A DNA stretch of 64,000 bases from the IMG/VR virus record IMGVR_UViG_3300044652_000025, positions 87,491 to 151,490 of that record; one strand, 5' to 3'. Within the stretch, counting starts at the first letter, position 1; every line of letters starts with the position of its first letter. A program made the translations under genes and the position numbers. This DNA comes from a virus. Lineage: Duplodnaviria > Caudoviricetes. The notes under the pieces were generated by a model. That model saw only the letters and a list, made by a program, of their open reading frames with translations. It was not told the DNA's origin and did not search any database. This document shows, in pieces, positions 1-64,000 of the stretch.

Positions 1-2272
1 GAGCACTCTCAACTTCCCAGATCATCGAAAAATGTTTGAAGTCTTCCCGGCGGGCGGCGAGGGTATGGAACAGCGCCTGCGGTGGTATGGCGGCGCGCTG
101 ATCCATCGACTGGTAGAGACCGAACACCCAGTCAGCCCCTCGCTCCACTCCGGCGGAATCAGCCAGGTCGCTCATCTCGTAGTAGCCGCGTCGGAAGGCG
201 GCTTTCACCCCTTCTCGGTTGATCTGGTGAGCGAGCAGGCAGGGTATGCGGCGACGGCCGGTGCCAATGAGGTCACTGAGCGTCCGGATCGAGTCCGAGA
301 TCTGGAGGTCGTAGCGCAGCTTCGGGTTCTCGTGGACGACGTGGCTCAGCTGGTCGATCAGCAGGCTCTCGGTGTCGCGGACCTGGGCGTCCCGGACGAG
401 AGCGGCGACGCGGCGCTTCTCGATCGGAGGGTGCAACACATGGAATGGCGCCCCGGCACCCGGCAGATCATTGATCCATGACCTGACACGGTCGACCTCG
501 ACGTCGGAGCACGTCCCGCACTGCCAGCCGCGGTAGGACACCCCAGTCGCCAGGCAGGCGATCCGGTCGAGGGTCATCTCGACCGAGTTCTCCAGGGTGT
601 AGAGCGTCACGCACTTGCCCCGCTCCCACTCCCGGAGGGCGACGAGGTCGAGGAAGAAGCTGTTGTGCGTGACAAGGAAGTCCTCTGTCACATAGAGGCC
701 ATCTGCCGCCGCGACTTGGATGCAGACGGTATCTCCCCGTCCTGCCGGAGTGACCTCCACGATGCGCCTAGAAGGACGGCGGGCACGCAAGCTCGGACGC
801 TCGTCGTAATCCCGGCGCTTTCGCGGAAGACGGAATGGGCACTCAGGCAATCTCAGTCTGATGATCCAGGCCGGACGCCCGGCGCCGCCTTGATGCGATG
901 GCTCCGGCTTGTACTTGACCCGGGCCGTGCCCCCCAGAGAGAGCACAAGTTCCCTCACGGCCAAAGCCAACCGCTCCGAAGTGGAGCAGAAGGTGATGCC
1001 CTTGCCATCCACACCGCCCTCGGTGTCCAGCAGGCCGGAAAGGAGTTGACGACGCTCGTTGATAGTGGCCCGCAGGTACCGATCAGGGATGAACTTCTCC
1101 CAGGACCGGCATCCCATGAGGCCCATCTCCCGAAGTGCCGCCGTGGTCCGGCCTCCGACGATGGATGCCAATCCACGGCGCTCCTTGATCCAATGCCGCT
1201 CGTCACCCTGGGGAAGCAGCCGGTCGATCTCACCATGAAGCCATGGCTCCGGCTTACAAAAGGTCGGCGTACAGACCGTCAGCGAACCGTCTCCGAGCAA
1301 CAGCCCGAGCAAGTAGGGATGGAGCGGGAGCGGACCGAGATCCTCATAGCGCACCGGGGCCACCATGGGCAGGTAGGCGAAGCGCCGATTGGTCTGGATC
1401 TTTCGGGCCAGCGTCTCGGTGTCCACCGTCTGCACCTTCCCGCCGTGACTGTGGGGATGCACCGTCCAATCATGAGCGACATCGACCACCACCGACCCGC
1501 CGTCGTCGGTCGTCACCCTCATGAGGGGACGATCCGACCATCTCCGCATGGCGATGACGGCCGTGGCGCGACCATCACTTCCGATCACCGCGTCCCCGGG
1601 CCGGAGCGAGCCGATCTGACGCCATCCTCCAGGCGTGAGTACCAGACTGGTCACCGCCTCGGCCTTCCCCACCTTCGGCCCGGCGGCCAGGACGGCAAGC
1701 TCCCCCGGCTTGATGCCGTTGGTGTAGGCGTCGATCGGGGTGAGCCCGAAGGTCATGCCCTCGATGACACCGCGGTTGGCGGCGCGGGCGTCGTAGCTCC
1801 GCATCCTGTCGGCCAGCGCTTCCCGGGCGTCGACGGCGTCATCCTTACGGGTGACCTTCATGGCCAGTGTGACCAGCTGGTCGGCGGCTTCGGAGACCAC
1901 GGCCGGGCGCTCCTCGAACGTCGCCTCACGCACCGACATGGCGAACTGCCGGTTGAAGTGGTCGGCCTCCTTGATGAGGTAGGTGCCCTTCAGATCCTGG
2001 AGCGCCCACTCGATGGAGTCGTCGGGCTCCTCGTCGATGTCGATCTCGGCGTCGTTGAGGGCGTCGGCGTAGATCGGCTCGGCCAGGAAGGCGGCGACGG
2101 ATGGGGCCTTGGTCTGGCCGCTCTGGTGCCAATAGTCGACCGCGAAGGCCACCAGGGGACGGAGGGCCTCGTCGGGGACGATCTCGGGCTCCAGCCCCTG
2201 ACGGGCGATGACCGCCACCGAGTCGGCGTCGGTCAGATGCTTGATGAGGCAGGCCAGCCCGGCGGCGCTCAT
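1..2272 (-). CDS. dnaB: DnaB-like replicative helicase containing an intein; 3' end beyond window
   Basis: Manual translation from ATG 2272 (ATGA overlap with loader stop) is open to base 1. Walker A GPKVGK|S is split by the intein; then TLENSVEM, Walker B LLIDQL, AHQINREG, LADSAGVERGADWV. Absent from ORF track because no stop is in the window. Confidence 0.92.
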   Translation of the reverse strand, partial: MSAAGLACLIKHLTDADSVAVIARQGLEPEIVPDEALRPLVAFAVDYWHQSGQTKAPSVAAFLAEPIYADALNDAEIDIDEEPDDSIEWALQDLKGTYLIKEADHFNRQFAMSVREATFEERPAVVSEAADQLVTLAMKVTRKDDAVDAREALADRMRSYDARAANRGVIEGMTFGLTPIDAYTNGIKPGELAVLAAGPKVGKAEAVTSLVLTPGGWRQIGSLRPGDAVIGSDGRATAVIAMRRWSDRPLMRVTTDDGGSVVVDVAHDWTVHPHSHGGKVQTVDTETLARKIQTNRRFAYLPMVAPVRYEDLGPLPLHPYLLGLLLGDGSLTVCTPTFCKPEPWLHGEIDRLLPQGDERHWIKERRGLASIVGGRTTAALREMGLMGCRSWEKFIPDRYLRATINERRQLLSGLLDTEGGVDGKGITFCSTSERLALAVRELVLSLGGTARVKYKPEPSHQGGAGRPAWIIRLRLPECPFRLPRKRRDYDERPSLRARRPSRRIVEVTPAGRGDTVCIQVAAADGLYVTEDFLVTHNSFFLDLVALREWERGKCVTLYTLENSVEMTLDRIACLATGVSYRGWQCGTCSDVEVDRVRSWINDLPGAGAPFHVLHPPIEKRRVAALVRDAQVRDTESLLIDQLSHVVHENPKLRYDLQISDSIRTLSDLIGTGRRRIPCLLAHQINREGVKAAFRRGYYEMSDLADSAGVERGADWVFGLYQSMDQRAAIPPQALFHTLAARREDFKHFSMIWEVESA
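662..1663 (-). mobile_element. Class-3 intein (334 aa) with LAGLIDADG homing endonuclease
   Basis: Starts AEAVTSLVLTPGGW (Ala1); block B VVVDVAHDW; LAGLIDADG motifs YLLGLLLGDGS and LLSGLLDTEG; block F TVCIQV; ends FLVTHN then Ser+1. Confidence 0.93.
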
Positions 2273-3099
2273 CCGATCATCACCGGCCGCGTGAGTCCCA
2301 GATCCTCCTCCTCGTCGAGGCGGTCCTGGAGGCGGGCACGGAAGCTCTCGGCCACGAACTCGATGCCCCGGGACCGCTCGCCGAGCAGATCGAGGATGCT
2401 GTCGCCGTAGCTCTCCCTGGCCTCTGAGGGCATCAGGTTGGTGGTGACGATGGTCGGCTTCGCCGATGCCACCCGGTGTCGCAGGACGGCGTCGAAGGCC
2501 GCTCCGGCCAGCCCCGAGCCGCGGGCACCGCCGTGCTCCTTGCCGGGGTCGTCCAGGACGAGGAAGGTGACGTTTCTGATCCGGGCGTCGAACCAGGCCC
2601 GCTCCTCGTCGTCCCGCCAGGTCTGGGTGTAGACGGCGATGAGGTCGATGAAGGAGGTGAAGTAGCCGCTGTAGCCCTCGGCCAGGAGGGCCTTGAGCAG
2701 GAGGGCGGCCAGCATCGTCTTGCCGGTGCCCTTGTCGCCGTAGAGGATCAGCCCCCGGCCGTTGTGGACCTTGGCCGCCGCCCGCTCCAGGTACGTGGAG
2801 ACGGCATCCCGGGTGGAGGGGGCGACGTTGGTGACGTCGTCCCAGCCGAGTTGCTGGTAGCCGATGGGGATCCCGGCGTTGAGCAGGTAGCGGTGGAGGA
2901 TCCACTGGTCGCCGCAGTTGCACTTCCAGTCGGCGGGCTCGGTGCGGTCCTGGTTCCACCACCGGAAGGCGCCGGTACCGCCGCAGGTGATGCAGTCGGT
3001 CGGCGAGCGCGGCAGGTCGGGGTGCTTGGCCTGGAGCCGGATGACCTCGGGGTTGGTGAGCAGCCGGATACCCGGCGGCAGGGGTGGCATCTCGATCAT
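2269..3099 (-). CDS. DnaC/IstB-like AAA+ helicase loader
   Basis: CITCGG and CNC Zn motifs, Walker A GDKGTGKT, Walker B LVLDD, TIVTTNL; directly upstream of DnaB. Start moved to ATG 3099. Confidence 0.85.
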   Translation of the reverse strand: MIEMPPLPPGIRLLTNPEVIRLQAKHPDLPRSPTDCITCGGTGAFRWWNQDRTEPADWKCNCGDQWILHRYLLNAGIPIGYQQLGWDDVTNVAPSTRDAVSTYLERAAAKVHNGRGLILYGDKGTGKTMLAALLLKALLAEGYSGYFTSFIDLIAVYTQTWRDDEERAWFDARIRNVTFLVLDDPGKEHGGARGSGLAGAAFDAVLRHRVASAKPTIVTTNLMPSEARESYGDSILDLLGERSRGIEFVAESFRARLQDRLDEEEDLGLTRPVMIG

Positions 3100-3149
3100 C
3101 GGTATGTCCTGGGGCAGGGGTCGGCCGCTGGCGGGCGGCCCTTGGACGT

Positions 3150-3539
3150 CTAGACGAGCCGGTCGGCGATCGGCTGGGCGAACCAGGAGTCGCAACCGCG
3201 GCAGAAGCTCTCCACGGTCACCGGGCGACCGTGCCATTCCCCGCCACAGACCTCGAAGGCATGACGGGCGATGGCCGGACCCCGCGATCCCCAGCGGGAC
3301 ATGAAGGACTTGAAGATGCCGTACTCCTTGGTCACCGTGCGGGCGAACGATCCACGCTTCGATTCGATCTGATGGACGACGTAGTCCTGCAAGTCATTCC
3401 AGGACCATTCCTCGTCGGACTTCCCGACATAGGACATGCGCTGCGATCGAGGTGTCGGATGGGGAGTGACTGTGACCGTTTGTGTGATGACCAGGCGGCT
3501 CACGCCCGCCAGGTCGAGTTCGTCGTCGATGTTCCTCAC
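3150..3539 (-). CDS. Hypothetical protein in replication module
   Basis: GTGA-coupled to upstream gene, phage-like codon usage; start uncertain. Confidence 0.65.
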   Translation of the reverse strand: MRNIDDELDLAGVSRLVITQTVTVTPHPTPRSQRMSYVGKSDEEWSWNDLQDYVVHQIESKRGSFARTVTKEYGIFKSFMSRWGSRGPAIARHAFEVCGGEWHGRPVTVESFCRGCDSWFAQPIADRLV

Positions 3540-3889
3540 GCTGTTGCCCTTTCACTGCTGGCGGACGCGGGTCGCCGTCCGAAGTACGCCTCGGACACGA
3601 ACCGCCGGAAAGGACCGATGACCTCCTCCATCTCGTCGCGGCGGGGCTCGGAGTCGTAGGAGTCCGTATCGGCCAGGGTGATGACGCTGGCGCTTCCTTT
3701 GTGGATCAGGTGTTTCTGGCAGTCGGCAGTGACGACCATCCAGTGGAAGTCGTCCATCCCGCACAGGTAGCCGGTGATGTCCTCGCCAGAGGGGAACCGG
3801 AAGGTGATGGCGCGGCCGTGCATCACGGTCCGGGCCAGTTGCTTGCTGCTCATGTCCGAACCGCGGGCTCGGTCGTCCCGTCGGGACAT
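3536..3889 (-). CDS. Putative Sm/Hfq-like RNA-binding protein
   Basis: ITFRFPSGEDITGYLCGMDDFHWMV...KHLIHKGSASVI fits the Sm1/Sm2 pattern; start at 3889 or 3853. Confidence 0.55.
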   Translation of the reverse strand: MSRRDDRARGSDMSSKQLARTVMHGRAITFRFPSGEDITGYLCGMDDFHWMVVTADCQKHLIHKGSASVITLADTDSYDSEPRRDEMEEVIGPFRRFVSEAYFGRRPASASSERATA

Positions 3890-3992
3890 GGATCGACCCC
3901 CTGTAGGCGAGGAAAGCCCCCGCCCGCTACTGGCCAGTAGGTAGCGGGACGGGGGTGACGGATCGTGTGAAGCGATCCAAAGGTTCACCAGG

Positions 3993-4021
3993 AGGGTACG
4001 CCGGGCACCTCACTGGGTCAA
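3993..4021 (-). promoter_or_regulatory. Putative sigma70/SigA-type promoter
   Basis: TTGACC-17 nt-TACCCT upstream of the Sm-like/replication genes. Confidence 0.5.
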
Positions 4022-4061
4022 GTGATGAAACCCTTGCCATATATAGAGGGTTGGTATGGCT

Positions 4062-4463
4062 TCAGGCCCGCAACATGGCCCGGATCATGCTGAGGGCGCT
4101 GCGGGCCTCCAGCGCCGAGTCCGGGATCCCGTTCTCGATCTCGTCCAGAAGCAGACCGATCTCCGTCCTGGCCGACATCAACGCGTCGATCTGGTTCAGG
4201 GCGTCGGCCAGCGCCTGGCGGGCGTCGTGCAGGGTGTCGTTGGGGAGCGGAACCTTCAGGTCGACCTCGATCTCCCTCGGCGGGATCGTCAGCACGGTGG
4301 CTTCGGTCGCCGCCTGCGACGGATGCTGCGTCTCCTCCCATATCCGGCGCTGTCGGACGCTGGGGGCGTTCTCCTGGGCCATACAGGGGCCGTCGTGGCC
4401 CTTCTCAAGGGTGCAAGGGTAAACCACGAACGACTTGCCGACATGCGAGCCGCACTCGCCCAT
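4062..4463 (-). CDS. Hypothetical protein
   Basis: N-terminal Cys/His motif (C...CTLEKGHDGPC), helical C-terminus, tight packing. Confidence 0.7.
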   Translation of the reverse strand: MGECGSHVGKSFVVYPCTLEKGHDGPCMAQENAPSVRQRRIWEETQHPSQAATEATVLTIPPREIEVDLKVPLPNDTLHDARQALADALNQIDALMSARTEIGLLLDEIENGIPDSALEARSALSMIRAMLRA

Positions 4464-4464
4464 C

Positions 4465-4956
4465 TCAGGCGACCTGGGTCTTGCGGTGGCTGTGCTCGCC
4501 GATGAGGTGGGTCACCAGCGCGTCACTGGAACTGAAGACCTGGCGACAGTCGGGGCACTGGGCGCCGCTCTCTTCTTCGTAGACCTCGAACTCCGGCGCC
4601 AGGTGGCCGTAGATCCGGCCCTGGACCTGGACGATGCGAAGGGCGTTGAGTAGCTGCTCGCCGGTGATGCCGCCGTTCATAGCCAGAGCGTGGGCCATCC
4701 GCTCGACGTCGACCAGGGAGTAGGTCCTGGCGCCGGACTTGGACCGGGACGCCCCCACCGGCTCGCCATCGAGGATGAGCCTGCCCTTGCGCTCGTTCCA
4801 CCGGATCCAATGGCTCGACCGGCCGAAGAAGACCTTGGCCAGTTCGCCGACGGAGAAGCGCGGCTCTTCTTCGATGGCGGCGGGATCCACGTCGTCGAAG
4901 AGATAGCCGTCGGTAGGCAGATCGTCGCTGATCACGACGCGGGCGGGGGAGTCCAT
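4465..4956 (-). CDS. MerR-like HTH DNA-binding protein with C-terminal C2H2 zinc finger
   Basis: FSVGELAKVFFGRSSHWIRW...GARTYSLVDV; CPDCRQVFSSSDALVTHLIGEH. Confidence 0.75.
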   Translation of the reverse strand: MDSPARVVISDDLPTDGYLFDDVDPAAIEEEPRFSVGELAKVFFGRSSHWIRWNERKGRLILDGEPVGASRSKSGARTYSLVDVERMAHALAMNGGITGEQLLNALRIVQVQGRIYGHLAPEFEVYEEESGAQCPDCRQVFSSSDALVTHLIGEHSHRKTQVA

Positions 4957-5055
4957 GGGTGTCCTTTGCTCAGTGGTAGTGGTTGCGGAACAGGCCGCTG
5001 GCACCGGTCCAAACGAGACAGCCCCCCTGACGCTCTCCTCGACCCCAGAGCCGAT

Positions 5056-5796
5056 TCACCGGTTGTACGCGTTCCGGAGGTAGAGCGCGGCCGACGGTTC
5101 GGAGCGCTCGGTCGCTTCTCGGATGGCGTTGATCAGGGAGGGCTTGCGCTTGAGGGCCAGCATGACCTTGTGTTCGTCCACCACGCGGGTCTGGGTCGTC
5201 ATCTCCAGGTAGTCCTCGTTGGTGAAGTCCAGGTCGGGCCGGTCGATCAGACTCTTGAGGGTGTCGGCGTTGAGGGTGCAGCTACCCTCCCGGACCTCCC
5301 GGGTGAACTTCTTGCCGGTGCCCGGTGCCCCGAGGCATTCGCCCCGCACGATGAAGTGACCGCGCTTGTCGAGGTGGGCGGTAGCCGTCAGCCCGGCCTC
5401 TTCGGCCTCGATGTCGAGGTGGGTGAAGATCGTGGTCCGCATCCCCTCGTGGCGGTCCTCCACGAGCTTCTTCAGCTGATCGAGGACCTGCTTCTCCTCG
5501 ACGAGCGCGGTCACCTCGACCGGCTGGAGCTTGCGCCGCTCGGTCGGCACCACCTTGCCGAACACCTCGGGCAGACGCTCGATGGCCTGGCGCTGGGCGT
5601 GGGTGATGACCGCCACCGACGGCTCCGGCCGGGGCTGGTCGAGCGGCACCGGCTCCTGCGGGGTGATGGTGCGGAGCAGGTCAGTGAAGGCGATGGCGCC
5701 GGTGTTGATCTTGCCGACGACGAGCCGGACGATCTCGTCGAGGGCGGCGGGCTGCTGGTCCTGTGCCGGGTCTTCCCGAGTCAGGTCTTCAGTCAT
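5056..5796 (-). CDS. Hypothetical protein
   Basis: Good coding bias; start set at MTEDL (5796). Confidence 0.75.
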   Translation of the reverse strand: MTEDLTREDPAQDQQPAALDEIVRLVVGKINTGAIAFTDLLRTITPQEPVPLDQPRPEPSVAVITHAQRQAIERLPEVFGKVVPTERRKLQPVEVTALVEEKQVLDQLKKLVEDRHEGMRTTIFTHLDIEAEEAGLTATAHLDKRGHFIVRGECLGAPGTGKKFTREVREGSCTLNADTLKSLIDRPDLDFTNEDYLEMTTQTRVVDEHKVMLALKRKPSLINAIREATERSEPSAALYLRNAYNR

Positions 5797-5850
5797 TTTT
5801 CGATCTATCCCCCGGGTGCGTGTGTCAACAATTCTTGAGACAGAATAGCA

Positions 5851-5884
5851 GAGGCCCCCAGGCCTTGGGAACCCTGGGGGCCTC
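5851..5884 (-). terminator. GC hairpin downstream of DinG
   Basis: GAGGCCCCCAGG/CCTGGGGGCCTC 12-bp inverted repeat; weak U tract. Confidence 0.5.
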
Positions 5885-5908
5885 GCCTCCACCCGGTGCA
5901 TGACGCCA

Positions 5909-7888
5909 TCACGGCCGGGCGAAGAACTCCTCGACGTCGTCGAGGTTGCTGGTCAGCGGCGCCGGGGGCAGCGACCGGACGATCGCCTTCCCGTAGCCCT
6001 TGGTCTTGACCCGGGGGTCGAGCAGGGCGAACACCCCGGTGTCGTTACGGTGGCGGATCAGCCGCCCGAAGCCCTGCTTGAGCACCAGGCTCATCTCCGG
6101 GATGGTGTACTCGGCGAAATCGTTCCGGCCCGCCCGCTTGATGGCGTCGGTCCGGGCCTCCACGATCGGGTCGCTCGGCACCGGGAAGGGCAGCTTGTCG
6201 ATCACCACCAGGGAGCAGGTCTCGCCCTGGAAGTCCACCCCGGTGAAGAACGACGCCGTGGCGAAGAGCACGCTGTGGACGTCGGCCTTGAACTCCTCCA
6301 TGAGGGCCTTGTTGGGACGCTCGCCCTGGATCATCGTCCGGTGGGGGATCCGGTCGGCGATGGCCTCGTAGCACGCCTTCATCTCCCGGTTGGAGGTGAA
6401 GAGCAACAGCGCCCGGCCGTCGGAGTGCGTCACCAGTTCCAGCGCCCGAGCCGCCATCAGGGAGGACCAGGCCGCCCGGTTGGCCGGAGTCGGCTCCGGC
6501 AGGTCGGTCGGGACGTAGAACCGGGCCTGCGAGGCGTAGTCGAACGGGGTGCCCACGTCGATCGAGTCGAAGGCGTCGATGCCCAGCCGACCGGCGATGT
6601 AGTCGAACTTCCCGCCCACCGCCAGGGTGGCCGAGACCAGGACCGCCGTGACCCCCGCCTCGAAGAGATTCTCCCGCAGGTACGGGGCCACCGTCACCGG
6701 GGCGGTCTTGAGGACCAGGTTGCCGCGGTTGTCACGCTCGATCCAGCGGACCAGGTCGTCGAAGCTGGCCAGGATCATGGCCTTGAAACGGGCCACGGTG
6801 GAGGCCGTCCGCCGGGAGAGCCGCGTCCGGCGCTTGGCCACGTCGCCGTAGGAGTCGACCGGCACGCTCTGGAGGAGCGTGACGTCGGCCACCGCGGCGT
6901 GGAGGTCGTCGAGAGCGTTGGCCATGCCGACGAAGGCGTCGCCGTGCTCCAGGAGCACCGCCTCCCGGATCCGTAGCTTGTCGGTACGGGCGGCCTCGAA
7001 GGTCCGCTCCAGGTCCGAGAAGAGAACCGTCATCGCCGTGAGCACCGCGTTCCCGGCGGCCTCCAGGTCGTCGGCCCGAGCCGGGACGTGACGGCGACCG
7101 AAGTTGCGGACCTCGCTCACCAGGTGGCTCACGCCACCGGTCTTGAACTCCGACCCGAGCGTCGAGGAGGCGTACTTCTCCACCTCGTGAGCTTCGTCGA
7201 AGATCACCACGGAGTACTCGTCCAGCATGCTGGCGGCCCCGCCGGTGACCTCCCGGACGACCAGGTCGGTCAGCAGGAGGGCGTGGTTGACGACCACGAC
7301 CTGCGCCGCCTTGGCCCGGACCCGAGCCCGCTGGGCGAAGCACAGGCCGACCTTGGAGCACTCAGCCGCCGTGCAGTCCTCGGAGTCGGCCGCCACCCGG
7401 CGCCACTCGGCGTCGGTGAGGGAGAACGGGAAGGACTCCCGGTCGCCGATGAACTCGGGATCGGTGGCCAGGTCAGTGGCCCGAGCGATGAACCCGGCGA
7501 TCCCGGGGAAGTCCGCCGGGTCGACCGTCGCCGCCCGGTTGAGGCAGGCGTAGTTCGAGCGGCCCTTGAGGAGGGCGAAGGCGAAGGGGACGCCCAGGTG
7601 GTCCTGGAGGAACGGGACGTCAAAATTGGCCACCTGGTCCTGGAGGGCCTTGGTGGCCGTCGAGACGACGACCCGCTTGCCAGCCAGGATGGCGGGGATG
7701 AGGTAGCCGAGGCTCTTGCCGGTGCCACAGCCAGCCTCACCGAGGAGGTGACGGCCGGAGAGCACGGCGGCCTCGACGGCCGCGGCGAGCGCCTGCTGGG
7801 GCGGACGGCTCTCGTAGCCGGGGAGCGTCGCGGCGAGGACGGCCTCGGCCTCCGCGAACGTCCTGGGTCGTACTGCCGAGTCGGGCAA
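5909..7888 (-). CDS. DinG/YoaA-family SF2 helicase
   Basis: ESRPPQ Q motif, EAGCGTGKS, LKGRSNYAC, Fe-S Cys cluster, VNHALL, DEAH, SATL, KQGFGRLIR, LLDPR; RBS GGAGG before TTG. Confidence 0.93.
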   Translation of the reverse strand: MPDSAVRPRTFAEAEAVLAATLPGYESRPPQQALAAAVEAAVLSGRHLLGEAGCGTGKSLGYLIPAILAGKRVVVSTATKALQDQVANFDVPFLQDHLGVPFAFALLKGRSNYACLNRAATVDPADFPGIAGFIARATDLATDPEFIGDRESFPFSLTDAEWRRVAADSEDCTAAECSKVGLCFAQRARVRAKAAQVVVVNHALLLTDLVVREVTGGAASMLDEYSVVIFDEAHEVEKYASSTLGSEFKTGGVSHLVSEVRNFGRRHVPARADDLEAAGNAVLTAMTVLFSDLERTFEAARTDKLRIREAVLLEHGDAFVGMANALDDLHAAVADVTLLQSVPVDSYGDVAKRRTRLSRRTASTVARFKAMILASFDDLVRWIERDNRGNLVLKTAPVTVAPYLRENLFEAGVTAVLVSATLAVGGKFDYIAGRLGIDAFDSIDVGTPFDYASQARFYVPTDLPEPTPANRAAWSSLMAARALELVTHSDGRALLLFTSNREMKACYEAIADRIPHRTMIQGERPNKALMEEFKADVHSVLFATASFFTGVDFQGETCSLVVIDKLPFPVPSDPIVEARTDAIKRAGRNDFAEYTIPEMSLVLKQGFGRLIRHRNDTGVFALLDPRVKTKGYGKAIVRSLPPAPLTSNLDDVEEFFARP

Positions 7889-7974
7889 AGGATCCTCCTG
7901 GTCGGGAGAGAGATGGAGCGGCGGGACGGGGGACTGGGGATCCCCCGCCCGCCACTTATAGCTTACCCTATCTC

Positions 7975-8079
7975 TTAGAAAGTATTACAGTCCATCTGGG
8001 CAAATCTGTCAAGGTAAGCGATAGCCCCTCGAAGCCGTTCGGGATCATCACGGCACTGCCGACAGGCGATCTGCTTCAC
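7975..8079 (-). pseudogene. Remnant of an endonuclease VII-like gene
   Basis: 34 aa ...ACRQCRDDPERLRGAIAYL resembles the EndoVII C-terminus only. Confidence 0.45.
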
Positions 8080-8387
8080 CCAGTCTTCTCCCAGAGGACG
8101 TAGGGGCTCGCACCCCGCATCTGCCGGAGGCGATTCTTCTCGTCCAGCCAGTGCCGCGGCTCGCGCTCGTGGTAGCCCGGATCGGTCTGCACGATGGTGA
8201 TGACCACCCGGTCCCTGGCGTGAGCCCGCACGATGATCCCGCCGCGGCGGTAGCAGTCCATCCCGTCCTTCTGGGTCCACGTCGCCTCGGGATCCTCCAG
8301 GGCCTCGACGACCGCGGCCCGGGTCAGACCCATCTCCAGCATCCGGAGGTAGGCGTGCCGGTGAATGAACCAGGGGGCCTCACCCAT
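8076..8387 (-). CDS. DUF4258-like small protein
   Basis: HRHAYLRMLEMGLTRAAVVEALEDPE...VVITIV pattern. Confidence 0.6.
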   Translation of the reverse strand: MGEAPWFIHRHAYLRMLEMGLTRAAVVEALEDPEATWTQKDGMDCYRRGGIIVRAHARDRVVITIVQTDPGYHEREPRHWLDEKNRLRQMRGASPYVLWEKTG

Positions 8388-8805
8388 CGAGCGCCCCCTC
8401 CCGCATCAGCTTCTCGGCCAGAGCCGCCCCGGCAGCCGTGAAACGCTGCTGGGTGATGTCGATCCGGTAGCGAGCGATGGCCTCCCTGGCCAGCATGGTG
8501 CCGATGCCCTTGCCGCGGTGATTGGGGTCCACCCAGATGTTGGCGTTGCCCGCCTTCTCGCCGCCCATGCGGAAGGTCACGCCGCGGTGGGTGATCCGCT
8601 CGCCGGGCACGTCGTCCGGGTAGTAGTTGAGGATCCCGCGCAGGAGGCCGTCCTGGTCCCGCCACAGCAGGCAGTGGACCGTGGCCCCGTTGAGGGGATG
8701 CACCTCCTCGGTGAAGCCGGGCTCGCCCCGGCGGTCGTACTGGCAGACCTGGGAGGCCCAGTCGAACACCTCCCGGCCGATGGTGGCCTTCGGCTTCCAG
8801 GTCAT
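8380..8805 (-). CDS. GNAT-family acetyltransferase
   Basis: IWVDPNHRGKGIGTML acetyl-CoA motif A; ATGA-coupled start at 8805. Confidence 0.8.
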   Translation of the reverse strand: MTWKPKATIGREVFDWASQVCQYDRRGEPGFTEEVHPLNGATVHCLLWRDQDGLLRGILNYYPDDVPGERITHRGVTFRMGGEKAGNANIWVDPNHRGKGIGTMLAREAIARYRIDITQQRFTAAGAALAEKLMREGALDG

Positions 8806-8972
8806 GAGGCCACCCACCGCTTGGCGAAAGGGTCGATGCCCCGCTCCATCAGTTCCGCGTCCCGTTCCATCTGCTCGGCCATGGCGATCGTCGACGCGGC
8901 CAGCGCCCGATGTTCGGCCGCCATCCGCCGACTGATGACGGCCCGTTCGGCGAGGGTTAGTTTGCGCTTCAT
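8802..8972 (-). CDS. Small hypothetical protein (56 aa)
   Basis: ATGA overlaps at both ends. Confidence 0.65.
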   Translation of the reverse strand: MKRKLTLAERAVISRRMAAEHRALAASTIAMAEQMERDAELMERGIDPFAKRWVAS

Positions 8973-9388
8973 GAGGCCACCCACTGGCGTTCGGCGCAGG
9001 CGGCGCAGTAGCGGGTGCCCGACATGAAGAACTGCGGGGTGTCACCCCGGTACTCGACGTAGGTGTCGCCAGGATGGATGACGCCCAGACAGTCGGGGTG
9101 GTACTCGGGGTTGGGGACCGGGACGATCTCGAAGGTCGGCGGGGCCGTCTCGGGAAACCGGGGGTGGCAGGTGCCCCGGCGCTGGCGTTCGATCCCGGCT
9201 TCGGCCTGCTCCATGGTCTTGTAGCGGTAGGAGCCCTCCATGTCGGCGGTCGACCCGTCGGGCATCCGGTGGTGGCAGTGTCGGACGGCCTCGTAGCTCC
9301 GGACCGGCTCGGCGCCGATGCAGCGGTACTCCTTGCGGGCCGTGCGGACGATGCAGTTCTCGGCGAGGGTGACGGCTCGGAGGTTCAC
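8969..9388 (-). CDS. Hypothetical Cys-rich protein
   Basis: RTARKEYRC...CLGVIHPGDTY...YCAACA Zn-binding pattern. Confidence 0.7.
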   Translation of the reverse strand: MNLRAVTLAENCIVRTARKEYRCIGAEPVRSYEAVRHCHHRMPDGSTADMEGSYRYKTMEQAEAGIERQRRGTCHPRFPETAPPTFEIVPVPNPEYHPDCLGVIHPGDTYVEYRGDTPQFFMSGTRYCAACAERQWVAS

Positions 9389-9657
9389 CGGCGGCGCTCC
9401 CTCCGCTCGCCGCCGCGGGTTTGGGCGACCCGGCGGATCCGGTCGGGACGGACGGCGTGGAACTGGAGCCGACCGCGCTTGCCGCCGAAGACCTCGACGT
9501 GGCGGACCTCGCCGGTGGCGTCGTCGACCTCGATGGCCTTGACCACCGCCTCGAACGAGGCGCCCTTGAGGTCCGGGGCGGGCAGCACCTTGACGATGTC
9601 ACCCACCCTGATGAAGTTCCTGGCGCCCTCGGGGCGCCACTCCTGTAGTCGCATCAT
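9385..9657 (-). CDS. Hypothetical protein (SH3/KOW-like beta barrel?)
   Basis: RBS AGGAG; IRVGDIVKV. Confidence 0.7.
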   Translation of the reverse strand: MMRLQEWRPEGARNFIRVGDIVKVLPAPDLKGASFEAVVKAIEVDDATGEVRHVEVFGGKRGRLQFHAVRPDRIRRVAQTRGGERRERRR

Positions 9658-9813
9658 TGATCTATCTCCTGGAGCATCGGTACCCGGCTGGCGGACCGGG
9701 CGGCGGGCAGACCGCCCACCATCTCAATTATACGCAGCCTGTCAAGTATCCCTTGTGGGGAAGGCCTGTCGGCCACCTGAGTTATATCGTCTCAGGTGGC
9801 CGACGAGAGGCCT

Positions 9814-9996
9814 CTACGGCAAGAGGTCGGGGTCGAAGCGGCCCGGGGCCTTACCCGATCCCTCGCACCGGACGGTCCGGTGGTCGTTGACCAGAACGGC
9901 GTAGGCCGTCACGAGGCGCCGGTGGACGGCGAGCTTGCCGTCGGCGACGGTGACATCGCCGCCGCACCAGGGGCACTCACCGACCGGCCGTGTCAC
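9814..9996 (-). CDS. Small zinc-ribbon protein
   Basis: GTGA-coupled; CPWCG...H...CEGSG. Confidence 0.65.
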   Translation of the reverse strand: MTRPVGECPWCGGDVTVADGKLAVHRRLVTAYAVLVNDHRTVRCEGSGKAPGRFDPDLLP

Positions 9997-10310
9997 CGCA
10001 TCTCCCGCAGCTTGCGCTGGATGGTCTCCAGCGCCCGGATGTTGGAGCGGATGATGCCGTGCTCCTCCCACTCCGAGGGCAGGCCGTCCTTGATGTTGCC
10101 GAGGATGACGATGGCGTCGTCGATCTCCTCGATGAAGTCGGCGAGGAGTTTGGTCGGGACGACAAGGTGGTGGTCGCCGGTGAGCGACACCCCCATTGTC
10201 TCCCAGTCGGCCAGGCCTTCTCCGTCGATCTCCTCGGGGACCGGCTTGCCGAGCATCCACTCCGCGGCGTCGATCTGGCGGATGCCGCGCAGCTTGAGCG
10301 CGATCTGCAT
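9993..10310 (-). CDS. Hypothetical protein
   Basis: Strong RBS GGAAAGGAG; acidic 105 aa. Confidence 0.75.
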   Translation of the reverse strand: MQIALKLRGIRQIDAAEWMLGKPVPEEIDGEGLADWETMGVSLTGDHHLVVPTKLLADFIEEIDDAIVILGNIKDGLPSEWEEHGIIRSNIRALETIQRKLREMR

Positions 10311-10411
10311 GAGCAGATCTCCTTTCCTGGGGCTATGTCGTTGTCAATGAGCAGGTGCCGGGCTGGCGGACCCGGCGGTCAGGGGGCGAGCCGTTCCCGC
10401 CCCGCACTCTA

Positions 10412-10460
10412 AGTATACCCGCTCACCGATAAGTTGCAACATGCCCTCTTCTGGTATGAT
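10412..10460. promoter_or_regulatory. Divergent promoter pair around palindromic TTGCAA
   Basis: Minus: TTGCAA(10434-39)-16-TATACT(10412-17). Plus: extended -10 TGGTATGAT (10452-60). Confidence 0.55.
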
Positions 10461-10466
10461 GCATCA

Positions 10467-10625
10467 ATAGTCACACCAGAGCACAGATATTGACAGGAGA
10501 TACGCAACAGTAGTTAACAACAAGAAATCTGATCGACTGATCTGTATTTTCTGAGCAGGGATTGACAGCATCATCGTGAGTGCTGCGGTCATCAGGTCTG
10601 TTGCTGTTGAGGCTGGTGTGATCCA
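10467..10625 (+). ncRNA. Candidate structured non-coding RNA (or origin)
   Basis: AT-rich, no ORF in track, nested complementary segments; lies just downstream of a -10 box. Confidence 0.35.
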
Positions 10626-10701
10626 CCCGCCCTATAGGGCCTTGTAACCACTTGCAATGGTTACTAGACTCTTCAAACGCGCACAGGCGAAGCAGGAGGA
10701 A

Positions 10702-10720
10702 GGCGGCCCGAAGGGCCGCC
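10702..10720 (-). terminator. Intrinsic terminator-like hairpin
   Basis: GGCGGCC-CTTCG-GGCCGCC followed by a pyrimidine tract on minus. Confidence 0.55.
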
Positions 10721-10817
10721 GAACTACTCGTGGGGGTCTGGGACTCCCGGTTACTGACGAGTATTTGTTCCCCGAACAGCGTGTAATACGAACGACCGTT
10801 CGGTCCTGGTCAACCCC

Positions 10818-11159
10818 CTACGAGACCGCCCAGCCCGCCCGGCCCGGCCCTGGCCCGCCCGGTACCTCCAGGCGCTGGCCGTTCAGCTGCTTGGAGCGCT
10901 CCTCCCGTAGGCCGTTGAGGAGGGCCTGGACCAGCCGGTCGACAGCCTCGGCGTCAGCCACCGCCGGTCCCTGGACCAGTGCCTGGTTGTGGACCATCGT
11001 GTCGAGCACCGCGCCCTTCATCGACGTCACGACCACCACCACCGGCCCCTGGGTGGTCACCGCCGGGATCGCGTCCCAGTAGACCTCGTCCCCCGCCGCG
11101 TGCCGCTCGACCGACTCCGAGACCCAGGACGCGATCATCTCGCTGATCCTCCGGCTCAT
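10818..11159 (-). CDS. Hypothetical protein
   Basis: RBS GGAGG before ATG 11159. Confidence 0.7.
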   Translation of the reverse strand: MSRRISEMIASWVSESVERHAAGDEVYWDAIPAVTTQGPVVVVVTSMKGAVLDTMVHNQALVQGPAVADAEAVDRLVQALLNGLREERSKQLNGQRLEVPGGPGPGRAGWAVS

Positions 11160-11469
11160 CTTCTGGCCTCCATCTCTGCGCGTAGGGCCGCTTCGTCCAC
11201 AGGTCACCGCAGTTGTCCCACCAGACGTCGCCCAGGGACTCCCAGTCTTCCTCGTCCATCACAGCTTGAGCCGGTGCGCCCTCTACATCGACAGGGCCTC
11301 GCCGTCACACTAGATCGAGAAAGCCTGCACATTTCCCGGACGTCCCTGCACATATACAGAATGACGGTGGACATTCCAGGAAGTGAGGGGTTAACACCGG
11401 CCCCTGAGCACGACATCTAACAGATAGACCCGTCGCCAGACGGATCAGCCCCAGGAAAGGACATCAATC

Positions 11470-11625
11470 ATGCGTAAGCTCACGATCACGCTTGTCGGTT
11501 CCGCTTCGGATATCGATTGGCTGAAGGATCGGATCATGCCGATGGTCGAAGAGACGATCATCGAAGAGGAAGGCCGCCTCGACGGCCTCGTGAAGGTCGA
11601 CTACGACTGGAACGACATGCGGTAA
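11470..11625 (+). CDS. Small hypothetical protein (51 aa, MRKLTITLVG...), below ORF-track cutoff
   Basis: RBS GGAAAGGA, good codon bias, followed by hairpin. Confidence 0.7.
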   Translation: MRKLTITLVGSASDIDWLKDRIMPMVEETIIEEEGRLDGLVKVDYDWNDMR

Positions 11626-11631
11626 AACGCG

Positions 11632-11665
11632 ATGAGGCCCCGGGTTCCGCCGCCCGGGGCCTCAT
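11632..11665. terminator. 13-bp hairpin between convergent genes
   Basis: ATGAGGCCCCGGG-8 nt-CCCGGGGCCTCAT. Confidence 0.6.
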
Positions 11666-11689
11666 GCGCGTACTGCTCCCCAGCAGGGC

Positions 11690-11875
11690 CTAGAAACCGC
11701 CGAAGCCGTTCCCAATGTTCCAGAACGACCAGCCGTTGCCGGATCCGTTGAGCGTGATGAGGCAGACGTTCTTGCGGATCGAGACCGATCCGAAGTGGCA
11801 GCGCCGCCGCAGCTGGGCCGTGTCAGCCAGCGACGGCAGGACGGTTACGTCGTCGGTGATGGTCAGTTCGTGCAT
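11690..11875 (-). CDS. 61-aa peptide with Gly/Asn/aromatic C-terminus
   Basis: G-rich RBS, GC3-rich codons. Confidence 0.6.
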   Translation of the reverse strand: MHELTITDDVTVLPSLADTAQLRRRCHFGSVSIRKNVCLITLNGSGNGWSFWNIGNGFGGF

Positions 11876-11966
11876 GGTGATTCCCCCTAGCTAGTGGGTG
11901 GTTGCCAGAGGGATTCGACACCGTTTGACCCGGTTCCTGCTCGTATGACCGATTCGTCCCGAAAGT

Positions 11967-11999
11967 GAGAGGCCCCGGGATCGCCGCCCGGGGCCTCTC
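11967..11999. repeat. Palindrome nearly identical to 11632-11665
   Basis: GAGAGGCCCCGGG-ATCGCCG-CCCGGGGCCTCTC. Confidence 0.8.
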
Positions 12000-12086
12000 G
12001 GTGATGTTCGAGTCTCACCGATCTCCATAGTGGCATGAAGGGGACGAAAGGGACACTCGGTGCCGGTTACGATCCGGTGACGTCTC

Positions 12087-12137
12087 TTGCTCAGATCGAA
12101 GATAGAGCGTATGGTGCTCTCTAACTCAGATCGAAGA
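12087..12137 (+). promoter_or_regulatory. Promoter with direct-repeat operator
   Basis: TTGCTC-17-TATGGT; CTCAGATCGAAGA at 12090 and 12125. Confidence 0.55.
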
Positions 12138-12151
12138 AAGAGAGAGCGTTC

Positions 12152-12505
12152 ATGGTCATCACCGAAGGCGACCTCCTCCGGCTCCAGGCGAGCGTCAACG
12201 ACCTCGCCCATCAGATTCACCATCTCGTAGAACGTCACCGGGAGAACACCGATCCCCGCGACTGGGAAGCCCGCCGCTTCGCCCAGCTGCTCGACTATGT
12301 CTACGCCCACCAGCCGGTGGAGCTTTACGGCGAGTTGACGGCCAAGGCCAAGGAGTTCGGCTACACCCGCTTCCCCAACCGGAGCTTCGCCTCCGAGCAG
12401 GTTCCCAACGGCGTGTTCCGCAAGGTCACCGTCGGCGGCACGGTGATGGTCGAGTTGACCGACTCCGGGATCGCCACTCACCAGGCTCTGCTTCGTTACC
12501 TCTGA
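12152..12505 (+). CDS. Hypothetical protein
   Basis: Own promoter, good codon bias, downstream hairpin. Confidence 0.75.
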   Translation: MVITEGDLLRLQASVNDLAHQIHHLVERHRENTDPRDWEARRFAQLLDYVYAHQPVELYGELTAKAKEFGYTRFPNRSFASEQVPNGVFRKVTVGGTVMVELTDSGIATHQALLRYL

Positions 12506-12506
12506 A

Positions 12507-12556
12507 CGCGGCGGGGGCCGGGATGATTGTCCCCGTCACCCCGGCCCCCCACCGCG
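12507..12556. terminator. Long GC hairpin between convergent genes
   Basis: GGGGCCGGG.TGA/TCA.CCCGGCCCC inverted repeat. Confidence 0.55.
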
Positions 12557-12558
12557 AT

Positions 12559-14100
12559 CTAGGACCGGGCCAGCCTCAGGATCTCCCGCCGGTGTGCCGC
12601 CGACACGAACCCCTCCTCGTCGGCGTCGGCGTCGAGGAGCGCATCGGACCACTGGTTTCGCTTGAGGATGAGCCCGGCGATGGCTTCCTCGACGGTGCCC
12701 CGGGCGATGAAGCTCATCACCGTCACCGACGGGTGGGTGGAGTCGATCCGGTGGATCCGGTCCGAGCGCTGCACGTAGGCGGCGTAGGTCAGCGGCAACT
12801 CGTAGTGGATCGCGTAGCTCGCCTCGGGGAGGTTGATGCCCCGCTGCCCGGCGTCGGAGGTCAGGAAGATCTGGGCCTGCCCGGCCCGGAAGGTGGCCTG
12901 AGCGGCGTCGCGGGCGTGCTGGGACAGCTGGCCGTGGTTGACGGCCACGGAGTACCCGCACTCCTCCAGCCGCTCCTGGATCAACGGCAGGACACTCTGG
13001 CCGAAGAAGGTGAAGATCACCGCCTGGGCACCCTGACCCTCTACGAGAGGTTGAAGGTACTCGACGAGGCGATCGAGCTTGGTCGAGCCCAGCGCCCGGA
13101 GCCCGGCCTCGCCGACCTCCCGGACAATGGTCCTGGAGATCTCCGACTCGGAGCGCACGAGGCTGGCCGGATGCCCGGCGATCTGACGCAGGATGGTGAA
13201 GACGGACGCGTCGTCGGCGCCCCGGAAGAGCCCATCGACCGTGTCGTAGAACTCCAGGTGGCGCCGGTCGAGATCAACGTAGGTGACCTCCTCCACCCGC
13301 CGCGGAAACTGCTCGATGACGTCGGGATCGGTCTTGCGCTTACGGAGCATGACCGGAGCGAGCTTCTGAGCCAGCGCCGGGATGTTCTTCCACTTGACGA
13401 CGTTGCCGTAGATGTCCCGAGCCTCGACGTGGTCGTGCTCGAAGGAGTCGACAGTGCCGACAGTCGCCGGAGTGAGAATCCGACCGAGGTTGTAAAGGTT
13501 CTCCGGGCCGTTCTCGACCGGCGTCGCCGTCAGACCCATCACGCGGGTCACGGCGCACGACCTCAAGTGATTGATCAATGTGGCGTGGTGCTTGTGATTC
13601 TGACTGGAGCGATTACCGAGCTTCGTCATTTCGTCGAAGATCATCAGCACGCGCTGACCAGCGAATGCCTCAGCCAGGAAGTGCGGAGCCAGCCGTTTGG
13701 TCTTCCGACCGTTCACCGCCACCGGATGCGCGGCGTCGTTTCTCACGGTTTCGTATGTTCCGATCAGCACCTGAGGGAGATCATCGAGGATCCGCCGCCG
13801 AGTAGTCGGGGCGCCCTTGTAGACGCGGTGCGTCAACCGGGTGAAGCGCTCCAGGTCGGCGTCCCACTCGGTGAGTTTGTTCCGCTCACACACCACGAGA
13901 CATAGATCGATGAGTCCGTCCTCGAAGAGCATGGCGGCGGTAGCCATACCGATGTGCGTCTTGCCGATCCCAGTGTCGTAAACGACAAGGTTGTCATTCC
14001 GGAGGAGGGCGTAGGCGACCGCCTCGGCCTGAAAGGGCAGCAGACCCCAGGGTGAGGAATAGAGCGGCTGGGCCGGTGCCTCAGGGTTGGCGAGACTCAT
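12559..14100 (-). CDS. SNF2-like SF2 helicase
   Basis: LLPFQ, YDTGIGKT, IFDEMT, LTATPVEN, GQRGINL, QRSDRIHR. Confidence 0.9.
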   Translation of the reverse strand: MSLANPEAPAQPLYSSPWGLLPFQAEAVAYALLRNDNLVVYDTGIGKTHIGMATAAMLFEDGLIDLCLVVCERNKLTEWDADLERFTRLTHRVYKGAPTTRRRILDDLPQVLIGTYETVRNDAAHPVAVNGRKTKRLAPHFLAEAFAGQRVLMIFDEMTKLGNRSSQNHKHHATLINHLRSCAVTRVMGLTATPVENGPENLYNLGRILTPATVGTVDSFEHDHVEARDIYGNVVKWKNIPALAQKLAPVMLRKRKTDPDVIEQFPRRVEEVTYVDLDRRHLEFYDTVDGLFRGADDASVFTILRQIAGHPASLVRSESEISRTIVREVGEAGLRALGSTKLDRLVEYLQPLVEGQGAQAVIFTFFGQSVLPLIQERLEECGYSVAVNHGQLSQHARDAAQATFRAGQAQIFLTSDAGQRGINLPEASYAIHYELPLTYAAYVQRSDRIHRIDSTHPSVTVMSFIARGTVEEAIAGLILKRNQWSDALLDADADEEGFVSAAHRREILRLARS

Positions 14101-14419
14101 CGACCACCGCGGCCCGGATGGCCCACGTCACGGTGAAGCCGCTGAGGGATCCGTCGGCGGAGAAGACCGCGACGGGCTCGTCCCGCAGGTAGAGGGTGCA
14201 GCGCCCCTGAGGCAGCGGGATCCCCGGCAGGCCCGGCACGCCGATGAACTCGGCGCTCAGCACCACACCGTCATCGAGGAGGCGCTTGGTCGCCGGAGCA
14301 TTGACCAGGACGGAACCCGGGATGCAGAACTCCATGCTCCAGGGACCGTCGTCGTGGAGAGCGCGTTCGAGCAGCCGGGCACGGTAGGCGATCTGGGAGA
14401 CCAGTACGTCGAGAGCCAT
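14081..14419 (-). CDS. Hypothetical protein
   Basis: RBS AAGGAG before ATG 14419. Confidence 0.65.
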   Translation of the reverse strand: MALDVLVSQIAYRARLLERALHDDGPWSMEFCIPGSVLVNAPATKRLLDDGVVLSAEFIGVPGLPGIPLPQGRCTLYLRDEPVAVFSADGSLSGFTVTWAIRAAVVDESRQP

Positions 14420-14475
14420 GGCAAGTTCTCCTTGCCAAGAGAGTACCTGGATCACCCCGGTTTTAACACCGAAAT

Positions 14476-14721
14476 CTACCGCGCAGGGATCGGCACCCAC
14501 TGAGCCGCATCGGGATCCCACATCTTCGCCACGACCGTGGACCCGATCCCAGTACGAATCTTCGTCGGGAACAAGATCGAGGGCGGCCAGTCTCTGGAGT
14601 ATCGGACGACCGTCGGCGTGTAGATCCCGGTAAAGGTCGTCACTCCCCCGGGGTTACTCCGCGGCGCGCTCCTGGTGAACTGTGACCCGTCCCGGATCGA
14701 GGTGAAGGTGAACGTCGCCAC
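14476..14721 (-). CDS. Small putative tail appendage protein
   Basis: TAGTG coupling; KMWD..AQW motif. Confidence 0.6.
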   Translation of the reverse strand: MATFTFTSIRDGSQFTRSAPRSNPGGVTTFTGIYTPTVVRYSRDWPPSILFPTKIRTGIGSTVVAKMWDPDAAQWVPIPAR

Positions 14722-15695
14722 TAGATGTCCGAGTCCTGTTTGACCCAGAAGCCCATCCCGAAGGCCGACTGCCCGGCGAACTTGACGTAGTTCACGCCGC
14801 CGAGTTGGGCGACATCACCCGGCGGGCGGATGTCGGCGATGGTGTTGGTGTACGGCTCGTTGAAGAGGACCACGTCGTCGAGGTTGGCCCGCCACCCCAT
14901 GCCCGACGCGGTGGGGATGTTGCTCTGGGCAAAGCCGTCGGGGCCGACGATGATGCAGGGGACTCCGACGGTCGCCCCGGTGACAGGGTCCGGGATCACC
15001 GAGCCGATCCGGACGAGACCCTCCTTAGCCGGGGTGGCGGGAAGGAAGGCGATCTTGTCGGAGTATTGAACGTACTGAATTCCCCTCGACGCCACGCTGT
15101 AGCCACCCGACCCGCCGTAGGCATTGACCTCGTAAGGGTTGTGGTTCCTGGCCACGAAGAGGCACATCGGGTACCCGGCCCGAGCCGTGGCCAGCCCAAC
15201 GATCGTCCCGGTCATCGACCAGGCGTTGGACCCCGCAGCGGTCGTGTACCACGACGACAGATACAACCGGCTCTTGGTCACCATGACGTTCCAGTTGACC
15301 GGCCAGGTGATGCCGCTGCCCCATGATCCCTGCCAGGCGCTGACCCCGAGGGCGTTGTTCATGACGAGGGTGTTCATGGGCTGGGTGTAGTTGCGCGTCC
15401 CGTCAGGGTTCTGGGGGGCGTTCTGATCCCAAGCCACGAACTTGCCGATGGTGTGGGTCGAGATGTCGTAGGTCTCCCCGGCGTAGATGTAGAGCCAGGG
15501 ATCGTTGACCGAGAAACCGACGTAGAAGTCTGTCGACGCGAGGTTCTGGGAGCCGAGGCACTTCCAGATGTACTGACTGCCGAGCGTCTCGACGAAGTCC
15601 CAGCCCGGATGGGTGGTCATCAGGTCAGCCAAGTTGGTGTAGATCGTCGACGCCGCGGTGAGGCCGCCGCCGCTGATGGTGCCCGTTGCGTACAT
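14721..15695 (-). CDS. Putative tail/receptor-binding protein (324 aa)
   Basis: Start MYATG after RBS GGAGG; G/S/T/W-rich; end of tail operon. Confidence 0.7.
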   Translation of the reverse strand: MYATGTISGGGLTAASTIYTNLADLMTTHPGWDFVETLGSQYIWKCLGSQNLASTDFYVGFSVNDPWLYIYAGETYDISTHTIGKFVAWDQNAPQNPDGTRNYTQPMNTLVMNNALGVSAWQGSWGSGITWPVNWNVMVTKSRLYLSSWYTTAAGSNAWSMTGTIVGLATARAGYPMCLFVARNHNPYEVNAYGGSGGYSVASRGIQYVQYSDKIAFLPATPAKEGLVRIGSVIPDPVTGATVGVPCIIVGPDGFAQSNIPTASGMGWRANLDDVVLFNEPYTNTIADIRPPGDVAQLGGVNYVKFAGQSAFGMGFWVKQDSDI

Positions 15696-15697
15696 GG

Positions 15698-15895
15698 TCA
15701 GCCTCCGGCGGTGTCGATCCAGACGAGGTTCACGCCGGGACTCGATGGTGGGGTGTCGCTGATGTAGATGGCCACGGCGATGGTCCCGAAGGCCGTGTCG
15801 ATCTTGTCCATGTTCTCGGCGATGTCGAGGGTGACGTCGACGTGGTCGGTCTCGTCCGGCCGCCGGAGATTGAGGTTGGGAGTCAGGGTGGCCAT
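15698..15895 (-). CDS. Short fibre-attachment protein
   Basis: TPNLNLRRPD..D.VDV..DIAENMDKID anchor; YISDTPP...VWIDT. Confidence 0.75.
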   Translation of the reverse strand: MATLTPNLNLRRPDETDHVDVTLDIAENMDKIDTAFGTIAVAIYISDTPPSSPGVNLVWIDTAGG

Positions 15896-15904
15896 GGGGT
15901 CCTT

Positions 15905-16570
15905 TCAGCCGTAGAGCGACGCCTCGCCGATGAGAGCCGAGAAGTGAAGGCCATAAAAGCCGTCGACGGTGACCTCGACCCATGACTTGGCTGGCGGCCC
16001 ACTGTCGGACTGGTAGACGAACGGCCCGAAGTCGGGATCGTGGGCGTTGTCGAGGAGGTCCCAGAAGCTCGCCCCGTCCCACGACTGGGCTCCGAAAGCA
16101 GACATCGTCCAGGGGTCAGGTATCCCGCCGCTGGGGATGGCACCGGTGGCGTCGGCCATCAGCGCGATGGCGAAGCTGATCTGATTGAGTTCGTAGGATC
16201 CGGCGATGTTGCTGGCGTAGGGCCACCCGGGGCCGGGATTGGGGGTCCAGAGCCCGAACGAGGCCGAGACGTAGGTCCCGGCCTTGAGAACCGTGGTGAC
16301 CGTCGTGGTGAACCCGGTCGACGCCGTCAAGGCGATTGGGACCATCCTGCGCCCCGGTCCGTTATTGATGTAGTTCCCGCCCGGGGAGTACCAGAGGTCG
16401 AAGCTGCCGTCGACCACCTTGGCCCCGACATGGTTCAAGGTGGCATGCTGCCCGGCCGTAAGGACCTGGCTGTCGATCAGGTCCATGTTGTGGGCGATGT
16501 CGGCGGTGACGTCGACGAAGTCGGTGGTGTCGGGCTTGCGGAGGCCCAGGTTCGGCGTCGTACTGCTCAA
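15905..16570 (-). CDS. Tail fibre-associated protein
   Basis: Same N-terminal anchor (TPNLGLRKPD...NMDLIDS). Confidence 0.75.
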   Translation of the reverse strand: MSSTTPNLGLRKPDTTDFVDVTADIAHNMDLIDSQVLTAGQHATLNHVGAKVVDGSFDLWYSPGGNYINNGPGRRMVPIALTASTGFTTTVTTVLKAGTYVSASFGLWTPNPGPGWPYASNIAGSYELNQISFAIALMADATGAIPSGGIPDPWTMSAFGAQSWDGASFWDLLDNAHDPDFGPFVYQSDSGPPAKSWVEVTVDGFYGLHFSALIGEASLYG

Positions 16571-19500
16571 GGGATCACCTCGCCGTCGGCATGGTCATGG
16601 ACACCACCGCTGACGCCGAGTTCGCCCCAGGTCTCATCCGAGACACCGCCCCAGGCGTCTCCGGCGATCGCACCCCAGGTCTCGGCACCGGCGTGGCCCG
16701 AGAGGTCATCGTCAGCGGTGCGGATGTAGACCTGACGGTAGGGCGTGACGTCGGGAAGGCCCTCCACCGGCAGCGACTGGTAGCGCCGGTTGGCGTACCA
16801 CCAGCTGCGGGGGATGGGGATCGTCCAGGAGGTGAACTCCGGATCCTGGCTGATCGGCGGATCGTGGTCGTAGGTGGAGACGTTGGGGCCGCGCATCGTC
16901 CCGCTCTGACGGCTGTTCTTGGCGCCCAGATACCACGGCCGGATCTTGAGGGAGTTGATGGCGACGTTGGGTCGCATCCCCCGCGCCCGCCACACCAGCT
17001 GGTTACCGGGACCGGGGAAGACGAGGACGCCGTACTGGTTGTTGCGGATGCCGCGACCCGGCAGCCAGTCGTTGCCGCCGTCGACGCTGAACTCCCAGAT
17101 GATCCCCTCATCGAACAATGACAGGTTGTCGAGGCGCCAGGCGTCGTTGCTCTTGCCCCGTTGGATGAGCCGGACCCGGACCGTGGTGTCGTCCGGCGGC
17201 AGCGGCGGCGGCCCCGATGTGAGGACTTGAGCCGGATCCCCGAGCGGCGGCTCGACCGGCGGGGAGATGAGTGAGCGGTACTGGTAATGGACCGGCGGCG
17301 GAGGTGGGACGTAGACAATGCCGACGTCGTGGCCGACGTACCACTCCAGCATCTCACCCTTGTGGCCAGTGATCTCCTTCTCGACGAGGACGGTGTCGTC
17401 ATTGCCCGCCAGGATCTGGAGGACCAATGGGCTGGTCAGGTCGGTGTCGAGGATGACCCGGGCCGCGGCCCAGATGCGGACCTCCGGCGAGGGGGTGACG
17501 ACCGGCGAGACGATCCCGCCGTTGGTGGCGAGTTCGGCAGTGGTGTCCTCGACGGTGCGGTCCCGATAGGAGAACACCGGCTCGATCAGGCTCATGAACG
17601 GCCCGGGATCGGCGCTTTCGGTACGGTCGATCCGGGCCACCGACCGGGAGATGGAGACCGAGTTGTCGGTGCCGACCCAGGCCAACCGGGCGTCACCGAC
17701 ACGTTGCCAGCTGCTCGGGTCGTCCCAGCTGTAGGTGGCCAGCGCCGGGTTGACGAAGTCGGGGTCGGGGAGGATCTGGACGGCTTCGGTCTGCTGGGTG
17801 GCGAACTGGAGGGCGTAGATGTTGTTGCGGGACCCGAAGACGACACTGGTGGCCTGAACTGGTGCCGTCCCGGAGTAGAGCGTGTTGGGGAAGAACGTCC
17901 AGGTCCACCCGTCAGCGAGGTTGTGGGTGTCCCAGAAATGGTCCACATAGACCTGGGTGTCGTCGTCGGCCTCGAAGTCGAGCCGGTAGGCCTGGATGGA
18001 GTTGAGCCCCACGAAGAAGGACAGCTTGGTGGTGTGGCGCACCTCAACGATCTCGTAGGTGTGACGGCTGGTGGTGGTGAAGCGCGGCGCGTCGTTCTCC
18101 TGGTGCCACGTCGTCAGCCCGAAGTGGAAGTCGAGATCGCGGAGCCGGTCGGTGGACGCCGGATCGGTGGCGTAGAGGGCCTCGGTGGGGTACACGCTGG
18201 TCGGCCGGTCGAGGATCGGCCGGAAGATCGAGTCCCGGAACTTGCCCGGGGCCATGACATCGACGGCGGCGGCGAGGCCTTCGGGCATGGCCTCGGCGGC
18301 GATACCGGTCTGCTTGGCCCGGTAGGACTCGACGATCCAGCGCGGGAAGAGCTTGGTCCGGCGGATGATCGGCACGAAGGACTCGTAGGCCTGGGCCGTG
18401 AGGTTGGTGAACTCGAACTTGAACCACCGGGCCGCCGTCGGTGGGATGTGGATGAAGCCCTTCTGGAGGACGTAGTCCCGCGGTAGTGGCGTCCACACCA
18501 CATCATCGAAAAATGAGTCGTCGGTAGGCTCGCCTTCGTCGTTCGACCAGTAGATCGTGATGTGGGCGCCCGAGTTGACCGGGTCGACCAGGAACCGGTC
18601 GATAGTCTGGCCGTTCCCGTACTCGTCCCGGCAGTCGAGATGGAGATTGACCACGGCGTAATTGACCGGCTGCGGCTCGGAGCGCCAGACCTTCGTCCCG
18701 CCGGAGAGAAGCACGTTGGAGGCGGGCTCCTCGTAGAGCCGGAACTCGACGAGGGATCCGAGGATGTCGGTCGTGGTGGCGATGGCCACGTTGGCTTCGG
18801 CGACGTCGGAGCGCTCGGTGATGCGGTAGCCGATGTCGAGGTTGCGAATGGCCAGCGAGTAGGGCACGAAGTGGGGGTTGAGGACGGTGCTGTAGCCCGC
18901 CAGCTGCGGTCCCTGGGCGTTGATGCGACGCAGGAGCACCCGGACCCTGGAGGTCGTGACCGGATCGATCCGGAAGCTGTACTTCTGCCAGTGACCCGGG
19001 GCGCTGTGAAGCGGGTCACCGACCTTCGGGTCCAGTGCCGTGGGGTTGACGAAGGAGGGCAGGGAGTCCGAGAGGGTCTCGTAGTGGACTTCCTGCCAGC
19101 CCTGGCCCTCGACGTAGACCTCGGTAGAGATGCCCTGGGGATAGTGGGCCGCCTCGAAGGTGATGTAGTTGACGATCCGGGGCGAGGAGATCCGGACCTC
19201 GATGACGTCGGCGGTGTTGTCGGCGGCGTCCCGGACCGGTGTGGTCCAGTAGCGCTGGGCCAACGACTCCTTGAAGACGGCGAACTGCGTCTGGCCGAGC
19301 GACATCACCAGCTGATCGAGCGGGACGCGGTCGACGTAGACCGGCGCCATGGTCTCGCGCGCCAGCACCAGCGCATTGGTCGTCGGTGCCTGGGCTCTCG
19401 GTATGGAGTACGGCGCCGCGGTGACAATGGCATCGGACGCCGAGCGCCCGGCCAGGACGTAGCGCTGGGGCATCACCGCGGCTGAGGCGGGATAGTCGTA

Positions 19501-20568
19501 GTAGCTCCCATCGGGGAAAACGACCCGCTGGGTCGGCATGAGCAGCGACCCGAACTGGTCGATGCTGTAGGCCGACGCTCCGGCCAGGACGCCGTTGTAG
19601 CTCCACGCCTCGCCCTGGTAGCCGGTGAAAGGGGGGCGGGGCTGCTCGGTCGGATCGGGGGACGACACCAGGTAGGGGTCGACCGCTGTGATCGGCCGGG
19701 CGGCGACGTAGGAGATGACCTCCCAGTAGGTGCTGTCGGCGTAGGCGCCCCGCAACGCCACCGGCTCGTGGACCTCGATGCCCTCGTACTCGATGGTGTA
19801 GCGGCTGTCAGCGGGCTTGATGCGGTCCAGGATCCGGGAGAGGTTGTAGGACTCCTCCAGGGTGATGGGACGGTGGGGACGGACCACGAACACCCGCCGG
19901 GGGGAGTCGAGCCGCGGCAGTGGACTGCCCTCCAGGTCGCCGTAGGAGACGCCCTCCATGTCGGTGTAGGTGTGACCCGACGTCGGGCCGTACTCGGCCT
20001 CAAGCTCGGCGTAGGTCCGGTACCCGGCGTCGGCCTGGTAGTAGCTCTCCAGGACATCGCAGTCGACGGAGAGGACCGCTTCAGCGGCGAGTTCGATGCC
20101 GGTGGGGGTCGGGCCGTAGGAGATTGCCCGACCGACCTGCTGGATCCGGGAGCGGTAGGAGGTGTCCTTGGTGTGAGTGTCGGTCCACTCGGCGAGCGTG
20201 GCCGTGCCCTGGTACGGATCGGTGAGATAGCGCTCCAGGCTGTTGCGGCGCATCCCGAACAGCGAGCCGTAGAAGCGGTCGAGGTCGAAGAAGTGGGTGC
20301 CCTGGAGGGCCTGCTGGAGCCGCGAGAGTGTGAGCCGTTTCTTGATCTGGCCCACCCCGGCGTCGCCGAGGAGGACTTTCATAAATCTGACGACGTGGCT
20401 TTCGGCCGAGAGGTCGTAGACCTCCTCCACGAAGTGCCGGAGCCGCTCGCTGAGGTTCTCCGGCGGCAGGACGAGGTCGGTCGCCCGGTCGGCGCCCTGG
20501 GGTCTGGGGGCGCCTTCGACCGTCTGCTGCTGGAGGATGGCCGCCGTGGGTTGCGAGGTCAGAGTCAC
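16567..20568 (-). CDS. Large baseplate wedge protein (1333 aa)
   Basis: Follows baseplate J; DLDRFYG, ILDRIKPA gpI-like segments; TY/TW micro-repeats. Confidence 0.75.
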   Translation of the reverse strand: MTLTSQPTAAILQQQTVEGAPRPQGADRATDLVLPPENLSERLRHFVEEVYDLSAESHVVRFMKVLLGDAGVGQIKKRLTLSRLQQALQGTHFFDLDRFYGSLFGMRRNSLERYLTDPYQGTATLAEWTDTHTKDTSYRSRIQQVGRAISYGPTPTGIELAAEAVLSVDCDVLESYYQADAGYRTYAELEAEYGPTSGHTYTDMEGVSYGDLEGSPLPRLDSPRRVFVVRPHRPITLEESYNLSRILDRIKPADSRYTIEYEGIEVHEPVALRGAYADSTYWEVISYVAARPITAVDPYLVSSPDPTEQPRPPFTGYQGEAWSYNGVLAGASAYSIDQFGSLLMPTQRVVFPDGSYYDYPASAAVMPQRYVLAGRSASDAIVTAAPYSIPRAQAPTTNALVLARETMAPVYVDRVPLDQLVMSLGQTQFAVFKESLAQRYWTTPVRDAADNTADVIEVRISSPRIVNYITFEAAHYPQGISTEVYVEGQGWQEVHYETLSDSLPSFVNPTALDPKVGDPLHSAPGHWQKYSFRIDPVTTSRVRVLLRRINAQGPQLAGYSTVLNPHFVPYSLAIRNLDIGYRITERSDVAEANVAIATTTDILGSLVEFRLYEEPASNVLLSGGTKVWRSEPQPVNYAVVNLHLDCRDEYGNGQTIDRFLVDPVNSGAHITIYWSNDEGEPTDDSFFDDVVWTPLPRDYVLQKGFIHIPPTAARWFKFEFTNLTAQAYESFVPIIRRTKLFPRWIVESYRAKQTGIAAEAMPEGLAAAVDVMAPGKFRDSIFRPILDRPTSVYPTEALYATDPASTDRLRDLDFHFGLTTWHQENDAPRFTTTSRHTYEIVEVRHTTKLSFFVGLNSIQAYRLDFEADDDTQVYVDHFWDTHNLADGWTWTFFPNTLYSGTAPVQATSVVFGSRNNIYALQFATQQTEAVQILPDPDFVNPALATYSWDDPSSWQRVGDARLAWVGTDNSVSISRSVARIDRTESADPGPFMSLIEPVFSYRDRTVEDTTAELATNGGIVSPVVTPSPEVRIWAAARVILDTDLTSPLVLQILAGNDDTVLVEKEITGHKGEMLEWYVGHDVGIVYVPPPPPVHYQYRSLISPPVEPPLGDPAQVLTSGPPPLPPDDTTVRVRLIQRGKSNDAWRLDNLSLFDEGIIWEFSVDGGNDWLPGRGIRNNQYGVLVFPGPGNQLVWRARGMRPNVAINSLKIRPWYLGAKNSRQSGTMRGPNVSTYDHDPPISQDPEFTSWTIPIPRSWWYANRRYQSLPVEGLPDVTPYRQVYIRTADDDLSGHAGAETWGAIAGDAWGGVSDETWGELGVSGGVHDHADGEVIP

Positions 20569-22358
20569 GGCAGATAGCTGAAGAACGTATTTTGGGCCTT
20601 GACTACGAGTGTGACGGCGTTGAAGACCGGTAGGACGTCGTCGCCGATGATCACGTCGATGGCAGACCCATCCCGCTCGTAGCGCTCGATGAACGTTCCT
20701 GCCCGGCTCATCCGTTCGATGGCCCAGTGCTGGGCCGCGCTGAGGTCGTGGTAGTTGTCGGCCTGGGTGATGAAACGCACCGCGTCGATCCCCGGTACCT
20801 GCTGGACGACGCCGAGGAGGTCGGAGACCTGGACGACGTCGTTGAAGCCGATTCGACTGATGAGGTTGCTGAGAGCGGCCTCGATCGTGGGCTGGACAGC
20901 GCCGACGCTGAAGCCCGACGAGAGCATGACGGCCAGATAGAGGTTGAGGTAAAGGATCTTGGCCGCGTGGACCTGGACGTCGGTGGTGATCAGCCGCCAG
21001 ACGCGGATGTCCGTGTCGACGTCCTGCGGCACGGAGTTGAAGACGTAGTCCACGGTGAAGACGCTCTGATCCGGCGGGATGGTCCCCGGCGGGCTCCCCG
21101 CCAGGGTCGAGAACTCAATCCCCGAGTAGGAGTGGACGGTGCCGCCGCTGTTGGTGATGTCATTGACGGCCCAGTAGTCCGTGCCCTCGTGGTAGGTGAT
21201 CCCGTTGATCACGAGTTCGTCGTCGACCGAGGCGTCGTCCACCGGCCCGATCGGATAGGGCACGAAGTAGTTGCCCGTCACCGGGCTCGTCCCGTCGAAG
21301 CGGACGAAGTTGAACCGGTTGAACTTGTCGCCGGGCGTGGTGTTGAAGGTCCGGGTCGTCCGGAACAGCAGCGTCGCTGTGGCCTTGGTCGGGTTGTCGC
21401 CGTTGACGTAGAGATCGACGCGGTTGGTCACGCCGTTGGCTGGGTCGTTGCGGGACGCGACGGGCAGATACTCGAACTCCAGGTCGTAGACGCCGTCGGT
21501 GACCTTGCTGGGATTGAGTACCGTCACGGTGTTGGTCGAGGGGTCGAAGCTGTAGTCGATGCCGGGCACGAAGATGCCGCCAGCGTCAATATTGGTCCCG
21601 AACACCGCCGACCCGTCGTAGACGTAGGCGGCGTCATTGATCGATGAAGTGCCGGTCCCGCCGACGATCTCCAGCTGCTCCCGGTGCCGTTTGGACGCCC
21701 CGATGACGTTGGCCTGGGTGACGTGGGGGTTGTTGAGGGCCACGCCGAGGAACATCTGCTCGGTCCCGGCCAGGTTGCGGAAGACCGTCTTCTTGAAGCG
21801 GTCCCGTAGCTGGGCGTCGCTCTCCTGGTCGGCCCCGCCGGACATCGCCGTCGGGTTGGAGATCGACGCGATACCCGCCACCGAGGTGATCATCCGCTGG
21901 ACGGAGTTGGCCGCCACGTTGCCGCTGGCACCGCCGAGGAGAGCCTGGACCGGCACCGAGACGCTGGTGTCACCGGCCAGGAGGATGGCCGGGGTCATCG
22001 TCTGGAATACCACCGGGGTGGCGTCGCCGGTCGCCACTTGGGTGCCGAAGGCGATGGCGAAGTTGGTACCGACGGCGGCGCTGGTGCGCTCGAAGGTGAC
22101 CGCCCCTGTCGCCCTCTTGGCCGCCAGCCGGGCGAACCCGAAGATCCCCACGAAGTCGTCGAGGTCGGTCCCGGTCTTGGAGTCGATGTCGTACTGGTAG
22201 TCGAGGAGGTAGGTGTCGACGCTCGACTCGGCCACCACCTCGGCGACGGCGTCAAGGATCTTGCGGACCGGCGTGCCGATCGAGGTGTCGAGGTCGGGCT
22301 CGGAGACGGTCAGGGCCTGACGCATCTTGGCCACCACGTCGTTAACGGTGACGGGCAT
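20565..22358 (-). CDS. Baseplate J-like protein
   Basis: GTDLDDF..F...R..A..ATG.VTF; GGADQESDAQLRDR. Confidence 0.92.
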   Translation of the reverse strand: MPVTVNDVVAKMRQALTVSEPDLDTSIGTPVRKILDAVAEVVAESSVDTYLLDYQYDIDSKTGTDLDDFVGIFGFARLAAKRATGAVTFERTSAAVGTNFAIAFGTQVATGDATPVVFQTMTPAILLAGDTSVSVPVQALLGGASGNVAANSVQRMITSVAGIASISNPTAMSGGADQESDAQLRDRFKKTVFRNLAGTEQMFLGVALNNPHVTQANVIGASKRHREQLEIVGGTGTSSINDAAYVYDGSAVFGTNIDAGGIFVPGIDYSFDPSTNTVTVLNPSKVTDGVYDLEFEYLPVASRNDPANGVTNRVDLYVNGDNPTKATATLLFRTTRTFNTTPGDKFNRFNFVRFDGTSPVTGNYFVPYPIGPVDDASVDDELVINGITYHEGTDYWAVNDITNSGGTVHSYSGIEFSTLAGSPPGTIPPDQSVFTVDYVFNSVPQDVDTDIRVWRLITTDVQVHAAKILYLNLYLAVMLSSGFSVGAVQPTIEAALSNLISRIGFNDVVQVSDLLGVVQQVPGIDAVRFITQADNYHDLSAAQHWAIERMSRAGTFIERYERDGSAIDVIIGDDVLPVFNAVTLVVKAQNTFFSYLP

Positions 22359-22784
22359 CTAGCTCACCGCCCGCACGAGCGTGACCGGCGTGTTGTTGAG
22401 GGTGGTGACCGTCACCCGCACCGCGTAGGAGTCGTAGCTCTGCTGGATGTCGATGGCCTGGATGGTGTTGACCAATTCCCCGGCCGAGAAGCGGCTCCGA
22501 TTCCCGAGCATGGTGTCCCGCTGGAGCATCTGCCCCTGGACGAACTGGTAGTTCTGGATGAGGCGGGTGACCTCGGCCTGGATCCGCATGGACGCCTCAT
22601 CCATGGCTGGCATCCCGACGTACTCATGGAGGAGCGACCCCCACCGGGGATGGAACCGGTCGGAGCCGTAGGGCTCGCGGACCGCGACGCCGAGATCCTG
22701 CTTGACTTTGGCTGGGCCGTCGATGGTGGCGTAGCCACCCGGCCCGATCACAAAGTCCCCATTGACGATCTGGAGTGTCTTCAC
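22359..22784 (-). CDS. Baseplate wedge gpW/gp25-like protein
   Basis: PYGSDRFHPRWGS motif; precedes J. Confidence 0.85.
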   Translation of the reverse strand: MKTLQIVNGDFVIGPGGYATIDGPAKVKQDLGVAVREPYGSDRFHPRWGSLLHEYVGMPAMDEASMRIQAEVTRLIQNYQFVQGQMLQRDTMLGNRSRFSAGELVNTIQAIDIQQSYDSYAVRVTVTTLNNTPVTLVRAVS

Positions 22785-22811
22785 CGGCTCACCTCACCCC
22801 TTCAGGTGGAC

Positions 22812-23069
22812 TCATGGGCTCATCCCTATGGCCCCGACGACCCAGACTCCCCCCGTCGTCACCTGAGCGGAGACGACTGCCTCGACATAGAAGTTGGCCA
22901 CCCTCGATCGGATCTCAGGCTGGACGACCGCTTCGACGTACTCGTTGGCGACCCGCGACCGGATCTGAGGCTGAGTGGCGGCCTCGACGTACTCGTTGGC
23001 CACTCGGGCCGAGATGCCGCTCTGGGTTACGGCTTCGACGTACTCGTTGGCGACGCGGGCGGTGGTCAT
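22812..23069 (-). CDS. 85-aa protein of four 17-aa repeats
   Basis: RVANEYVEA x4 (last RVANFYVEA); ATGA-coupled. Confidence 0.8.
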   Translation of the reverse strand: MTTARVANEYVEAVTQSGISARVANEYVEAATQPQIRSRVANEYVEAVVQPEIRSRVANFYVEAVVSAQVTTGGVWVVGAIGMSP

Positions 23070-24145
23070 GTCGACGCTTGCATCCCAAACTCGGCGTTGT
23101 TGACGTCGGCCACGGTCCACGATCCGCCGCCGGGCTTGGTCTCGAAGACGCCGCGGGTGGCCCGGTAGGAGCCGTTGTTGAGTGCCGCCGCCGGGGCGGT
23201 GGTCTCGACGCCGCTGAGGCGAGCCACGTTGGTCAGCGTCCGGACCCCGGCATCGGTCTTCTGGGCGTTGGGGTAGGCGACGACGCCGTAGACCTGATTG
23301 GTCGTCGGGAGACCGCTGATGTCAACCATGTTGTACGTGTCCTTGTCACCGGTGTTGACGAAGTCCACATACGTCGTGGTATTGACATTGCTGTTAGTCG
23401 GCTGATGCTCCTGCACCAATGCCGAGTTATTGACCGAATCGCCGTCCGAACCGACGCCCATGATCGTGGTGCCATCCGAGGTGGGCCAGAGGCCGAAGAT
23501 GCGGGGGCAGTTGAGGAAGTTGCCGTTGTTCACGGATCCGGCGCCGTTGCAGAGATAGAGATCGCAGAGGTACATCAACGCGACGCCGCTGCCGAGCTTC
23601 CACGACATGGAGTCGAGGGTCGACTTGGTACCGCCGTTCTTGGTGTCGACGCCGGTCAGGCTCAGAAGAGTGGTGCCGTCGATCGACACCGTCACCACCC
23701 CGACGGTATCGCTCAGCGTGCATTTCGCTTCGAGGTAGTACCACGTACCGGCGAGAGGGAGGACGGTCCCGGCATAGGATCCGAGCAGAGTCCCCGACGA
23801 GCCACCGCGGTAGGCGTAGATGCCCGCCCCCGCCGCCGAGCCGGGAGCGATCTGGATCGTGACATGCAGCGTCGCCATGGAGTCGGACAAGAAGCCGAAG
23901 ACGTCGAACGGCGTGGCGGTGCTGACAGTGCCCTGCTTGATGGCGAATCCAGCCACGAATGTGACGTGCTCGTCAGAGGCGTCCACCTGTTTGATGATCG
24001 AGGCGGGCGTAGCACCGTTGCTGTAGGCGTCGACCCCGTTCGTCCGGGCGGTGGCATCACCCTGCACCAGCACGTTGTTGATGGCTGACCACTTGCCAGC
24101 GCTGAAGTCGGCTCCGACGAAGCTCTCGGTGAAGATCAGGCTCAT
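23066..24145 (-). CDS. Beta-rich virion protein, paralog of 29810-31468
   Basis: Shared blocks TKNGGT, DLY.CNGAGSVNN, VGSDGDSVNN, AEFG. Confidence 0.8.
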   Translation of the reverse strand: MSLIFTESFVGADFSAGKWSAINNVLVQGDATARTNGVDAYSNGATPASIIKQVDASDEHVTFVAGFAIKQGTVSTATPFDVFGFLSDSMATLHVTIQIAPGSAAGAGIYAYRGGSSGTLLGSYAGTVLPLAGTWYYLEAKCTLSDTVGVVTVSIDGTTLLSLTGVDTKNGGTKSTLDSMSWKLGSGVALMYLCDLYLCNGAGSVNNGNFLNCPRIFGLWPTSDGTTIMGVGSDGDSVNNSALVQEHQPTNSNVNTTTYVDFVNTGDKDTYNMVDISGLPTTNQVYGVVAYPNAQKTDAGVRTLTNVARLSGVETTAPAAALNNGSYRATRGVFETKPGGGSWTVADVNNAEFGMQAST

Positions 24146-24152
24146 GCCACCC

Positions 24153-26006
24153 CTACGAGAAGTAGACCTGCACGGACAAATCCTTGGCGCCGGTCCCGGC
24201 GGTGGCCACCCGCACCTGGAGGTAGTCGCCGGGCGCGACGACGACCCCACTTGTACTGTTGGTGTAGACCCCGGCTGCCAGGGTCAGCGAGATCATGTCG
24301 GCCCCGTTCTTCATGAGGTAGACCACAGTCCCGGTCGACCCCGCCGTACCGAGCGAGGCCACGAAGTGGTTAAGGGTCACCGACTGGTAGGCGTACCAAC
24401 GGCCCGAGGTCGCCACCGCCACCGCGCCGGGCATCGAGAAGACGGCGGGGAGCGGGAGGACGAGCACCCCGCCGACGGTGAGGTCGCCCGGCGAGGGCAC
24501 CACGACGTGCTGGCCGTTGCCGAGCATGATCTGCTGGGCTGCCGTCGTGGCCGCACTCTGGCCGAGCGCCACCGAGCCGGTGTGCGACAGTCCGGTGGTG
24601 GCATTCAGACCGAGGGCGACGCTGGCCTGGCCGATGGCGCTGGCGCCGCTCCCCAGAGCGATGCTGTCCTGACCTGAGGCGGTGGTGTTGTACCCAAGCG
24701 CGGTGGCGTAGTAGTTGTTCGCCCTCGCGCCGTGGGAGCCGCGGTTGGCGTCGCCGCTGCCGATGGCCACAGTGCAGTCGGAATACGCCTGGGGTCCTAC
24801 CACTCCCGCCGGGGAACTGCCGATGGCGATCGACCCCTGGTGGTTGGCTTCGGCCCCGATCGAGGTGAGCGTGCCGGAGCCGATGGCGATGTTGTTGGAC
24901 CCAGACCCGGCGCGGGCGTTGATACCGATGGCGACACCGAGATTGCCGTCAGCGAAGACGTCGCAGCCGATCCCGATGGAGTTGTACGCCGCGTATCCGC
25001 CGTACCCGATGATGGTGGCGTTGTCAGTGGCATAGGCGCCGATGCCGATCGCCACACACTGTGGGCCACGGCCCTGGGCGCCAGACCCGATGGCCGTCGA
25101 GTAATCACTCACGGCCTGGGCGCCGTAACCGAGGGCGGTGGTGCTGACACCCTGACCGAGCGAGAGCGCACCGATGGCGATGGCGTCCTGACCTGACGCC
25201 GCCGCGTTCTGCCCGATGGCGATCGTCCCGGACCCGCTGGCCGTGGAAGTGTCGCCGGAGTGATGGATCGCGATGCTGTTCGGTCCGGTCCCGTCGACGG
25301 AAAATGGGGTGACCGGTGGTGCGCCGGACGTATCTGGATGCCAGTTGAGGAAGACCGTACCGACCTCGCTGTCGCTGTAGCCGGTCACTCGGAAGTAGTA
25401 GGTCGTCCCTCGAATAGCCGTCAACGTGACGGCGCTGTTAACGGTGCTGAGCGGTGACGCCGTGTCGTCGTCGCTCGTCACCGCCGTGAGAGCGGTGAGC
25501 GCCGACCCGGTAAAGACCTCCAGGACGGTGTCCATCGTCGTGTAGTCGACCAGGTGACTACCGAGGGTGTCGAAGGACATGGATCCCGAACCGGTCGCCG
25601 TCCACTTGAACCACAGCGAGTGGAGCCCCGGCCCTTCGTCGTCGATCAGGTAACCGGGATCACCCCACCGAGCGGGCTCGGTGGGCTCGACAGTGGCCGT
25701 CGAGTTGTCGACCTGGACCGTCCCGTAGGCCCCTTCCAGCACCATGGCGTCGGCGAAGTTGTCAGGGACGGGAGCCTCTGCTGTACCCGATGGCGTCCCC
25801 ACAAAGGCGGCGAACGACCAGTAGCCGTAGGGCCGGTCGATGATCCACGTCTCGCCGACTTCGGGGGCGGCGGCCTTGCCCGGCAGGACGTCGGTCCTGA
25901 CCGTGTACTGCTGACCGAAACGGTCGTGGACGATGGCCTGGCTCCCGGTGACATCGGTGATCGTGCCGACGAAGCTGCGCGTCAGCTGGGCGGCAGGATG
26001 GTTCAC
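24153..26006 (-). CDS. Baseplate spike-position protein with YadA-head-like repeats
   Basis: N-terminal gpV-like (PEVGETWII); SLWFKWTA...DTVLEVFTG domain; many (S/A)IAIG/ALG repeats of about 14 aa. Confidence 0.75.
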   Translation of the reverse strand: MNHPAAQLTRSFVGTITDVTGSQAIVHDRFGQQYTVRTDVLPGKAAAPEVGETWIIDRPYGYWSFAAFVGTPSGTAEAPVPDNFADAMVLEGAYGTVQVDNSTATVEPTEPARWGDPGYLIDDEGPGLHSLWFKWTATGSGSMSFDTLGSHLVDYTTMDTVLEVFTGSALTALTAVTSDDDTASPLSTVNSAVTLTAIRGTTYYFRVTGYSDSEVGTVFLNWHPDTSGAPPVTPFSVDGTGPNSIAIHHSGDTSTASGSGTIAIGQNAAASGQDAIAIGALSLGQGVSTTALGYGAQAVSDYSTAIGSGAQGRGPQCVAIGIGAYATDNATIIGYGGYAAYNSIGIGCDVFADGNLGVAIGINARAGSGSNNIAIGSGTLTSIGAEANHQGSIAIGSSPAGVVGPQAYSDCTVAIGSGDANRGSHGARANNYYATALGYNTTASGQDSIALGSGASAIGQASVALGLNATTGLSHTGSVALGQSAATTAAQQIMLGNGQHVVVPSPGDLTVGGVLVLPLPAVFSMPGAVAVATSGRWYAYQSVTLNHFVASLGTAGSTGTVVYLMKNGADMISLTLAAGVYTNSTSGVVVAPGDYLQVRVATAGTGAKDLSVQVYFS

Positions 26007-28438
26007 TTGGACCCTCCCAGAGGCAGGGCGTAGAGCCCGCTGCTGTCGGTGGCCGAGATCGCGGTGACTGTCACCGAGGTGGTGAACCCCGAGCCGCGGA
26101 AGTCAAAGCTGTGGTTCACGCCCTTGACGTACATCTGGACCTTATAGGCGGGGATCTCCAGGATCATGCCGGGATATACCTCGGGCATGAAGGTGAGATT
26201 GACCTGGGACGAGAACTGTTGCGCCCACGACTGCATCAGCAGGTAAATCGCGTACCAGAACTCAGTCAGCCCGGCGGGGATGAATGGCAGCTGCTGGATG
26301 TCGACCCTCGCTCCGTATCGCTTCAGGATCTTCTGGGGGTCGAGGAACAGATCGGCCCGCTTATCGGTGTTCGACTGGATGTTGAAAAGGGCGGCGAGAA
26401 TCTGGGGGAACTCCACCGAGGCGATGCCCTGCGAGGAGTAGATATCGGTCGGCAGAGAGGTTCCCGCCGCAATACCGGCCCCACCACCCGTCGGCGGGAT
26501 ATCGGTCCCGACGACGAACTGGTGGGTGACGAGATACTCATCGGACCACTCGACCGTGAACCCGTCGCCGAGTAGTTCGATGGTCTCGACGGTCATCCGT
26601 CCGGCGGTGCCGTAGAAGCCGAAGTAATCGGGAAACCAGGCGATGAAGTCGCCGTTGGGGGCGGCCATGAACGACCGCATGGAGATGTTGGCGTACTGCT
26701 GGATGGTGCTGAGCAGGGGGGTGTCGTTCAGCAACATCCGGGCGCCGACGAGTGCTGTGCTTTCCGGATCAGCCTGCGGTGTCCAGCTGCTGGTGTCGGT
26801 CACCACCGGCATCGCCCCGCTACCCGCGATGCCGATCGTGCCTGACGCTCCCTGCGTCACCGGCGCCGTCGCCCCGCCGTAATCCATCCCGGGGATCGTC
26901 CCGGCGTTGGCGAAGCGGTTCCCGATGCTGCCCTCGACGACGCCGTACTGGGTGCCCATGGCCTCGATGGTGTGAAGCCCGTCACCGACCGAGATCACCA
27001 CATGGCTGGCGTCGGCCGGGAACATCAGTGCCCCCTGGGTCTTCGACGCCTGATCGACGGTCAGCGTCGTCTTCGCCGCCTGAATGGCCGCCCACTGCTC
27101 TTCTGACGTCCGGGGCAACGAGACCCCGACCCGTCCAGCCGCCCACTGCACCAGGGCTGAGCAGTCGAAGGCGCCCGGGTTCGGGTCCGAGACCTTGGGC
27201 TGAGCGCCCCAGACATAGCTGTCGCCGACCTGAGCCGCGGCGATGGTGATGAAGTCCTCTCTGCTCTTGCTGCCGGTACTGGCCGCCTGACCGGCGGCCT
27301 GTTGACTGTCGGTCGCTGGCGGCAGGGTGTACGGCCCCAGCTGGGCGCCGTCGGGGGCGAAGCGGATGTCGACCTGGACGTCGGTGGCTCCTGCGAGCGC
27401 GGTCTCCAGGGCGTACTGGCTCATGTCGATGACCCGGCCGGTACTGGTCGCCGGACCCCAGTCGGCGGCCCGGAGGACGACGGCCTTCTGGTTCACGGTG
27501 TTGATCACCAGGACGCGACGGCCGTTCCACCACTGTTTCGCCTTGTCGACGAGGTTGGACGGTACGGCAAGTGTGATCTCCCCGGCGGTGTTCATGACCG
27601 CGTAAGGCCAGCGCATGGCGCAGTACCACAGCCCCTGCGGATCCTCCGGCGTCCCGGGATGGAGCCCCGCCTCCTTGCTGAGTCCCATCGTGAATGGCGC
27701 CCCTCCGGACGGACCGCCGAACCACGACGCCGTCCCGGAATAGGCCGGGAGCGCGCCGGTGGCGGTCCGGAGAGCAGGATCGGAGTCCGGCGCCACCGTG
27801 GTCGCCCCAGCCGAAGTGGGGGTGGCGCCGCCGATGGAGGCTCCGGTCCCGGTACTCGTCGCCTCGGGTGGTGTGGCGGGTGCCAGAACGGTCTGGAGCG
27901 ACTGGTAGAGATCGGAGATCTGCTTGGTCCAGACGGCCGGGATCCGGCCGATGTGGATGTTGGTCTGAGGCCAGTTGCCGACGTTGATGAGGAGCGACTG
28001 GAGCCGCGTCCGGAGCCCACCGTCGTCGTCGGCCTTCAGCTGGTCGGTCGTGGGAAGACCGACTCCCGGATGCATCAGCTGCACGGCGGCCTCCGAGCCC
28101 GGATCCCACATGGTGTAGCGCAGCCGTTTGAGTGTGCATTGGCCGGAGAGGACGACAGTCCGGGGATAGACCGAGAAGTAAGGGGCTTGACTGATGTAGC
28201 CAGAGAAGGTCTGCATCCACTTGATGCGCTTCATCTGGACTGAGATGCGGTCGTCGGGAGAGAACACCCCGTCGTACTTGCGGCGGTGGTTGGCGAGGGA
28301 GAACGAGAAGCTGCCCAAGGCATTCTCGGCCATCCCGATGTTGCCGCCCACCAGGTCATCCGAGACGTCGATGATCTCGTCGAGACGCGTCGAATGGATG
28401 TGGACCCGGACCGCGGGAGAGTAGATGAAGGTCGGCAC
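26003..28438 (-). CDS. Baseplate hub with RlpA-like DPBB and NlpC/P60 domains
   Basis: ASWFGG...DWGP...GRVIDMS; YVWGA...FDCSALVQW...LPRTSEEQW...HVVIS; FMPEVYPGM hub C-terminus. Confidence 0.85.
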   Translation of the reverse strand: MPTFIYSPAVRVHIHSTRLDEIIDVSDDLVGGNIGMAENALGSFSFSLANHRRKYDGVFSPDDRISVQMKRIKWMQTFSGYISQAPYFSVYPRTVVLSGQCTLKRLRYTMWDPGSEAAVQLMHPGVGLPTTDQLKADDDGGLRTRLQSLLINVGNWPQTNIHIGRIPAVWTKQISDLYQSLQTVLAPATPPEATSTGTGASIGGATPTSAGATTVAPDSDPALRTATGALPAYSGTASWFGGPSGGAPFTMGLSKEAGLHPGTPEDPQGLWYCAMRWPYAVMNTAGEITLAVPSNLVDKAKQWWNGRRVLVINTVNQKAVVLRAADWGPATSTGRVIDMSQYALETALAGATDVQVDIRFAPDGAQLGPYTLPPATDSQQAAGQAASTGSKSREDFITIAAAQVGDSYVWGAQPKVSDPNPGAFDCSALVQWAAGRVGVSLPRTSEEQWAAIQAAKTTLTVDQASKTQGALMFPADASHVVISVGDGLHTIEAMGTQYGVVEGSIGNRFANAGTIPGMDYGGATAPVTQGASGTIGIAGSGAMPVVTDTSSWTPQADPESTALVGARMLLNDTPLLSTIQQYANISMRSFMAAPNGDFIAWFPDYFGFYGTAGRMTVETIELLGDGFTVEWSDEYLVTHQFVVGTDIPPTGGGAGIAAGTSLPTDIYSSQGIASVEFPQILAALFNIQSNTDKRADLFLDPQKILKRYGARVDIQQLPFIPAGLTEFWYAIYLLMQSWAQQFSSQVNLTFMPEVYPGMILEIPAYKVQMYVKGVNHSFDFRGSGFTTSVTVTAISATDSSGLYALPLGGSK

Positions 28439-29013
28439 TAGAACCCGGTGAAGTCGAGCGACCCAGCGTCGTAGAGCAGGTCATCGCCCATGTCGACGCC
28501 GCTCAATTGGGTGCCGCCCGGATAGAAGTAGGGCAACGTGTGGGTCGGGTCATCCGGAATGGAGAACTGGGAGATCGCCGTCGGCGCCTTGATGTTGCCG
28601 GTCCCGAAGCTGCCGATGGGATCGGCGGTACCGACGAAGGTCAGCGTCATCCGGTGGACAGTGGTGGTGCGGTTGTCGCCGAAGGTGACCCCGGATGAAG
28701 GAACGCCCATCTTGTCGAAGCCGCGGCTGGGAACCGTCACCCGCATGGAGCCCACCTGGGGTGTGCCTGCCGCGGCGCGGTTGCCGTAGCCCTGGAGCCA
28801 GTTGCCGAGCGCCGTGTACTCCTCGTGGGTGGCGCAGGCGATGTGGATGGTGAAGGGGGTCGCCACTACCTGCTTGGCATAGAAGGCGGTGTCCATCCTG
28901 GTGTTGTCGGTGTCGTTGGTGAACTGGATGCCCCACTCGATCCGTTCGACGGACACCTGGACTGAGCCGTAGTTGGCCACGGCGAGCGTCCCGTTGAGGC
29001 GGCTGATGCTCAT
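28438..29013 (-). CDS. Baseplate/tail protein
   Basis: ATGA-coupled start MSISR; synteny. Confidence 0.7.
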   Translation of the reverse strand: MSISRLNGTLAVANYGSVQVSVERIEWGIQFTNDTDNTRMDTAFYAKQVVATPFTIHIACATHEEYTALGNWLQGYGNRAAAGTPQVGSMRVTVPSRGFDKMGVPSSGVTFGDNRTTTVHRMTLTFVGTADPIGSFGTGNIKAPTAISQFSIPDDPTHTLPYFYPGGTQLSGVDMGDDLLYDAGSLDFTGF

Positions 29014-29807
29014 GGTGCGGCCTCCGGGGCGTACCAGGGGGCGTAGACCGCTTCGAGGTCGGCGTCGGCGAGGTTGACGGCGATGCCGCCGGTGGTGAAC
29101 CCGAAGCCCCCGAAGTCGACGAGGACGGGCTGGGCGTGGTCGTAGGGCACCGGCTGGCTCACTGGCACGTCCGAGGACCACACACGGATCGGCGATGTCG
29201 CTGCCCGCGCCTCGTTGGGGCGGATCGTGCGAAGTGTCGGCAGCGTCCCGCCTGGTTGGGCCTGGACCGCCAGACGGGTGTACCGGACGACGTGATCGGC
29301 CGGTGCCGGGAGGATCTCGACCCCGAAGCGCACGAAGAGTCGCTGGAGCGTGCCGGTGGCGGTGTCGGTCGGCGGCGGGACGCTCTCGGAGCCGGAACGG
29401 GGCGCCCTGACGTAGGAGGTCGGAACGTCAGTGCCGGAGACCCCGTCGGTACCGGTCCGGGAGTAGGCGCCGACAATCGACGCGGTATCGCCCGGCGGAT
29501 CGGTGCTGTCCGCCGTGGCCCGGATGGCGTAGAGGAGATCGAAAGAGACGGTGTCGGTGGTACCAGCGACCGAATCGGCCGTGCTGACGTTGTAGACATT
29601 GACCGGGTGGAGCAGAACCTCAACGGACTCGCGTGCCGTTCTGGCCTTCGGAGTTCCCTGGCCGAGCGCCTCGACTGAACCACGCGCCGTCCGGGCCTTC
29701 GGGCTCCCTTGCCCCAGGGACTCAACCGATTCCCGCGCCGTACGCGCCTTCGCCGTACCCTGCCCCAGGGCCTCGACGGACTCGCGGGCATCACGGCTGG
29801 TCGTCAC
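29010..29807 (-). CDS. Protein with four N-terminal 17-aa repeats and Thr/Asp-rich stalk
   Basis: R.ARESVE.LGQG x4. Confidence 0.75.
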   Translation of the reverse strand: MTTSRDARESVEALGQGTAKARTARESVESLGQGSPKARTARGSVEALGQGTPKARTARESVEVLLHPVNVYNVSTADSVAGTTDTVSFDLLYAIRATADSTDPPGDTASIVGAYSRTGTDGVSGTDVPTSYVRAPRSGSESVPPPTDTATGTLQRLFVRFGVEILPAPADHVVRYTRLAVQAQPGGTLPTLRTIRPNEARAATSPIRVWSSDVPVSQPVPYDHAQPVLVDFGGFGFTTGGIAVNLADADLEAVYAPWYAPEAAP

Positions 29808-29809
29808 CC

Positions 29810-31468
29810 CTACGCACTCTTGAAAGCCGCGGTGACGGTCGAGTCCTGGGAGGCGGTGGTGGTCATCGTCTCAGTGGCCGACGCTCCGGCCGATGCCTGC
29901 ACCACATCGGTGAACCCGGCCCAGACCCTGGCCCCAGGTCCCGCCAGCTGCGTCCGTGCCGCGGCAGAAGCCCCTGACAAGGTCGGGTTGCCGGGGTTGG
30001 GGTTGGCCCAGTGAGCGAAGCCGTAGACGACCAGATCATTGGCCAGGGTCGTGGTGACCGAGGCAGCGTTGATGTTGCCGCCACCACTCGATCCGCTGGA
30101 GACGTCGACGGGGCTGGACTGCACCACGCCGGAGTAGGCGGCGAAAGCAATGGCGAAGTCATTACCGCCGACGTTGCTCCAAGTGAGAGTGGCGCCGAGA
30201 TCCCCGGCGGCGGCGATCTTGTACCACATCCCGGAGTTCAGGTTGGCGGTATTCACCTGCTGAATCGATGTCCAGCCGCTGGGCACTGTCCAGGTCGGCG
30301 TCCCGGCAAAGGACGACGCGACCATGGCCACCATGAGGTCACCGGTCTGGACGGCGGCCGGGACGGTGATGCTGGCGGTGTTGGCCGTACCGCCGCCGTT
30401 GGTGGCGCTGGAGGCCCGATAGGTGGGCGGTCCCGTCGAGGTGCGGTTCTCGACCCCGAACTCGGCCCCGTTGACTTCGGCGATCAACCACGCCGCAGCC
30501 GTCGCCGGAGACTGGTCAAAGTACCGTGAGACCAACCCGAAGCTCGTACCGAGTGCTACATCCGAGCCCGGGTAGTTGGTGCCGCCGATGCGGGCCACCT
30601 GCCGGAAGTTCTGGGCGCCAGTGTCGGTCTTCTCGATATACGAGCGGTGAGCGACTCCCCGGACGAGTGATGTCGTAGCGACGAGATCGGCGTAGGCATA
30701 GGTGTCGATGTTGCCGAGTGTCCCGGTCTCAACGTATGTGGTGGTGACCGGCGATCCGGCTTCGTTGACCAGCTGGTAGTTGTTCACCGAGTCACCGTCG
30801 GAACCGACCCACTGGCTGTAGTTGCCGTTGCCGTTCGGATAGAGGGTCTGGACGGAGCAATCGCCGAGGAAGTCGTTGTTGACCGACCCGGCGCCGTTGC
30901 AGATGTAGAGGTCGTCGATGTAGATCCCGTTGGCCATGAAGTCGTCCCAGAAGGCGATGCCTTCAAAGACGGTGTTGGTCCCGCCGTTCTTGGTGTTCTG
31001 GCCGGTGAGGTTCAGGACGTCGCCGCCGTTGAGACGAATGTTGACGACGCCGACAGTGGCCGAGAGAGTGACCTTGACCTCGACGTACTGCCACGATCCG
31101 GGGACGATGATGTTGTTCGAGGTCTGGCCCAAGATCGTGTTGGTGGCGTAGACGGAGCCCCGCCGGGCGGTCAGCCGGTTGTTGGTGTCGAGGTAGATGG
31201 TGTCGTGGATCGTGCCCCAGTTGTCGCTGTAAAAGCGCAGCAGTTCAGTGGCCGTGGCCCCGGCGGGTTTCATGGCGAAGCCGACGATGAAGGTGACGTG
31301 GGTGTCGGGCGTGTTGGCCAACCAACGGGAGAGATGCTGGTTGCCGGTCGGCATCAGCCCACAGGTCGTCCCGGTGCGCTGGTTGGCCGTATTCAGGGAC
31401 ATGGAGAACTGGTTCCACTTCGATCCCTGGAGGCCGTCGTCGAAGCCTTCGATGAACAGGAGACTCAT
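29810..31468 (-). CDS. Beta-rich virion protein (552 aa) with extra C-terminal domain
   Basis: ATGA-coupled start MSLLFIEGFD; paralog of 23066-24145. Confidence 0.8.
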   Translation of the reverse strand: MSLLFIEGFDDGLQGSKWNQFSMSLNTANQRTGTTCGLMPTGNQHLSRWLANTPDTHVTFIVGFAMKPAGATATELLRFYSDNWGTIHDTIYLDTNNRLTARRGSVYATNTILGQTSNNIIVPGSWQYVEVKVTLSATVGVVNIRLNGGDVLNLTGQNTKNGGTNTVFEGIAFWDDFMANGIYIDDLYICNGAGSVNNDFLGDCSVQTLYPNGNGNYSQWVGSDGDSVNNYQLVNEAGSPVTTTYVETGTLGNIDTYAYADLVATTSLVRGVAHRSYIEKTDTGAQNFRQVARIGGTNYPGSDVALGTSFGLVSRYFDQSPATAAAWLIAEVNGAEFGVENRTSTGPPTYRASSATNGGGTANTASITVPAAVQTGDLMVAMVASSFAGTPTWTVPSGWTSIQQVNTANLNSGMWYKIAAAGDLGATLTWSNVGGNDFAIAFAAYSGVVQSSPVDVSSGSSGGGNINAASVTTTLANDLVVYGFAHWANPNPGNPTLSGASAAARTQLAGPGARVWAGFTDVVQASAGASATETMTTTASQDSTVTAAFKSA

Positions 31469-32247
31469 GCAGTCCTCCCGAAGATGGCGGCCCGGCTGGC
31501 CGTGTTGTTCCATTCCGCCCGTAGCTCCTGCGGGCTGGGGATAGGCCCACCACCCAGGGCCAGCGAGGCGCCGTTGACGTTGACCCACCATTGCCTCAGC
31601 TGCTCATCCGTCGGAGGTGGCGGTGGAGCCGGTGGGGGATCACCGGTGGTACCGACGGCCGCCCCTCCGACCGTACCCGCCGGGGCGTTGCTGCCCGGCG
31701 TCTCCTGGAGTTGGAGGGCGTTGAGGGGCTGCTGGATCGTCGAAGCGAAGGAGGCGTCAACCGCACCACCGTTGTAGGCCGTCTCCTGCCATCCCATCCC
31801 GTCGGAGAGGCGAGTGATGAAGGCGTCCATCGCCACGGAATTGAGACGACCCTCGGTAGCGTCAGCGATCTGAAGGGTGAGTTCCCACCTCGGGCCGAAG
31901 TTGGCGTTGTCGAAGACGACGGAGGATCCTCCGGCGACGTCAGTGAAGGTCTTCAGGAAGACAAGGAAGTTCCAGCCCTTCGTCGGGTAGACGAACGAGA
32001 CCGGATCGGTGGCAGGGTTGGTGACCTGGGTCGTACCGATCCGCTGGAGGAACGAGAGGAAGTCGACCTGCTCTTTCCATCCCCCGGCGAAGGCCCCGGT
32101 GATCGTGAGATCACTCACCGAGGCTCCGTAGACCTGGACGACCTTGCCGCCGACCGTCTGGAGGTCGGCGACAAGCACGCTGTAGTTCCATTCGACCGCG
32201 GTCGGGTCGACGTTGAAAACGCGCCCCGCCAGGCTAGCGATCCCCAT
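31465..32247 (-). CDS. Tail tube-initiator/baseplate protein
   Basis: Directly after tape measure; QTVGGKVVQVYG...LTITG. Confidence 0.7.
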   Translation of the reverse strand: MGIASLAGRVFNVDPTAVEWNYSVLVADLQTVGGKVVQVYGASVSDLTITGAFAGGWKEQVDFLSFLQRIGTTQVTNPATDPVSFVYPTKGWNFLVFLKTFTDVAGGSSVVFDNANFGPRWELTLQIADATEGRLNSVAMDAFITRLSDGMGWQETAYNGGAVDASFASTIQQPLNALQLQETPGSNAPAGTVGGAAVGTTGDPPPAPPPPPTDEQLRQWWVNVNGASLALGGGPIPSPQELRAEWNNTASRAAIFGRTA

Positions 32248-34919
32248 CAGCCGCCGACTCCGGGACTGCGGTTACCGGTGGCCAGATTGGCGATCGGAGG
32301 GTTGCTGCTGTTGGGGCCGAAGTTCGTCGATACCCCGGGTCCATAGATCCGGAGGAGGTTCGCCAGCGGCGGTGCCGCGTCGACCATGATCGTCGTCTTC
32401 GGCTTCGGCTTGGCCTGATCCTCGTTCTTCTTGATCAGTGCATTGACAGCATCCTGATCCTTGAGGCCACGCCCAATCCCAGCAAGCGACTTGTCGGACG
32501 CGCTCTTCGACGGAATGTTCTCGCCCTTCATGCCGGTGATCTCCGCAACCGACTGGCCGATCTCGGACTTCGTCTGCTCGTTATGGCCCTTGACCAGCTG
32601 CGCGGTTCCATTGGCCAATTGATCCGGGAAATGCTGGAGCGCTTCGGTGAAGTTGACCTGTCGAGGCCCGCTGGAGGTCTGGACGACGAACAAGTCCTTG
32701 CCGGTGATGCCTTGATCCCTGACCAGGGCGTCGATGACCGCGGACGAACCGCCGCGTCCCTGTGCATAGCTGAAATACGCCTGCTGCCAGGTGTCAGGCT
32801 GCGGCAGGGCCACATTGGGTTGCAGATCGGACGGGCTCTTACCGAGGACACTACGCGTCCACGCTCGTACATTGGCGGTCGACGAGAAGTTCACCGGCGC
32901 TGGGTTCTTGGCCGCGAATCCTCCCCCGGCAGCCATGGCCACCGTCGCTCCGATATTGCCCGGGGTCACGTTCTCCAAGCCGGTCTGGGCCATGAAGGCC
33001 TGGGCGGTGTCGGGATTGATGACGTTCTGGGCCAACAGGTCGGCGCCGATGCGCTGGATCACGCTGCTGCTGACCCGCTGGCTGGCGATGTCCTGGGGAG
33101 AGACGCCGTACCGTGCGGCGATCTGGACGAAGCGGTTGTAGCCCGACGAGCCCGGAGCCAGTCCCATGAGCCCGAGGCTTCGCTGGATCAGGCCGTTGAC
33201 GCCGCTGTTCAGCAGATTGCCGCCGCCGGGCTCTTGAATCTGGCCCAGTAGCTGCCCGTAGCTCTGCCCGGTCATCGGGGCAATCATCCGCAGCTGGGTG
33301 TCAGAGAGGTTGAAACCCAGACCGGACGCCGCCTGGCCGAACCCGGCGAAGTTCTGGGCCATCGACCCGGCGAGGCGGTTGGCGGCGGCGGTTCCGACCA
33401 GCGGGGTCAGACCCTGTACCTGGGTGATGAACTGCTGGCGGGCCTGGTCGGTGTTGATCCCCGCCGCCCGAGCGGAAGCCGTCACGTTATCGAGGGAGTT
33501 CTGAAGGTCTCTGAAGCTCAGGTTGCTGTCCTTCAACTTCAGGTTGATCAGCGTCAGGGAGTCGCTGATGTCCATGCCGTACTTCTTGAACTGGGACACG
33601 GCGAAGTCCAGGGCTTCCTGACGTTCTCCGCCGCGTGTCGTCATCGACGAGACGCCCTCGAAGAGCCGGGCGGCGTCTTCACCGCTCAGGACCCCCATCT
33701 GGCCGAATTGGAAGGCCCGCTCCCTGGCCCGCTGCCCGAAGGCCTCGATCTGACTGCCGCCGTAGATGCGCTGCCAGGGGGCGTTGGCGGCCCGCTGCGA
33801 GGTCTCGAAGTTGAGGCCCGCCCGGACGAGGCCGTACCCGGCCAGGACCGGACCGGCGAATTCCCCGATAGCCGTGGCCGCTTCAGGGGCGACCGCGCTG
33901 AGGATGTCCCCGAAGCCACCGCCACCGGCGACCGCCTGACCGAGGTTGCCGACCATGCCCCGGCGCTTCTTCGACTGCTGGTAGGCATCGACTTCTTCCT
34001 TCGGTACCGGCACCCGCGGCTCGTTGGGATCGGCGATCCCCATGGCCTCGGCCTGGGTCCGTGACATCGGCCCCATGGCGGTGTCGATCATGTCCGGCCG
34101 CCGGTAGACCCATCGCGGCATCGGCCCCAGGGCGGTGTCCTCGGTGATCTGCTCGATGTCCGAACCCTGCCGGGGCGTATTGGCCCACTGAGTGAGCCGC
34201 TGACCGAACCGCTGGCGAAGAGTGCCGACCGTGGGGACCGGCTGACCCGGCTGCCACATCGGCGGCAGATCGCCCGCCGCTTCGTCAGGAGCAATGTCCT
34301 CGGTCCGCCGGACGCGTCCGCTGCTGGCCGGTGAGACCGTGAAGCCACCCTGGGGAACCGGATGCCGAACGCGGCTACTCGGCGCAGGCGTGGGCGCCTG
34401 GGTGATCGGCTGACCCGTCGGGTCGACGATCTCGACCTTCTGGACGTTGCCGCTGCTGAAGGCCGATCCGGTAGTGCGGATGGTACCGAAGCCCAGCGGC
34501 GTCGCCGGAGTCGGCGCCGGGGCATTGACGGGGGCTACCGGCCCGGTCGGTGTCCCGGCCACTGGGACGCTCACCGTGCCCGGACCCGTCGCGACCGGGG
34601 CTCCGGCTCCGGTCACTGCGGCGATCGTCGATTGCTGGGCGTCCTTGAGGGCCTGGTTGATCTGGTCGAGCCCGCCCTTGAGGATCGCCTGGAAGCCGTT
34701 CGGACCGGGATCGCCGAACATGGCCAGAGCGTCGGCCGCCCGCGACAGGTCCGTCTGCATCGCCACCAGGGTCTGCACCGCGCCCTGGGTCGTCTGGAGC
34801 GAGACGTCGTAGCCCGGCGCCAGGGCGGGCTGGGACCGCGCCTGACGGAGTAGGGGATCGGCCGAGAACCCCGGCTGGGGTGTACTCGGCAGCGGCGGAA
34901 GGGGGACCTTGTCGGGCAT
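32247..34919 (-). CDS. Tape measure protein (890 aa)
   Basis: Follows the frameshifted chaperone; A/G/Q-rich helical composition. Confidence 0.75.
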   Translation of the reverse strand: MPDKVPLPPLPSTPQPGFSADPLLRQARSQPALAPGYDVSLQTTQGAVQTLVAMQTDLSRAADALAMFGDPGPNGFQAILKGGLDQINQALKDAQQSTIAAVTGAGAPVATGPGTVSVPVAGTPTGPVAPVNAPAPTPATPLGFGTIRTTGSAFSSGNVQKVEIVDPTGQPITQAPTPAPSSRVRHPVPQGGFTVSPASSGRVRRTEDIAPDEAAGDLPPMWQPGQPVPTVGTLRQRFGQRLTQWANTPRQGSDIEQITEDTALGPMPRWVYRRPDMIDTAMGPMSRTQAEAMGIADPNEPRVPVPKEEVDAYQQSKKRRGMVGNLGQAVAGGGGFGDILSAVAPEAATAIGEFAGPVLAGYGLVRAGLNFETSQRAANAPWQRIYGGSQIEAFGQRARERAFQFGQMGVLSGEDAARLFEGVSSMTTRGGERQEALDFAVSQFKKYGMDISDSLTLINLKLKDSNLSFRDLQNSLDNVTASARAAGINTDQARQQFITQVQGLTPLVGTAAANRLAGSMAQNFAGFGQAASGLGFNLSDTQLRMIAPMTGQSYGQLLGQIQEPGGGNLLNSGVNGLIQRSLGLMGLAPGSSGYNRFVQIAARYGVSPQDIASQRVSSSVIQRIGADLLAQNVINPDTAQAFMAQTGLENVTPGNIGATVAMAAGGGFAAKNPAPVNFSSTANVRAWTRSVLGKSPSDLQPNVALPQPDTWQQAYFSYAQGRGGSSAVIDALVRDQGITGKDLFVVQTSSGPRQVNFTEALQHFPDQLANGTAQLVKGHNEQTKSEIGQSVAEITGMKGENIPSKSASDKSLAGIGRGLKDQDAVNALIKKNEDQAKPKPKTTIMVDAAPPLANLLRIYGPGVSTNFGPNSSNPPIANLATGNRSPGVGG

Positions 34920-35309
34920 CTACTCGCGGATGGTCCCGGTAGGGTTGGCGAGCATCTCCGCCAGCACCCGATCGCGTTCCTCGGCGTCGATCGGCTCGAA
35001 GTCGTAGACGACCCCGGCGGTCGGATCCTCGATGCGCTTCATCTCCGCTTCGGTCATTTCGTCGTCTTCCTTCGCCCAGTCGTAGAGCTTGGTCATGAGA
35101 TCGGGGTCATGGGTCACGAGCGCCAGCCGGAACCGTTCCAGGGCCTCCTCGGTCCGCTCTCTGGTCTCGGCGACCATGAGCACCTTGAGGGCGTACTCCT
35201 GGATGTGCGAGAGGTGTCGGCCACTGAAGAGGCCCCGCCGGTCGGCCAGCCGGATGTGGGCTTCTAGCCAGGGGTCGATGCCATAGGGCTCGACCCGGTG
35301 GCTTTTCCC
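34920..35309 (-). CDS. -1 frameshift extension of tail assembly chaperone (gpGT-like)
   Basis: Slippery G GGA AAA at 35303-35309; -1 frame open (SHRVEPYGIDPWLEAHIRLA...) to stop at 34920. Confidence 0.85.
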   Translation of the reverse strand, partial: GKSHRVEPYGIDPWLEAHIRLADRRGLFSGRHLSHIQEYALKVLMVAETRERTEEALERFRLALVTHDPDLMTKLYDWAKEDDEMTEAEMKRIEDPTAGVVYDFEPIDAEERDRVLAEMLANPTGTIRE

Positions 35310-35872
35310 ATCGCCGCCAGCACCTCCAGCACCCGACGCTCCAGGAGCATGTACTGCTCGTAGATGACGTCGAGAGTGGTGGGATACCAGCGTCGGACGA
35401 GATCGAAGCGGTTCCGGACCGGTGAGTCTCCTGGGTCGGAGCTAATCGGTTGGGGCAGCTTCTTGCCGTCGACCGAGATCGTGCAGGCCGCCACGATGGT
35501 CGTGGTGTAGGCCCGCATCTCCCCGAGTGAGCCCTGCCAGTCCTTGACGAGCAGGCCGACTTCCAGGAGTTCGTCGGTGGAGAGGGTCTTGATGACGAAC
35601 TTGTGACCCATCCACTCGAACTCGTGGGTGAGGGCTCCCAGATACAGCAGGCCCTCGAAATCGTCGCGCACCCGGGGATCGAACTCGGGTAGCTGTTCCT
35701 CGCTCGCAGCCTCGGTGGGAGGCGCCTCGGCGGTCACCCGATGTGGCTCCGTGTCGTCCTCCGGAGCGGGGCTCGACGGAGGTGGGCCTGAGACGTGGGC
35801 GCCGACGTTCGCGAGGTCAGACGGCTGTGGTACCTCCTCGCGTTCGTACCATTCCTCTTCGATCAACGGCAA
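35264..35872 (-). CDS. Tail assembly chaperone (gpG-like)
   Basis: Between tube and tape measure; carries the slippery site. Confidence 0.85.
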   Translation of the reverse strand: MPLIEEEWYEREEVPQPSDLANVGAHVSGPPPSSPAPEDDTEPHRVTAEAPPTEAASEEQLPEFDPRVRDDFEGLLYLGALTHEFEWMGHKFVIKTLSTDELLEVGLLVKDWQGSLGEMRAYTTTIVAACTISVDGKKLPQPISSDPGDSPVRNRFDLVRRWYPTTLDVIYEQYMLLERRVLEVLAAMGKATGSSPMASTPG

Positions 35873-35892
35873 GGTGCCTTCCCTTCATTGAT

Positions 35893-36393
35893 TTATGTGT
35901 CCCAGGTCTTGTGGGTGTAGACGGCCGAGATGTTCCGGCCGACGCTCATGGCGTCGATGGTGATGACCTCGGTGTCGTCGATGTCGTAGATCAGGACGTT
36001 GTGGTAGGTCCGCGACCGCCACTGGTTCTGCTGACCCGGCACCTTGATGATCATCTGGCAGGTGATCGGGCTGGTCTCGGCGGCGATGGATTCCAGCACG
36101 CCGTTGTCACGGATCGGGTCGATAATGCCGACGGCGTTTTCCAGGCCGACCAGCTGCTGCCAGACCGGGCCGTTCCATAGCTCGGTGATGGTGAAGGTGA
36201 TCGTCCCCATGCCGAGATAGCGCGGCGTGACGATGGCCTGGGGGTACTTGGCGTCGAGCGGGGTGATGGCCTCAGGTGCCGCGCCGGGTCGCTGGCCCTG
36301 GTCGGTGAAGTTGGTGAGCCAGGCGATGGGCTGGCCGCGGTAGTTGAACGAGGTGAACCCGCTCCCTCGGACCCGGACCTGTGTGACTGGCAT
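35893..36393 (-). CDS. Tail tube protein
   Basis: 166 aa directly after sheath. Confidence 0.8.
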   Translation of the reverse strand: MPVTQVRVRGSGFTSFNYRGQPIAWLTNFTDQGQRPGAAPEAITPLDAKYPQAIVTPRYLGMGTITFTITELWNGPVWQQLVGLENAVGIIDPIRDNGVLESIAAETSPITCQMIIKVPGQQNQWRSRTYHNVLIYDIDDTEVITIDAMSVGRNISAVYTHKTWDT

Positions 36394-36403
36394 CTACACG
36401 CTC

Positions 36404-37831
36404 CTATGCGGCGGGGTTCAACGTGGTGGCGCCGGTCACCGTGTTGATGGAGAAGGAGATGAGGATGTAGTTCAACGGATAGGCGGGCTGGTACTGGAAC
36501 TTCGCTTCGATGACCGACGGGTCGACGGACTGCTGACGGACCGAGAGCCCGTTGTAGGCCACGATCATGTCGGCGTTCACCGCCGCTTCCAGGCAGCCGG
36601 AGATGACCCCCTGGATCCTGATCGGGGTCTCGGCGTCGATAGCGGCACCGATGAGTCCTCCGGCGTCGATCGTGCCGTAGATCAGATCGATCAGGGCGTC
36701 TTTGGCCCGCACCAGCGATAGCTCCCGGGTGAGCACCGACGTCGGATCGGTGGTCACGCCGTGGCGGACGACCATCTGGCCGTTGCGGTTGATCTCGGCC
36801 ACTGCCACACCGGAGGAACTCCAAGTGTTCTTGTTGGCCGTCGTCATGGTCGCCGCCATGCTGGCCGGGAACCCGGCGAAACTCCGGACGAGCTTCTTGG
36901 TCAGCGGCAGCTGCACGGACTGGTTGGCCAGGATCCCGGCGTAGGCCGCGGCCAGGTACTCGCCTCCGACCTCGATCATCGAGTTGGTGTAGCCGTTGTA
37001 GTACGAGAGCCGGTTGGGATAGGCCATCATGACCCGCGACGACGGAAAAGCCGCCGCCAGGGTGTCCGGCGCCGTGGTCGCTCCGGGCTCGAAGCCGACG
37101 AGGCCGACGCGGTAGAGGTTGTCGCCGACGAGCCGTTCGACGTGGTTCTTGAGATCCCCACCGACTCCCTGGATGTCGGACTGGACGGTCAGGCCGACCG
37201 GGAGGACGACCACGACGTTGACGTCCGAGTAGGCCTCCAACTGTGTGAGGGCGGCGGCGAGATGCGCTTGGGTGGTGGAGGATCCGTCCGAGTCGGGGGT
37301 GGCGACGATGACCAGCTGCCGGGCACCGTTCTCGAAGGCCACCTTGGCCGCCAGCGACAGCGGCGAGGTCACCGCCCCAGTGAGGAGATCGATCGGCTCG
37401 CCGTAGGCGTCCTTGACGTCCTCGTAGTTCTGGAACCGCTGGGGCTGGGCGTAGTCGGCGTCGGTGTAGTGGTAGGTCACGTAGACCGTCGCGCCATCGG
37501 TGATCCCACCGCCGTTGACCCGGGCAATCGTGGTGGTGTTGTTCGGTGCCGTGCCCGTCTGGTTGCGGGTGAAGTCAGTGGTGAGGGCGTAGACCGTGCC
37601 GTCAGCCCCGGAGACCTGGAAGCCGGACGCGGTGATGATGCCGTCCTTGGCCAGGGCCACCCCGGTGGTGCCGGTCAGGGTGACGGCCTCGGTGTTGACG
37701 CGGTAGCCGATACCGGGTCCGGCGATAGCGACGACCGTTGGGGCGATCGTCTGAACAGTGACGAGAGACGTCGCCTGTTCCTCGACGTAGACGCCCGGAG
37801 GAAGATACTGACCGCTTGTGAACGAGGGCAT
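36404..37831 (-). CDS. Tail sheath protein
   Basis: YLPPGVYVEE N-terminus; VRHGVTTD...ELSLVR; YQPAYPLNYI. Confidence 0.92.
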   Translation of the reverse strand: MPSFTSGQYLPPGVYVEEQATSLVTVQTIAPTVVAIAGPGIGYRVNTEAVTLTGTTGVALAKDGIITASGFQVSGADGTVYALTTDFTRNQTGTAPNNTTTIARVNGGGITDGATVYVTYHYTDADYAQPQRFQNYEDVKDAYGEPIDLLTGAVTSPLSLAAKVAFENGARQLVIVATPDSDGSSTTQAHLAAALTQLEAYSDVNVVVVLPVGLTVQSDIQGVGGDLKNHVERLVGDNLYRVGLVGFEPGATTAPDTLAAAFPSSRVMMAYPNRLSYYNGYTNSMIEVGGEYLAAAYAGILANQSVQLPLTKKLVRSFAGFPASMAATMTTANKNTWSSSGVAVAEINRNGQMVVRHGVTTDPTSVLTRELSLVRAKDALIDLIYGTIDAGGLIGAAIDAETPIRIQGVISGCLEAAVNADMIVAYNGLSVRQQSVDPSVIEAKFQYQPAYPLNYILISFSINTVTGATTLNPAA

Positions 37832-37856
37832 GTCACTCCCCGGGATGCCTGGGCCT

Positions 37857-37893
37857 TCGTCCCTTCATGGGCTGCCGCTGGAGGTCGGACAGG
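37857..37893 (-). promoter_or_regulatory. Putative late promoter CCTGTC-N22-AAGGGACGA (one of 8 copies)
   Basis: Related motif at 42161-93, 43292-324, 45436-69, 50520-52, 54442-73, 56775-807, 57584-615. Confidence 0.6.
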
Positions 37894-37894
37894 C

Positions 37895-38515
37895 TTAGGG
37901 CAGCCACCCCGGTCCGGGCAGCGGATCGGGCTCCAGATTGGAGTACGGGTAGACGATGACCTTCGACAGCGGAACGAGCGTGCCGGTCAGGAGATCCGAC
38001 ACGAACTCCCCGATGGCGTTCATCTGAATGGTCGCCTCGTACATGACCTCGTCGGTCTGCCACGGCGTGCCCGGTGTCGCCGCGAAGCCCGCCACCCCGA
38101 CCTGGTCGAAGTTGAAGTTGATGGCGATGAACTCGTTGTCCTCGATGTAGGCCCGGAACTGGGAGGTCGGGATGCTCTCCTGGCCGAAGGCCATGATCCG
38201 CACCAACTCATCGAACAATCTGTCCCGCTCCAGGGACGTCAAGGCGATGGCCGTGTAGCTGGCGGTCCCCTGGAAGCGCCAGCGGGTGTACTGGCGCATG
38301 CCGTCGTCGCCCTCGGCGATCTCGATGTGGGAGATTCCGGCCCGCTCCAGCTGGGCCGTGGGGGTGAAGTCCACCCAGACGGCCGGGTAGTCCTCCCGCT
38401 CTACCGGGAAGTCGATGCCGACCTTGGTGTTGCGAAAGTCAGCCTCGATGTACTCGTTGTCGAGGGTCTGGCGCATGGCGTCGGTCAGGACCGTCTTGAC
38501 ATAGGTCAGGAAAAT
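37895..38515 (-). CDS. Tail terminator/completion protein
   Basis: Precedes sheath; possible ATT start at 38515 (first ATG at 38476). Confidence 0.75.
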   Translation of the reverse strand: MFLTYVKTVLTDAMRQTLDNEYIEADFRNTKVGIDFPVEREDYPAVWVDFTPTAQLERAGISHIEIAEGDDGMRQYTRWRFQGTASYTAIALTSLERDRLFDELVRIMAFGQESIPTSQFRAYIEDNEFIAINFNFDQVGVAGFAATPGTPWQTDEVMYEATIQMNAIGEFVSDLLTGTLVPLSKVIVYPYSNLEPDPLPGPGWLP

Positions 38516-38552
38516 GGTGACGGCACCCCCTTGCGCTCATCAGTCAGGAACA

Positions 38553-39245
38553 TCAGGCCGCCCTCCTGCGCCGGTAGGTGTCGTCCACGGCGAAGACCGT
38601 CTGCGGCGGGATCCGGTGCCGGGCGATCGCGTCGATCAGGGACTGCTGGAGGAAGCCCCGACCGATGAGCCCGGGATGACGCCAGCGGACACCGACATTG
38701 CCCCGGGCCACGGCTCCACCGACACGTCCGGGGGTGGTCTCGGGGGCTGCGGCCTCGCGGCGGGCGATCCGGCCCGGGGCGCCGGGGTAGGCCCTCGGTA
38801 CCCAGATGAGCGTCCCGAACCGGCCGCGGATCTGCTTGCGGGATCCGATCGGGGCGGCCTTACGGAAGATGAGCACCTGCGTCTTGCCCGAAGCTGTGAC
38901 TCGCGTCCTGGCCCGAGGGTTACGTTGCCGCTCAATACCGGTCGGATCGTCGATCCACATGGGGATCGTCTTGCCCGCCAGGGAGCGCATGGTGAAGGCT
39001 CTGATGCCCTGCTCCTGGTACCAGACGTAGTCGTCCCGCCAGCCGATCCCGAAGTAGCCCGTCCCGGCCAGGACGTAGAGTCGGGCGGTCGAGGCGCCGG
39101 AGAGCTTCGGGGACCGGAGCCGGGCCAGGTCGAGGGCGTCCTGACCGATGACCCTCGCCGTCGGCGCCGCCAGGCCAGGGATCTCCATGACCACCCCGGT
39201 GGGGATGCCGGTGGGCTGCGGCGGCGGAGACTGGACGAAGGTCAT
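38553..39245 (-). CDS. Basic neck/tail-completion protein
   Basis: YVWYQEQGIRAFTM...WRHPG; synteny. Confidence 0.7.
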   Translation of the reverse strand: MTFVQSPPPQPTGIPTGVVMEIPGLAAPTARVIGQDALDLARLRSPKLSGASTARLYVLAGTGYFGIGWRDDYVWYQEQGIRAFTMRSLAGKTIPMWIDDPTGIERQRNPRARTRVTASGKTQVLIFRKAAPIGSRKQIRGRFGTLIWVPRAYPGAPGRIARREAAAPETTPGRVGGAVARGNVGVRWRHPGLIGRGFLQQSLIDAIARHRIPPQTVFAVDDTYRRRRAA

Positions 39246-39904
39246 ACCGGCATGAGCGGTCCGTGGATCTCTTCGATGGCGGAGAAGTCGACCGGATACC
39301 GCGTGCCCTTGACGTCGAGGACATTGATCAATGTGTCGGTATCGGGCGGGATGATATAGGCCACCGAGGACTCGTCCTCGCGGTTGACGTTGGCGTACTC
39401 GTAGCCGGTGGCCGTGCGGGTGTCGTCAGACTCCCAGAAGCCGGTGAGCACGTTGGCGGTCGTCATGGTCCGGACCCGCCAGCGTGTCCCGTCGGCCCGG
39501 AAGACGTAGTCGCCGGTACGGAGGAGGAAGTTGCTCGGCGTCTGGATGGTGGCGTTCTGGATCGTGTCCTCACCCCGGCTGCCCATCCGCTTCTCCTCCT
39601 CGCTGGGCACCCAGAGAGACTGGCGGACGATCTTGGCCTTGTAGCCGCCCTCGAAGGTCGTGCCGTAGCAGTCGGGGCAGCGCTCCTGAGCCGCCTGGCC
39701 GTAGACATCGGCGATCTTGCCGTAGGCCGTGTAGCAGGTCCGGCAGCGCTGGACGCGGCCCGCGTCGAGATCGTCGAGATCCCAGAGGAGCACGAACATT
39801 GCGTACTCGCCGAAGGTGTTGATGGCCTGGTCGTGCCGGTAGCGCTCCTGCTCGACGGCGTAGTACTGCGGGTCGGGGAGCCACTGCGGATACGGGTTGC
39901 TCAT
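39242..39904 (-). CDS. Neck/head-closure protein with Zn finger
   Basis: RCRTC...RCPDCYGTTFEGGY. Confidence 0.75.
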   Translation of the reverse strand: MSNPYPQWLPDPQYYAVEQERYRHDQAINTFGEYAMFVLLWDLDDLDAGRVQRCRTCYTAYGKIADVYGQAAQERCPDCYGTTFEGGYKAKIVRQSLWVPSEEEKRMGSRGEDTIQNATIQTPSNFLLRTGDYVFRADGTRWRVRTMTTANVLTGFWESDDTRTATGYEYANVNREDESSVAYIIPPDTDTLINVLDVKGTRYPVDFSAIEEIHGPLMPV

Positions 39905-39908
39905 CAGG

Positions 39909-40535
39909 TCAGAACAGCTTCGACAGCGACAGGATGACCTCGAAGGCCACCGAGCCCGCGCCGCCGCTGTCGTTCTCGAACAGGTCGACTTTGACGCCGT
40001 CACCTGCCGCCAGGTAGCCCACGACGAACACCGTGTTGAAGCACGAGCCGCTGGTGGTGTCGGCGGCGCTGCATTCGTCGCTGGCCTGGCTGATGAACGG
40101 TGCCGAGCCGTTGTCGGTGCCCGCCACCACGCCGACGATCATCGACCGGCGGTAGCCGTCCTGGTTGGCCCGGTGGTTCCAGATCGTCTTCAGGAAGCAG
40201 GCGTAGATGCCGTCCGACGTGACGTTGAGCGTCTGGTTGTCGGCGTTCATCGTCACGTTCGGGTCGGTGATCAGGTTGGCGTCCCAGGTGACGTGGAGCG
40301 TGCCGGTGACCGTCTTGTTCACCGCCTCGGCCAGGGCTCCGTTCTTGTTCGGCGTGGCCCCGCCTCCTCCGGCCGGAGCCGGAGTGACGTCGATGACCTC
40401 ATCTCCAAGAGCGGTGGGGGAGATCTCGGCGAACTGGTCGTCGGTGAGGGTGACCTCGTCCCCGGCGTTGTAGTGGCCGCCGTCCGGTAGCTCGACGTTG
40501 TGCTTGCCGTCGGCGATCTTGACCCTGTGTGTCAT
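39909..40535 (-). CDS. Virion protein with shared N-terminal anchor
   Basis: VKIADGKHNVELPDGGHYNAGDEVTLTDDQF. Confidence 0.75.
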   Translation of the reverse strand: MTHRVKIADGKHNVELPDGGHYNAGDEVTLTDDQFAEISPTALGDEVIDVTPAPAGGGGATPNKNGALAEAVNKTVTGTLHVTWDANLITDPNVTMNADNQTLNVTSDGIYACFLKTIWNHRANQDGYRRSMIVGVVAGTDNGSAPFISQASDECSAADTTSGSCFNTVFVVGYLAAGDGVKVDLFENDSGGAGSVAFEVILSLSKLF

Positions 40536-40552
40536 CTTCTACCCCTCACCCC

Positions 40553-41431
40553 TCACGTATAGAAACGCGCCCAGTAGCGAGGCCTGGCCGCAGAGATGAA
40601 CGGATATCTCGTCGCCCACTCCCCGTACACTCCGCCACCGACCAGGACCCTGGGCCGGGAGAGACCCATGTTGGCGATCTTGAACACCTCCAGCATCGAC
40701 GTGGCGTCGCGCTCCTCCATCTCCAGCACCCGCATCCAGCGGTCCATGTAGTCGCGGCGGTCGAGGCGGGCGATGCCGACACCTTCGGCCTGGGGCTGCT
40801 CGGTGTAGGAGCGGATCAGATGCTTGAGGCACTCGATGTAGAGCAATTCGTCGAGGAGGCCACCCCATTGCTGGTAGGGGAAGGCGCCCTGAGTCGGGTC
40901 GAGCGTGAAGTACATATGCGGCTGGCTGACGGTGTTGAGCCGGTTCACCGCGATCTGGAGCAGCTGGGCCATCCTGCCCCGGTTGAAGCGGGCCTGGAAG
41001 TAGACCTGGAGGTGCGGCCCGCCGTTGGGGGAGTCAAACAGATCGGCGAAGCGGATCCAGGCGCTCTCGATGATGGCCTTGAAGCCCACGTCGAGAGCGT
41101 CGTAGGCCGGGGAGGATGTGCCCACCTCCAGGAGCCCCACGAAGGTCTGCGGAGCGCCGTCGAGGGCGTAGGTGAAGGTCACCCGCCAGATGCCTGGCTG
41201 TGACGTCTCCTCGCTCGACAGGAGCGTCTCGTAGGAGCCGGTGGCGGTGTGGTCCGCCTGACGGTCGAAGAGGATCGTCTGCCCGTCGAGGCTGTCCATC
41301 TTGACCATGACGGTGTTGGCGTCGGCGTCAGCTGGTACTCCACCCTTGTGGATGACGAGCCCCACCGGCTCGATGGAGTACTGGGAGATGAACTGACGGT
41401 CACCCAGGGCGTCGGAGAAGAGCGTGGTCAC
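40553..41431 (-). CDS. Head-to-tail adaptor
   Basis: Ig-like N-terminus plus helical C-terminus; synteny. Confidence 0.7.
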   Translation of the reverse strand: MTTLFSDALGDRQFISQYSIEPVGLVIHKGGVPADADANTVMVKMDSLDGQTILFDRQADHTATGSYETLLSSEETSQPGIWRVTFTYALDGAPQTFVGLLEVGTSSPAYDALDVGFKAIIESAWIRFADLFDSPNGGPHLQVYFQARFNRGRMAQLLQIAVNRLNTVSQPHMYFTLDPTQGAFPYQQWGGLLDELLYIECLKHLIRSYTEQPQAEGVGIARLDRRDYMDRWMRVLEMEERDATSMLEVFKIANMGLSRPRVLVGGGVYGEWATRYPFISAARPRYWARFYT

Positions 41432-41519
41432 CGCTCACCCCACCCAGCCCCAGATGACGGCGCAGACCGCGGTGGCCATTGCCATGACGATGAAGAAGAG
41501 GAGGACGAGGACGGCCCAC

Positions 41520-42155
41520 TCACAACTCGACCACGAAAATTCCGAGGGGCGAGGTGGTGGAGGCGTTGAGGGTGGATGTCCCCCCGAAGGCGGCTGAGGC
41601 ACGGAAGTTGAGGATGTAGTTGTAGGTGCCCGCCGCGGGCAAATCCAGCGCCAGTGCGAACACCGGACGCGGCTGTTCAGCCACCGTGCCGCCCGTCCCG
41701 CCGTACTGTGCCCACTCCTGGAGCGCGGTGTTGTCGCGGTAGATCCCCAACTCCGTGAGCCCCGAGGAGTTCTTCACCCCCGGCCCGGCGACGAGCACGA
41801 GATGCGGCCTGCCACCGGCGATGACCGTGGCCGTCACCGACGTTCCGACCTGGTAGGTCGTGCTCGTCGTCGAGATGGCGGTCGTGCGTTCCCCGGCGGT
41901 GAGGTCGCTGATGAGGCCCTTGCCGCCGACGCGCTGGAAGGCCGAGCCGTCCCAATACCACAGCAGCTTGGTGTCGGTCTCGAAGATGACCCGGCCCAGC
42001 TGGGCATCACCCCAGACGGGGTGGGCACCCGACGTCGTGATGTAGACCCCGGGCGACCCGTCGATCTGACTCCAGTTGTGGGTGTAGTCGCTCAGCTGGA
42101 AGACGTCGGCAAGGGTGTGGGTGTTGAGTTGGAGGCGCGCCGTCTGGGTGGTCAT
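41520..42155 (-). CDS. Virion fibre-like protein
   Basis: T..L.L.....D.....N...ID anchor; FETDTKLLWYWDG; AAGTYNY module like 61851-63584. Confidence 0.7.
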   Translation of the reverse strand: MTTQTARLQLNTHTLADVFQLSDYTHNWSQIDGSPGVYITTSGAHPVWGDAQLGRVIFETDTKLLWYWDGSAFQRVGGKGLISDLTAGERTTAISTTSTTYQVGTSVTATVIAGGRPHLVLVAGPGVKNSSGLTELGIYRDNTALQEWAQYGGTGGTVAEQPRPVFALALDLPAAGTYNYILNFRASAAFGGTSTLNASTTSPLGIFVVEL

Positions 42156-42188
42156 CTCATCCCTTCAGCGGGTCTGCGCCGACACGAA

Positions 42189-42219
42189 ACAGCCCCCTCC
42201 CGGATCGGGAAGGGGCTGT
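42189..42219 (-). terminator. Terminator-like hairpin
   Basis: ACAGCCCC.TCCCG/CGGGA.GGGGCTGT followed by TT on minus. Confidence 0.5.
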
Positions 42220-42241
42220 CGAACGACAGGGCGGAGGCAGG

Positions 42242-42718
42242 TCAGGACGTGGCCGACCCGGCGCCCTGGCTACGCCGCTGGGTTTCGGCCTTCTTGGATC
42301 CCTCTTCGCCGGACTCCGCCGCCTGGCGCTGGGCCAGAGACGGGCCGCCGACCTCGATGGGGTTGGCCATGGCCTCTTCGGCCAATGTGCGGACGCGTTC
42401 CCGGGCCGCCTCAGGGTCACCCTGGACGATGGTCGTGCCCTGGGGCAGGACGACGAGGGACTCCGGCACGTCAGGGTCGTCGGGGTCCAGGGCGCGGGCC
42501 GCCATGATGCGGTCCTGGGCCTTGGCCACCTCGAAGATCGGCGTGACCTCTTCGATGCGGCTGTCGGCGACCCCGGCCGTCCCCGAGGTGTCGACCGTGC
42601 CGTACTGGTGGGTGGGGTCGGGGACGAAGCTCTCGTCCTCCTCGCGGTAGGCCCCACCAATCTTGACCGCCTTGGCGGGGTCGAACTCCTTGAGGTTGCT
42701 CTTCTTGGTCGGGGTCAT
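42242..42718 (-). CDS. Hypothetical head-associated protein
   Basis: Start MTPTKK; acidic. Confidence 0.7.
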   Translation of the reverse strand: MTPTKKSNLKEFDPAKAVKIGGAYREEDESFVPDPTHQYGTVDTSGTAGVADSRIEEVTPIFEVAKAQDRIMAARALDPDDPDVPESLVVLPQGTTIVQGDPEAARERVRTLAEEAMANPIEVGGPSLAQRQAAESGEEGSKKAETQRRSQGAGSATS

Positions 42719-42735
42719 CCGCTCTATCCCTTTCG

Positions 42736-43263
42736 TCAGACCTGCTGGTGCTCTCTGGGAGCCATACCCGCCCGGCTCCATTGCTTGACCGCCCTGCCGT
42801 TGAGAATCTGATCCGTCTCCGTCATGACGTACTCCCCGGCCAGGCCCTTGTGGCGCTCACAGAGGGGCGGCCGGTCGCCGCGGGTCTTCTCCTTGACCAC
42901 AACAGCGTCACCGCACTGGCCGCCGCCGCGGCCGGGGCCGATGCACGGCACGGTCACCAGGTCGTTGTTGGCGTCCTGGGAGATGGCCTCCTGGGTCGCT
43001 GTGGCGTCCTGATCCCGCTTGCGCTTCCAGGCACTGGACTGTCGGGCCAGCGCCGTCTGGACCGCCTCTGGGGCCTCCTCGACGACGAAGATGCCCTTCT
43101 GGACGGCCCGCAGGAAGTTGACGTGCTCGGCCAGTTCGTCAGGAACCTGCTGGATGTCGTTCCCGTCCTCGTCCCCCGCTCCGGCCCACTCGATCTGGAT
43201 GTTCTTCGTGAGGTCGGAGAACACCGCGGGTCCAGCTTCGGTGTTCCTGACGGCGAAAGGCAT
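42736..43263 (-). CDS. Hypothetical head-region protein with Cys/His motif
   Basis: RBS AGGAGG; C...C...CERH. Confidence 0.75.
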   Translation of the reverse strand: MPFAVRNTEAGPAVFSDLTKNIQIEWAGAGDEDGNDIQQVPDELAEHVNFLRAVQKGIFVVEEAPEAVQTALARQSSAWKRKRDQDATATQEAISQDANNDLVTVPCIGPGRGGGQCGDAVVVKEKTRGDRPPLCERHKGLAGEYVMTETDQILNGRAVKQWSRAGMAPREHQQV

Positions 43264-43400
43264 ATGGGTTCCTCCTGTTCGGCGCTCTCGTCCCTTGCTC
43301 GGGATTCTGAGCCGTCCAGACAGGAGACGCGACGAGGCCCCTGGGACCAGCGGCCAGGGACCTCAACGCGGCGTCTCAACGAGACCCGGTCACCGTACCA

Positions 43401-43718
43401 CTACTCGTCGGGACCGATGTACCGGGCGTAGAGCTTACTGACGCGCTTCGCGTTGTCCGAGACTCTGCGGGTCTCGAACTCCCATTTCCCGGGCGGGATC
43501 TTGCGTTTGCCTTCGTCAATGGCAGCCTTCACCACTCCCGCCCCTGAATCTGTCGAGAACGTGGCGACGGCATACCACGTTCCAGGGTCTTCCATGACTG
43601 GCTGCAACAGGTGGTAGTACTTCATCCCCCTGGCTGCCTCATCGATCGGCAGTTCATCCACCCGTTCAAGATGGTATTGAACCTGCCCTCGCTCTCCCTT
43701 TGCCTTACCGCTTGCCAT
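43401..43718 (-). CDS. Moron-like hypothetical protein
   Basis: Lower GC, own promoter, RBS GGAGG. Confidence 0.7.
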   Translation of the reverse strand: MASGKAKGERGQVQYHLERVDELPIDEAARGMKYYHLLQPVMEDPGTWYAVATFSTDSGAGVVKAAIDEGKRKIPPGKWEFETRRVSDNAKRVSKLYARYIGPDE

Positions 43719-43744
43719 AGTACGTGCCTCCCGGTCTCAGAAGC

Positions 43745-43772
43745 ATCATACCAAGCGGTGTTCAAGGATCAA
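43745..43772 (-). promoter_or_regulatory. SigA-type promoter
   Basis: TTGATC-16-TATGAT with extended TG. Confidence 0.5.
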
Positions 43773-43780
43773 TCGAAACC

Positions 43781-43815
43781 ATAAAAGAAGCCGGTACCCG
43801 AAGTCGGGTACCGGC
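43781..43815 (-). terminator. Intrinsic terminator after MCP
   Basis: GCCGGTACCCG-ACTT-CGGGTACCGGC-TTCTTTT. Confidence 0.85.
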
Positions 43816-43849
43816 CCCTTTAGGTGGGTGGTGCTTAGCTGCTGGTTTA

Positions 43850-44842
43850 CTACGCCTTCGTGACCGTGGTGATGCCCCGAGGGTTGAGGATGGCCATGGT
43901 GACCATCTCGTCAAAGACCCAGCCCTTCCAGAACGCCTCGACGTTGTGGTTCTCCTCGACGTCGAGGGAGTACAGGACAGGGAACACACCGAGGAAGTCG
44001 GGGTTCGGCAGGATGAAGATCTTGCCCTGGGGCACGATGATCGACCGCTGGATCTGGAACTCGCCGAAGGTGGTGATCCGCTCCCCGGCGACGACCCGGT
44101 CCTTGAAGGCCCAGCCCGTCTGGTTGATGTCCCACCGGTAGAAGTCCCGGTAGTCCATCGGGTTGACCAGGATGCGGCCCGCCTCGATCTCGTGCATGTC
44201 CGAGAGCGCCACCGCGGCGTAGAGACTCTGCGGAGTGAAGTAGCCCGAGGTCTCGGTCACGTTGTGGTTCGGGGTGATGTCGTGGTCCGGCCGGGTGGCG
44301 TAGTCCGTCACCGCCGCCTGGAGGATGACCATCAGGCGGCTGTCCTCCTGCTTGAGGATCGCCTGCTTGGTCTCGTCCTGGGCCTGCTCCACGGCGTTGA
44401 TCCGGAGGTAGTACAGATCCTCCTTGCGGATCGCCGGACGGCTGGCGATGCGGAAGAACCGCACCGGCACGCGCTTGCCCTCGAACGGGGTCACACGGAC
44501 CTCGCCCTCGGTGCCGGACATGATGTACGCCTGCCCCAGGTCGTCCCACACGTCGTACTCGACCGGGGTGCCCGGGGTGACCGGGTCCTCGATGAGGACG
44601 TTGCGGACGATGCCCTGGTAGCGGAGCTTCAGCTGGATCGGGCCGATCATGCCCACGCCCAGCCTACGGATCCCGTTGACCTCATCCTGGAGGATGAGGG
44701 CCATCTTCTTGACCTTCTGCTCGTGGGTCAGGGCGCTCTTGGAGCCGTCGCCCTGCCGACGGCGAAGGATCTCGGCGACGTAGTCGTCGGACTTCTTCGC
44801 CACCTTGGGTCGAAGACCCCCTGCCACAGTCAGGCTGCTCAT
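43850..44842 (-). CDS. Major capsid protein (330 aa)
   Basis: MIGPIQLKLRYQGIVRNVL...ILNPRG as recalled for Bxz1-like MCP; RBS AAAGGA; downstream terminator. Confidence 0.9.
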   Translation of the reverse strand: MSSLTVAGGLRPKVAKKSDDYVAEILRRRQGDGSKSALTHEQKVKKMALILQDEVNGIRRLGVGMIGPIQLKLRYQGIVRNVLIEDPVTPGTPVEYDVWDDLGQAYIMSGTEGEVRVTPFEGKRVPVRFFRIASRPAIRKEDLYYLRINAVEQAQDETKQAILKQEDSRLMVILQAAVTDYATRPDHDITPNHNVTETSGYFTPQSLYAAVALSDMHEIEAGRILVNPMDYRDFYRWDINQTGWAFKDRVVAGERITTFGEFQIQRSIIVPQGKIFILPNPDFLGVFPVLYSLDVEENHNVEAFWKGWVFDEMVTMAILNPRGITTVTKA

Positions 44843-44885
44843 GCTTCTGTCCTTTGTGCGAGAGGAAGAGGTGGACGGTGGACGA

Positions 44886-45398
44886 CTACGGGGTGCGCGG
44901 CATGAGGCCGCCGATGGTGATCTTGGTGGCACTGTCGACCGAGATCAGCCGGGCGACCGGAGCAGCCGAGGCGCCGGTGGCTCCGGCCGGGACGAGCTTG
45001 CCCCGGTTGGCGCCGGTAGTGGAGGCGTGGACCAGGAGGTCCGTGCCGTTGCCCGGGTCGGTCCAGGTCGCCGTAGTGTCGAACGCCGGGGCGAGGATCT
45101 CGAACTCGGCGTCGGCGGCGAGTACCCAGACGGCCAGGACGTTGATCCCGGCCTCCTCGACCTCATCGATCCCGTCGCCGCCGATGTAGAGGGCGCACAG
45201 CCCGGCCGGGACGCCGGTCCCGTTGAGGAGGGTGTAGTTCTCCCCGGCGGTCTTCATCATGCACATGCCAGGCCAGATGTCGACGCTTCGGTCCCACGCC
45301 GGGTCGAGGAAGCAGGACTTGGGCGTCGCCTGGGTCCAACCGTAAAGCGGCCGGATGGTCCGCTTGATGTAAGCCTTATTCAAAGTCGTGCGGATCAC
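44886..45398 (-). CDS. Capsid decoration/cement protein
   Basis: Between scaffold and MCP; KRTIRPLY...PGM. Confidence 0.75.
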   Translation of the reverse strand: MIRTTLNKAYIKRTIRPLYGWTQATPKSCFLDPAWDRSVDIWPGMCMMKTAGENYTLLNGTGVPAGLCALYIGGDGIDEVEEAGINVLAVWVLAADAEFEILAPAFDTTATWTDPGNGTDLLVHASTTGANRGKLVPAGATGASAAPVARLISVDSATKITIGGLMPRTP

Positions 45399-45482
45399 AG
45401 GTCACTCCCTCGACAAGTCCAGGTGGATCCTTCATCCCTTGTTCCAGGAGAAGCCCGCACTCGGACAGGAGGACGAGACGAC

Positions 45483-45509
45483 GAAAGCCCCCGAGAGCCG
45501 GGGGCTTTC
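45483..45509 (-). terminator. Terminator-like hairpin
   Basis: GAAAGCCCCCG/CGGGGGCTTTC. Confidence 0.55.
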
Positions 45510-45551
45510 ATCTGCGGCAGAGCCGGGGACGGCCCGGACTGCGGCGACCTG

Positions 45552-48500
45552 CTACTCGAAGAGCAACTCGTCGGCGTCGACCGAGGCCGTCACCTGCATC
45601 TGGGGCTGAGGCGGTTCGACGAACGACGGGGCCGTCCGCTCCCTGCTGGCCGACCGCGGGACGAGGTTGCGCTTGGCCTGGCGGGCCGGTCCCTGACCCT
45701 GACGGATGACCTTGGAGAGGGTGTTGATCTCCGCCTGCATCACCTCGTCCGAGATGTCCGACGACGCGATGTCGGTGGCCATAGCCAGGTCGTCGCCATC
45801 GTCGATGCCAGCCTGGATACGCAGCCGAGCCAGGCGCAGGGCGGCAAAGGTCCGAGCTTCACGAGCGCCTGTCGTCGCCCGCTGCGCGAAGTCGCCTTCG
45901 AGCGGGAACGCCGTGTCGGGGTTGTTCGGGTTGCCAACGCGAACGTCCGTTTCGGTCTTGACGTCGGCCAGCGGTAGTGGTCCCTCGGTGCCGGTGACCG
46001 GCCGGGTCGGATCCTGCTCGTTGAGGTCGAGCGGCTCGTCCAGGACGGTCTCGGTGCCGGTGACGTCGGTGGTGGCGTCGGCTGATACGTCAGTGACCGG
46101 GGTGGCGCCGATGGCCTCGACGTCGGTGTCGTTGAGGTCGCCGAGGGCCTCTTCCGTGGTCTCGGCCGGAGCTTCGGCCGGAGGGTCGGCGATGGGCTGG
46201 GCGGGGTTGTTCTCATCGGCGACCTTCATGAGCGCCGCGAACTTGGGGTGCTGGTCGACCCCCGCCAGACGGGCGATGGCTTCGAGGCCCCGCCGGAGCG
46301 CGGCGATCTGCTGGGCCTGACGGTCGATGATCTTCTGCTGCTCGGCGAGGGCTGCTAGGACGGGTCGCATAATCTGCTCCTTCTGCGACTGCTTCTGGTT
46401 CTGATCCTTCTTCTCGGATTCAGCCTCTGTCTGACTGTCCTGTCCCTGCTGCTGGGGTGGCTGTTGGTCTGGCTGGTCGAGCTTGTCGTTGCCCACTGGC
46501 CGAAGAGTCCCCTTGCCGCATTCCGGGCAGGTGTCGCCCGCCTGTGGGGTGGTCTCCGGTATCTCGTCGGGCTGTTCCTCGTCGCCCTTCAGCTTGGGCG
46601 AAGTCGGGGTACCGTCCTTCGACGGCGGGTGCGGAAGCGACGGTGACTGCGGGAAGCTGGCGGGCGCCGCGGTCTTCGACTGCTTGTCCATCCACGGCGG
46701 CTTGGACTTCTTCTTCGGCTTGCCATCCTCGTCGGTCGCGTCTTCGTCCTCATCATTCGATGAGTCGGATGTCTCTCCGCCGCCGAACATCTGCTCGAAC
46801 TCGGCGTTGATGTCGCCGCCGCCATCGACCGGCGCCGCATCTGCCTCAGTCTCGGCCGTGGGGTCGGAGTTGAACTTCGCCCCGCACTGATCACAGACCA
46901 GCTGCTCATTACCGGGCTCGACGGCGCCCTCGTCCTCGTCCTGGCGCAGGTCGACGTCCCTGGCCTGTTCCAAGTCGGGATCCATGAAGCTGTCCGGCGG
47001 CTTAACGAAGCCACAGACGAGGCACTTCTCGCCGTCGTAGGCCGCTTCCTCGCCGCAGACGGGGCAGTCGGCGTCACGCAAAGTGTCCACTTGTGCCGGT
47101 GCCTTGGCCTCACCGTATGAAATGGTCTGTAGACTGGAATCGCCGGGGTTCGGCATGGCAAGGCGCTTTTCGCCGGGCCGGGTATTGGCACGACTTGTCA
47201 TGGCAGGAGTACCGGGAGGCGGCGTTCGCGTCGCCTCCCTTTCCTTGGCGCCCCACTTGTGCTCGAAGCACCCACCGTTCCGGCGGCAGTGGTAGGTGTG
47301 GAACTTCTCCCGGCCCGCGGCATTGTCGAAGTAGCCGTCGTACCAGGACTCCGGCTCGTTGCGGGCGTCGCCGCCCTCCAGGTTCCGGGACTTCCAGCCG
47401 CGGTTGTAGTGCTTGCGGTACTCGGGATCGACACCATCACCGACGGCGGCCTCGAAGGGTAGACGCCCCTCGATGATGTCCCACGCCTCCTTGACCGTCT
47501 TGCCCTCGGCGTAGAGCAGGTACGCCTCGGCCGAGTCCCACTCGCCGCGGCCGACGAAGAGCGAGTAGTCCCGCAGGTTGGAGACCACGCCGCGGCGGTA
47601 GTCCGGGCCGGTCTGGACGTAGGGCAGCAGGGCCTCGACGCGCTCGCGGTCCTCGGTCCGGTAGTTGATAGTCCCGAAGCCCGGCACGTCCATCGTCTCG
47701 ACCGCGGCGGTGCGCCGGAGCGCAGCCAGGCGGCGGCGTCCCTCGACGCCACCGTGCTCCTCGACGGCCTTGGGGTCGGGCTTGTCCAGCCAGTCCAGGA
47801 ACGGCATCCCCCACTCCTCGCAGAACTTATTGGCCTCGGCCAGGAGGGGGATGATGTCCATGTCGATCCGATCGATGTCGACGTCGAGATCCCCCTCCTT
47901 CCCGTCGGCCCAGTCGGTGGCGGCCAGGGCGGCCCAGCGGTGGTGGCCGTCGACGATGTAGTTGTCCTTGGAGACGAAGATCCGGTCGGGCTCGCCCTGC
48001 TCGTTGAGGACCACTGGCGGCTTGCCGGTCTTGGCGATCTCACCCTCGATCCAGTCGGCCATCCCGGCGATCTTGGAGGACCGCAGCTGGTTCTGAGTGG
48101 CCTTGAGGAAGGTGGCCTTCTCGGTGGTCGGCTCGACGGCGACACCACGCTCGACGAGCATCTTGCGGAACAGCGGCTGGAGGTTGTACTCGCCGTTCGG
48201 CCCCTTGGGGATGTTCTCCTTGAGGATCTTCGAGTCCTTGAACGGCTTCTTGGTCTTCAGCTGGGGCATCTGGATGCGGGGGACACCCTTGCTCTGGACG
48301 CAGAAGAGGTTCGTCCCCTTGACCGTGACGTTGCACAGGTCGATCTCGACATCCTGACCCTTGGCCCTGGCGTCCTTGATCATGTCGCCGAGCTTGTCTA
48401 GCAGGGTGGATACGACCCTGGGCTGCTTGAGGTTGACGTGCTTACCCTCGGCCAGGGCCTTGGCCGCCACCTCGACATCGTCGGTCTCGATGGGGTTCTG

Positions 48501-50519
48501 GGGGTGGCCCTCCTCGCGGTCCTCCCGCTTGGGCTTGTCCTCGGCGGCGGCCTCTTCGGTCTCGTCCTTCCCCGCGTCCTCGGCGCCGGGCCGCGGCGAC
48601 TTGGGGGCGGCGTGACCACCGGGGCCGGTCGTCCACTCGCCGCTCTTGTCCCGCTTCTCGCCCGGATCGTAGGCCAGGAACCGGAACTCATTGTTCAATG
48701 AGGCCGCCCCGCCCGCCGTCTTGGAGGCCCAGAACCCACTCAGCCAGTCGGAGTTGCGACGCTTCGGACGGCGACCCAGGGGGCGCTTGCCGGTGTGGCG
48801 GAGGAACCGGCCGCGGCTGACGTAGACGGCGAACCCGCACGCCGGGCAGGTCGCCCGACCCTCATGCGGTGCCCCTGGCGGGACAGGGGTGTCGGTCCCC
48901 GGGCAGGCGGACCCGCCACTGGGGGCATCGTCGGCGTCGGCGTCGCCATCGGACGCCTCCACCAGCGCGGCGAAGGAGGCGTTGAGCGCCGCGGTCTTCG
49001 AGGCGTAGGCGTGCTGATGGGTGTCGTGCCAGAGGTCGTAGTCCCGGAGGAACTTCTCGATCTCGGCGTGCCACTCGGGGTTGTGCGGCCCTGGCGGGGG
49101 CAGCTGACCGTGGGGGAAGAACTTCTCGCCCATGTTCTTCCGCATGTCAGCCATCATCGAGTCGTAGTACCGCTGGTACTCCTCGTCGCTCATGTTCTCG
49201 ATGTCTTGCATCGACGGGCGGCCGGTGGGGATCTGCGCCTCCTGCAACCTGTTGCTGGGCACCGGCTGACGAGCCTTACGGGGCACGTAGCTCCGCATCC
49301 AGTTGGCCAGCTGGCCCGGAGAGGAGAACTCGGTGGTCTGCTCATCGCGACCCCAATAGAACCCCTGGGTCCGGTCGATGACGAGTTCGACGGAGGTCTT
49401 GCGGATCTCCAGATCACGGCAGATGGTCAGCATGGTCTGAGCCTGCGCCTCGGTCGGCTTGATGACCGCGTCCATGCTGATCTTGAAACTGGGGTTCCGG
49501 GGATAGTTGATGATCAGTCCCCGGATCGCTCCCTGGCCGAACCCTGTGTCATAACCGTAATCAGCATGCATCTCGACCGCGACGACCTTGCCGTCGGGCA
49601 GCATCCAGATGGCGTTGTACTCGCCCATGCCCTTGGGAAAGGCATCCGGAAACTTGTTCAAATAGTCAGTAACACTGAAAGTACCGTAGACCCTACAATA
49701 CTTCTGCAACTCAGCAATGAAGGAATCCAGAGTCGCTATCTTGAATTTGAAGTCGTCATGGCCCGGCAAGGTCCGCCTCGGCTCGGCTAGTCCCGGCAAG
49801 GCTCGTTGCGGTTGGGCATGGCTGTCATGGTGCGGTTTGGAAGCGGCCTTGGAGACTACTCCAGGGCCGCTTTCGACTCCCAAAAAGTATGCAGTTGGGT
49901 CTGCTGGTTCTTCTACCAGCAAGCTGTTCTCGAAGAACCGGAGTCCGTAACAGATCTCATGTACGAGGACATCCTCTTGTGTACCTGAGGCCGTGCGGCG
50001 GCGGATCCTTTTGCCCTTCAGCTTCGGGATGTGTTGGCAGTACTCCAGGGGGGTCGAGGCACGGTTCCCACAGAACGAACACACCGAGTACTCGACATCG
50101 GTTCCCATCGAGGTCCGGTCGACCTCACCAGCGAGGATGGCCTGGGCCAGCTTGGGGAACTTCTGGCCATCGATCTCCATCAAAACCTCAACCCATGTGT
50201 CCGGCGTCCCATCCGGGTTCGTGTCCTCGTGGAGGGCGGCGTCGATGATGACACCGCGGGCGCGTCGGTGGTTGTCGTTGCGGTGGTTGACGAAGACCGG
50301 CTTGCCGACGAAGGTCCGATAGGCGGTCTTGATCTCCTCGGCCGGGAAGGTGTCGAAGTTATCGTTCGTCCGCGACGAGATGGCCCGGCTCCTCACGTAG
50401 AGGAACCCTGGCCGCTTCTCATAGATGAATGAGTGCCGGTGGGCGGTACGGAACGTGGCCCGCTGGTCACCCATCTCCGCGCTGAGGACGGCGGCCGACG
50501 CGAACTTGGTCAGCATCAC
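45552..50519 (-). CDS. Capsid maturation protease-scaffold polyprotein with inserted domains (1655 aa)
   Basis: N-terminal FVGKPVFVNH...RGVIIDA...TSMG..V..S.CS.CGN protease; ParB/Srx-like IVDGHHRW; acidic helical C-terminus; upstream of MCP. Confidence 0.85.
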   Translation of the reverse strand: MMLTKFASAAVLSAEMGDQRATFRTAHRHSFIYEKRPGFLYVRSRAISSRTNDNFDTFPAEEIKTAYRTFVGKPVFVNHRNDNHRRARGVIIDAALHEDTNPDGTPDTWVEVLMEIDGQKFPKLAQAILAGEVDRTSMGTDVEYSVCSFCGNRASTPLEYCQHIPKLKGKRIRRRTASGTQEDVLVHEICYGLRFFENSLLVEEPADPTAYFLGVESGPGVVSKAASKPHHDSHAQPQRALPGLAEPRRTLPGHDDFKFKIATLDSFIAELQKYCRVYGTFSVTDYLNKFPDAFPKGMGEYNAIWMLPDGKVVAVEMHADYGYDTGFGQGAIRGLIINYPRNPSFKISMDAVIKPTEAQAQTMLTICRDLEIRKTSVELVIDRTQGFYWGRDEQTTEFSSPGQLANWMRSYVPRKARQPVPSNRLQEAQIPTGRPSMQDIENMSDEEYQRYYDSMMADMRKNMGEKFFPHGQLPPPGPHNPEWHAEIEKFLRDYDLWHDTHQHAYASKTAALNASFAALVEASDGDADADDAPSGGSACPGTDTPVPPGAPHEGRATCPACGFAVYVSRGRFLRHTGKRPLGRRPKRRNSDWLSGFWASKTAGGAASLNNEFRFLAYDPGEKRDKSGEWTTGPGGHAAPKSPRPGAEDAGKDETEEAAAEDKPKREDREEGHPQNPIETDDVEVAAKALAEGKHVNLKQPRVVSTLLDKLGDMIKDARAKGQDVEIDLCNVTVKGTNLFCVQSKGVPRIQMPQLKTKKPFKDSKILKENIPKGPNGEYNLQPLFRKMLVERGVAVEPTTEKATFLKATQNQLRSSKIAGMADWIEGEIAKTGKPPVVLNEQGEPDRIFVSKDNYIVDGHHRWAALAATDWADGKEGDLDVDIDRIDMDIIPLLAEANKFCEEWGMPFLDWLDKPDPKAVEEHGGVEGRRRLAALRRTAAVETMDVPGFGTINYRTEDRERVEALLPYVQTGPDYRRGVVSNLRDYSLFVGRGEWDSAEAYLLYAEGKTVKEAWDIIEGRLPFEAAVGDGVDPEYRKHYNRGWKSRNLEGGDARNEPESWYDGYFDNAAGREKFHTYHCRRNGGCFEHKWGAKEREATRTPPPGTPAMTSRANTRPGEKRLAMPNPGDSSLQTISYGEAKAPAQVDTLRDADCPVCGEEAAYDGEKCLVCGFVKPPDSFMDPDLEQARDVDLRQDEDEGAVEPGNEQLVCDQCGAKFNSDPTAETEADAAPVDGGGDINAEFEQMFGGGETSDSSNDEDEDATDEDGKPKKKSKPPWMDKQSKTAAPASFPQSPSLPHPPSKDGTPTSPKLKGDEEQPDEIPETTPQAGDTCPECGKGTLRPVGNDKLDQPDQQPPQQQGQDSQTEAESEKKDQNQKQSQKEQIMRPVLAALAEQQKIIDRQAQQIAALRRGLEAIARLAGVDQHPKFAALMKVADENNPAQPIADPPAEAPAETTEEALGDLNDTDVEAIGATPVTDVSADATTDVTGTETVLDEPLDLNEQDPTRPVTGTEGPLPLADVKTETDVRVGNPNNPDTAFPLEGDFAQRATTGAREARTFAALRLARLRIQAGIDDGDDLAMATDIASSDISDEVMQAEINTLSKVIRQGQGPARQAKRNLVPRSASRERTAPSFVEPPQPQMQVTASVDADELLFE

Positions 50520-50620
50520 CCCTTCACCGGGGGTCAGGGGTGGTCAGGCAGGCCCCGACCGGTCTCGGCCGCCGCTCGCCGCTTAACTCGATAGGTCAGC
50601 CCGGGACCGGTGGGGGCGGG

Positions 50621-50800
50621 TCAGATTCGCTGCTTGATCGGGTACCCGTCAAGTTCGATGACCGTGACCTCGGTGGCGTCGGGATCGCGGCGGCGGACCA
50701 TCTCCAGGGCCTCGGTCAGGTCGAGGTCGTAGCCGACCGCCTTACCGTCCCTGGTCAGATCGACCTGTCCGGAAGGCAGGGTCTCGATCTGCCAAGCCAT
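50621..50800 (-). CDS. 59-aa hypothetical protein (MAWQIETLP...), below ORF-track cutoff
   Basis: Manual translation, RBS AGGA, good codon bias. Confidence 0.65.
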   Translation of the reverse strand: MAWQIETLPSGQVDLTRDGKAVGYDLDLTEALEMVRRRDPDATEVTVIELDGYPIKQRI

Positions 50801-50986
50801 GGGTCGATCCTAGTTGCCAAACAGCGTCGCCTCGACGACAGCCGTGCTCACCCCGCACTCCTGCGCTTCCCCTCTCGACATCGCGTCTCGTGCCGTAGCG
50901 ATGCCGGTACCCGGCCCAGCTGCGGGCCTCGGCCAGGCGGCGGATCCGGGTCGCTCGGTCGGTGCGCTCGTCGAAGTAGTCCATGA

Positions 50987-51412
50987 CTACAGAGCCAGCT
51001 TGCAAGCGTCGGTGACGTTCGACAGCGTCAGTCCATACACCGGCCCATGAGCGGCGAAGAAGTCCTGGGCAAAGAGCGCAGCGATGCTATCCCGGTCTCC
51101 GAATCCAGCATGGATTGCCTGTGCCATGGTCCAGCCATTGGAGTAACCGTTGGGTTTGTCCGCCATGGTGCGGCACATATCGGTGACCTGGTTTAGGTTC
51201 GCCGTCCGGGCATCGAGCGTCGTCGAGGTGGTGTCAGCGTTTGCACTCGATGACCCGCTACCACCCATGAAAGTCGTCACGAGGATGAGGAGCAGGACGA
51301 CCAGCCCGGCCCCGGCGTACAGCTGCTTGGCGTGGGTCTTGATGAACGGCTCGGGGGCCGTCGCGGTCCCGTCATCGTTCAAGGTGGTCGTCGGGGGGCG
51401 GTAGTACTCCAT
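50987..51412 (-). CDS. Single-TM membrane protein
   Basis: LYAGAGLVVLLLILVTTFM; RBS GGAAAGGA. Confidence 0.75.
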   Translation of the reverse strand: MEYYRPPTTTLNDDGTATAPEPFIKTHAKQLYAGAGLVVLLLILVTTFMGGSGSSSANADTTSTTLDARTANLNQVTDMCRTMADKPNGYSNGWTMAQAIHAGFGDRDSIAALFAQDFFAAHGPVYGLTLSNVTDACKLAL

Positions 51413-51560
51413 GACCTGGCGGGGTCCTTTCCTGGGGGCTATCGGGTTTATCGGTTAAAATGGTGAGGACTTGAGCCGCTGGTCCCCAGCAGGGGGGAGG
51501 ATGCACTTGAGTCCCGGCTGGGGGACCGGGACTCGCGTGCTTGGCGGGGGGCCATCTGTG

Positions 51561-51746
51561 TTACGAGTCCTTGAGCTTCCCGAGCACCTGGGTGGCCACC
51601 TGGAGGAGGGCTTTGCGCTCGGCCGGGGTGTAGGCGTCGATGTCGACGGAGAGCGTGTAGATGCAGCCGTGAAGCTGCTTGGGGGTGAGGCTCTTGGCCC
51701 AGGCCCACGCCTTGTAGGCCTTCTGGTCGTCGGTCAGTGTCGTCAT
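51561..51746 (-). CDS. Small hypothetical protein
   Basis: Tightly follows upstream gene; high GC3. Confidence 0.7.
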   Translation of the reverse strand: MTTLTDDQKAYKAWAWAKSLTPKQLHGCIYTLSVDIDAYTPAERKALLQVATQVLGKLKDS

Positions 51747-51749
51747 GGG

Positions 51750-52505
51750 CTATCCCTTTCCGGCGCAGACGGGGCCGATCCCGGCCATCCGGGACTCGAT
51801 CCGGGTCAGGTTGCGGTTGCAGATCCGGCAGGCGCCGATCTCGTCGGCGTAGCGCAGGGCGGCGGCGTCCGGGCCGGTCAGGTCCCTGGCGGGCAGGGTG
51901 ACCGGGGTGCCGTCGTCCAGGGTGACCTCGCGGGGGTCGGCCACGTAGGTGGCCTCGCGGATGGCCTTGAGGGCGTCCCGGCGGGCCGGGCCGGTGACCT
52001 TGTAGTAGTTGTTGCCACCGACGACCCGGGTGACCGAGCGGAAGCCCTTCCACTCACCCTCTTTCTCCTCGGTGGAGACCAGGAGGAAGTCCAGGTCGTT
52101 GTTGCCCGAGAGGGAGGGGACGGCGTAGTACCCGTCGGCGATGTCCTCGTGGGCGCCGCCCTTGACCGTCGGGGTCGCAGCCGGAACGGACGCCGTGTTC
52201 TTGGGGAGGGCCTTGAGGGCGTCGATGGCCTTGGAGACGTCGCCGAAGCTGAGGGTCTTGGCCGCCAGCTTGGCATTGATCTCGGCTCGGATGGCCTCAG
52301 CGGCAGGGAGCCCGGCCCGCTCGCCGAGGAGGGACTTGAGGTACCCCCTCTGCTTGCCGGTCGGGAGCCGGTCGGGAGCCGGAGCCGCCGCGGCCGCCGC
52401 CGGAGCACCGGTCCGGAAGGCAGGCCTGGGGGCAGGGGTGTCCTCGGCGTGGGCGGCCCGGAGCATGTCGAGGGTCAGGGGGGTGGATGCAGGATTCGTG
52501 CTCAC
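51750..52505 (-). CDS. DUF6011-like Zn-finger protein
   Basis: CRICNRNLT..ESR.AGIGPVCA; PTGKQRGYLKSL; GTG start. Confidence 0.75.
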   Translation of the reverse strand: MSTNPASTPLTLDMLRAAHAEDTPAPRPAFRTGAPAAAAAAPAPDRLPTGKQRGYLKSLLGERAGLPAAEAIRAEINAKLAAKTLSFGDVSKAIDALKALPKNTASVPAATPTVKGGAHEDIADGYYAVPSLSGNNDLDFLLVSTEEKEGEWKGFRSVTRVVGGNNYYKVTGPARRDALKAIREATYVADPREVTLDDGTPVTLPARDLTGPDAAALRYADEIGACRICNRNLTRIESRMAGIGPVCAGKG

Positions 52506-52511
52506 GTCCTG

Positions 52512-52541
52512 ATTATACCCACCCAAGGATTCTTGAAACAA
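52512..52541 (-). promoter_or_regulatory. SigA-type promoter, leaderless
   Basis: TTGTTT-18-TATAAT, 6 nt before GTG 52505. Confidence 0.65.
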
Positions 52542-52561
52542 GCCCTACGGGAGAGATTTTT

Positions 52562-52924
52562 CTATGACTTCGGTGACCCTCCCAGCAGCCGGGCTGACGC
52601 CGGGGCGCCCTGAGCCTTGTCGAGGACACCCTCGATGAAGCGGAAGACGGCCACACCGACCGAGGAGGCGACCCCCACGCCCAGCGCCCGGCCGGTATGG
52701 CCGCTCTGGAGACCGTCGGCAATAGCCGCCGTCCCGGCGGTCAGCGCGGCGAGGATCAATCCCCGGACGAAGCCGACGACCGCCGGGGAGTACTGCCGCA
52801 GGTCGTCGAGGCTCAGGTCCTTGCCCGCCGCCTTGGCTGCCCGGGACGCCCTCCTCTTGGCCCGGCGGGCCGAGGTCGCAGCCCGGTCGGCCACCTTCTC
52901 TGCGGGCTCCTTCTTGGTCGCCAT
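52562..52924 (-). CDS. Two-TM membrane protein (holin-like)
   Basis: Basic N-terminus, two hydrophobic helices. Confidence 0.6.
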   Translation of the reverse strand: MATKKEPAEKVADRAATSARRAKRRASRAAKAAGKDLSLDDLRQYSPAVVGFVRGLILAALTAGTAAIADGLQSGHTGRALGVGVASSVGVAVFRFIEGVLDKAQGAPASARLLGGSPKS

Positions 52925-52954
52925 CCTCGACTCCTTATCCGGTGAAATGTGCGG

Positions 52955-53533
52955 CTAGGCGACGGGCTCGGTTGAGAGGGTGCCGTCGTTGGCGACGTTG
53001 ATTCGGTGCATCGAGTTGTCTGGGGCGAAGAGAATCAGGCCGTAACCGTGGCTGTACCCCATTCGAAGGTCAGCGTTGACATTGACTATCCCTGCCCCTC
53101 CGCTGGTCATGTAAAGGTCGGTGTCGGAGCCGTTCGTGGAAGAAGACAGGTTCGCTCCGTTGTTGACTGGATCGAAGGTGCCGTCGCCCAGGGCCAACGA
53201 GCCGTGCCCGGAAAGCACCCAACGCGGAAACGCGTCGCCTGCCACCTTGACTGCCAGTACCGGTTGGTCGGCGGGGAGGACAAGGCATTGCATCGTGGCG
53301 TCGCCGCCGCGGATCGGATCGGGGACGGTTTCGGTGGTGAAATCGGTAGCAGCGACAGATGTGCCGGACTGTCCTCCCACCTGAGTAGCGGTGAGGACGG
53401 ACCCGATGGCGTTCTGATCGAGTCGGGCGTACTGATCATCGGTCAGGGTGACCACGTCGCCCGCGTCGTAGTGACCCCCGTCGGGTAATTCGATGTTCGA
53501 GTGCCCGGCCGCGATGGTGACCTGCCAGGGCAT
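52955..53533 (-). CDS. Virion protein with shared N-terminal anchor
   Basis: VTIAAGHSNIELPDGGHYDAGDVVTLTDDQY; C-terminal APDNSMHRINVANDGTL. Confidence 0.75.
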   Translation of the reverse strand: MPWQVTIAAGHSNIELPDGGHYDAGDVVTLTDDQYARLDQNAIGSVLTATQVGGQSGTSVAATDFTTETVPDPIRGGDATMQCLVLPADQPVLAVKVAGDAFPRWVLSGHGSLALGDGTFDPVNNGANLSSSTNGSDTDLYMTSGGAGIVNVNADLRMGYSHGYGLILFAPDNSMHRINVANDGTLSTEPVA

Positions 53534-54180
53534 CAGATCACCGGGATGGCCACGTCGCCCTGCTCGGAGAGCAGGCGTGCCCAGGTCGTCTTGGACATCC
53601 AGAAGTAGCCCTTGTCGCCCCAGCCCGCCGTCCAGTGGTTGAGGCAGCGGACGCGGTCGTTAGCCATCTCGTAGCCCAGCACCGTGAACTCATGGCCTCC
53701 GGCCACAGCGCCCCCGATACGCACCGTACCGTCCGGGAGCGGGTGGAACATGGCCTCGTACCACGGCACCCCGGTGATGACCGGCCCGAGCATCAGTGCC
53801 GCCATGGCGTGGTCGATCCCGAAGGCGTGCTTGTAGCCCCGGATGTAGCCCTTCTCCTTGCACGCCTTCATCACCGCCAGGCCCGAGGAGCCGGTGTCAT
53901 CGGGCGGGTAGTGACCCGGGATCGAGTCGATCGTCGTCGCCAGTTCATAGACGGCCAGGGCATCCTTCTCAGTGAAGTTCTCGGGCTTGGCGGTGTAGTA
54001 CGGCCCACTCATGAGCACCTCGACCGCCGAGTTGCCGGTGCAGCTGCCGATGTCACCCTGGTCGAGCACCTGGCCGTGGTACTCCCACATCACGTCGTGG
54101 AGACGGGCAGCCATGGCGGCCTGGTGCTGCTTGGATCTCGGGTCATGTTCGGCGTGGCGGCCGAGGGTCATGGTGGGCAT
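53533..54180 (-). CDS. Papain-like (C1) cysteine peptidase
   Basis: DQGDIGSCTG, GGHE, NHW..GWGDKGYF. Confidence 0.88.
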   Translation of the reverse strand: MPTMTLGRHAEHDPRSKQHQAAMAARLHDVMWEYHGQVLDQGDIGSCTGNSAVEVLMSGPYYTAKPENFTEKDALAVYELATTIDSIPGHYPPDDTGSSGLAVMKACKEKGYIRGYKHAFGIDHAMAALMLGPVITGVPWYEAMFHPLPDGTVRIGGAVAGGHEFTVLGYEMANDRVRCLNHWTAGWGDKGYFWMSKTTWARLLSEQGDVAIPVI

Positions 54181-54190
54181 GCGATCCTCC

Positions 54191-54382
54191 TTAGTGGATG
54201 GTGACGTGGCTGCCGGACTGGACGATGAGTTCGACCATCCAGGACGCAGTCAGGAATGCGAGGCCCAGCCAGCCCCAGTGCCAGGCTCGGGCGACGTTGG
54301 GGGTGCTGGACGGCAGCCCGTAGGCGGCCAGCAGGAAGCAGAAGATAGCGATCAGACCGAGGATGAAGGCGATGATCTCCAT
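54191..54382 (-). CDS. Small two-TM protein (holin-like)
   Basis: Two hydrophobic segments; RBS AAGGAGG. Confidence 0.65.
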   Translation of the reverse strand: MEIIAFILGLIAIFCFLLAAYGLPSSTPNVARAWHWGWLGLAFLTASWMVELIVQSGSHVTIH

Positions 54383-54474
54383 GTGGTCCTCCTTACACCG
54401 AGAGTGGTCCCGGAAGGATTCCCCCTGGTCAGGCCGTCCATCCCTTCAAATGATCTTGGAGCGCATGGACATCG

Positions 54475-54777
54475 TCAGGGATTCTGAAGCACGAATCGGT
54501 CGGTCAGGATGACGACCGATGACGGCCCATCGGCGACGGTCACCGTGACGTCATACGTCCCCGCCGCCAGCCCGTCTGTTTGGAGGGAAAACGAGTAGTC
54601 GCCGGTCCCCAGTCGGGTGAACCCGGTCGGGCTGACCGTCACCGGTGTCCCGGCCCGCGACAGCAACGACAGTGTCACGGTGGCGGGATCGACAGGCTTC
54701 TTGGTCCCCGGCGAGCTAATCCGGGTCGAGAGGACGACAGTCTCGCCGATGACGAAGGACCGCGGCGGGCTAGCCAC
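54475..54777 (-). CDS. Ig-like virion protein
   Basis: IGETV...GDYSF...GTY beta pattern. Confidence 0.65.
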   Translation of the reverse strand: MASPPRSFVIGETVVLSTRISSPGTKKPVDPATVTLSLLSRAGTPVTVSPTGFTRLGTGDYSFSLQTDGLAAGTYDVTVTVADGPSSVVILTDRFVLQNP

Positions 54778-55246
54778 GGCTGATCCTCAGGATCGCGTCG
54801 AACGGCACCGTGATCTCCAACTCGCCGTCGTAGACGCGCTCGATGACGAGGTCGGCATTGAAGGCGCCGCCGATGTCGAGGCTGGCCAGGAAGGCCATCG
54901 TCTGGCCGCCCTGGATGAAGCTCTGGGCCGTCATGGTGACGAGGTTGCCGACGTCGTCCCACACCGACCCCCGCAACGACAGCGGTCCGACGGGAATGGC
55001 ATCGGAGGGGACCGAAATCCGCAGCGTCCGGATGTCGACGGCCTCGTAGCCGACGACGGATTGGATCCCGAGGCTGTCGGCCAATACGAACTCGGCACCG
55101 CCGATGTCCTCGTCGGCCGAGACGACGACCACCCAGGTCGCCGGTGGGGTGATCGAGTGCGGCGCCGAGACTTGGAGTTTCGGGGGCCGGGTGTCGAGAG
55201 CGATCTCGACCCACGACGGGTTGACGGCGACAGTCAGGCTGACCAC
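54770..55246 (-). CDS. Ig-like virion protein
   Basis: LDTRPP, DDVGN. Confidence 0.65.
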   Translation of the reverse strand: MVSLTVAVNPSWVEIALDTRPPKLQVSAPHSITPPATWVVVVSADEDIGGAEFVLADSLGIQSVVGYEAVDIRTLRISVPSDAIPVGPLSLRGSVWDDVGNLVTMTAQSFIQGGQTMAFLASLDIGGAFNADLVIERVYDGELEITVPFDAILRISRG

Positions 55247-55914
55247 ACCCCGGAGCTTCTGGTGAAAATCTTGACGATCTTGACGGTGTCGCCAGGCGAC
55301 GCCGCTTCGAGGTCGGCCCCCTTGATGGTGGTGGTGATCGGGGTGTTGGGAGCGAAAGACCCACTACCGGAGGTGGCGACCGAACCCCCGGTAGTGGGCA
55401 CCACCACGCCAGCAGACTCGGGGCTGCCGGTGGTGGGGACCACACGCACCTCGTAGCGGTCAAAGGCCATGTTGGCCTCCCAGCTGAAAATGGCGGTGTC
55501 GTGCGGAGCGACCTTTGAGATCCGACCATGGTCGACCGGGGTGGTGATGGTGACCACCGGCACCGTGGTGTCGTAGTCGATGTAATCACTGAAAGGCAGC
55601 GTCTGGTTGTAGACGTCATCCCGCAGCCGCGCCCAGACGGTCTTCCGGCCGGTCCCGGGAGCGAGCCGGACGGCGTAGTTGACCTGGAAGGCCTGCCACT
55701 GCGAGGTGTTCTCGCTGGCCTGGACGGCCGGGTCGTAGGTCGGGTCGACGTCGCCCCAGATGATCATGGAGGCGACGTCGCGGGCGCCGGTCTCAAAGTC
55801 GCTCGTCCCCAGTGTGACGTTGACGTCCCGGCTGCCGGTCAGGGACGCCCCGCCGTTGATGAGGACGGAGGGATTGGCCGGAGGCCTGGTATCGAGAGTG
55901 AGGGTGAAGGTCAC
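55234..55914 (-). CDS. Ig-like virion protein (226 aa)
   Basis: GTGA-coupled start; LTLDTRPPANPSVLINGGA...IWGDVD...RDDVYN. Confidence 0.75.
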   Translation of the reverse strand: MTFTLTLDTRPPANPSVLINGGASLTGSRDVNVTLGTSDFETGARDVASMIIWGDVDPTYDPAVQASENTSQWQAFQVNYAVRLAPGTGRKTVWARLRDDVYNQTLPFSDYIDYDTTVPVVTITTPVDHGRISKVAPHDTAIFSWEANMAFDRYEVRVVPTTGSPESAGVVVPTTGGSVATSGSGSFAPNTPITTTIKGADLEAASPGDTVKIVKIFTRSSGVWSA

Positions 55915-56555
55915 GACGCCTTCACGAGCCGTGCCCCGCAGAACGTCCGGGGCGACGTGTTCGGGCTGTTGTTGTTGGTGAGCCGCAGGTTGTAGAGCTT
56001 GGCCGACTGGACCGCCTGGGCGGACTGGGGCGTGGCCGTCAGTTGGAGTTCGCCGATGGCTCCGAAGGCCGGAGGTGTCACGTTGCTGGTGGCCACCAGC
56101 GGCGGGGCCGAGAAGGGCAGCGGGTCGTTGCTGCCGTACCACTGCTGCCCGAAGCTCCAGGTCACGTAGTTGTCGGTGTCGCCGCCCTGGTTGGAGTACC
56201 AGACGTAGATGTCGAAGGTCTGCCAGTCCTGGGGCAACCGCAGAACGGTGTCGAAGACGTAGTTGGTGTCGGGGCTGATCGACCACTGCCACAGGCCGAA
56301 GGTGGTGTTGGTGAGGGTGGTTCCGGCGCCGGTGGCATGGAACTCGTTGGCGGGGATGAAGATCTCGGTCAGCCCGGCCCCGCCCGGCGAGTCGGAGATC
56401 GGCCCGAGGTCGATGACCTCGTCGCCGATCGCGGTGGATACCACCCGCTGCCACTCCTCGTCGGTCAGGATGACCTGGGCGCCCTCGTCATAGATCTCTC
56501 CGTTCGGGAGGGTGACCTCGTGCTTTCCGGCCGCGATCTGGACCTTGCGAGACAT
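55911..56555 (-). CDS. Virion protein with shared N-terminal anchor
   Basis: Start MSRKVQIAAGKHEVTLPNGEIYDEG. Confidence 0.75.
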   Translation of the reverse strand: MSRKVQIAAGKHEVTLPNGEIYDEGAQVILTDEEWQRVVSTAIGDEVIDLGPISDSPGGAGLTEIFIPANEFHATGAGTTLTNTTFGLWQWSISPDTNYVFDTVLRLPQDWQTFDIYVWYSNQGGDTDNYVTWSFGQQWYGSNDPLPFSAPPLVATSNVTPPAFGAIGELQLTATPQSAQAVQSAKLYNLRLTNNNSPNTSPRTFCGARLVKAS

Positions 56556-56556
56556 C

Positions 56557-56742
56557 TCAGGCGGCCTCCTGACGCCCCTTCTCCAAGGCGCGGTTGACGG
56601 CACCGATGGCCGCCTCGATGTTGAACTCCTCACCTTCGGTACCGATCTTGCCCATGTCGATGGCCTTACGGGCGGCGTTGATGAGGATCTCGATATCGCC
56701 GGGCCGGACTTCGATGGTGATCTGAGGGACTCGGCTCATCAT
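56557..56742 (-). CDS. Small hypothetical protein
   Basis: RBS GGAGG. Confidence 0.65.
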   Translation of the reverse strand: MMSRVPQITIEVRPGDIEILINAARKAIDMGKIGTEGEEFNIEAAIGAVNRALEKGRQEAA

Positions 56743-56812
56743 TGGGATCGCACCTCCCCGGGGTGTTCTCTCACCCCTTAGGGAGGATTCCCCTTCCAGC
56801 CGCCAGGCTCCC

Positions 56813-57568
56813 CTACAGGCTCACAGTCTCCGTGATGGCCAGCTGGTCCCCGGATTGCATCGAGGCCGTCGAGTTCAAGAGCGTCTCGAAGGCCATGGTC
56901 CCACCGGTTGAAGCGTTGAAGATCCCGAGCTTGGCCACGACGATCGTCTGGTCGGACGTGAACGTCTTGGTCAAGGTGTAGCTGGCCGTGCCGCTGGTGT
57001 GGGCAAACGCCCCCTGCGCTCTGGTCAGTGAACCGGTTGTGATCTCACCGGTCAGCGTGGTATCCCCGGCGGCGGGCGCCGTGGTGTCGGCTGTCAGGCC
57101 GATGTAGTCGGCCGGACGCATGGTGCCGGTCCCCGCTCCGGCGGCCCCGCCCGAGCCCATGATGTTGGCCTGCCAGTCACGTCCGGCGTTGGTCCGGAGG
57201 TGGAAGAGCAGACCGGCGAGCAAGAAAGGGGCCATGGCCGTCGCGACCAGGTCGCTCATCCGGGGCAGCTTGTCGGCGCCGGTGTCCTTGCCCCAGCTGC
57301 GCGGCCGGGCGCTCTTGATCGAAAAATGACTCTTCAGGAGCTTGGTCAGGGCATCGGAGTCGGAATCGACCCAGGCCGGGCCTTGGCCGGACGCGTAGTG
57401 ATAGGCGAGGAGCCGCACCGCGCTCTGGAAGGCCTCCTCCAGCGACATCCCCTCTGGGAAGACCACCCTGGTCACCCGCTGGCCGTCGATCGGCCGGTAG
57501 AGGACGCGGTCCTCGCCGGGGTTGCGGTATCCCTCGATGGCGCTGTCATTGCCCGTCTCAAGCCACAT
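56813..57568 (-). CDS. Structural protein with tail-collar-fibre-like C-terminal domain
   Basis: TNAGRD...YIGL....AAGDTTLTGE...GIFNA..GG.M; RBS GGAGG before ATG 57568. Confidence 0.7.
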   Translation of the reverse strand: MWLETGNDSAIEGYRNPGEDRVLYRPIDGQRVTRVVFPEGMSLEEAFQSAVRLLAYHYASGQGPAWVDSDSDALTKLLKSHFSIKSARPRSWGKDTGADKLPRMSDLVATAMAPFLLAGLLFHLRTNAGRDWQANIMGSGGAAGAGTGTMRPADYIGLTADTTAPAAGDTTLTGEITTGSLTRAQGAFAHTSGTASYTLTKTFTSDQTIVVAKLGIFNASTGGTMAFETLLNSTASMQSGDQLAITETVSL

Positions 57569-57614
57569 CGCGATCCTCCTCACTCCTTCGTCGCCAGCCG
57601 CGGCGGTCGGACAG

Positions 57615-58193
57615 TCACTTCCGGGCCTTGAGGATCACCGTGATGTCACTGATGACATTAAAGTAATGCTGTGTGGCGAACAGCCGGGCCTCCTCCGACT
57701 TCAGATGCCAGGGAGGGTTATAGGCGGCGGTCAGGGTCTCGACCTCGAAGTCACACTCCACCGGGTAGTGGTCGAGCCCCTGCTCCTTGCGCCAGTCCCG
57801 GCTGAAGTACGGCCATGTGTTCTCCGAGATGGCCCGGACATGCGTCGGGTCCTGCCAGGCCCGGATGGAGGTGTAGTAGGGCGAGATGATCGTGAAGGAC
57901 CCCTCGTCCTTCAGCACCCTCCAGGCGTTGTCCATGAACTTGAGCAGGTCCCGGACGTGCTCGATGTAGTGGCTGGCGTGAAGCTCGTCGACCGAGTTGT
58001 CGGCCCAGGGCCAAGGGTCGTTCTCCAGGTCGAGGACCCACTCGACGCCTTCGCCGGGCCAGATGTCGGCCCCCTGGAAGCCCTCCCGGACGTGCTGACC
58101 GCAGGCGAGATCGACGCGGAGCGGTTGCGGCTTGGCCGTGCGAGCGGGGCGCTTGGCGGGAGCCTTCCTGGCCGGAGGCTTCTTGGCTGCCAT
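57615..58193 (-). CDS. Class I SAM-dependent methyltransferase
   Basis: VDLACG...DNSVD...HYIEH...WRVLKDEG...DPTH. Confidence 0.88.
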   Translation of the reverse strand: MAAKKPPARKAPAKRPARTAKPQPLRVDLACGQHVREGFQGADIWPGEGVEWVLDLENDPWPWADNSVDELHASHYIEHVRDLLKFMDNAWRVLKDEGSFTIISPYYTSIRAWQDPTHVRAISENTWPYFSRDWRKEQGLDHYPVECDFEVETLTAAYNPPWHLKSEEARLFATQHYFNVISDITVILKARK

Positions 58194-58200
58194 CGTTCTC

Positions 58201-58452
58201 CTATCCCGGCACCAGGGCGCCGACGTAGCTGTTGATCACCGCCTGGGCCTGCGCCGACCAGACGGCGATCTGGGCGTTGGAGGGTGAGAGCCCGGTCCAA
58301 CTGACGCTCTGCTTCAGCACCAGATCGCCGGTCGTGTTGCAGGTCAGGTAGAAGTCGGCCACGTTGGTCCCGGCGGTGGGCGTCGAGCCGTCCGCCGACC
58401 CGGTGAACGAGTAGCCCCGCATACTCACCGTCATCGACCACAGGACCGCCAC
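58201..58452 (-). CDS. Hypothetical protein
   Basis: Tight packing. Confidence 0.6.
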   Translation of the reverse strand: MAVLWSMTVSMRGYSFTGSADGSTPTAGTNVADFYLTCNTTGDLVLKQSVSWTGLSPSNAQIAVWSAQAQAVINSYVGALVPG

Positions 58453-58455
58453 GAC

Positions 58456-58728
58456 TCAGTCGACCTTCGCTTCCCCACCCGAGGCGTCCCCCGACGGCGG
58501 CTCCTCGGGGTTCGTCCCGGTCTCCTCCCGCCACCGCTGGACGAGGTCGCGAAGCTCATCGTCGCCGAGGCTCCGCAGGTCGTTGAGGTCCGACTGTCCC
58601 GACGCCCAGTCCACGAACTCCTGGGCCTCACCAGCCTCCCGGAAGGTCGGGCCGAAGGCGTAGCCGCTGACGCTGTCGTACATGCAACTCATGTTCTCGG
58701 TGGTGTCGTTGAGGGTGCGGACGCTCAT
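58456..58728 (-). CDS. Hypothetical acidic protein
   Basis: RBS AAGGAGG. Confidence 0.7.
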   Translation of the reverse strand: MSVRTLNDTTENMSCMYDSVSGYAFGPTFREAGEAQEFVDWASGQSDLNDLRSLGDDELRDLVQRWREETGTNPEEPPSGDASGGEAKVD

Positions 58729-58737
58729 GCTCCTCCT

Positions 58738-59457
58738 TTACCAAACGATCCCGGTGTCCGTCTCCAGGTGGCCGACCAGGACCCGAGCGTCGCACGCCAC
58801 CCGCAGGCCCGCTTCTCTAGCTCGGGCGAAGAAGTACAAGTCCTGGGTGAACAGGCTGGCGCCCTGGCCCGGCTTGTAGCTCTGCTCGGTCACGAACCAC
58901 GGCGGCTCGACCTTGCGGAAGGTGTCGATCTTGAACAGGGTGAACCCCATGCCCAGACCGTTGCACTCGGTGACGGCGTTGGCCTCGGGGATCTGAGGCC
59001 GGAAGTTGAGGATCTCCTTGGGGTCGCCGTAGCACATGGGCTGACCGCCCGGACCCTTCGTCCAGTACAGGCCTCCGATCGCCGCATACTTCCCGATGTC
59101 TTCGTAGAGCCGCAGGAGCCCGTCCGGGGGCGGGAGGTTGTCCTCCTCCAGGGTCAGCATGTACTTGAACTTCGACAGCTGGGGGTGGGCCAGGATCGTC
59201 TCGACCGCCCAGTTGTAGGCCGCCCCGACCTCCATGTCCTCGACGAAGAGGCGGACGGTCTTCTGGTTCATCGGCATCATGAGGGTCATCCACGACTGGA
59301 CGACCCGGGCCGGGATCTTGCCCAGGGTGGGGATCACGATGACCGTCGAGAGATCCTTGTAGCCCTGGCCTTTGACCAACCGCTCTTGGGACTGGTCAAA
59401 GTTGAGGTTGTGGAAGCCCGGGGCTGAGGCCGGAGCTTCTTCCATGAGGATCTTCAT
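58738..59457 (-). CDS. GT-A (family 2-like) glycosyltransferase
   Basis: IVIPT...YN.AV...LTLEEDN...GMGFTL...PWF...DLYF...VGH; TGATG-coupled start. Confidence 0.8.
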   Translation of the reverse strand: MKILMEEAPASAPGFHNLNFDQSQERLVKGQGYKDLSTVIVIPTLGKIPARVVQSWMTLMMPMNQKTVRLFVEDMEVGAAYNWAVETILAHPQLSKFKYMLTLEEDNLPPPDGLLRLYEDIGKYAAIGGLYWTKGPGGQPMCYGDPKEILNFRPQIPEANAVTECNGLGMGFTLFKIDTFRKVEPPWFVTEQSYKPGQGASLFTQDLYFFARAREAGLRVACDARVLVGHLETDTGIVW

Positions 59458-60413
59458 CAGGCTCCCAGTGCTCGGAAGATGAGGTCGTTCTGACGGGCGT
59501 TCGTGCTGTGGCCAGCGATCTGGCTGGCGACCATGCTGCCGGGCATCGCGGTGGAGAAGGAGGATGAGAAGATCCCGAAGCCAGGGAACTCGCGCTGCGA
59601 AGTCGCCGACGCCACGCCCGCCCACCCGGTGAAGGGAATCGTGGAGTTGAGCGACTCGCCGAGAATAGACATTGTCTGGCCGCCGCTTGTCCGGAGCCAC
59701 AGCGCAGCTACGTAGTCCCCGGGCGTCATGTAGGCGTTGAAGGGGATCGACCACTGTCGGAAGCCGTTGTACAGCGAGGAGTTCGACGTCACCCAGGTAT
59801 AGGAGATCGACCCGCTCGTCGCCAGAGCCAGCGAGGTGGTGTTGGCCCAGGTGTAGAGGGCGGCGCTGGCCGAGATGGTGTACGAGCCCGTCGTCGTGTT
59901 GCTGATCTGCATGAGCCAGTCAACTTCGGTGGCCGTTATGTTCCACTCGATCTGGAGAGGTTGAACGGTCATCCCACCAGTCGCGACGTTGGCCGAATGG
60001 AACGACTGGCCGAAGGTCTGGGCGAACATCGAACGCGTCGCACTCTGGCCCAGGATGGTGATCGACTGGGCGTTCTGGGAGAGGGTGATGTTGGCCCCAC
60101 CGGCCAGCTGGACCGTCCCTGTCGAGATCGTCGCCATGACCCCGGCGGTATTCCCGGCCAGCTGCATGGCCCCCAGGTCGTTGCTGGCCGAGATCGTGAT
60201 GGCATTGCCGTTCTGGGACAGGACGACCCCATTACCTCCGGCCAGGGTCAGCGTCCCGGACGACACTTGGGCCATGGCCCCGGCGGTGTTACCGGAGAGA
60301 GTCAGGTTGAAGTTGCCGCCGCCCGGCCCCTGGCTGCCCGTCGCCCCGGTCGGCCCCGGCGGACCGGAGATGACGTCCCAGGACGTCCCGTTCCATACCT
60401 TCAACGCGGGCAC
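59457..60413 (-). CDS. Ser/Thr-rich fibre protein with short collagen-like stretch
   Basis: KVWNGTSW; GPPGPTGATGSQGPG; 2x GNTAG.MA...GT..LAGG.....SQN...ITI. Confidence 0.75.
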   Translation of the reverse strand: MPALKVWNGTSWDVISGPPGPTGATGSQGPGGGNFNLTLSGNTAGAMAQVSSGTLTLAGGNGVVLSQNGNAITISASNDLGAMQLAGNTAGVMATISTGTVQLAGGANITLSQNAQSITILGQSATRSMFAQTFGQSFHSANVATGGMTVQPLQIEWNITATEVDWLMQISNTTTGSYTISASAALYTWANTTSLALATSGSISYTWVTSNSSLYNGFRQWSIPFNAYMTPGDYVAALWLRTSGGQTMSILGESLNSTIPFTGWAGVASATSQREFPGFGIFSSSFSTAMPGSMVASQIAGHSTNARQNDLIFRALGA

Positions 60414-60425
60414 GTCAGACCTCCA

Positions 60426-61085
60426 TCAGATCTTCACCCGGCCCCAGTTGGGGTGCGGCGTCGCGGCGCCCTGGATCTCGATGCCGACGATCGACCACGG
60501 TCCGGCGCTGGTGTTGTTCGCGATGCCCCAACTCTGCGCCCCGCCCGCTGTGCCATTCTGCTCGTAGACGGCCATGCTGTAGAGGTTCGTGTCCTGGGCG
60601 AGTTCCCGCTGGGTGGCGGTGCCCGGGACCGGCGTCGTGCCCGTCACCGTCTTGCCAAGCCAGTCGAACGCCCCCCAGCAGACGAACGACGTGGCCGCCG
60701 CCGTCATGGTGGTCGTCAGCGCGCTGGTGTGCTGCTCCATGGTGTTGCCGATCCCTGTCGCTCCCCGCAGGACCCAGAAGTACGCCCCCCAGTCGCTCGA
60801 TCCCGGCCCATTGGCCGTGATGCTCCCCGTCGGGCTGTTGGTCACGGCCGTGCAGGTGAAGACCGCCGTCGAGGGGGAACCGGTGCTGTGGTACCCGGCC
60901 CGCTCCGTGAAGGTCTCCCCGGTGGCGGTCGGCACCGCGAAGGTGGTCTGCGAAGCGGCGTTCGACTCGATGCCCACGATGATGTCGCCGACCTGCCAGC
61001 CCCCTGAGGGGAAGATGCTGGTGCTCGCCCCCCACGGCCCGAAGGCCGCACCGAGGTCGGTGTAGGACACGACGGTGATGGCCAT
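60426..61085 (-). CDS. Virion appendage protein
   Basis: Resembles the C-terminal domain of 29810-31468 (Q.GD...V). Confidence 0.7.
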   Translation of the reverse strand: MAITVVSYTDLGAAFGPWGASTSIFPSGGWQVGDIIVGIESNAASQTTFAVPTATGETFTERAGYHSTGSPSTAVFTCTAVTNSPTGSITANGPGSSDWGAYFWVLRGATGIGNTMEQHTSALTTTMTAAATSFVCWGAFDWLGKTVTGTTPVPGTATQRELAQDTNLYSMAVYEQNGTAGGAQSWGIANNTSAGPWSIVGIEIQGAATPHPNWGRVKI

Positions 61086-61088
61086 GGC

Positions 61089-61850
61089 TCACGACCGTCG
61101 GTAGCGGACGAGGACGGTCAGATCCGACCCGGCGACGGTCGAACCGACCTGGACGATACTGACGGTCAGGTAGTCCCCGGCCGCCGCCGCGGTGACATCC
61201 GGAGTCGGCGGCGACGTGGAGGAGGCGTTCGACCCGGCGGTGATCGTCGGCCGGTTGGCGGTGGTGGTGTAGATCGTCGTGCCGTTCTTCAGGACGTCGA
61301 GGATGAGGTTGGCGCCGGTCGGAGCGGTCCCCACGGTGGCATAGGTGCCCACCAGCGTGACGGCGTAGGGGAACATGAACCGACTGACACCGGTCTTGAC
61401 CGCCAGCGTCCCGTCCGAGCCGAAGACGGCCAGGTCGTCCTGGGTCGTCGGGGTGATGCTGGTGTCCACCCACTGCTCGCCGACCTCGGGCAGAGCAGGC
61501 GCGGTGGAGGCGTAGGCCGTCAGGAACTCGCCGATGGTGTACCAGTTGACGCCGTCAGAGACGTAGGTGCAGGTCATGTACTGGGTGACGAGGACGTCGC
61601 TGGCCCGGCCGTCGATGGTGCCCGAGGCGGGGACGACCGTGATGACGTTGGCGGTGGCGTCGGTCTTCTTGACGGTGAGGGATCGGCCCGAGGAGACCGG
61701 CGGCAGGGTGAGGGTCCAGGTGCCCGCCGTGGCGTCGGCCAGGATCACCCCGTCAGTGGCAAGTGCCGAGTAGGTCGTCGTCTTCGCCTGGACGGTGCCG
61801 CCGGTGACGACCGTGGTGGTGACCGAGGGGTAGCCGTCGATACGGCCCAT
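61089..61850 (-). CDS. Tail-fibre-like protein
   Basis: KTTTY...ILADATAG..TLTLP...KKTD; C-terminal KNG...GDYL.V domain like 24153-26006. Confidence 0.75.
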   Translation of the reverse strand: MGRIDGYPSVTTTVVTGGTVQAKTTTYSALATDGVILADATAGTWTLTLPPVSSGRSLTVKKTDATANVITVVPASGTIDGRASDVLVTQYMTCTYVSDGVNWYTIGEFLTAYASTAPALPEVGEQWVDTSITPTTQDDLAVFGSDGTLAVKTGVSRFMFPYAVTLVGTYATVGTAPTGANLILDVLKNGTTIYTTTANRPTITAGSNASSTSPPTPDVTAAAAGDYLTVSIVQVGSTVAGSDLTVLVRYRRS

Positions 61851-63584
61851 CTACGACGCCGCCTCGTACTGGAATTGGATGTCGAGCGTGTTGCCCGATG
61901 CCCACGTCCAGGGGTGCGTCGGATCGACCGTTGTTTCAACGCCTGCGGGCCACGTCGCCGAGTAGACAAGTTGGAGGCTGCTCGACGCGTTGCTGATCCG
62001 GGCCAGGGCGTTGAGGCTGTTACCACCGGCATAGCCCTTGCCGGAGCCGATGACCACCCAGTTCGAAATGGAGATGGCGGGCGCGACGGGCAGCGAGAAT
62101 TGCCAGGTGCCGCTTCCCGCCGCACTGGTTGAGCCGTACTGGAAGAAGATGATGCCGATGACGGTGCGGCCGAGCTTGATGTATCGACCGTTCAGGACGG
62201 CGTTGCTGAGTGTCGGGTTGGTGGGGGACGCCGTCCACACCGGCGTGTAAGCCGTCCACGCCTCGCTAGCTATCAGCCCGGAGGTGACCGCCGAGCCCGT
62301 CGGCCACACCGTGGCGGTGATGTCCTCGATCCAGAAGAACGAGGGCGCGTTGGCGTTCGCGTACTGCTGCACGGTGCCAGTGCCGACGTTCCGCCAGCCA
62401 TAGACCTGATAGGTGTGTGTACCCGCCGAAGGCGAAATGATGGCATGGACGATGGCTCGGAACGCCTGGTTCGCCGTCGGCAGGCTGTACTGCGATTGCC
62501 CGAGGACTGTGCCGCCTTCCCGGATGTCGAGCACCGCGGCATCCCCCGCCACGGTCGATTGCAGATAGGAATCCGATATGAGCTTGAGGGTGCGTCCTGC
62601 GGGGACGGTGACGGTGAGGCTGAGTCCCGAGATCGCCGTCCCGGCCGAGGTGGTGGCGAGCGTTTGCCCGGCGGTGGTGACCTGAGCCTGTTCCAGCAGG
62701 GACGACGGCGCCGTGTTGGCCACGACCGGCTGGGGCGAGACGTCCTCCAGATAGATCTGGGCGGCCTGAAATGTGAGCGTGCCCGAGCCGGTGTCCCGGA
62801 CGATGTAGACGGCGTAGGTGTGCATCCCCGCCGTGGGCGAGTCGATCCAATACTGGAAGAAGTTCTCGCCCCATCCACCCGGCTGCGCCGAGTAAGCCGC
62901 GCTCCAGGTCGAGACGCCGTCCTTGTAGACCTTGACCCGCATGACGTCGGTGGCGACCGACGAGTAGGCCGAGACCCCGACGCTGATCTTGATGTTGCGC
63001 CCACCCGGAGTGGTGATTGAAGCGCTGCACCCATTCGACGTGTCGGTGGTGGTGATGCCGCTGGGCGATGTGCTCGACGACGCCTGAGCCAGCAGGCCGA
63101 CGGGGGTGGTGGTACCGCCGGGCGACGACGACCCGGCGAAGGTGATGTCCTCGACGGAGATGTAGGCCGGGTAGGTGGCGCCCGCCACCATGGTGAGATT
63201 TCCGCCACCGCCGTTGTCGCAGGTCAGACGGTAAGTGTGGGTCCCCGCGGCCGGACTGACGATGACGTCGGCCTGGAACTTCTCGGGGACGTTGGCGCCC
63301 GTCAGTCGGCGGTCGCACTGCTGAATCTGGGTGCCGTCCTGCTGGATGAACAGACGAGCCCCGGCGACGACGTTGACGGTGTCGTTCTGGAAGTAGCACT
63401 CACCGTGGATCCGGAGTGACCTTCCGGCAGCGACGGTGACCGTGACGCTGGCTCCGGTGATCGCCACCTGGGTCGTGATCCCGGATTGGTTGGCGGTGAT
63501 CGGCGGGCTCTGGCCGAGCAGCGCGCCGCCCGCGGAGTTGACCACGTTGCTGGTGGCGAGCGGGTACTGGCTGGTGCTCCCCAT
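61851..63584 (-). CDS. Tail fibre/receptor-binding protein with three repeated modules
   Basis: SP.AG.HTY x3; C-terminal WTAYTP...GRYIKLGRTV...FSLPV. Confidence 0.8.
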   Translation of the reverse strand: MGSTSQYPLATSNVVNSAGGALLGQSPPITANQSGITTQVAITGASVTVTVAAGRSLRIHGECYFQNDTVNVVAGARLFIQQDGTQIQQCDRRLTGANVPEKFQADVIVSPAAGTHTYRLTCDNGGGGNLTMVAGATYPAYISVEDITFAGSSSPGGTTTPVGLLAQASSSTSPSGITTTDTSNGCSASITTPGGRNIKISVGVSAYSSVATDVMRVKVYKDGVSTWSAAYSAQPGGWGENFFQYWIDSPTAGMHTYAVYIVRDTGSGTLTFQAAQIYLEDVSPQPVVANTAPSSLLEQAQVTTAGQTLATTSAGTAISGLSLTVTVPAGRTLKLISDSYLQSTVAGDAAVLDIREGGTVLGQSQYSLPTANQAFRAIVHAIISPSAGTHTYQVYGWRNVGTGTVQQYANANAPSFFWIEDITATVWPTGSAVTSGLIASEAWTAYTPVWTASPTNPTLSNAVLNGRYIKLGRTVIGIIFFQYGSTSAAGSGTWQFSLPVAPAISISNWVVIGSGKGYAGGNSLNALARISNASSSLQLVYSATWPAGVETTVDPTHPWTWASGNTLDIQFQYEAAS

Positions 63585-63670
63585 TAAGCGAACTCAACTC
63601 CGAGATAGATGGCAGCGCGAACGAGCCAACCGGCGATCTCGGCCCGGGGAAGCGCCGTGATACAGGTCAT
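63584..63670 (-). CDS. 28-aa linker mini-ORF
   Basis: ATGA and TAATG overlaps; ends GVEFA like the upstream gene. Confidence 0.4.
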   Translation of the reverse strand: MTCITALPRAEIAGWLVRAAIYLGVEFA

Positions 63671-64000
63671 GCAAATTCAACTCCCGCCGCCGTCACGGTC
63701 AACGCCGCGGCGGCGCTGGCCAGCATGGAGATGAACCCACCGGTGGCCAGGATCTGGCTGAAGGTGTAGATCACCGTCGAGTAGGCCGGAATCGCCTCCT
63801 GTGACACCACGTTGTTGGCGGCGCTGGCGGTGCCGCCGCTGGCCACGAACGACATGGTGAAGTTGACCGCCGCCCCGGTCGTGTTGCAGACCACGATCTC
63901 CTTGACGATCGTCGAGGTGGCGGCCGGGACCGTGTAGCCACCGGAGGCATAGCTGGTCCCGGGCTGCACCTGGAACAGTTGCTTCGGGGTGAAGGTCGCC
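63667..64000 (-). CDS. Small virion protein (5' end beyond window)
   Basis: Frame reads ATFTPKQLFQVQPG...YTVPAATSTIVKEIVVCN...GVEFA. Confidence 0.75.
   Translation of the reverse strand, partial: ATFTPKQLFQVQPGTSYASGGYTVPAATSTIVKEIVVCNTTGAAVNFTMSFVASGGTASAANNVVSQEAIPAYSTVIYTFSQILATGGFISMLASAAAALTVTAAGVEFA

Follow-up and report, generated by a model that had tools for sequence, protein, structure and literature searches.

In the phages T4 and RB69, RegA targets AU-rich, unstructured sites that overlap the AUG, and the operator of gene 43, with 5 bp in its stem and 8 nt in its loop, adjoins the Shine–Dalgarno sequence (SD) and is bound by the gene's own product. The boxB hairpin of phages lambda and P22 carries a GNRA-like pentaloop, accompanies boxA at roughly two sites per genome that follow early promoters, and is bound by N, which acts on RNA polymerase. 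A different principle is realized in the c4 antisense RNA of P1 and P7: this leader-derived RNA has been shown experimentally to pair, through loops with two longer complementary stretches, at ribosome-binding sites further downstream in its operon. In Actinobacteria, the 6C sRNA acts in trans and uses two C-rich loops as interaction surfaces. Finally, Cluster K mycobacteriophages carry SAS, a 13-bp word including the SD, and ESAS, whose 17-bp inverted repeats are conserved on both sides of a spacer that varies; both are found in one orientation just 5′ of some non-structural gene starts, are kept at orthologues, and are thought to act in translation (PMC3203893).

The DNA described here is a 64-kb window—the whole stretch that was analysed—of an uncultured tailed phage genome; positions refer to this window unless genome positions or loci of relatives (L numbers) are named. 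In front of several genes, it carries a short hairpin, by appearance a post-transcriptional control element not described before. An N·G pair (mostly U·G) closes its core, a CCGCCA hexaloop, on a stem of 4–7 bp of any sequence; Vienna folds return this hexaloop with the flanking Y and G paired. Three canonical copies lie in the window, all on the minus strand (Table 1), and a fourth is found beyond it at genome 41353–41372 (CTCCT-ACCGCCAG-AGGAG).

An earlier note on this DNA had listed seven copies of such a leader hairpin. All seven exist at their places and on their strands, and the observation is real; it is confirmed in part, for a family narrower than first drawn. A covariance model trained on 14 copies—the check that the note had proposed—scores the canonical copies at 25–27 bits and the copy at 51509–51534 at 20 bits, and reports neither 11430–11443 nor 51413–51426. 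The copies at 11430–11443 and 51509–51534 are kept as variants only, and two of the listed copies are non-members. One is the word at 51413–51426 with its 3-bp stem; a CCGCCAG this near a start is expected about once by chance, as estimated from the genome-wide word frequency. The other, the hairpin at 7920–7953, belongs to another hairpin class, and L001 and L002 carry other loops there. The membership of 51509–51534 is uncertain. It lies 3′ of a stop codon in the structural-gene region, with the next start 95 nt away, and the folding z-score of -3.55 applies to its whole leader. The motif at 3558–3565, which lacks a stable stem, has full hairpins as counterparts in L001 (11300) and L002 (15819).

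Table 1. Hairpins, related motifs, and neighbouring genes in the window
Feature	Position	Strand	Evidence or context
Canonical hairpin GGCCG-CCCGCCAG-CGGCC	3123..3140	-	Sequence; 25.5 bits; MFE fold with hexaloop
Canonical hairpin CCCGG-UCCGCCAG-CCGGG	9683..9700	-	Sequence; 27.2 bits; fold
Canonical hairpin GCCGGG-UCCGCCAG-CCCGGC	10357..10376	-	Sequence; 25.4 bits; fold
Short variant CCGU-CGCCAG-ACGG	11430..11443	+	Leader of divergent gene 11470-11625; no covariance-model match
Variant with loop UCCCCCAG, 9-10 bp stem (membership uncertain)	51509..51534	-	Covariance model, 20 bits
UCCGCCAG motif without stable stem	3558..3565	-	About 20 nt before GTG of the 129-aa gene, inside the 3′ end of the Hfq-like gene
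Non-member: CCGCCAG word on a 3-bp stem only, between SD and ATG	51413..51426	-	No covariance-model match
Non-member: 17-bp hairpin at +1 of a GGGUAAGCU-type promoter, upstream of DinG helicase	7920..7953	-	z = -4.5
Gene of 117-aa protein, predicted Hfq-like (Sm fold), first of hairpin-carrying operon	3536..3889	-	Profile, AF2, Foldseek
Long hairpin, 14 bp and one bulge, 5′ leader of Hfq-like gene	3917..3955	-	z = -3.37
Gene of conserved 129-aa protein, between Hfq-like and DnaC-like genes	3150..3539	-	Alignment A2; helical AF2 model
DnaC-like helicase loader gene, best conserved hairpin target	2269..3099	-	PHROG 50, E 1e-36; Pfam IstB_IS21

In DNA of 66% GC, 5-bp hairpins are very common—a plain census of 5-bp-stem hairpins is swamped by chance hairpins, and a search for one stem version as an exact 16-nt string hits more than 120 unrelated GC-rich viral contigs and is uninformative. 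It might be argued from this that the copies are chance likenesses with no common function. Their distribution speaks strongly against it. Counted over this genome and five relatives, with leaders taken as up to 60 nt upstream of a start and stems of 4 bp or more required directly beside the word, a stem-flanked CCGCCAG is present in 14 of 28 sense-strand leaders versus 1 of 146 other sites (Fisher p = 3.5e-12); among the latter, the sense strand contributes none of 79 and the antisense strand 1 of 67. The earlier note had named equal frequency on antisense strands and in coding sequence as one finding that would count against the element; since, apart from that one antisense site, the element is absent from both, it stands. 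An unbiased count of loop 6-mers in 359 leaders places CCGCCA first (15), with CGCCAG (14) and UCCGCC (10), while the best unrelated loop word is found in 6 of the 359 and the coding control gives 1–2. Together with the orthologous conservation described below, this leaves chance likeness barely credible.

Database comparisons bear out the note's statement that no named family fits: Rfam release 15 assigns no family at gathering score within the full 64-kb window. A megablast of the window against cultured phages gave no match, and a literature search on the hairpin motif or on phage Hfq-like proteins found nothing relevant. Two further readings of the loop were discarded: its complement CTGGCGG as a Chi site, because the word has no strand skew (51 versus 58 copies), and pairing with 16S rRNA around positions 33–39, because these nucleotides are already paired within the ribosome. 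In a 504-nt gap (genome 49728–50231), a complementary CUGGCGGGG is present; since the non-coding DNA should hold about four such words by chance, it is a lead at most.

The hairpin is conserved where the surrounding sequence is not. In the DnaC leader, it is found at the orthologous place in 10 relatives with different stems, and RNAalifold predicts it independently from eight DnaC leaders, with three of six pairs compensatory, an invariant loop, and diverged flanks. The leader of the first early gene shows six different stems and one loop in six genomes (L001, L002, L004, L005, and L006 among them). The claim of a conserved loop on covarying stems thus holds, as stems at orthologous sites differ and compensate; the covariation count on alignment A3, in contrast, is inflated because its copies were chosen for having stems. 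The hairpin persists in relatives down to 36–46% identity of the Hfq-like protein. One distant-relative copy has its closing N·G pair changed to G:C, and the DnaC leader of L150 bears ACGCCAG, a loop similar to that of the variant at 11430–11443. Among loci found by way of the helicase, all five with an Hfq-like gene have the hairpin, and L007 and L008 (loci of about 20 kb) show neither hairpin nor gene. L016, L018, and L149 carry the gene, and the canonical short hairpin was not found in the locus DNA examined. The carriers form a clade of uncultured, high-GC phages of about 150 kb with their own Hfq-like gene; scans of IMG/VR with the helicase and with the Hfq-like alignment returned no relatives.

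The position of the element is specific, too. Its 3′ end lies 5–50 nt from the start codon (median about 22 nt), and the hairpin sits just 5′ of the SD or contributes the SD with its own 3′ arm—the latter in at least four copies (genome 41372, L004 14568, L148 3510, and L006 8149). Most copies leave the SD free. Behind the hairpin are found the DnaC-like loader and the gene preceding it, the genes that open the early operons and, in relatives, a DUF7242 gene. At 3123–3140, the stop codon of the upstream gene precedes the hairpin by 12 nt, and the ATG of the DnaC-like loader follows after 23 nt. The copy at 9683–9700 lies 24 nt 5′ of the ATG of a 90-aa gene (9385–9657), in a leader that begins at a -10-like box (9727–9735); the copy at 10357–10376 lies 46 nt 5′ of the ATG of the first early gene (9993–10310), downstream of a -10-like box at 10412–10420. 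Both are the second hairpin of their leader, and the preceding one starts near the predicted transcription start. Orientation tracks transcription, as had been noted, also at divergent genes: the divergent leader that holds 11430–11443 contains, in L002, the corresponding CGAC-CGCCAG-GTCG. None of the canonical copies is followed by a T run, and the stems measure only 4–7 bp, unlike an intrinsic terminator.

The hairpin thus occupies the ribosome-loading region, as a translational operator hairpin does. That it is such an operator, its loop recognised by a trans-acting phage factor, has in our judgement about an even chance of being right. The cis-acting RNA hairpin would display its loop on the stem within the mRNA leader, a phage-made factor would recognise the displayed loop sequence, and its binding would set ribosome loading on a small set of genes for early functions and replication. 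The phage regulon proposed in the earlier note would be of modest size: one element is indeed shared by the leaders of several genes, but these number only 4–5 per genome.

The same position bears on one of the note's own suggestions, a nut/boxB-like site that loads an antitermination factor on RNA polymerase. In early leaders, a short hairpin whose loop is conserved would suit such a site, and the copies at 9683 and 10357 lie just past promoter-like -10 boxes. However, the hairpins abut single ribosome-binding sites rather than following early promoters with a boxA: the aligned leaders have no visible conserved boxA-like partner, operon-internal copies stand directly before ribosome-binding sites with no promoter upstream (the DnaC leader), and what is conserved is the spacing from the start codon rather than from any promoter or terminator. 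A scan of 10 neighbouring proteins showed none that is N-like or Q-like. We therefore do not retain antitermination, which appears very unlikely.

A role in DNA—a single-stranded or cruciform hairpin serving as an N4-like promoter or as a priming or replication signal—has some appeal, as the stems are palindromes at the DNA level too, the target genes serve replication, and the complement of the loop contains CTG, the trinucleotide recognised by E. coli primase. Against this, the position is tied to start codons and SDs, and the few copies are confined to leaders. Furthermore, G·U pairs occur in stems on the sense strand only, where each corresponds to a C·A mismatch on the opposite strand. 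A sigma-factor region 2 was not found in the genome, and no phage RNA polymerase was found among the 10 proteins scanned. We regard action at the DNA level as highly improbable.

Third, the hairpin might be where a host or phage ribonuclease cuts, or might shield the 5′ end of the processed downstream message, thereby uncoupling the levels of neighbouring cistrons. This would agree with its location between cistrons right after an upstream stop codon, with the second leader hairpins at 9683 and 10357 directly behind ones near the predicted transcription start, and with the variant at 51509–51534 as a strong hairpin distant from the next start. The stems, however, are too short for RNase III, and the SD within the stem of several copies points to ribosome access. 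An invariant loop of 7 nt would also be needless unless a sequence-specific nuclease read it, so that processing, too, would require a specific factor; it seems quite unlikely.

A candidate for the factor of a translational operator is the product of the first gene in the operon with the DnaC-leader hairpin. The Pfam Hfq profile (PF17209) has its sole match in the genome at 3536–3889, with 15.4 bits and an E value of 0.002, below the 27-bit cut-off; the 117-aa protein searched against Pfam gave nothing at E ≤0.01. Its AF2 model (pLDDT 80.8) shows a helix at 12–23 and five strands, the arrangement of the Sm fold, and among the Foldseek PDB matches listed (ranks 1–49), all are Hfq, with TM scores of 0.70–0.83 normalised to the Hfq chain. 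The protein is thus predicted to fold like Hfq, with hexameric ring assembly and RNA binding being putative. A tblastn search with it gave no match in cultured phages. For the 129-aa protein encoded next, there is no Pfam or PHROG family, and its AF2 model has no PDB match.

The leader of the Hfq-like gene holds a further hairpin. The loop of its long hairpin contains CUGGCC, complementary to the GCCAG of the short-hairpin loop. Of 18 sequences compared (this window and the loci of 17 relatives), 13 have a long hairpin with a differing stem and CUGG[C/U]C in its loop, as do L147 and L148. This allows for a rival to recognition by a protein: kissing of the two loops through GCCAG and CUGGC, whereby the leader, either within the mRNA or released as a short transcript by attenuation, would be an antisense RNA that, helped by the Hfq-like protein, controls genes further down its operon and a few elsewhere. 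The pyrimidine- or U-rich tract 3′ of the long hairpin is attenuator-like, both hairpins share one leader at 40–60 nt distance in L022–L025, both motifs are missing from L149, and the DnaC-leader loop of L017, GGCCAG, matches CUGGCC over 6 nt. On the contrary, the general complementarity spans 5 nt only and leaves the two invariant 5′ C of the short loop unexplained. L025, L026, and L150 keep the short hairpin with another long-loop sequence, while L016 and L018 keep the CUGGCC/UUGGCC loop without the DnaC-leader hairpin. Both loops are near-invariant, so that no loop-to-loop covariation is visible, and hairpin loops of this genome often contain 5-letter words such as CUGGC. Loop–loop kissing is, hence, rather unlikely.

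For the translational operator, the Hfq-like protein would be the leading candidate factor, possibly together with its own leader RNA. Several observations count against parts of this reading. As the SD is free in most copies, the route by which loading would be controlled is not obvious, and the low copy number as well as the relatives with an Hfq-like gene but without the canonical hairpin (L016, L018, and L149) do not favour an operator. For the Hfq-like protein in particular, it is unfavourable that canonical Hfq binds A- or U-rich single strands and not C-rich loops.

More speculatively, these elements might make up a self-contained riboregulatory circuit of the phage, in which an Hfq-like chaperone, a leader RNA with a CUGGCC loop, and CCGCCA operators on the helicase-loader and first-early mRNAs act together, and a loop–loop contact aided by the Sm ring times the switch from early functions to replication. 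We consider this combination unlikely, albeit worth stating for its consequences. To our knowledge, the likely actinobacterial hosts generally lack Hfq. If the link holds, the phage would bring an Sm-type RNA chaperone system into hosts without one, and the loop would provide a compact, loop-specific RNA tag for such hosts. Post-transcriptional control in phages of high-GC Gram-positives is almost unexplored, and the closest analogue, the SAS/ESAS of Cluster K, has no known function. Here, a short element with a sharp invariant loop recurs at orthologous leaders across many metagenomic relatives, precedes the gene of the replicative helicase loader, and is linked to an Hfq-like gene; taken together, these properties give a concrete, testable pair of an RNA and a candidate protein.

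Compared with the described systems, the hairpin shares with the T4 and RB69 operators that one RNA signal is common to the translation starts of several early or replication genes, and with the gp43 operator in particular the stem-loop geometry adjoining the SD. It has, however, no sequence likeness to RegA or gp43 targets, the gp43 operator serves one gene only, and no RegA-like gene was found among the 10 proteins scanned. Like boxB, it is a short hairpin on early phage transcripts, oriented with transcription, whose loop rather than stem would be read; unlike boxB, it has a 6-nt CCGCCA loop and no conserved upstream box, and its copies abut ribosome-binding sites, also within operons. The pattern of c4 is that of loop–loop kissing with the Hfq-like leader, albeit here with just 5 complementary nucleotides. 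An Sm-fold protein gene beside structured RNAs and C-rich hairpin loops in high-GC Gram-positives recall Hfq riboregulation and 6C; in contrast to 6C, which has no Rfam match in the window, the hairpin is part of mRNA leaders. The SAS and ESAS of Cluster K, finally, are likewise oriented motifs just before the starts of a subset of genes and kept at orthologous genes. Yet the logic of ESAS is reversed, and the hairpin falls outside the SAS/ESAS definition, since its loop is the invariant part and its arms are the ones that change.

In this genome and five relatives, CCGCCAG is directly flanked by a stem of at least 4 bp at 14 of its 28 sense-strand occurrences in leaders (no more than 60 nt ahead of a start codon), versus 0 of 79 elsewhere on the sense strand and 1 of 67 on the antisense strand (Fisher p = 3.5e-12)—the antisense and coding comparison proposed in the earlier note, which came out in its favor. 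Resemblance by chance was among the rivals weighed and is strongly disfavored. The loose pattern YCCSCCAG is by no means rare: genome-wide, the plus strand has 33 copies and the minus strand 41. Stems of 5 bp or more flank five copies on the minus (sense) strand and one on the plus strand. When all 6-mers in hairpin loops (stem 5 bp or longer) were counted without bias over 359 leaders, CCGCCA turned up in 15 of them, CGCCAG in 14, UCCGCC in 10, and the top unrelated 6-mer in 6; the coding control gave 1–2. Beyond the 14 copies on which it was trained, a covariance model recovers just two more, the 51509-34 variant at 20 bits and one in the relative L001 that is shifted in register (19 bits), and nothing convincing on antisense strands; its alignment is 85.5% paired versus 53.5% in shuffles, a figure inflated because the copies were picked for their stems. 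Rfam holds no match to the hairpin, which the earlier note likewise could not place in a named family. The specificity counts, the loop count, and the covariance scan hence establish a real, small family—four to five copies per genome—that is confined to the sense strand and to the leaders of non-structural genes.

All seven previously listed sequences are found at their places, but only three are canonical; one is a plausible short variant, 51509-34 is a possible member, and two fall outside (see table). Reading of intergenic regions yielded a further canonical copy beyond the window (genome 41353-41372), whose 3' arm, AGGAG, doubles as the Shine-Dalgarno sequence (SD). Minimum-energy structures (Vienna) include the hairpins; in these, CCGCCA forms a hexaloop and the Y and G on either side of it pair.

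Coordinates and sequence details of the hairpins and associated non-coding features
Feature	Location	Detail
Canonical hairpin	3123-40	
Canonical hairpin	9683-9700	
Canonical hairpin	10357-76	
Plausible short variant	11430-43	loop CGCCAG; identical loop in equivalent divergent leader of L002; ACGCCAG before DnaC in L150
Strong hairpin, possible member	51509-34	structural region, far from next start
Outside family	51413-26	stem just 3 bp
Outside family, promoter +1 hairpin class	7920-53	loop changes in relatives
DnaC-like leader stem	window	GGCCG/CGGCC
DnaC-like leader stem	L001	AGCCG/CGGCU
DnaC-like leader stem	L004	AAGCCU/AGGCUU
DnaC-like leader stem	L005	GCCU/AGGC
DnaC-like leader stem	L006	GCCC/GGGC
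DnaC-like leader stem	L015	GUCU/AGAC
DnaC-like leader stem	L147	GCGCC/GGCGC
DnaC-like leader stem	L148	CCUGG/CCGGG; closing pair G:C
Long hairpin	window 3917-3955 (-); L001, L002, L004, L006, L015-L019, L021-L024, L147, L148	CUGGCC in loop
Promoter-like modules	window 7960-7968, 9727-9735, 10412-10420	minus strand
Promoter-like modules	genome 30474-30648, 34405-34454, 34819-34918, 36107-36381	minus strand
Promoter-like modules	genome 41353-41404, 44382-44534, 46400-46719, 64105-64194	minus strand
Conserved AT-rich-gap block	window 10467-10625 region; L001 4885-5292; L002 7800-8215	

Metagenomic relatives supply the decisive evidence. The DinG-type helicase (5909-7888) has many of these (47–74% identity, contigs up to 166 kb), and the neighborhoods of several gave loci L001-L008. 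Leaders of the DnaC-like helicase loader keep a constant loop on differing stems; without any structural hint, RNAalifold predicts exactly the same hairpin from eight of them, with three of six pairs compensatory and the loop invariant, as the earlier claim of a conserved loop on covarying stems had it. At a second orthologous site, the first gene past a large AT-rich divergent gap, each of six genomes has a different stem. More copies are found ahead of the gene that separates the Hfq-like gene from DnaC (L001, L002) and ahead of a DUF7242 gene (L004, L148).

The hairpin lies just ahead of or overlapping the SD; its placement is constant with respect to the start codon and not to any promoter, which renders the formerly proposed nut-like antitermination site unlikely. 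The earlier observation was largely right about a genuine family, less so about this reading and the two non-members. G·U pairs occur in the stems on the sense strand only, which speaks against the rival of an element acting at the DNA level; a processing or stability site is a further rival. The SD-linked position, the invariant loop on a free stem, and the sense-only G·U pairs agree with an RNA operator whose loop a trans-acting factor would recognize and thereby tune ribosome loading. We give this specific reading about an even chance, and regard translational control as the best current explanation. The factor might be the Hfq-like protein—against which stands the C-rich CCGCCA loop, as canonical Hfq favors A/U-rich strands—or else the Hfq-like leader RNA, via loop–loop pairing, or some other protein.

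The Hfq-like gene (3536-3889, -) is the first and the DnaC-like gene the third of a conserved triad. It is the sole genome match to the Pfam Hfq profile, below threshold. An AlphaFold model from six orthologues (pLDDT 80.8) shows Sm topology, and all Foldseek PDB matches listed for the 117-aa protein (ranks 1–49) are Hfq, with TM 0.70–0.83 normalized to the Hfq chain; the predicted structure thus has an Sm/Hfq fold. The family comprises 155 metagenomic homologues, with no cultured-phage member found, and always precedes a ~135-aa gene and the DnaC-like gene. Its 5' leader carries a long hairpin (stem 11–18 bp, variable between relatives), with CUGG[C/U]C in the loop in 13 of 18 sequences tested and again in L147 and L148, after which come a tract rich in pyrimidines or U and an SD of the CUACAGGAGG type. 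Attenuation or autoregulation may be the role of this hairpin. CUGGC of the long loop complements GCCAG of the short loop, and four distant relatives carry the short hairpin in the Hfq-like leader itself, 40–60 nt upstream of the long one. The link between the loops is suggestive at most, since the short hairpin persists in L025, L026, and L150 alongside differing long-loop sequences, and the long loop persists in L016 and L018 with the DnaC-leader hairpin missing. Locus L149 has the Hfq-like gene and neither motif; in the L007 and L008 loci (about 20 kb) neither gene nor hairpin was found. Upstream of a 1236-aa gene (77167-80877) lies a second long hairpin (12 bp; genome 80878-81007, -), with GCUGGC on the 3' side of the loop, at its edge.

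Another recurrent feature, with about a dozen cases in the genome, is a GC-rich hairpin starting at the predicted +1 of a promoter-like module. The modules lie on the minus strand, and a spacer of ~7 nt with AGUG at its end separates their GGGUAUAAU-like -10 box from the hairpin. Two modules appear to run directly into a start codon and would be leaderless. Three early promoters, orthologues or paralogues of one another, have TTGACA just 7 nt ahead of a TATAAT-like box (window 9727-9746, L001 ~5185-5205, L004 ~8755-8775), a misfit for a standard -35/-10 pair. Part of the AT-rich gap ahead of the first early gene, AGAAAUACAGA ... UCUGUUAACUCCUGA, is conserved in relatives, which supports a candidate non-coding RNA. 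A gene-poor 504-nt gap (genome 49728-50231; L011 9900-10460, -) bears a promoter-like site and a 15-bp terminator-like hairpin and may encode a small RNA; it also holds single-stranded CUGGCGGGG, the complement of the short-hairpin loop, a word expected once by chance.

The virus record (151,490 bp, 66% GC; linear in the IMG/VR listing, complete by CheckV), of which the window is the final 64 kb, carries nearly all genes on the minus strand; a single 80-nt tRNA-Pro(GGG) (ARAGORN; genome 36417-36496, +) lies opposite almost all of them. The DnaB-type helicase gene (window 1-2268, -) contains an insertion that resembles an intein and has features of a homing endonuclease, and it shows as a 2.3-kb 'gap' under a simple ORF or GC3 gene caller. 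No close cultured phage was found for the window at the DNA level. The host is likely actinobacterial, because the single protein with any cultured-phage match among those checked matched Streptomyces phages only and one relative encodes an Rpf-type transglycosylase domain.

We hence describe a genuine family of cis-regulatory RNA hairpins, not catalogued before, from a clade of uncultured phages; it is plausibly tied to a phage-encoded Hfq-like protein. Its closest actinophage analogue is the SAS/ESAS system of Cluster K mycobacteriophages, which combines conserved arms with a variable spacer (PMC3203893)—the reverse of the hairpin here.

Follow-up and report, generated by a model that had tools for sequence, protein, structure and literature searches.

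Among the described systems closest to the gene analyzed here, herpesvirus UL26/UL26.5 joins an assemblin protease to a scaffold, with the scaffold gene nested in frame, and its release and maturation sites are cut at (V/L/I)-x-Ala|Ser. The arrangements of phage lambda C/Nu3 and of P2 gpO are similar, and the T4 protease gp21 cuts after Glu. A second body of precedent concerns proteins that travel with the DNA: polyvalent proteins of phages and conjugative elements were described by Iyer, Burroughs, Anand, de Souza and Aravind (2017; PMC5512222), in passages that give DdrB-like ParB and GNAT/ART domains as a precedent for head-delivered polyvalent modules. Passages of the same paper and of a second one have T4 Alt (PMC5512222) and the SPN3US ejection proteins (PMC10052503), respectively, entering the host.

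The window, a 64,000-nt stretch of DNA from an IMG/VR virus record, encodes a 1654-aa polyprotein at 45552..50516(-), with its stop codon at 45552-45554. The protein is identical to database protein P0002, the source of which is an uncultured 151-kb actinobacterial phage. Its likely start is the ATG at 50516, preceded by GAAGGGG, and the open frame itself spans 45552..50519(-), which is where a first, sequence-only reading of this DNA had placed a head protease-scaffold polyprotein carrying cargo modules. A papain-like peptidase is also encoded in the window, at 53533-54180, 3 kb from the polyprotein. The analysis supports the polyprotein reading: the protease takes up residues 1-225, some 900 variable residues follow, and the chain closes with a double zinc-ribbon block, conserved in the family, and a scaffold at the C-terminus. 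Only residues 1-220 and approximately 1126-1654 are common to the 119 homologues; residues 226-1125, which had been described as about 900 aa of unrelated modules, find similarity in just 0-12 of them and form a variable slot, occupied by different enzymes from one relative to another. We consider it probable, if well short of certain, that a Bxz1/phage-G-type myovirus of Actinobacteria uses this polyprotein for head assembly, as set out in full in the protease-cargo-scaffold explanation below.

As in UL26/UL26.5, an N-terminal protease and a C-terminal scaffold lie in one frame, the fold of the protease is the same and a putative internal scaffold start is retained; candidate sites follow the protease and stand about 25 residues before the C-terminus, with a presumed P1 Ala followed by Ala/Ser. 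Unlike in UL26/UL26.5, about 1150 residues of unrelated, swappable modules separate protease from scaffold, the presumed P3/P2 preference is Lys/Arg-Thr, and the fusion is facultative. With the polyvalent proteins, as presented in passages of Iyer et al. (PMC5512222), the polyprotein has in common that it is a large late-gene protein of disparate domains, among them a DdrB-like ParB-type module (relatives add GNAT and ART-type domains), with predicted processing by a built-in peptidase and predicted delivery with the DNA. In those passages the assemblin-like peptidase is C-terminal when present, whereas that of the polyprotein is N-terminal and paired with a C-terminal scaffold, which would explain how the polyprotein is loaded. 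The polyprotein also has a specific inter-module signal, common to the capsid protein. The passages of PMC5512222 hold no protease-cargo-scaffold arrangement, nested scaffold gene or inter-module signal of this kind, and the words ‘scaffold’ and ‘Bxz1’ are absent from the text of the paper. The polyprotein is a new variant of the phage polyvalent proteins. Like T4 IPI-III and Alt and the ejection proteins of phiKZ and SPN3US, its modules would be packaged in the head, where a protease of the gp21 fold would trim them at a short consensus sequence. The cargo of T4 comes from separate genes, carries an N-terminal targeting peptide and is cut after Glu, whereas that of the polyprotein is encoded in cis, and no T4-type capsid-targeting peptide with (L/I)-x-Glu cleavage is evident in it.

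Homologous proteases (39-46% and 33% identity) are found in cluster C phages (Bxz1, Rizal gp94) and Gordonia phage Stormageddon (gp13), and in Bacillus phage G (gp19-gp27). These phages show the same synteny with decoration-like and capsid genes, and the motif discussed below occurs after the protease and near the C-terminus. The cluster C and Gordonia homologues are annotated as ‘hypothetical protein’ or mis-noted as ‘tape measure’, and their middle regions are unrelated to that of the polyprotein; in phage G the protease, recorded as plain ‘gp19’, and the downstream head proteins are separate genes. In a mostly open-access literature we found no prior description of such a polyprotein in Bxz1-type phages and no proteomic or N-terminal data on the phage of the window or a close relative, and neither the Felix O1 paper nor the phage G multi-omics preprint holds cleavage data for the family.

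The N-terminal 25 residues of the polyprotein (50442..50516(-)) are a candidate propeptide. They end in RTA (23-25), just ahead of the HRH..FLYVRSRA start of the protease core; this site is conserved in homologues and falls where the AlphaFold model has a pLDDT of 56-66, and phage G gp19 carries KIA/KTA/KIA at the equivalent position. The prohead protease core itself, of the T4 gp21/assemblin fold, covers residues 26-225 (49842..50441(-)) and ends in SKAA (222-225). It matches phrog_18299, ‘head maturation protease’ (2e-25), as well as phrog_2774. Searches with the whole polyprotein returned no Pfam match at E<=1, Peptidase_S77, S78 and S21 included, and PDB sequence searches of three of its parts, the protease among them, gave no match. 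In the AlphaFold model pLDDT exceeds 90 over residues 31-205, and the model matches T4 gp21 (5jbl) by Foldseek (E 3e-4, prob 1.0) and by VIA (Z 12.2, rmsd 2.6 Å over 140 aligned residues), followed in VIA by the proteases of VZV (Z 6.6) and HCMV (Z 5.3). Alignment columns of 43 sequences show no variation at H78 and at least 90% conservation at S136, the candidate catalytic His and Ser, and conservation at E187 and H162 as well; C146, C149, C160 and H162 likely form a zinc site. The protease is a separate sequence family of the T4 gp21/assemblin fold, and in the window and related loci alike it is encoded among the head genes, ahead of the gene for the capsid protein. A basic linker of 36 residues (226-261; 49734..49841(-)) ends in KIA and lies in a region that the model, ordered to about residue 208, shows as disordered from 209. 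Most of the approximately 70 homologues listed have [KR]xA, mainly as ..AS(R)[KR]TA, 15-30 residues past LVEEPADPTA.

Every site named by the sequence-only reading is in place (coordinates give the last base of the Ala codon): KIA at 259-261 (49734), SKTA at Ala 509 (48990), Ala 601 (48714) and Ala 1283 (46668), RRTA at Ala 937 (47706), and RPKVA near the N-terminus of the capsid protein, which starts ...GGLRPKVAKKSDDY. The proposal that (K/R)-x-A is a general code for module borders held in part, as basic-x-Ala does occur at several junctions, but the real signal is narrower, [S/R]-[K/R]-T/Q-A-[A/S]. We dropped the generic pattern in its favor, since loose [KR]xA is barely above chance, at 30 occurrences in the polyprotein against 20.5±4.1 in shuffles (z 2.3) and a 1.16-fold ratio in independent family stretches. 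By comparison, [KR]TA occurs 8 times in the polyprotein with 1.24±1.08 expected, and in 18,037 mutually non-homologous residues from 120 relatives we counted 28 instances of [KR][TQ]A[AS] (3.0 expected, z 14.8) and 30 of [SR][KR]TA (1.4 expected, z 26). In the family stretches the ratio was 1.0 for permuted controls and for motifs of the T4 and phiKZ types (182 vs 178 expected for T4-type [LIV]xE, 387 vs 381 for phiKZ-type [SAG]xE), and A-x-A and herpes-type [VLI]xA[SA] were not enriched either.

The placement of these sites at module borders could be quantified only in part. Both the protease (model ordered to ~208, site at 223-225) and the ParB-like core described below (666-905, sites at 599-601 and 935-937) are flanked, and where homology blocks are common to the polyprotein and its nearest homologue, P0003, four block edges have a site within 2-12 residues. 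Some modules lack a site on one side, however: in relatives, those of the NUDIX (P0049) and GNAT (P0035) domains are one-sided, which counts against the protease-cargo-scaffold explanation, as does the lack of a site in the portal of the same genome. KIA 815 sits inside a folded core. Aligning homologues, as the sequence-only reading had suggested for inserts bounded by KxA, gave a 1.6-fold enrichment of the motif at homology breaks, which is weak beside 1.2-1.4 for controls and likewise counts against that explanation, and a crude hydrophobicity profile shows a small but significant shift; neither the breakpoint test nor the profile proves that the sites are at borders across the family.

The polyprotein gene is followed by that of a 170-aa protein (phrog_2783; 44886..45398(-)), placed like the capsid decoration protein of phage G, and by the major capsid gene (43850..44842(-); 330 aa from ATG 44842; phrog_2522, 8e-101), the product of which has 58% identity with its counterparts in Gordonia and cluster C phages. 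KVA at its residues 13-15 (44798..44806(-)) is a candidate propeptide cleavage site, and nearly all of the 120 capsid homologues listed carry ..GL.P[RK][VTIQ]A[KR]KSDDYV there, with GRFA|KASDDY in Rizal. In phage G, where the motif is found at the N-termini of gp20 and gp21 and at both ends of the separate protease gp19, the capsid protein loses 27 residues by a cut after A27 in GRVALA|Q (PMC5646251). That cut, at an Ala two residues past R-V-A, is the only experimental anchor for cutting at the motif, and its offset makes the register of the assumed scissile bond uncertain. Occurrence of the motif at the protease exit, at several junctions, in the scaffold tail and at the capsid N-terminus is the pattern expected of a prohead protease's own cutting sites, and [S/R]-[K/R]-T/Q-A-[A/S] is probably the site that this protease cuts. 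One could instead suppose that [K/R]-T-A-[A/S] is real but read by some other protease, such as the papain-like enzyme of the window or one of the host, or that it is an uncut docking or linker motif; we regard this as improbable. A second peptidase is indeed encoded 3 kb away, and T4 gp21, the nearest structural relative, cuts after Glu. However, the motif brackets the protease in most relatives, occurs besides in the capsid N-terminus and scaffold tail, which are classic prohead-protease substrates, and recurs around the separate homologous protease of phage G, the capsid protein of which is cut after Ala near the motif; herpesvirus assemblins, which have the same fold, cut Ala|Ser.

The C-terminal part of the polyprotein begins with a family-conserved block (residues 1121-1283; 46668..47156(-)) that comprises AYGE..VDTLR, two CPVCG-type zinc ribbons and an acidic tract and ends in SKTA. 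It is present in 87-108 of the 119 homologues, with CPVC and PVCG as the top repeated 4-mers. A Pro/Ser-rich stretch, a CPECG ribbon and a Gln/Lys-rich linker follow (1284-1382; 46371..46667(-)), in the place where relatives with a separate scaffold gene have the last part of the upstream gene and an intergenic spacer. The scaffold domain, or nested scaffold gene, then covers residues 1383-1654 (45555..46370(-); 272 aa, 29 kDa, pI 4.4), with a helical N-terminal part MRPVLAALAEQQ.., an acidic middle, a helical ARTFAALRLARLR.. and a tail ..DADELLFE. Its C-terminal cluster of sites, RQA (1612-14), LVPRSA (1621-23) and RERTA|PSF (1627-29) (45630..45683(-)), lies 25-40 residues before the polyprotein end and offers candidate ‘M-like’ scaffold-release sites; the tail pattern of the family, ..R(N)LVP[RQ]xA..RTxPS[LMF]..DDEFLFE, is also found in Rizal gp94 and Stormageddon gp13. 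The scaffold is fused in the window and approximately 10 related loci; in 11 related IMG/VR loci (L005, L009-L011, L014, L016, L017, L020-L022 and L027) it is a separate gene of 259-393 aa, directly ahead of the genes for the decoration-like and capsid proteins. The separate scaffold gene of roughly half the related loci is a new observation, as is the retention by the fused scaffold of its own in-frame ribosome-binding site and ATG at 46370, like herpesvirus UL26/UL26.5. This internal Shine-Dalgarno sequence, AAGGAG (46377..46382(-)), lies 6 nt before the ATG; the pair is kept in the fused loci L003, L004, L013 and L023 and also precedes the separate scaffold genes of L017 and L027, and of only two in-frame starts inside the ORF with a Shine-Dalgarno match of at least 5 nt, ATG 46370 is the stronger. 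Most likely, the scaffold part is also made alone from this start, and this, rather than the sites, would account for packaging of the long form.

The internal starts with ribosome-binding sites, the division of the same parts among several genes in roughly half the related loci, and the inteins and HNH domains found in some relatives would also suit a view of the long ORF as an accident, produced by stop-codon loss between head genes and by selfish insertions, with the fused product irrelevant and the working proteins made from internal starts. We give this view very little credence: at least 189 clusters have fused forms, 910-2900 aa long and uninterrupted in frame, the only start available to the protease is that of the ORF, and with only two in-frame starts that bear a ribosome-binding site, modules C, D and F described below could not be made separately.

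Module C (residues 262-509; 48990..49733(-)) consists of an alpha/beta domain with IWMLPDG followed by an acidic helical part, and ends in SKTA. Its residues 266-416 are common only to the polyprotein and P0003, where the module occurs twice, and it has no match in Pfam, PDB or cultured phages and no usable one in the ESM Atlas. Module D (510-601; 48714..48989(-)), an acidic or Pro-rich stretch with a CPACG zinc ribbon, likewise ends in SKTA. Module E (602-937; 47706..48713(-)) has a disordered 65-residue leader (YDPGEKRDKSGEW, pLDDT <50), a ParB/sulfiredoxin-like core with DGHHR (666-905, pLDDT >90 in AlphaFold) and a short tail ending in RRTA. Pfam ParBc does not match it; the best Foldseek match is ParB-N 5k5d (E 9e-3, prob 1.0, in a set of weak E-values), and the top 13 matches listed are all ParB-N, sulfiredoxin, ParB or Noc, over approximately 100-150 aligned columns. 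Across 35 sequences of the module, G257, H258 and H259 do not vary and D256 and R260 reach at least 90% conservation, so that the predicted fold and a conserved DGxHR-type pocket together place module E in the ParB/sulfiredoxin superfamily. It matches phrog_2859 and has 1518 relatives among representatives; an XkdF-type C-terminal arrangement is seen in other carriers of the ParB-like module (P0145, P0134). A leader of the form HPR..G[KR]F was considered as a general cargo tag and rejected, because it goes with no module but the ParB-like one, and this in 9 of 120 proteins. Module F (938-1120; 47157..47705(-)), an orphan domain with a Cys/His-rich end, ends in KRLA; it is common only to the polyprotein and P0003, both of which conserve the RTA site between modules E and F, and finds no match in PDB or phage records and no usable one in the ESM Atlas. 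In tblastn against 50,697 phage records, modules C and F were unmatched and the ParB-like module had one weak match.

In relatives the same slot holds NUDIX, GNAT, Arr-like, HNH, DUF7178 and ParB-like modules. DUF7178, once taken for a conserved C-terminal block, proved to be such a cargo module of relatives, absent from the polyprotein. Many modules are zinc ribbons or nucleic-acid-type domains, the double zinc-ribbon block next to the scaffold is conserved in nearly all relatives, and ejection of the modules is a prediction. All three points would agree with an alternative in which the middle modules are not delivered effectors but form an assembly core or organize the packaged DNA, as do the phiKZ inner body and the T4 core, with the zinc ribbons and the ParB-like DNA binder acting in the capsid or the producing cell and then being degraded or left in the empty head. 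This strikes us as unlikely, though less so than the two alternatives above. A core would be expected to be conserved, yet more than 90% of relatives lack similarity in the middle of the polyprotein even though their capsid proteins are 80-91% identical, and the slot holds enzymes of host conflict (NUDIX, GNAT, Arr-like ADP-ribosyltransferase and HNH).

We return to the protease-cargo-scaffold reading and propose the following scheme, for which the full-length chain, the internal start and the diversity of the slot are visible at the sequence level, and in which we infer co-assembly, cutting, packaging, and the retention or injection of the modules. Full-length translation would yield one chain of protease, cargo modules, double zinc-ribbon block and scaffold, and the internal ribosome-binding site and ATG 46370 would yield an excess of the 272-residue scaffold by itself. 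Through its scaffold domain the long form would co-assemble with free scaffold and capsid protein, so that protease and modules enter the procapsid; loading of the modules into the capsid is probable on this evidence. The serine protease of gp21/assemblin fold would then cut after the Ala of [S/R]-[K/R]-T/Q-A|[A/S], freeing itself at 23-25 and 223-225, separating the modules, removing a 15-residue capsid propeptide and detaching the capsid-binding scaffold tail at 1612-1629. The acidic scaffold pieces would leave, and the folded modules of 9-37 kDa would stay with the DNA, probably to be expelled into the next host. The slot could accept new domains because loading would depend only on position between protease and scaffold, and the ‘automatically packaged plug-in system’ of the sequence-only reading can reasonably be inferred from the diversity of the family. 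More tentatively, and with less confidence than we place in the head-assembly role, the slot may be a general cargo-loading cassette, in which any motif-flanked domain is co-assembled at a set ratio, cut loose, kept in the head and ejected, and by which soil actinophages, with giant proteins cut in trans, would deliver fast-changing enzymes.

If true, this would provide one scheme for protein loading into the heads of a large group of soil and mycobacterial phages, would account for what the head protease recognizes and for the presence of one hypervariable head gene beside neighbors that are 80-90% conserved, and would define a simple cleavage code, testable in cultivable phages. The widely used Bxz1/cluster C phages belong to this group, and their homologous 1370-aa gene is still ‘hypothetical’ or ‘tape measure’. 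Many orphan modules would gain a first functional context, including the ParB-like family, for which Pfam has no model and more than 1500 relatives are known among representatives, and with a loading slot encoded in cis, proteins of choice could be packaged into phage capsids in laboratory strains.

The motif is not confined to the head genes discussed so far. Four other giant proteins of the same genome carry it and would be cut in trans, as are the T4 internal proteins and the ejection proteins of phiKZ and SPN3US. In a 977-aa protein of the same genome, the motif stands ahead of each zinc ribbon.

The window (~66% G+C) makes up the right-hand 64 kb of one 151,490-bp contig and carries a myovirus structural module on its minus strand. 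It includes the genes for the tail sheath (36404-37831(-)), the major capsid protein (43850-44842(-); phrog_2522, 8e-101) and a 170-aa protein (44886-45398(-); phrog_2783), as well as the 1654-aa polyprotein ORF (45552-50516(-)). The closest cultured relatives are the Gordonia phages Skog, Stormageddon and RedWattleHog and the cluster C mycobacteriophages (Bxz1 type), with a capsid protein identity of 58%. At the same place, these phages encode a 1089-1370-aa ‘hypothetical protein’ (mis-annotated as ‘tape measure’ in Rizal), then a protein of ~170-180 aa and then the capsid protein. Elsewhere in the window, genes 39909-40535(-) and 55911-56633(-) have in common an N-terminal stretch of ~50 residues (..KIADGKHNVELPDG.. 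/ ..QIAAGKHEVTLPNG..) followed by unrelated sequence; we saw no connection of this pair to the polyprotein.

The polyprotein opens with a match to phrog_18299 ‘head maturation protease’ (2e-25). In an AlphaFold model built from a 43-sequence alignment, residues 31-205 have pLDDT above 90 and disorder begins at residue 209. The modeled protease matches T4 gp21 (5jbl; Foldseek E 3e-4; VIA Z 12.2, rmsd 2.6 Å over 140 residues), with the Varicella-zoster (Z 6.6) and cytomegalovirus (Z 5.3) proteases as the VIA runners-up. The alignment has an invariant H78 and a nearly invariant S136, and C146, C149, C160 and H162 look like a zinc site.

At the other end of the polyprotein lies a predicted scaffolding protein. 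Among 25 related IMG/VR loci, most have the polyprotein followed by the decoration-like gene and then the capsid gene, while several have neither downstream gene or only one. In 11 of the 25, the polyprotein stops after a GDxCPxCG zinc ribbon and is followed by a separate gene of 259-393 aa, which starts with M(A/G)RPxLxAxAEQQ, finishes in ..DxxLF and aligns with focal residues 1383-1654. The size of this gene and its place directly before the decoration-like and capsid genes fit a scaffold; the capsid protein has a leader of only 15 residues, and the structural module holds no alternative scaffold candidate. Scaffold and polyprotein are fused in frame in the window and at L003, L004, L013 and L023, with the ribosome-binding site and ATG of the scaffold kept. 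In the window, an AAGGAG, read as Gln-Lys-Glu, lies 6 nt before ATG 46370, and of the in-frame ATG/GTG codons of the ORF only two have a Shine-Dalgarno match of at least 5 nt, the ATG 46370 site being the stronger. Because this signal is kept and is the stronger of the two, we infer an internal start there, which would yield a free scaffold of 272 aa (29 kDa, pI 4.4). Herpesvirus UL26/UL26.5 has the same arrangement of an in-frame internal scaffold start, and nested scaffolds are likewise found in lambda C/Nu3.

In loci L014, L021/L022 and L011, two or three consecutive genes take the place of the single polyprotein ORF (e.g. 1655 + 705 + 272 aa), and the gene preceding the scaffold always finishes in the GDxCPxCG ribbon. 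Some of the neighbouring ORFs overlap by ~30 nt, so a frameshift is conceivable. Rizal gp94 (L001:6896-11008), the Bxz1-type homologue, has at residue 594 an in-frame ATG with an AAGGAGG 6 nt upstream. This may be another internal start, whose product would not correspond to the scaffold.

Between protease and scaffold, the protein is highly variable. A search of 5.8 billion proteins returned at least 189 homologues of 910-2900 aa. The sequence-only reading was correct in describing about 900 aa of unrelated modules here, since homologues mapped on the focal protein have only residues 1-220 and about 1126-1654 in common, with residues 226-1125 matched by 0-12 of 119. In relatives, this slot holds NUDIX, GNAT, Arr-like ADP-ribosyltransferase, HNH and DUF7178 domains, double zinc ribbons and inteins. 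The intein/Hint domains (PF14890, PF13403, PF05203) found inside the polyprotein of homologues P0034, P0043, P0093 and P0013 are probably selfish inserts rather than cargo. Sequence comparison indicates that slot modules move and duplicate: the ParB-like module occurs at six different positions and in two copies each in P0017, P0019 and P0020, and the IWMLPDG module is present twice in P0003, the nearest homologue of the focal polyprotein. While the middle of the polyprotein varies, capsid proteins within the group share 80-91% identity. For modules C, D and F (residues 262-509, 510-601 and 938-1120), neither the homologue set nor database searches gave relatives beyond P0003.

The candidate protease sites named in the sequence-only reading are all present where it had placed them, but the proposed (K/R)-x-A signal is, as written, near chance in the focal protein (30 vs 20.5±4.1 expected). 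[KR]TA, on the other hand, occurs 8 times vs 1.24±1.08, and in an unbiased 4-mer count across the family KTAA, RTAA, RRTA and SKTA lead the multi-copy words, beside zinc-ribbon and acidic words. Shared ancestry was removed by masking stretches homologous to any earlier protein. In the remaining 18,037 residues, we counted 51 [KR]TA (10.9±3.1 expected), 28 [KR][TQ]A[AS] (3.0; z 14.8) and 30 [SR][KR]TA (1.4; z 26), whereas pooled [KR]xA was enriched only 1.16-fold. Permuted words, [DE][TQ]A, T4-type [LIV]xE and phiKZ-type [SAG]xE showed no enrichment (1.0) in the same residues. The motif logo reads small residues, S/R, K/R, T (or Q), A, A/S.

That such sites mark module borders is supported for the focal protein and only loosely for the family. 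Focal sites fall outside both modeled folded cores (protease and ParB-like), except KIA 815, which is within the ParB-like core, and they are found 2-12 residues from where blocks shared with P0003 begin or end (223/225, 266/261, 1132/1120, 1280/1283); P0003 also keeps the RTA that separates modules E and F. Across the family, the association of the motif with breaks in homology is weak (1.6-fold), and some Pfam domains in relatives have a site on one side only.

The distribution of the motif is as would be expected of prohead-protease sites. Most of the ~70 homologues listed have ..(T/A)AS(R)[KR]TA, or a close variant of it, 15-30 residues downstream of where the protease domain ends (LVEEPADPTA..). 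At its C-terminus, the family follows the pattern ..R(N)LVP[RQ]xA..RTxPS[LMF]..acidic..DDEFLFE, with QRTAG as the C-terminal counterpart in Rizal gp94 and QKTAG in Stormageddon gp13. Nearly all of the 120 capsid protein homologues listed have [RK][VTIQ]A at residues 13-15, ahead of KKSDDYV, and Rizal has GRFA at the corresponding place. Genome-wide, 32 of 71 motif sites fall within five giant ORFs, the polyprotein and four others, that make up 13% of residues. A 977-aa protein outside the window (contig coordinates C1:24285-27218(-); L029:14286-17219), composed of small zinc-ribbon modules with DZR, Lar-like and HypA-like matches, has 10 [KR]TA vs 0.73 expected, several directly before a ribbon or Cys pair, and looks like a ‘beads on a string’ putative substrate of the same code. 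A 1652-aa protein with a head-morphogenesis PHROG that adjoins the portal (C1:10080-15038(-)), an 873-aa protein (C1:21546-24167(-)) and a 1640-aa protein with two GNAT domains (C1:50587-55509(-)) have 4-5 [KR]TA each vs about 1 expected; the portal itself (C1:15670-18531(-)) has none.

Phage G encodes the homologous protease, gp19 (33% identity), in a gene of its own, with K[TIL]A at either end of gp19; K[TIL]A also occurs N-terminally in gp20 and gp21 and at either end of the portal. For the cut site, the only experimental anchor that we found comes from the phage G capsid protein, whose sequenced N-terminus shows that 255 of 282 residues remain (PMC5646251). The cut is therefore after A27 (GRVALA|Q), two residues past R-V-A, and the capsid mass agrees. 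This result favours an Ala at P1, the residue that herpesvirus assemblins also have there, with the register not fixed. A papain-like peptidase encoded 3 kb upstream of the polyprotein (window 53533-54180(-); phrog_16701, 5e-50) was considered as a rival reader of the motif. The protease core itself contains a near-invariant motif copy, RIRRxTASG, in a confident loop (residues 172-178; window 49983-50003(-)) that may serve for autolysis, act as a pseudo-substrate or be purely structural.

The analysis establishes the order of the domains, the protease fold, the statistics and positions of the motif, fusion and fission of the scaffold gene and a conserved signal for an internal start. Beyond this, the proposed protease-cargo-scaffold system would operate through internal initiation, co-assembly, cutting after Ala (the assumed scissile bond), module retention and ejection. 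Head-packaged, protease-trimmed proteins have precedents in T4 (Alt and the internal proteins), P1 (Dar proteins) and SPN3US (ejection proteins), and host entry is stated for T4 Alt (PMC5512222) and for the SPN3US proteins (abstract of PMC10052503). Iyer et al. (2017), who defined polyvalent proteins, call assemblin-like peptidases in them rare and place them ‘always at the C termini’ (PMC5512222), whereas the focal protease is N-terminal and forms a ‘sandwich’ with the C-terminal scaffold. The passages of that paper that were found contain no such sandwich, nested scaffold gene or inter-module signal, and the words ‘scaffold’ and ‘Bxz1’ are absent from its text. We found no description of such a system for Bxz1-type phages in the literature covered, most subscription journals lying outside that coverage.

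Module E (residues 602-937) was folded together with 34 stand-alone relatives. In the model, a disordered stretch (602-665) leads into a confident core (666-905), which is followed by a weaker, helical tail (906-937). Each of the best 13 Foldseek matches listed is to ParB-N, sulfiredoxin, ParB or Noc (top 5k5d, E 9e-3, prob 1.0), and in the alignment of module and relatives every residue of DGHHR is invariant or almost invariant. [quoted passage not shown] Its 1518 relatives among 1.84 billion representatives are stand-alone (277-450 aa) or lie within large proteins. Two of these, P0145 (732 aa) and P0134 (961 aa), come from other phage lineages and have a C-terminal XkdF-type (Peptidase_S78_2) head protease; the ParB-like module has therefore come to be paired with head proteases of two different families. 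Fused or alone, the module is preceded by a disordered leader (residues 601-665, window 48520-48716(-); also P0142, P0148, P0173, P0200 and others) with the motif (W/F)(D/E)E.(E/K)HPR..G(K/R)(F/W) or YDP..PRD..GKWT. This motif goes only with the ParB-like module (9 of 120 polyproteins) and may act as a docking peptide.
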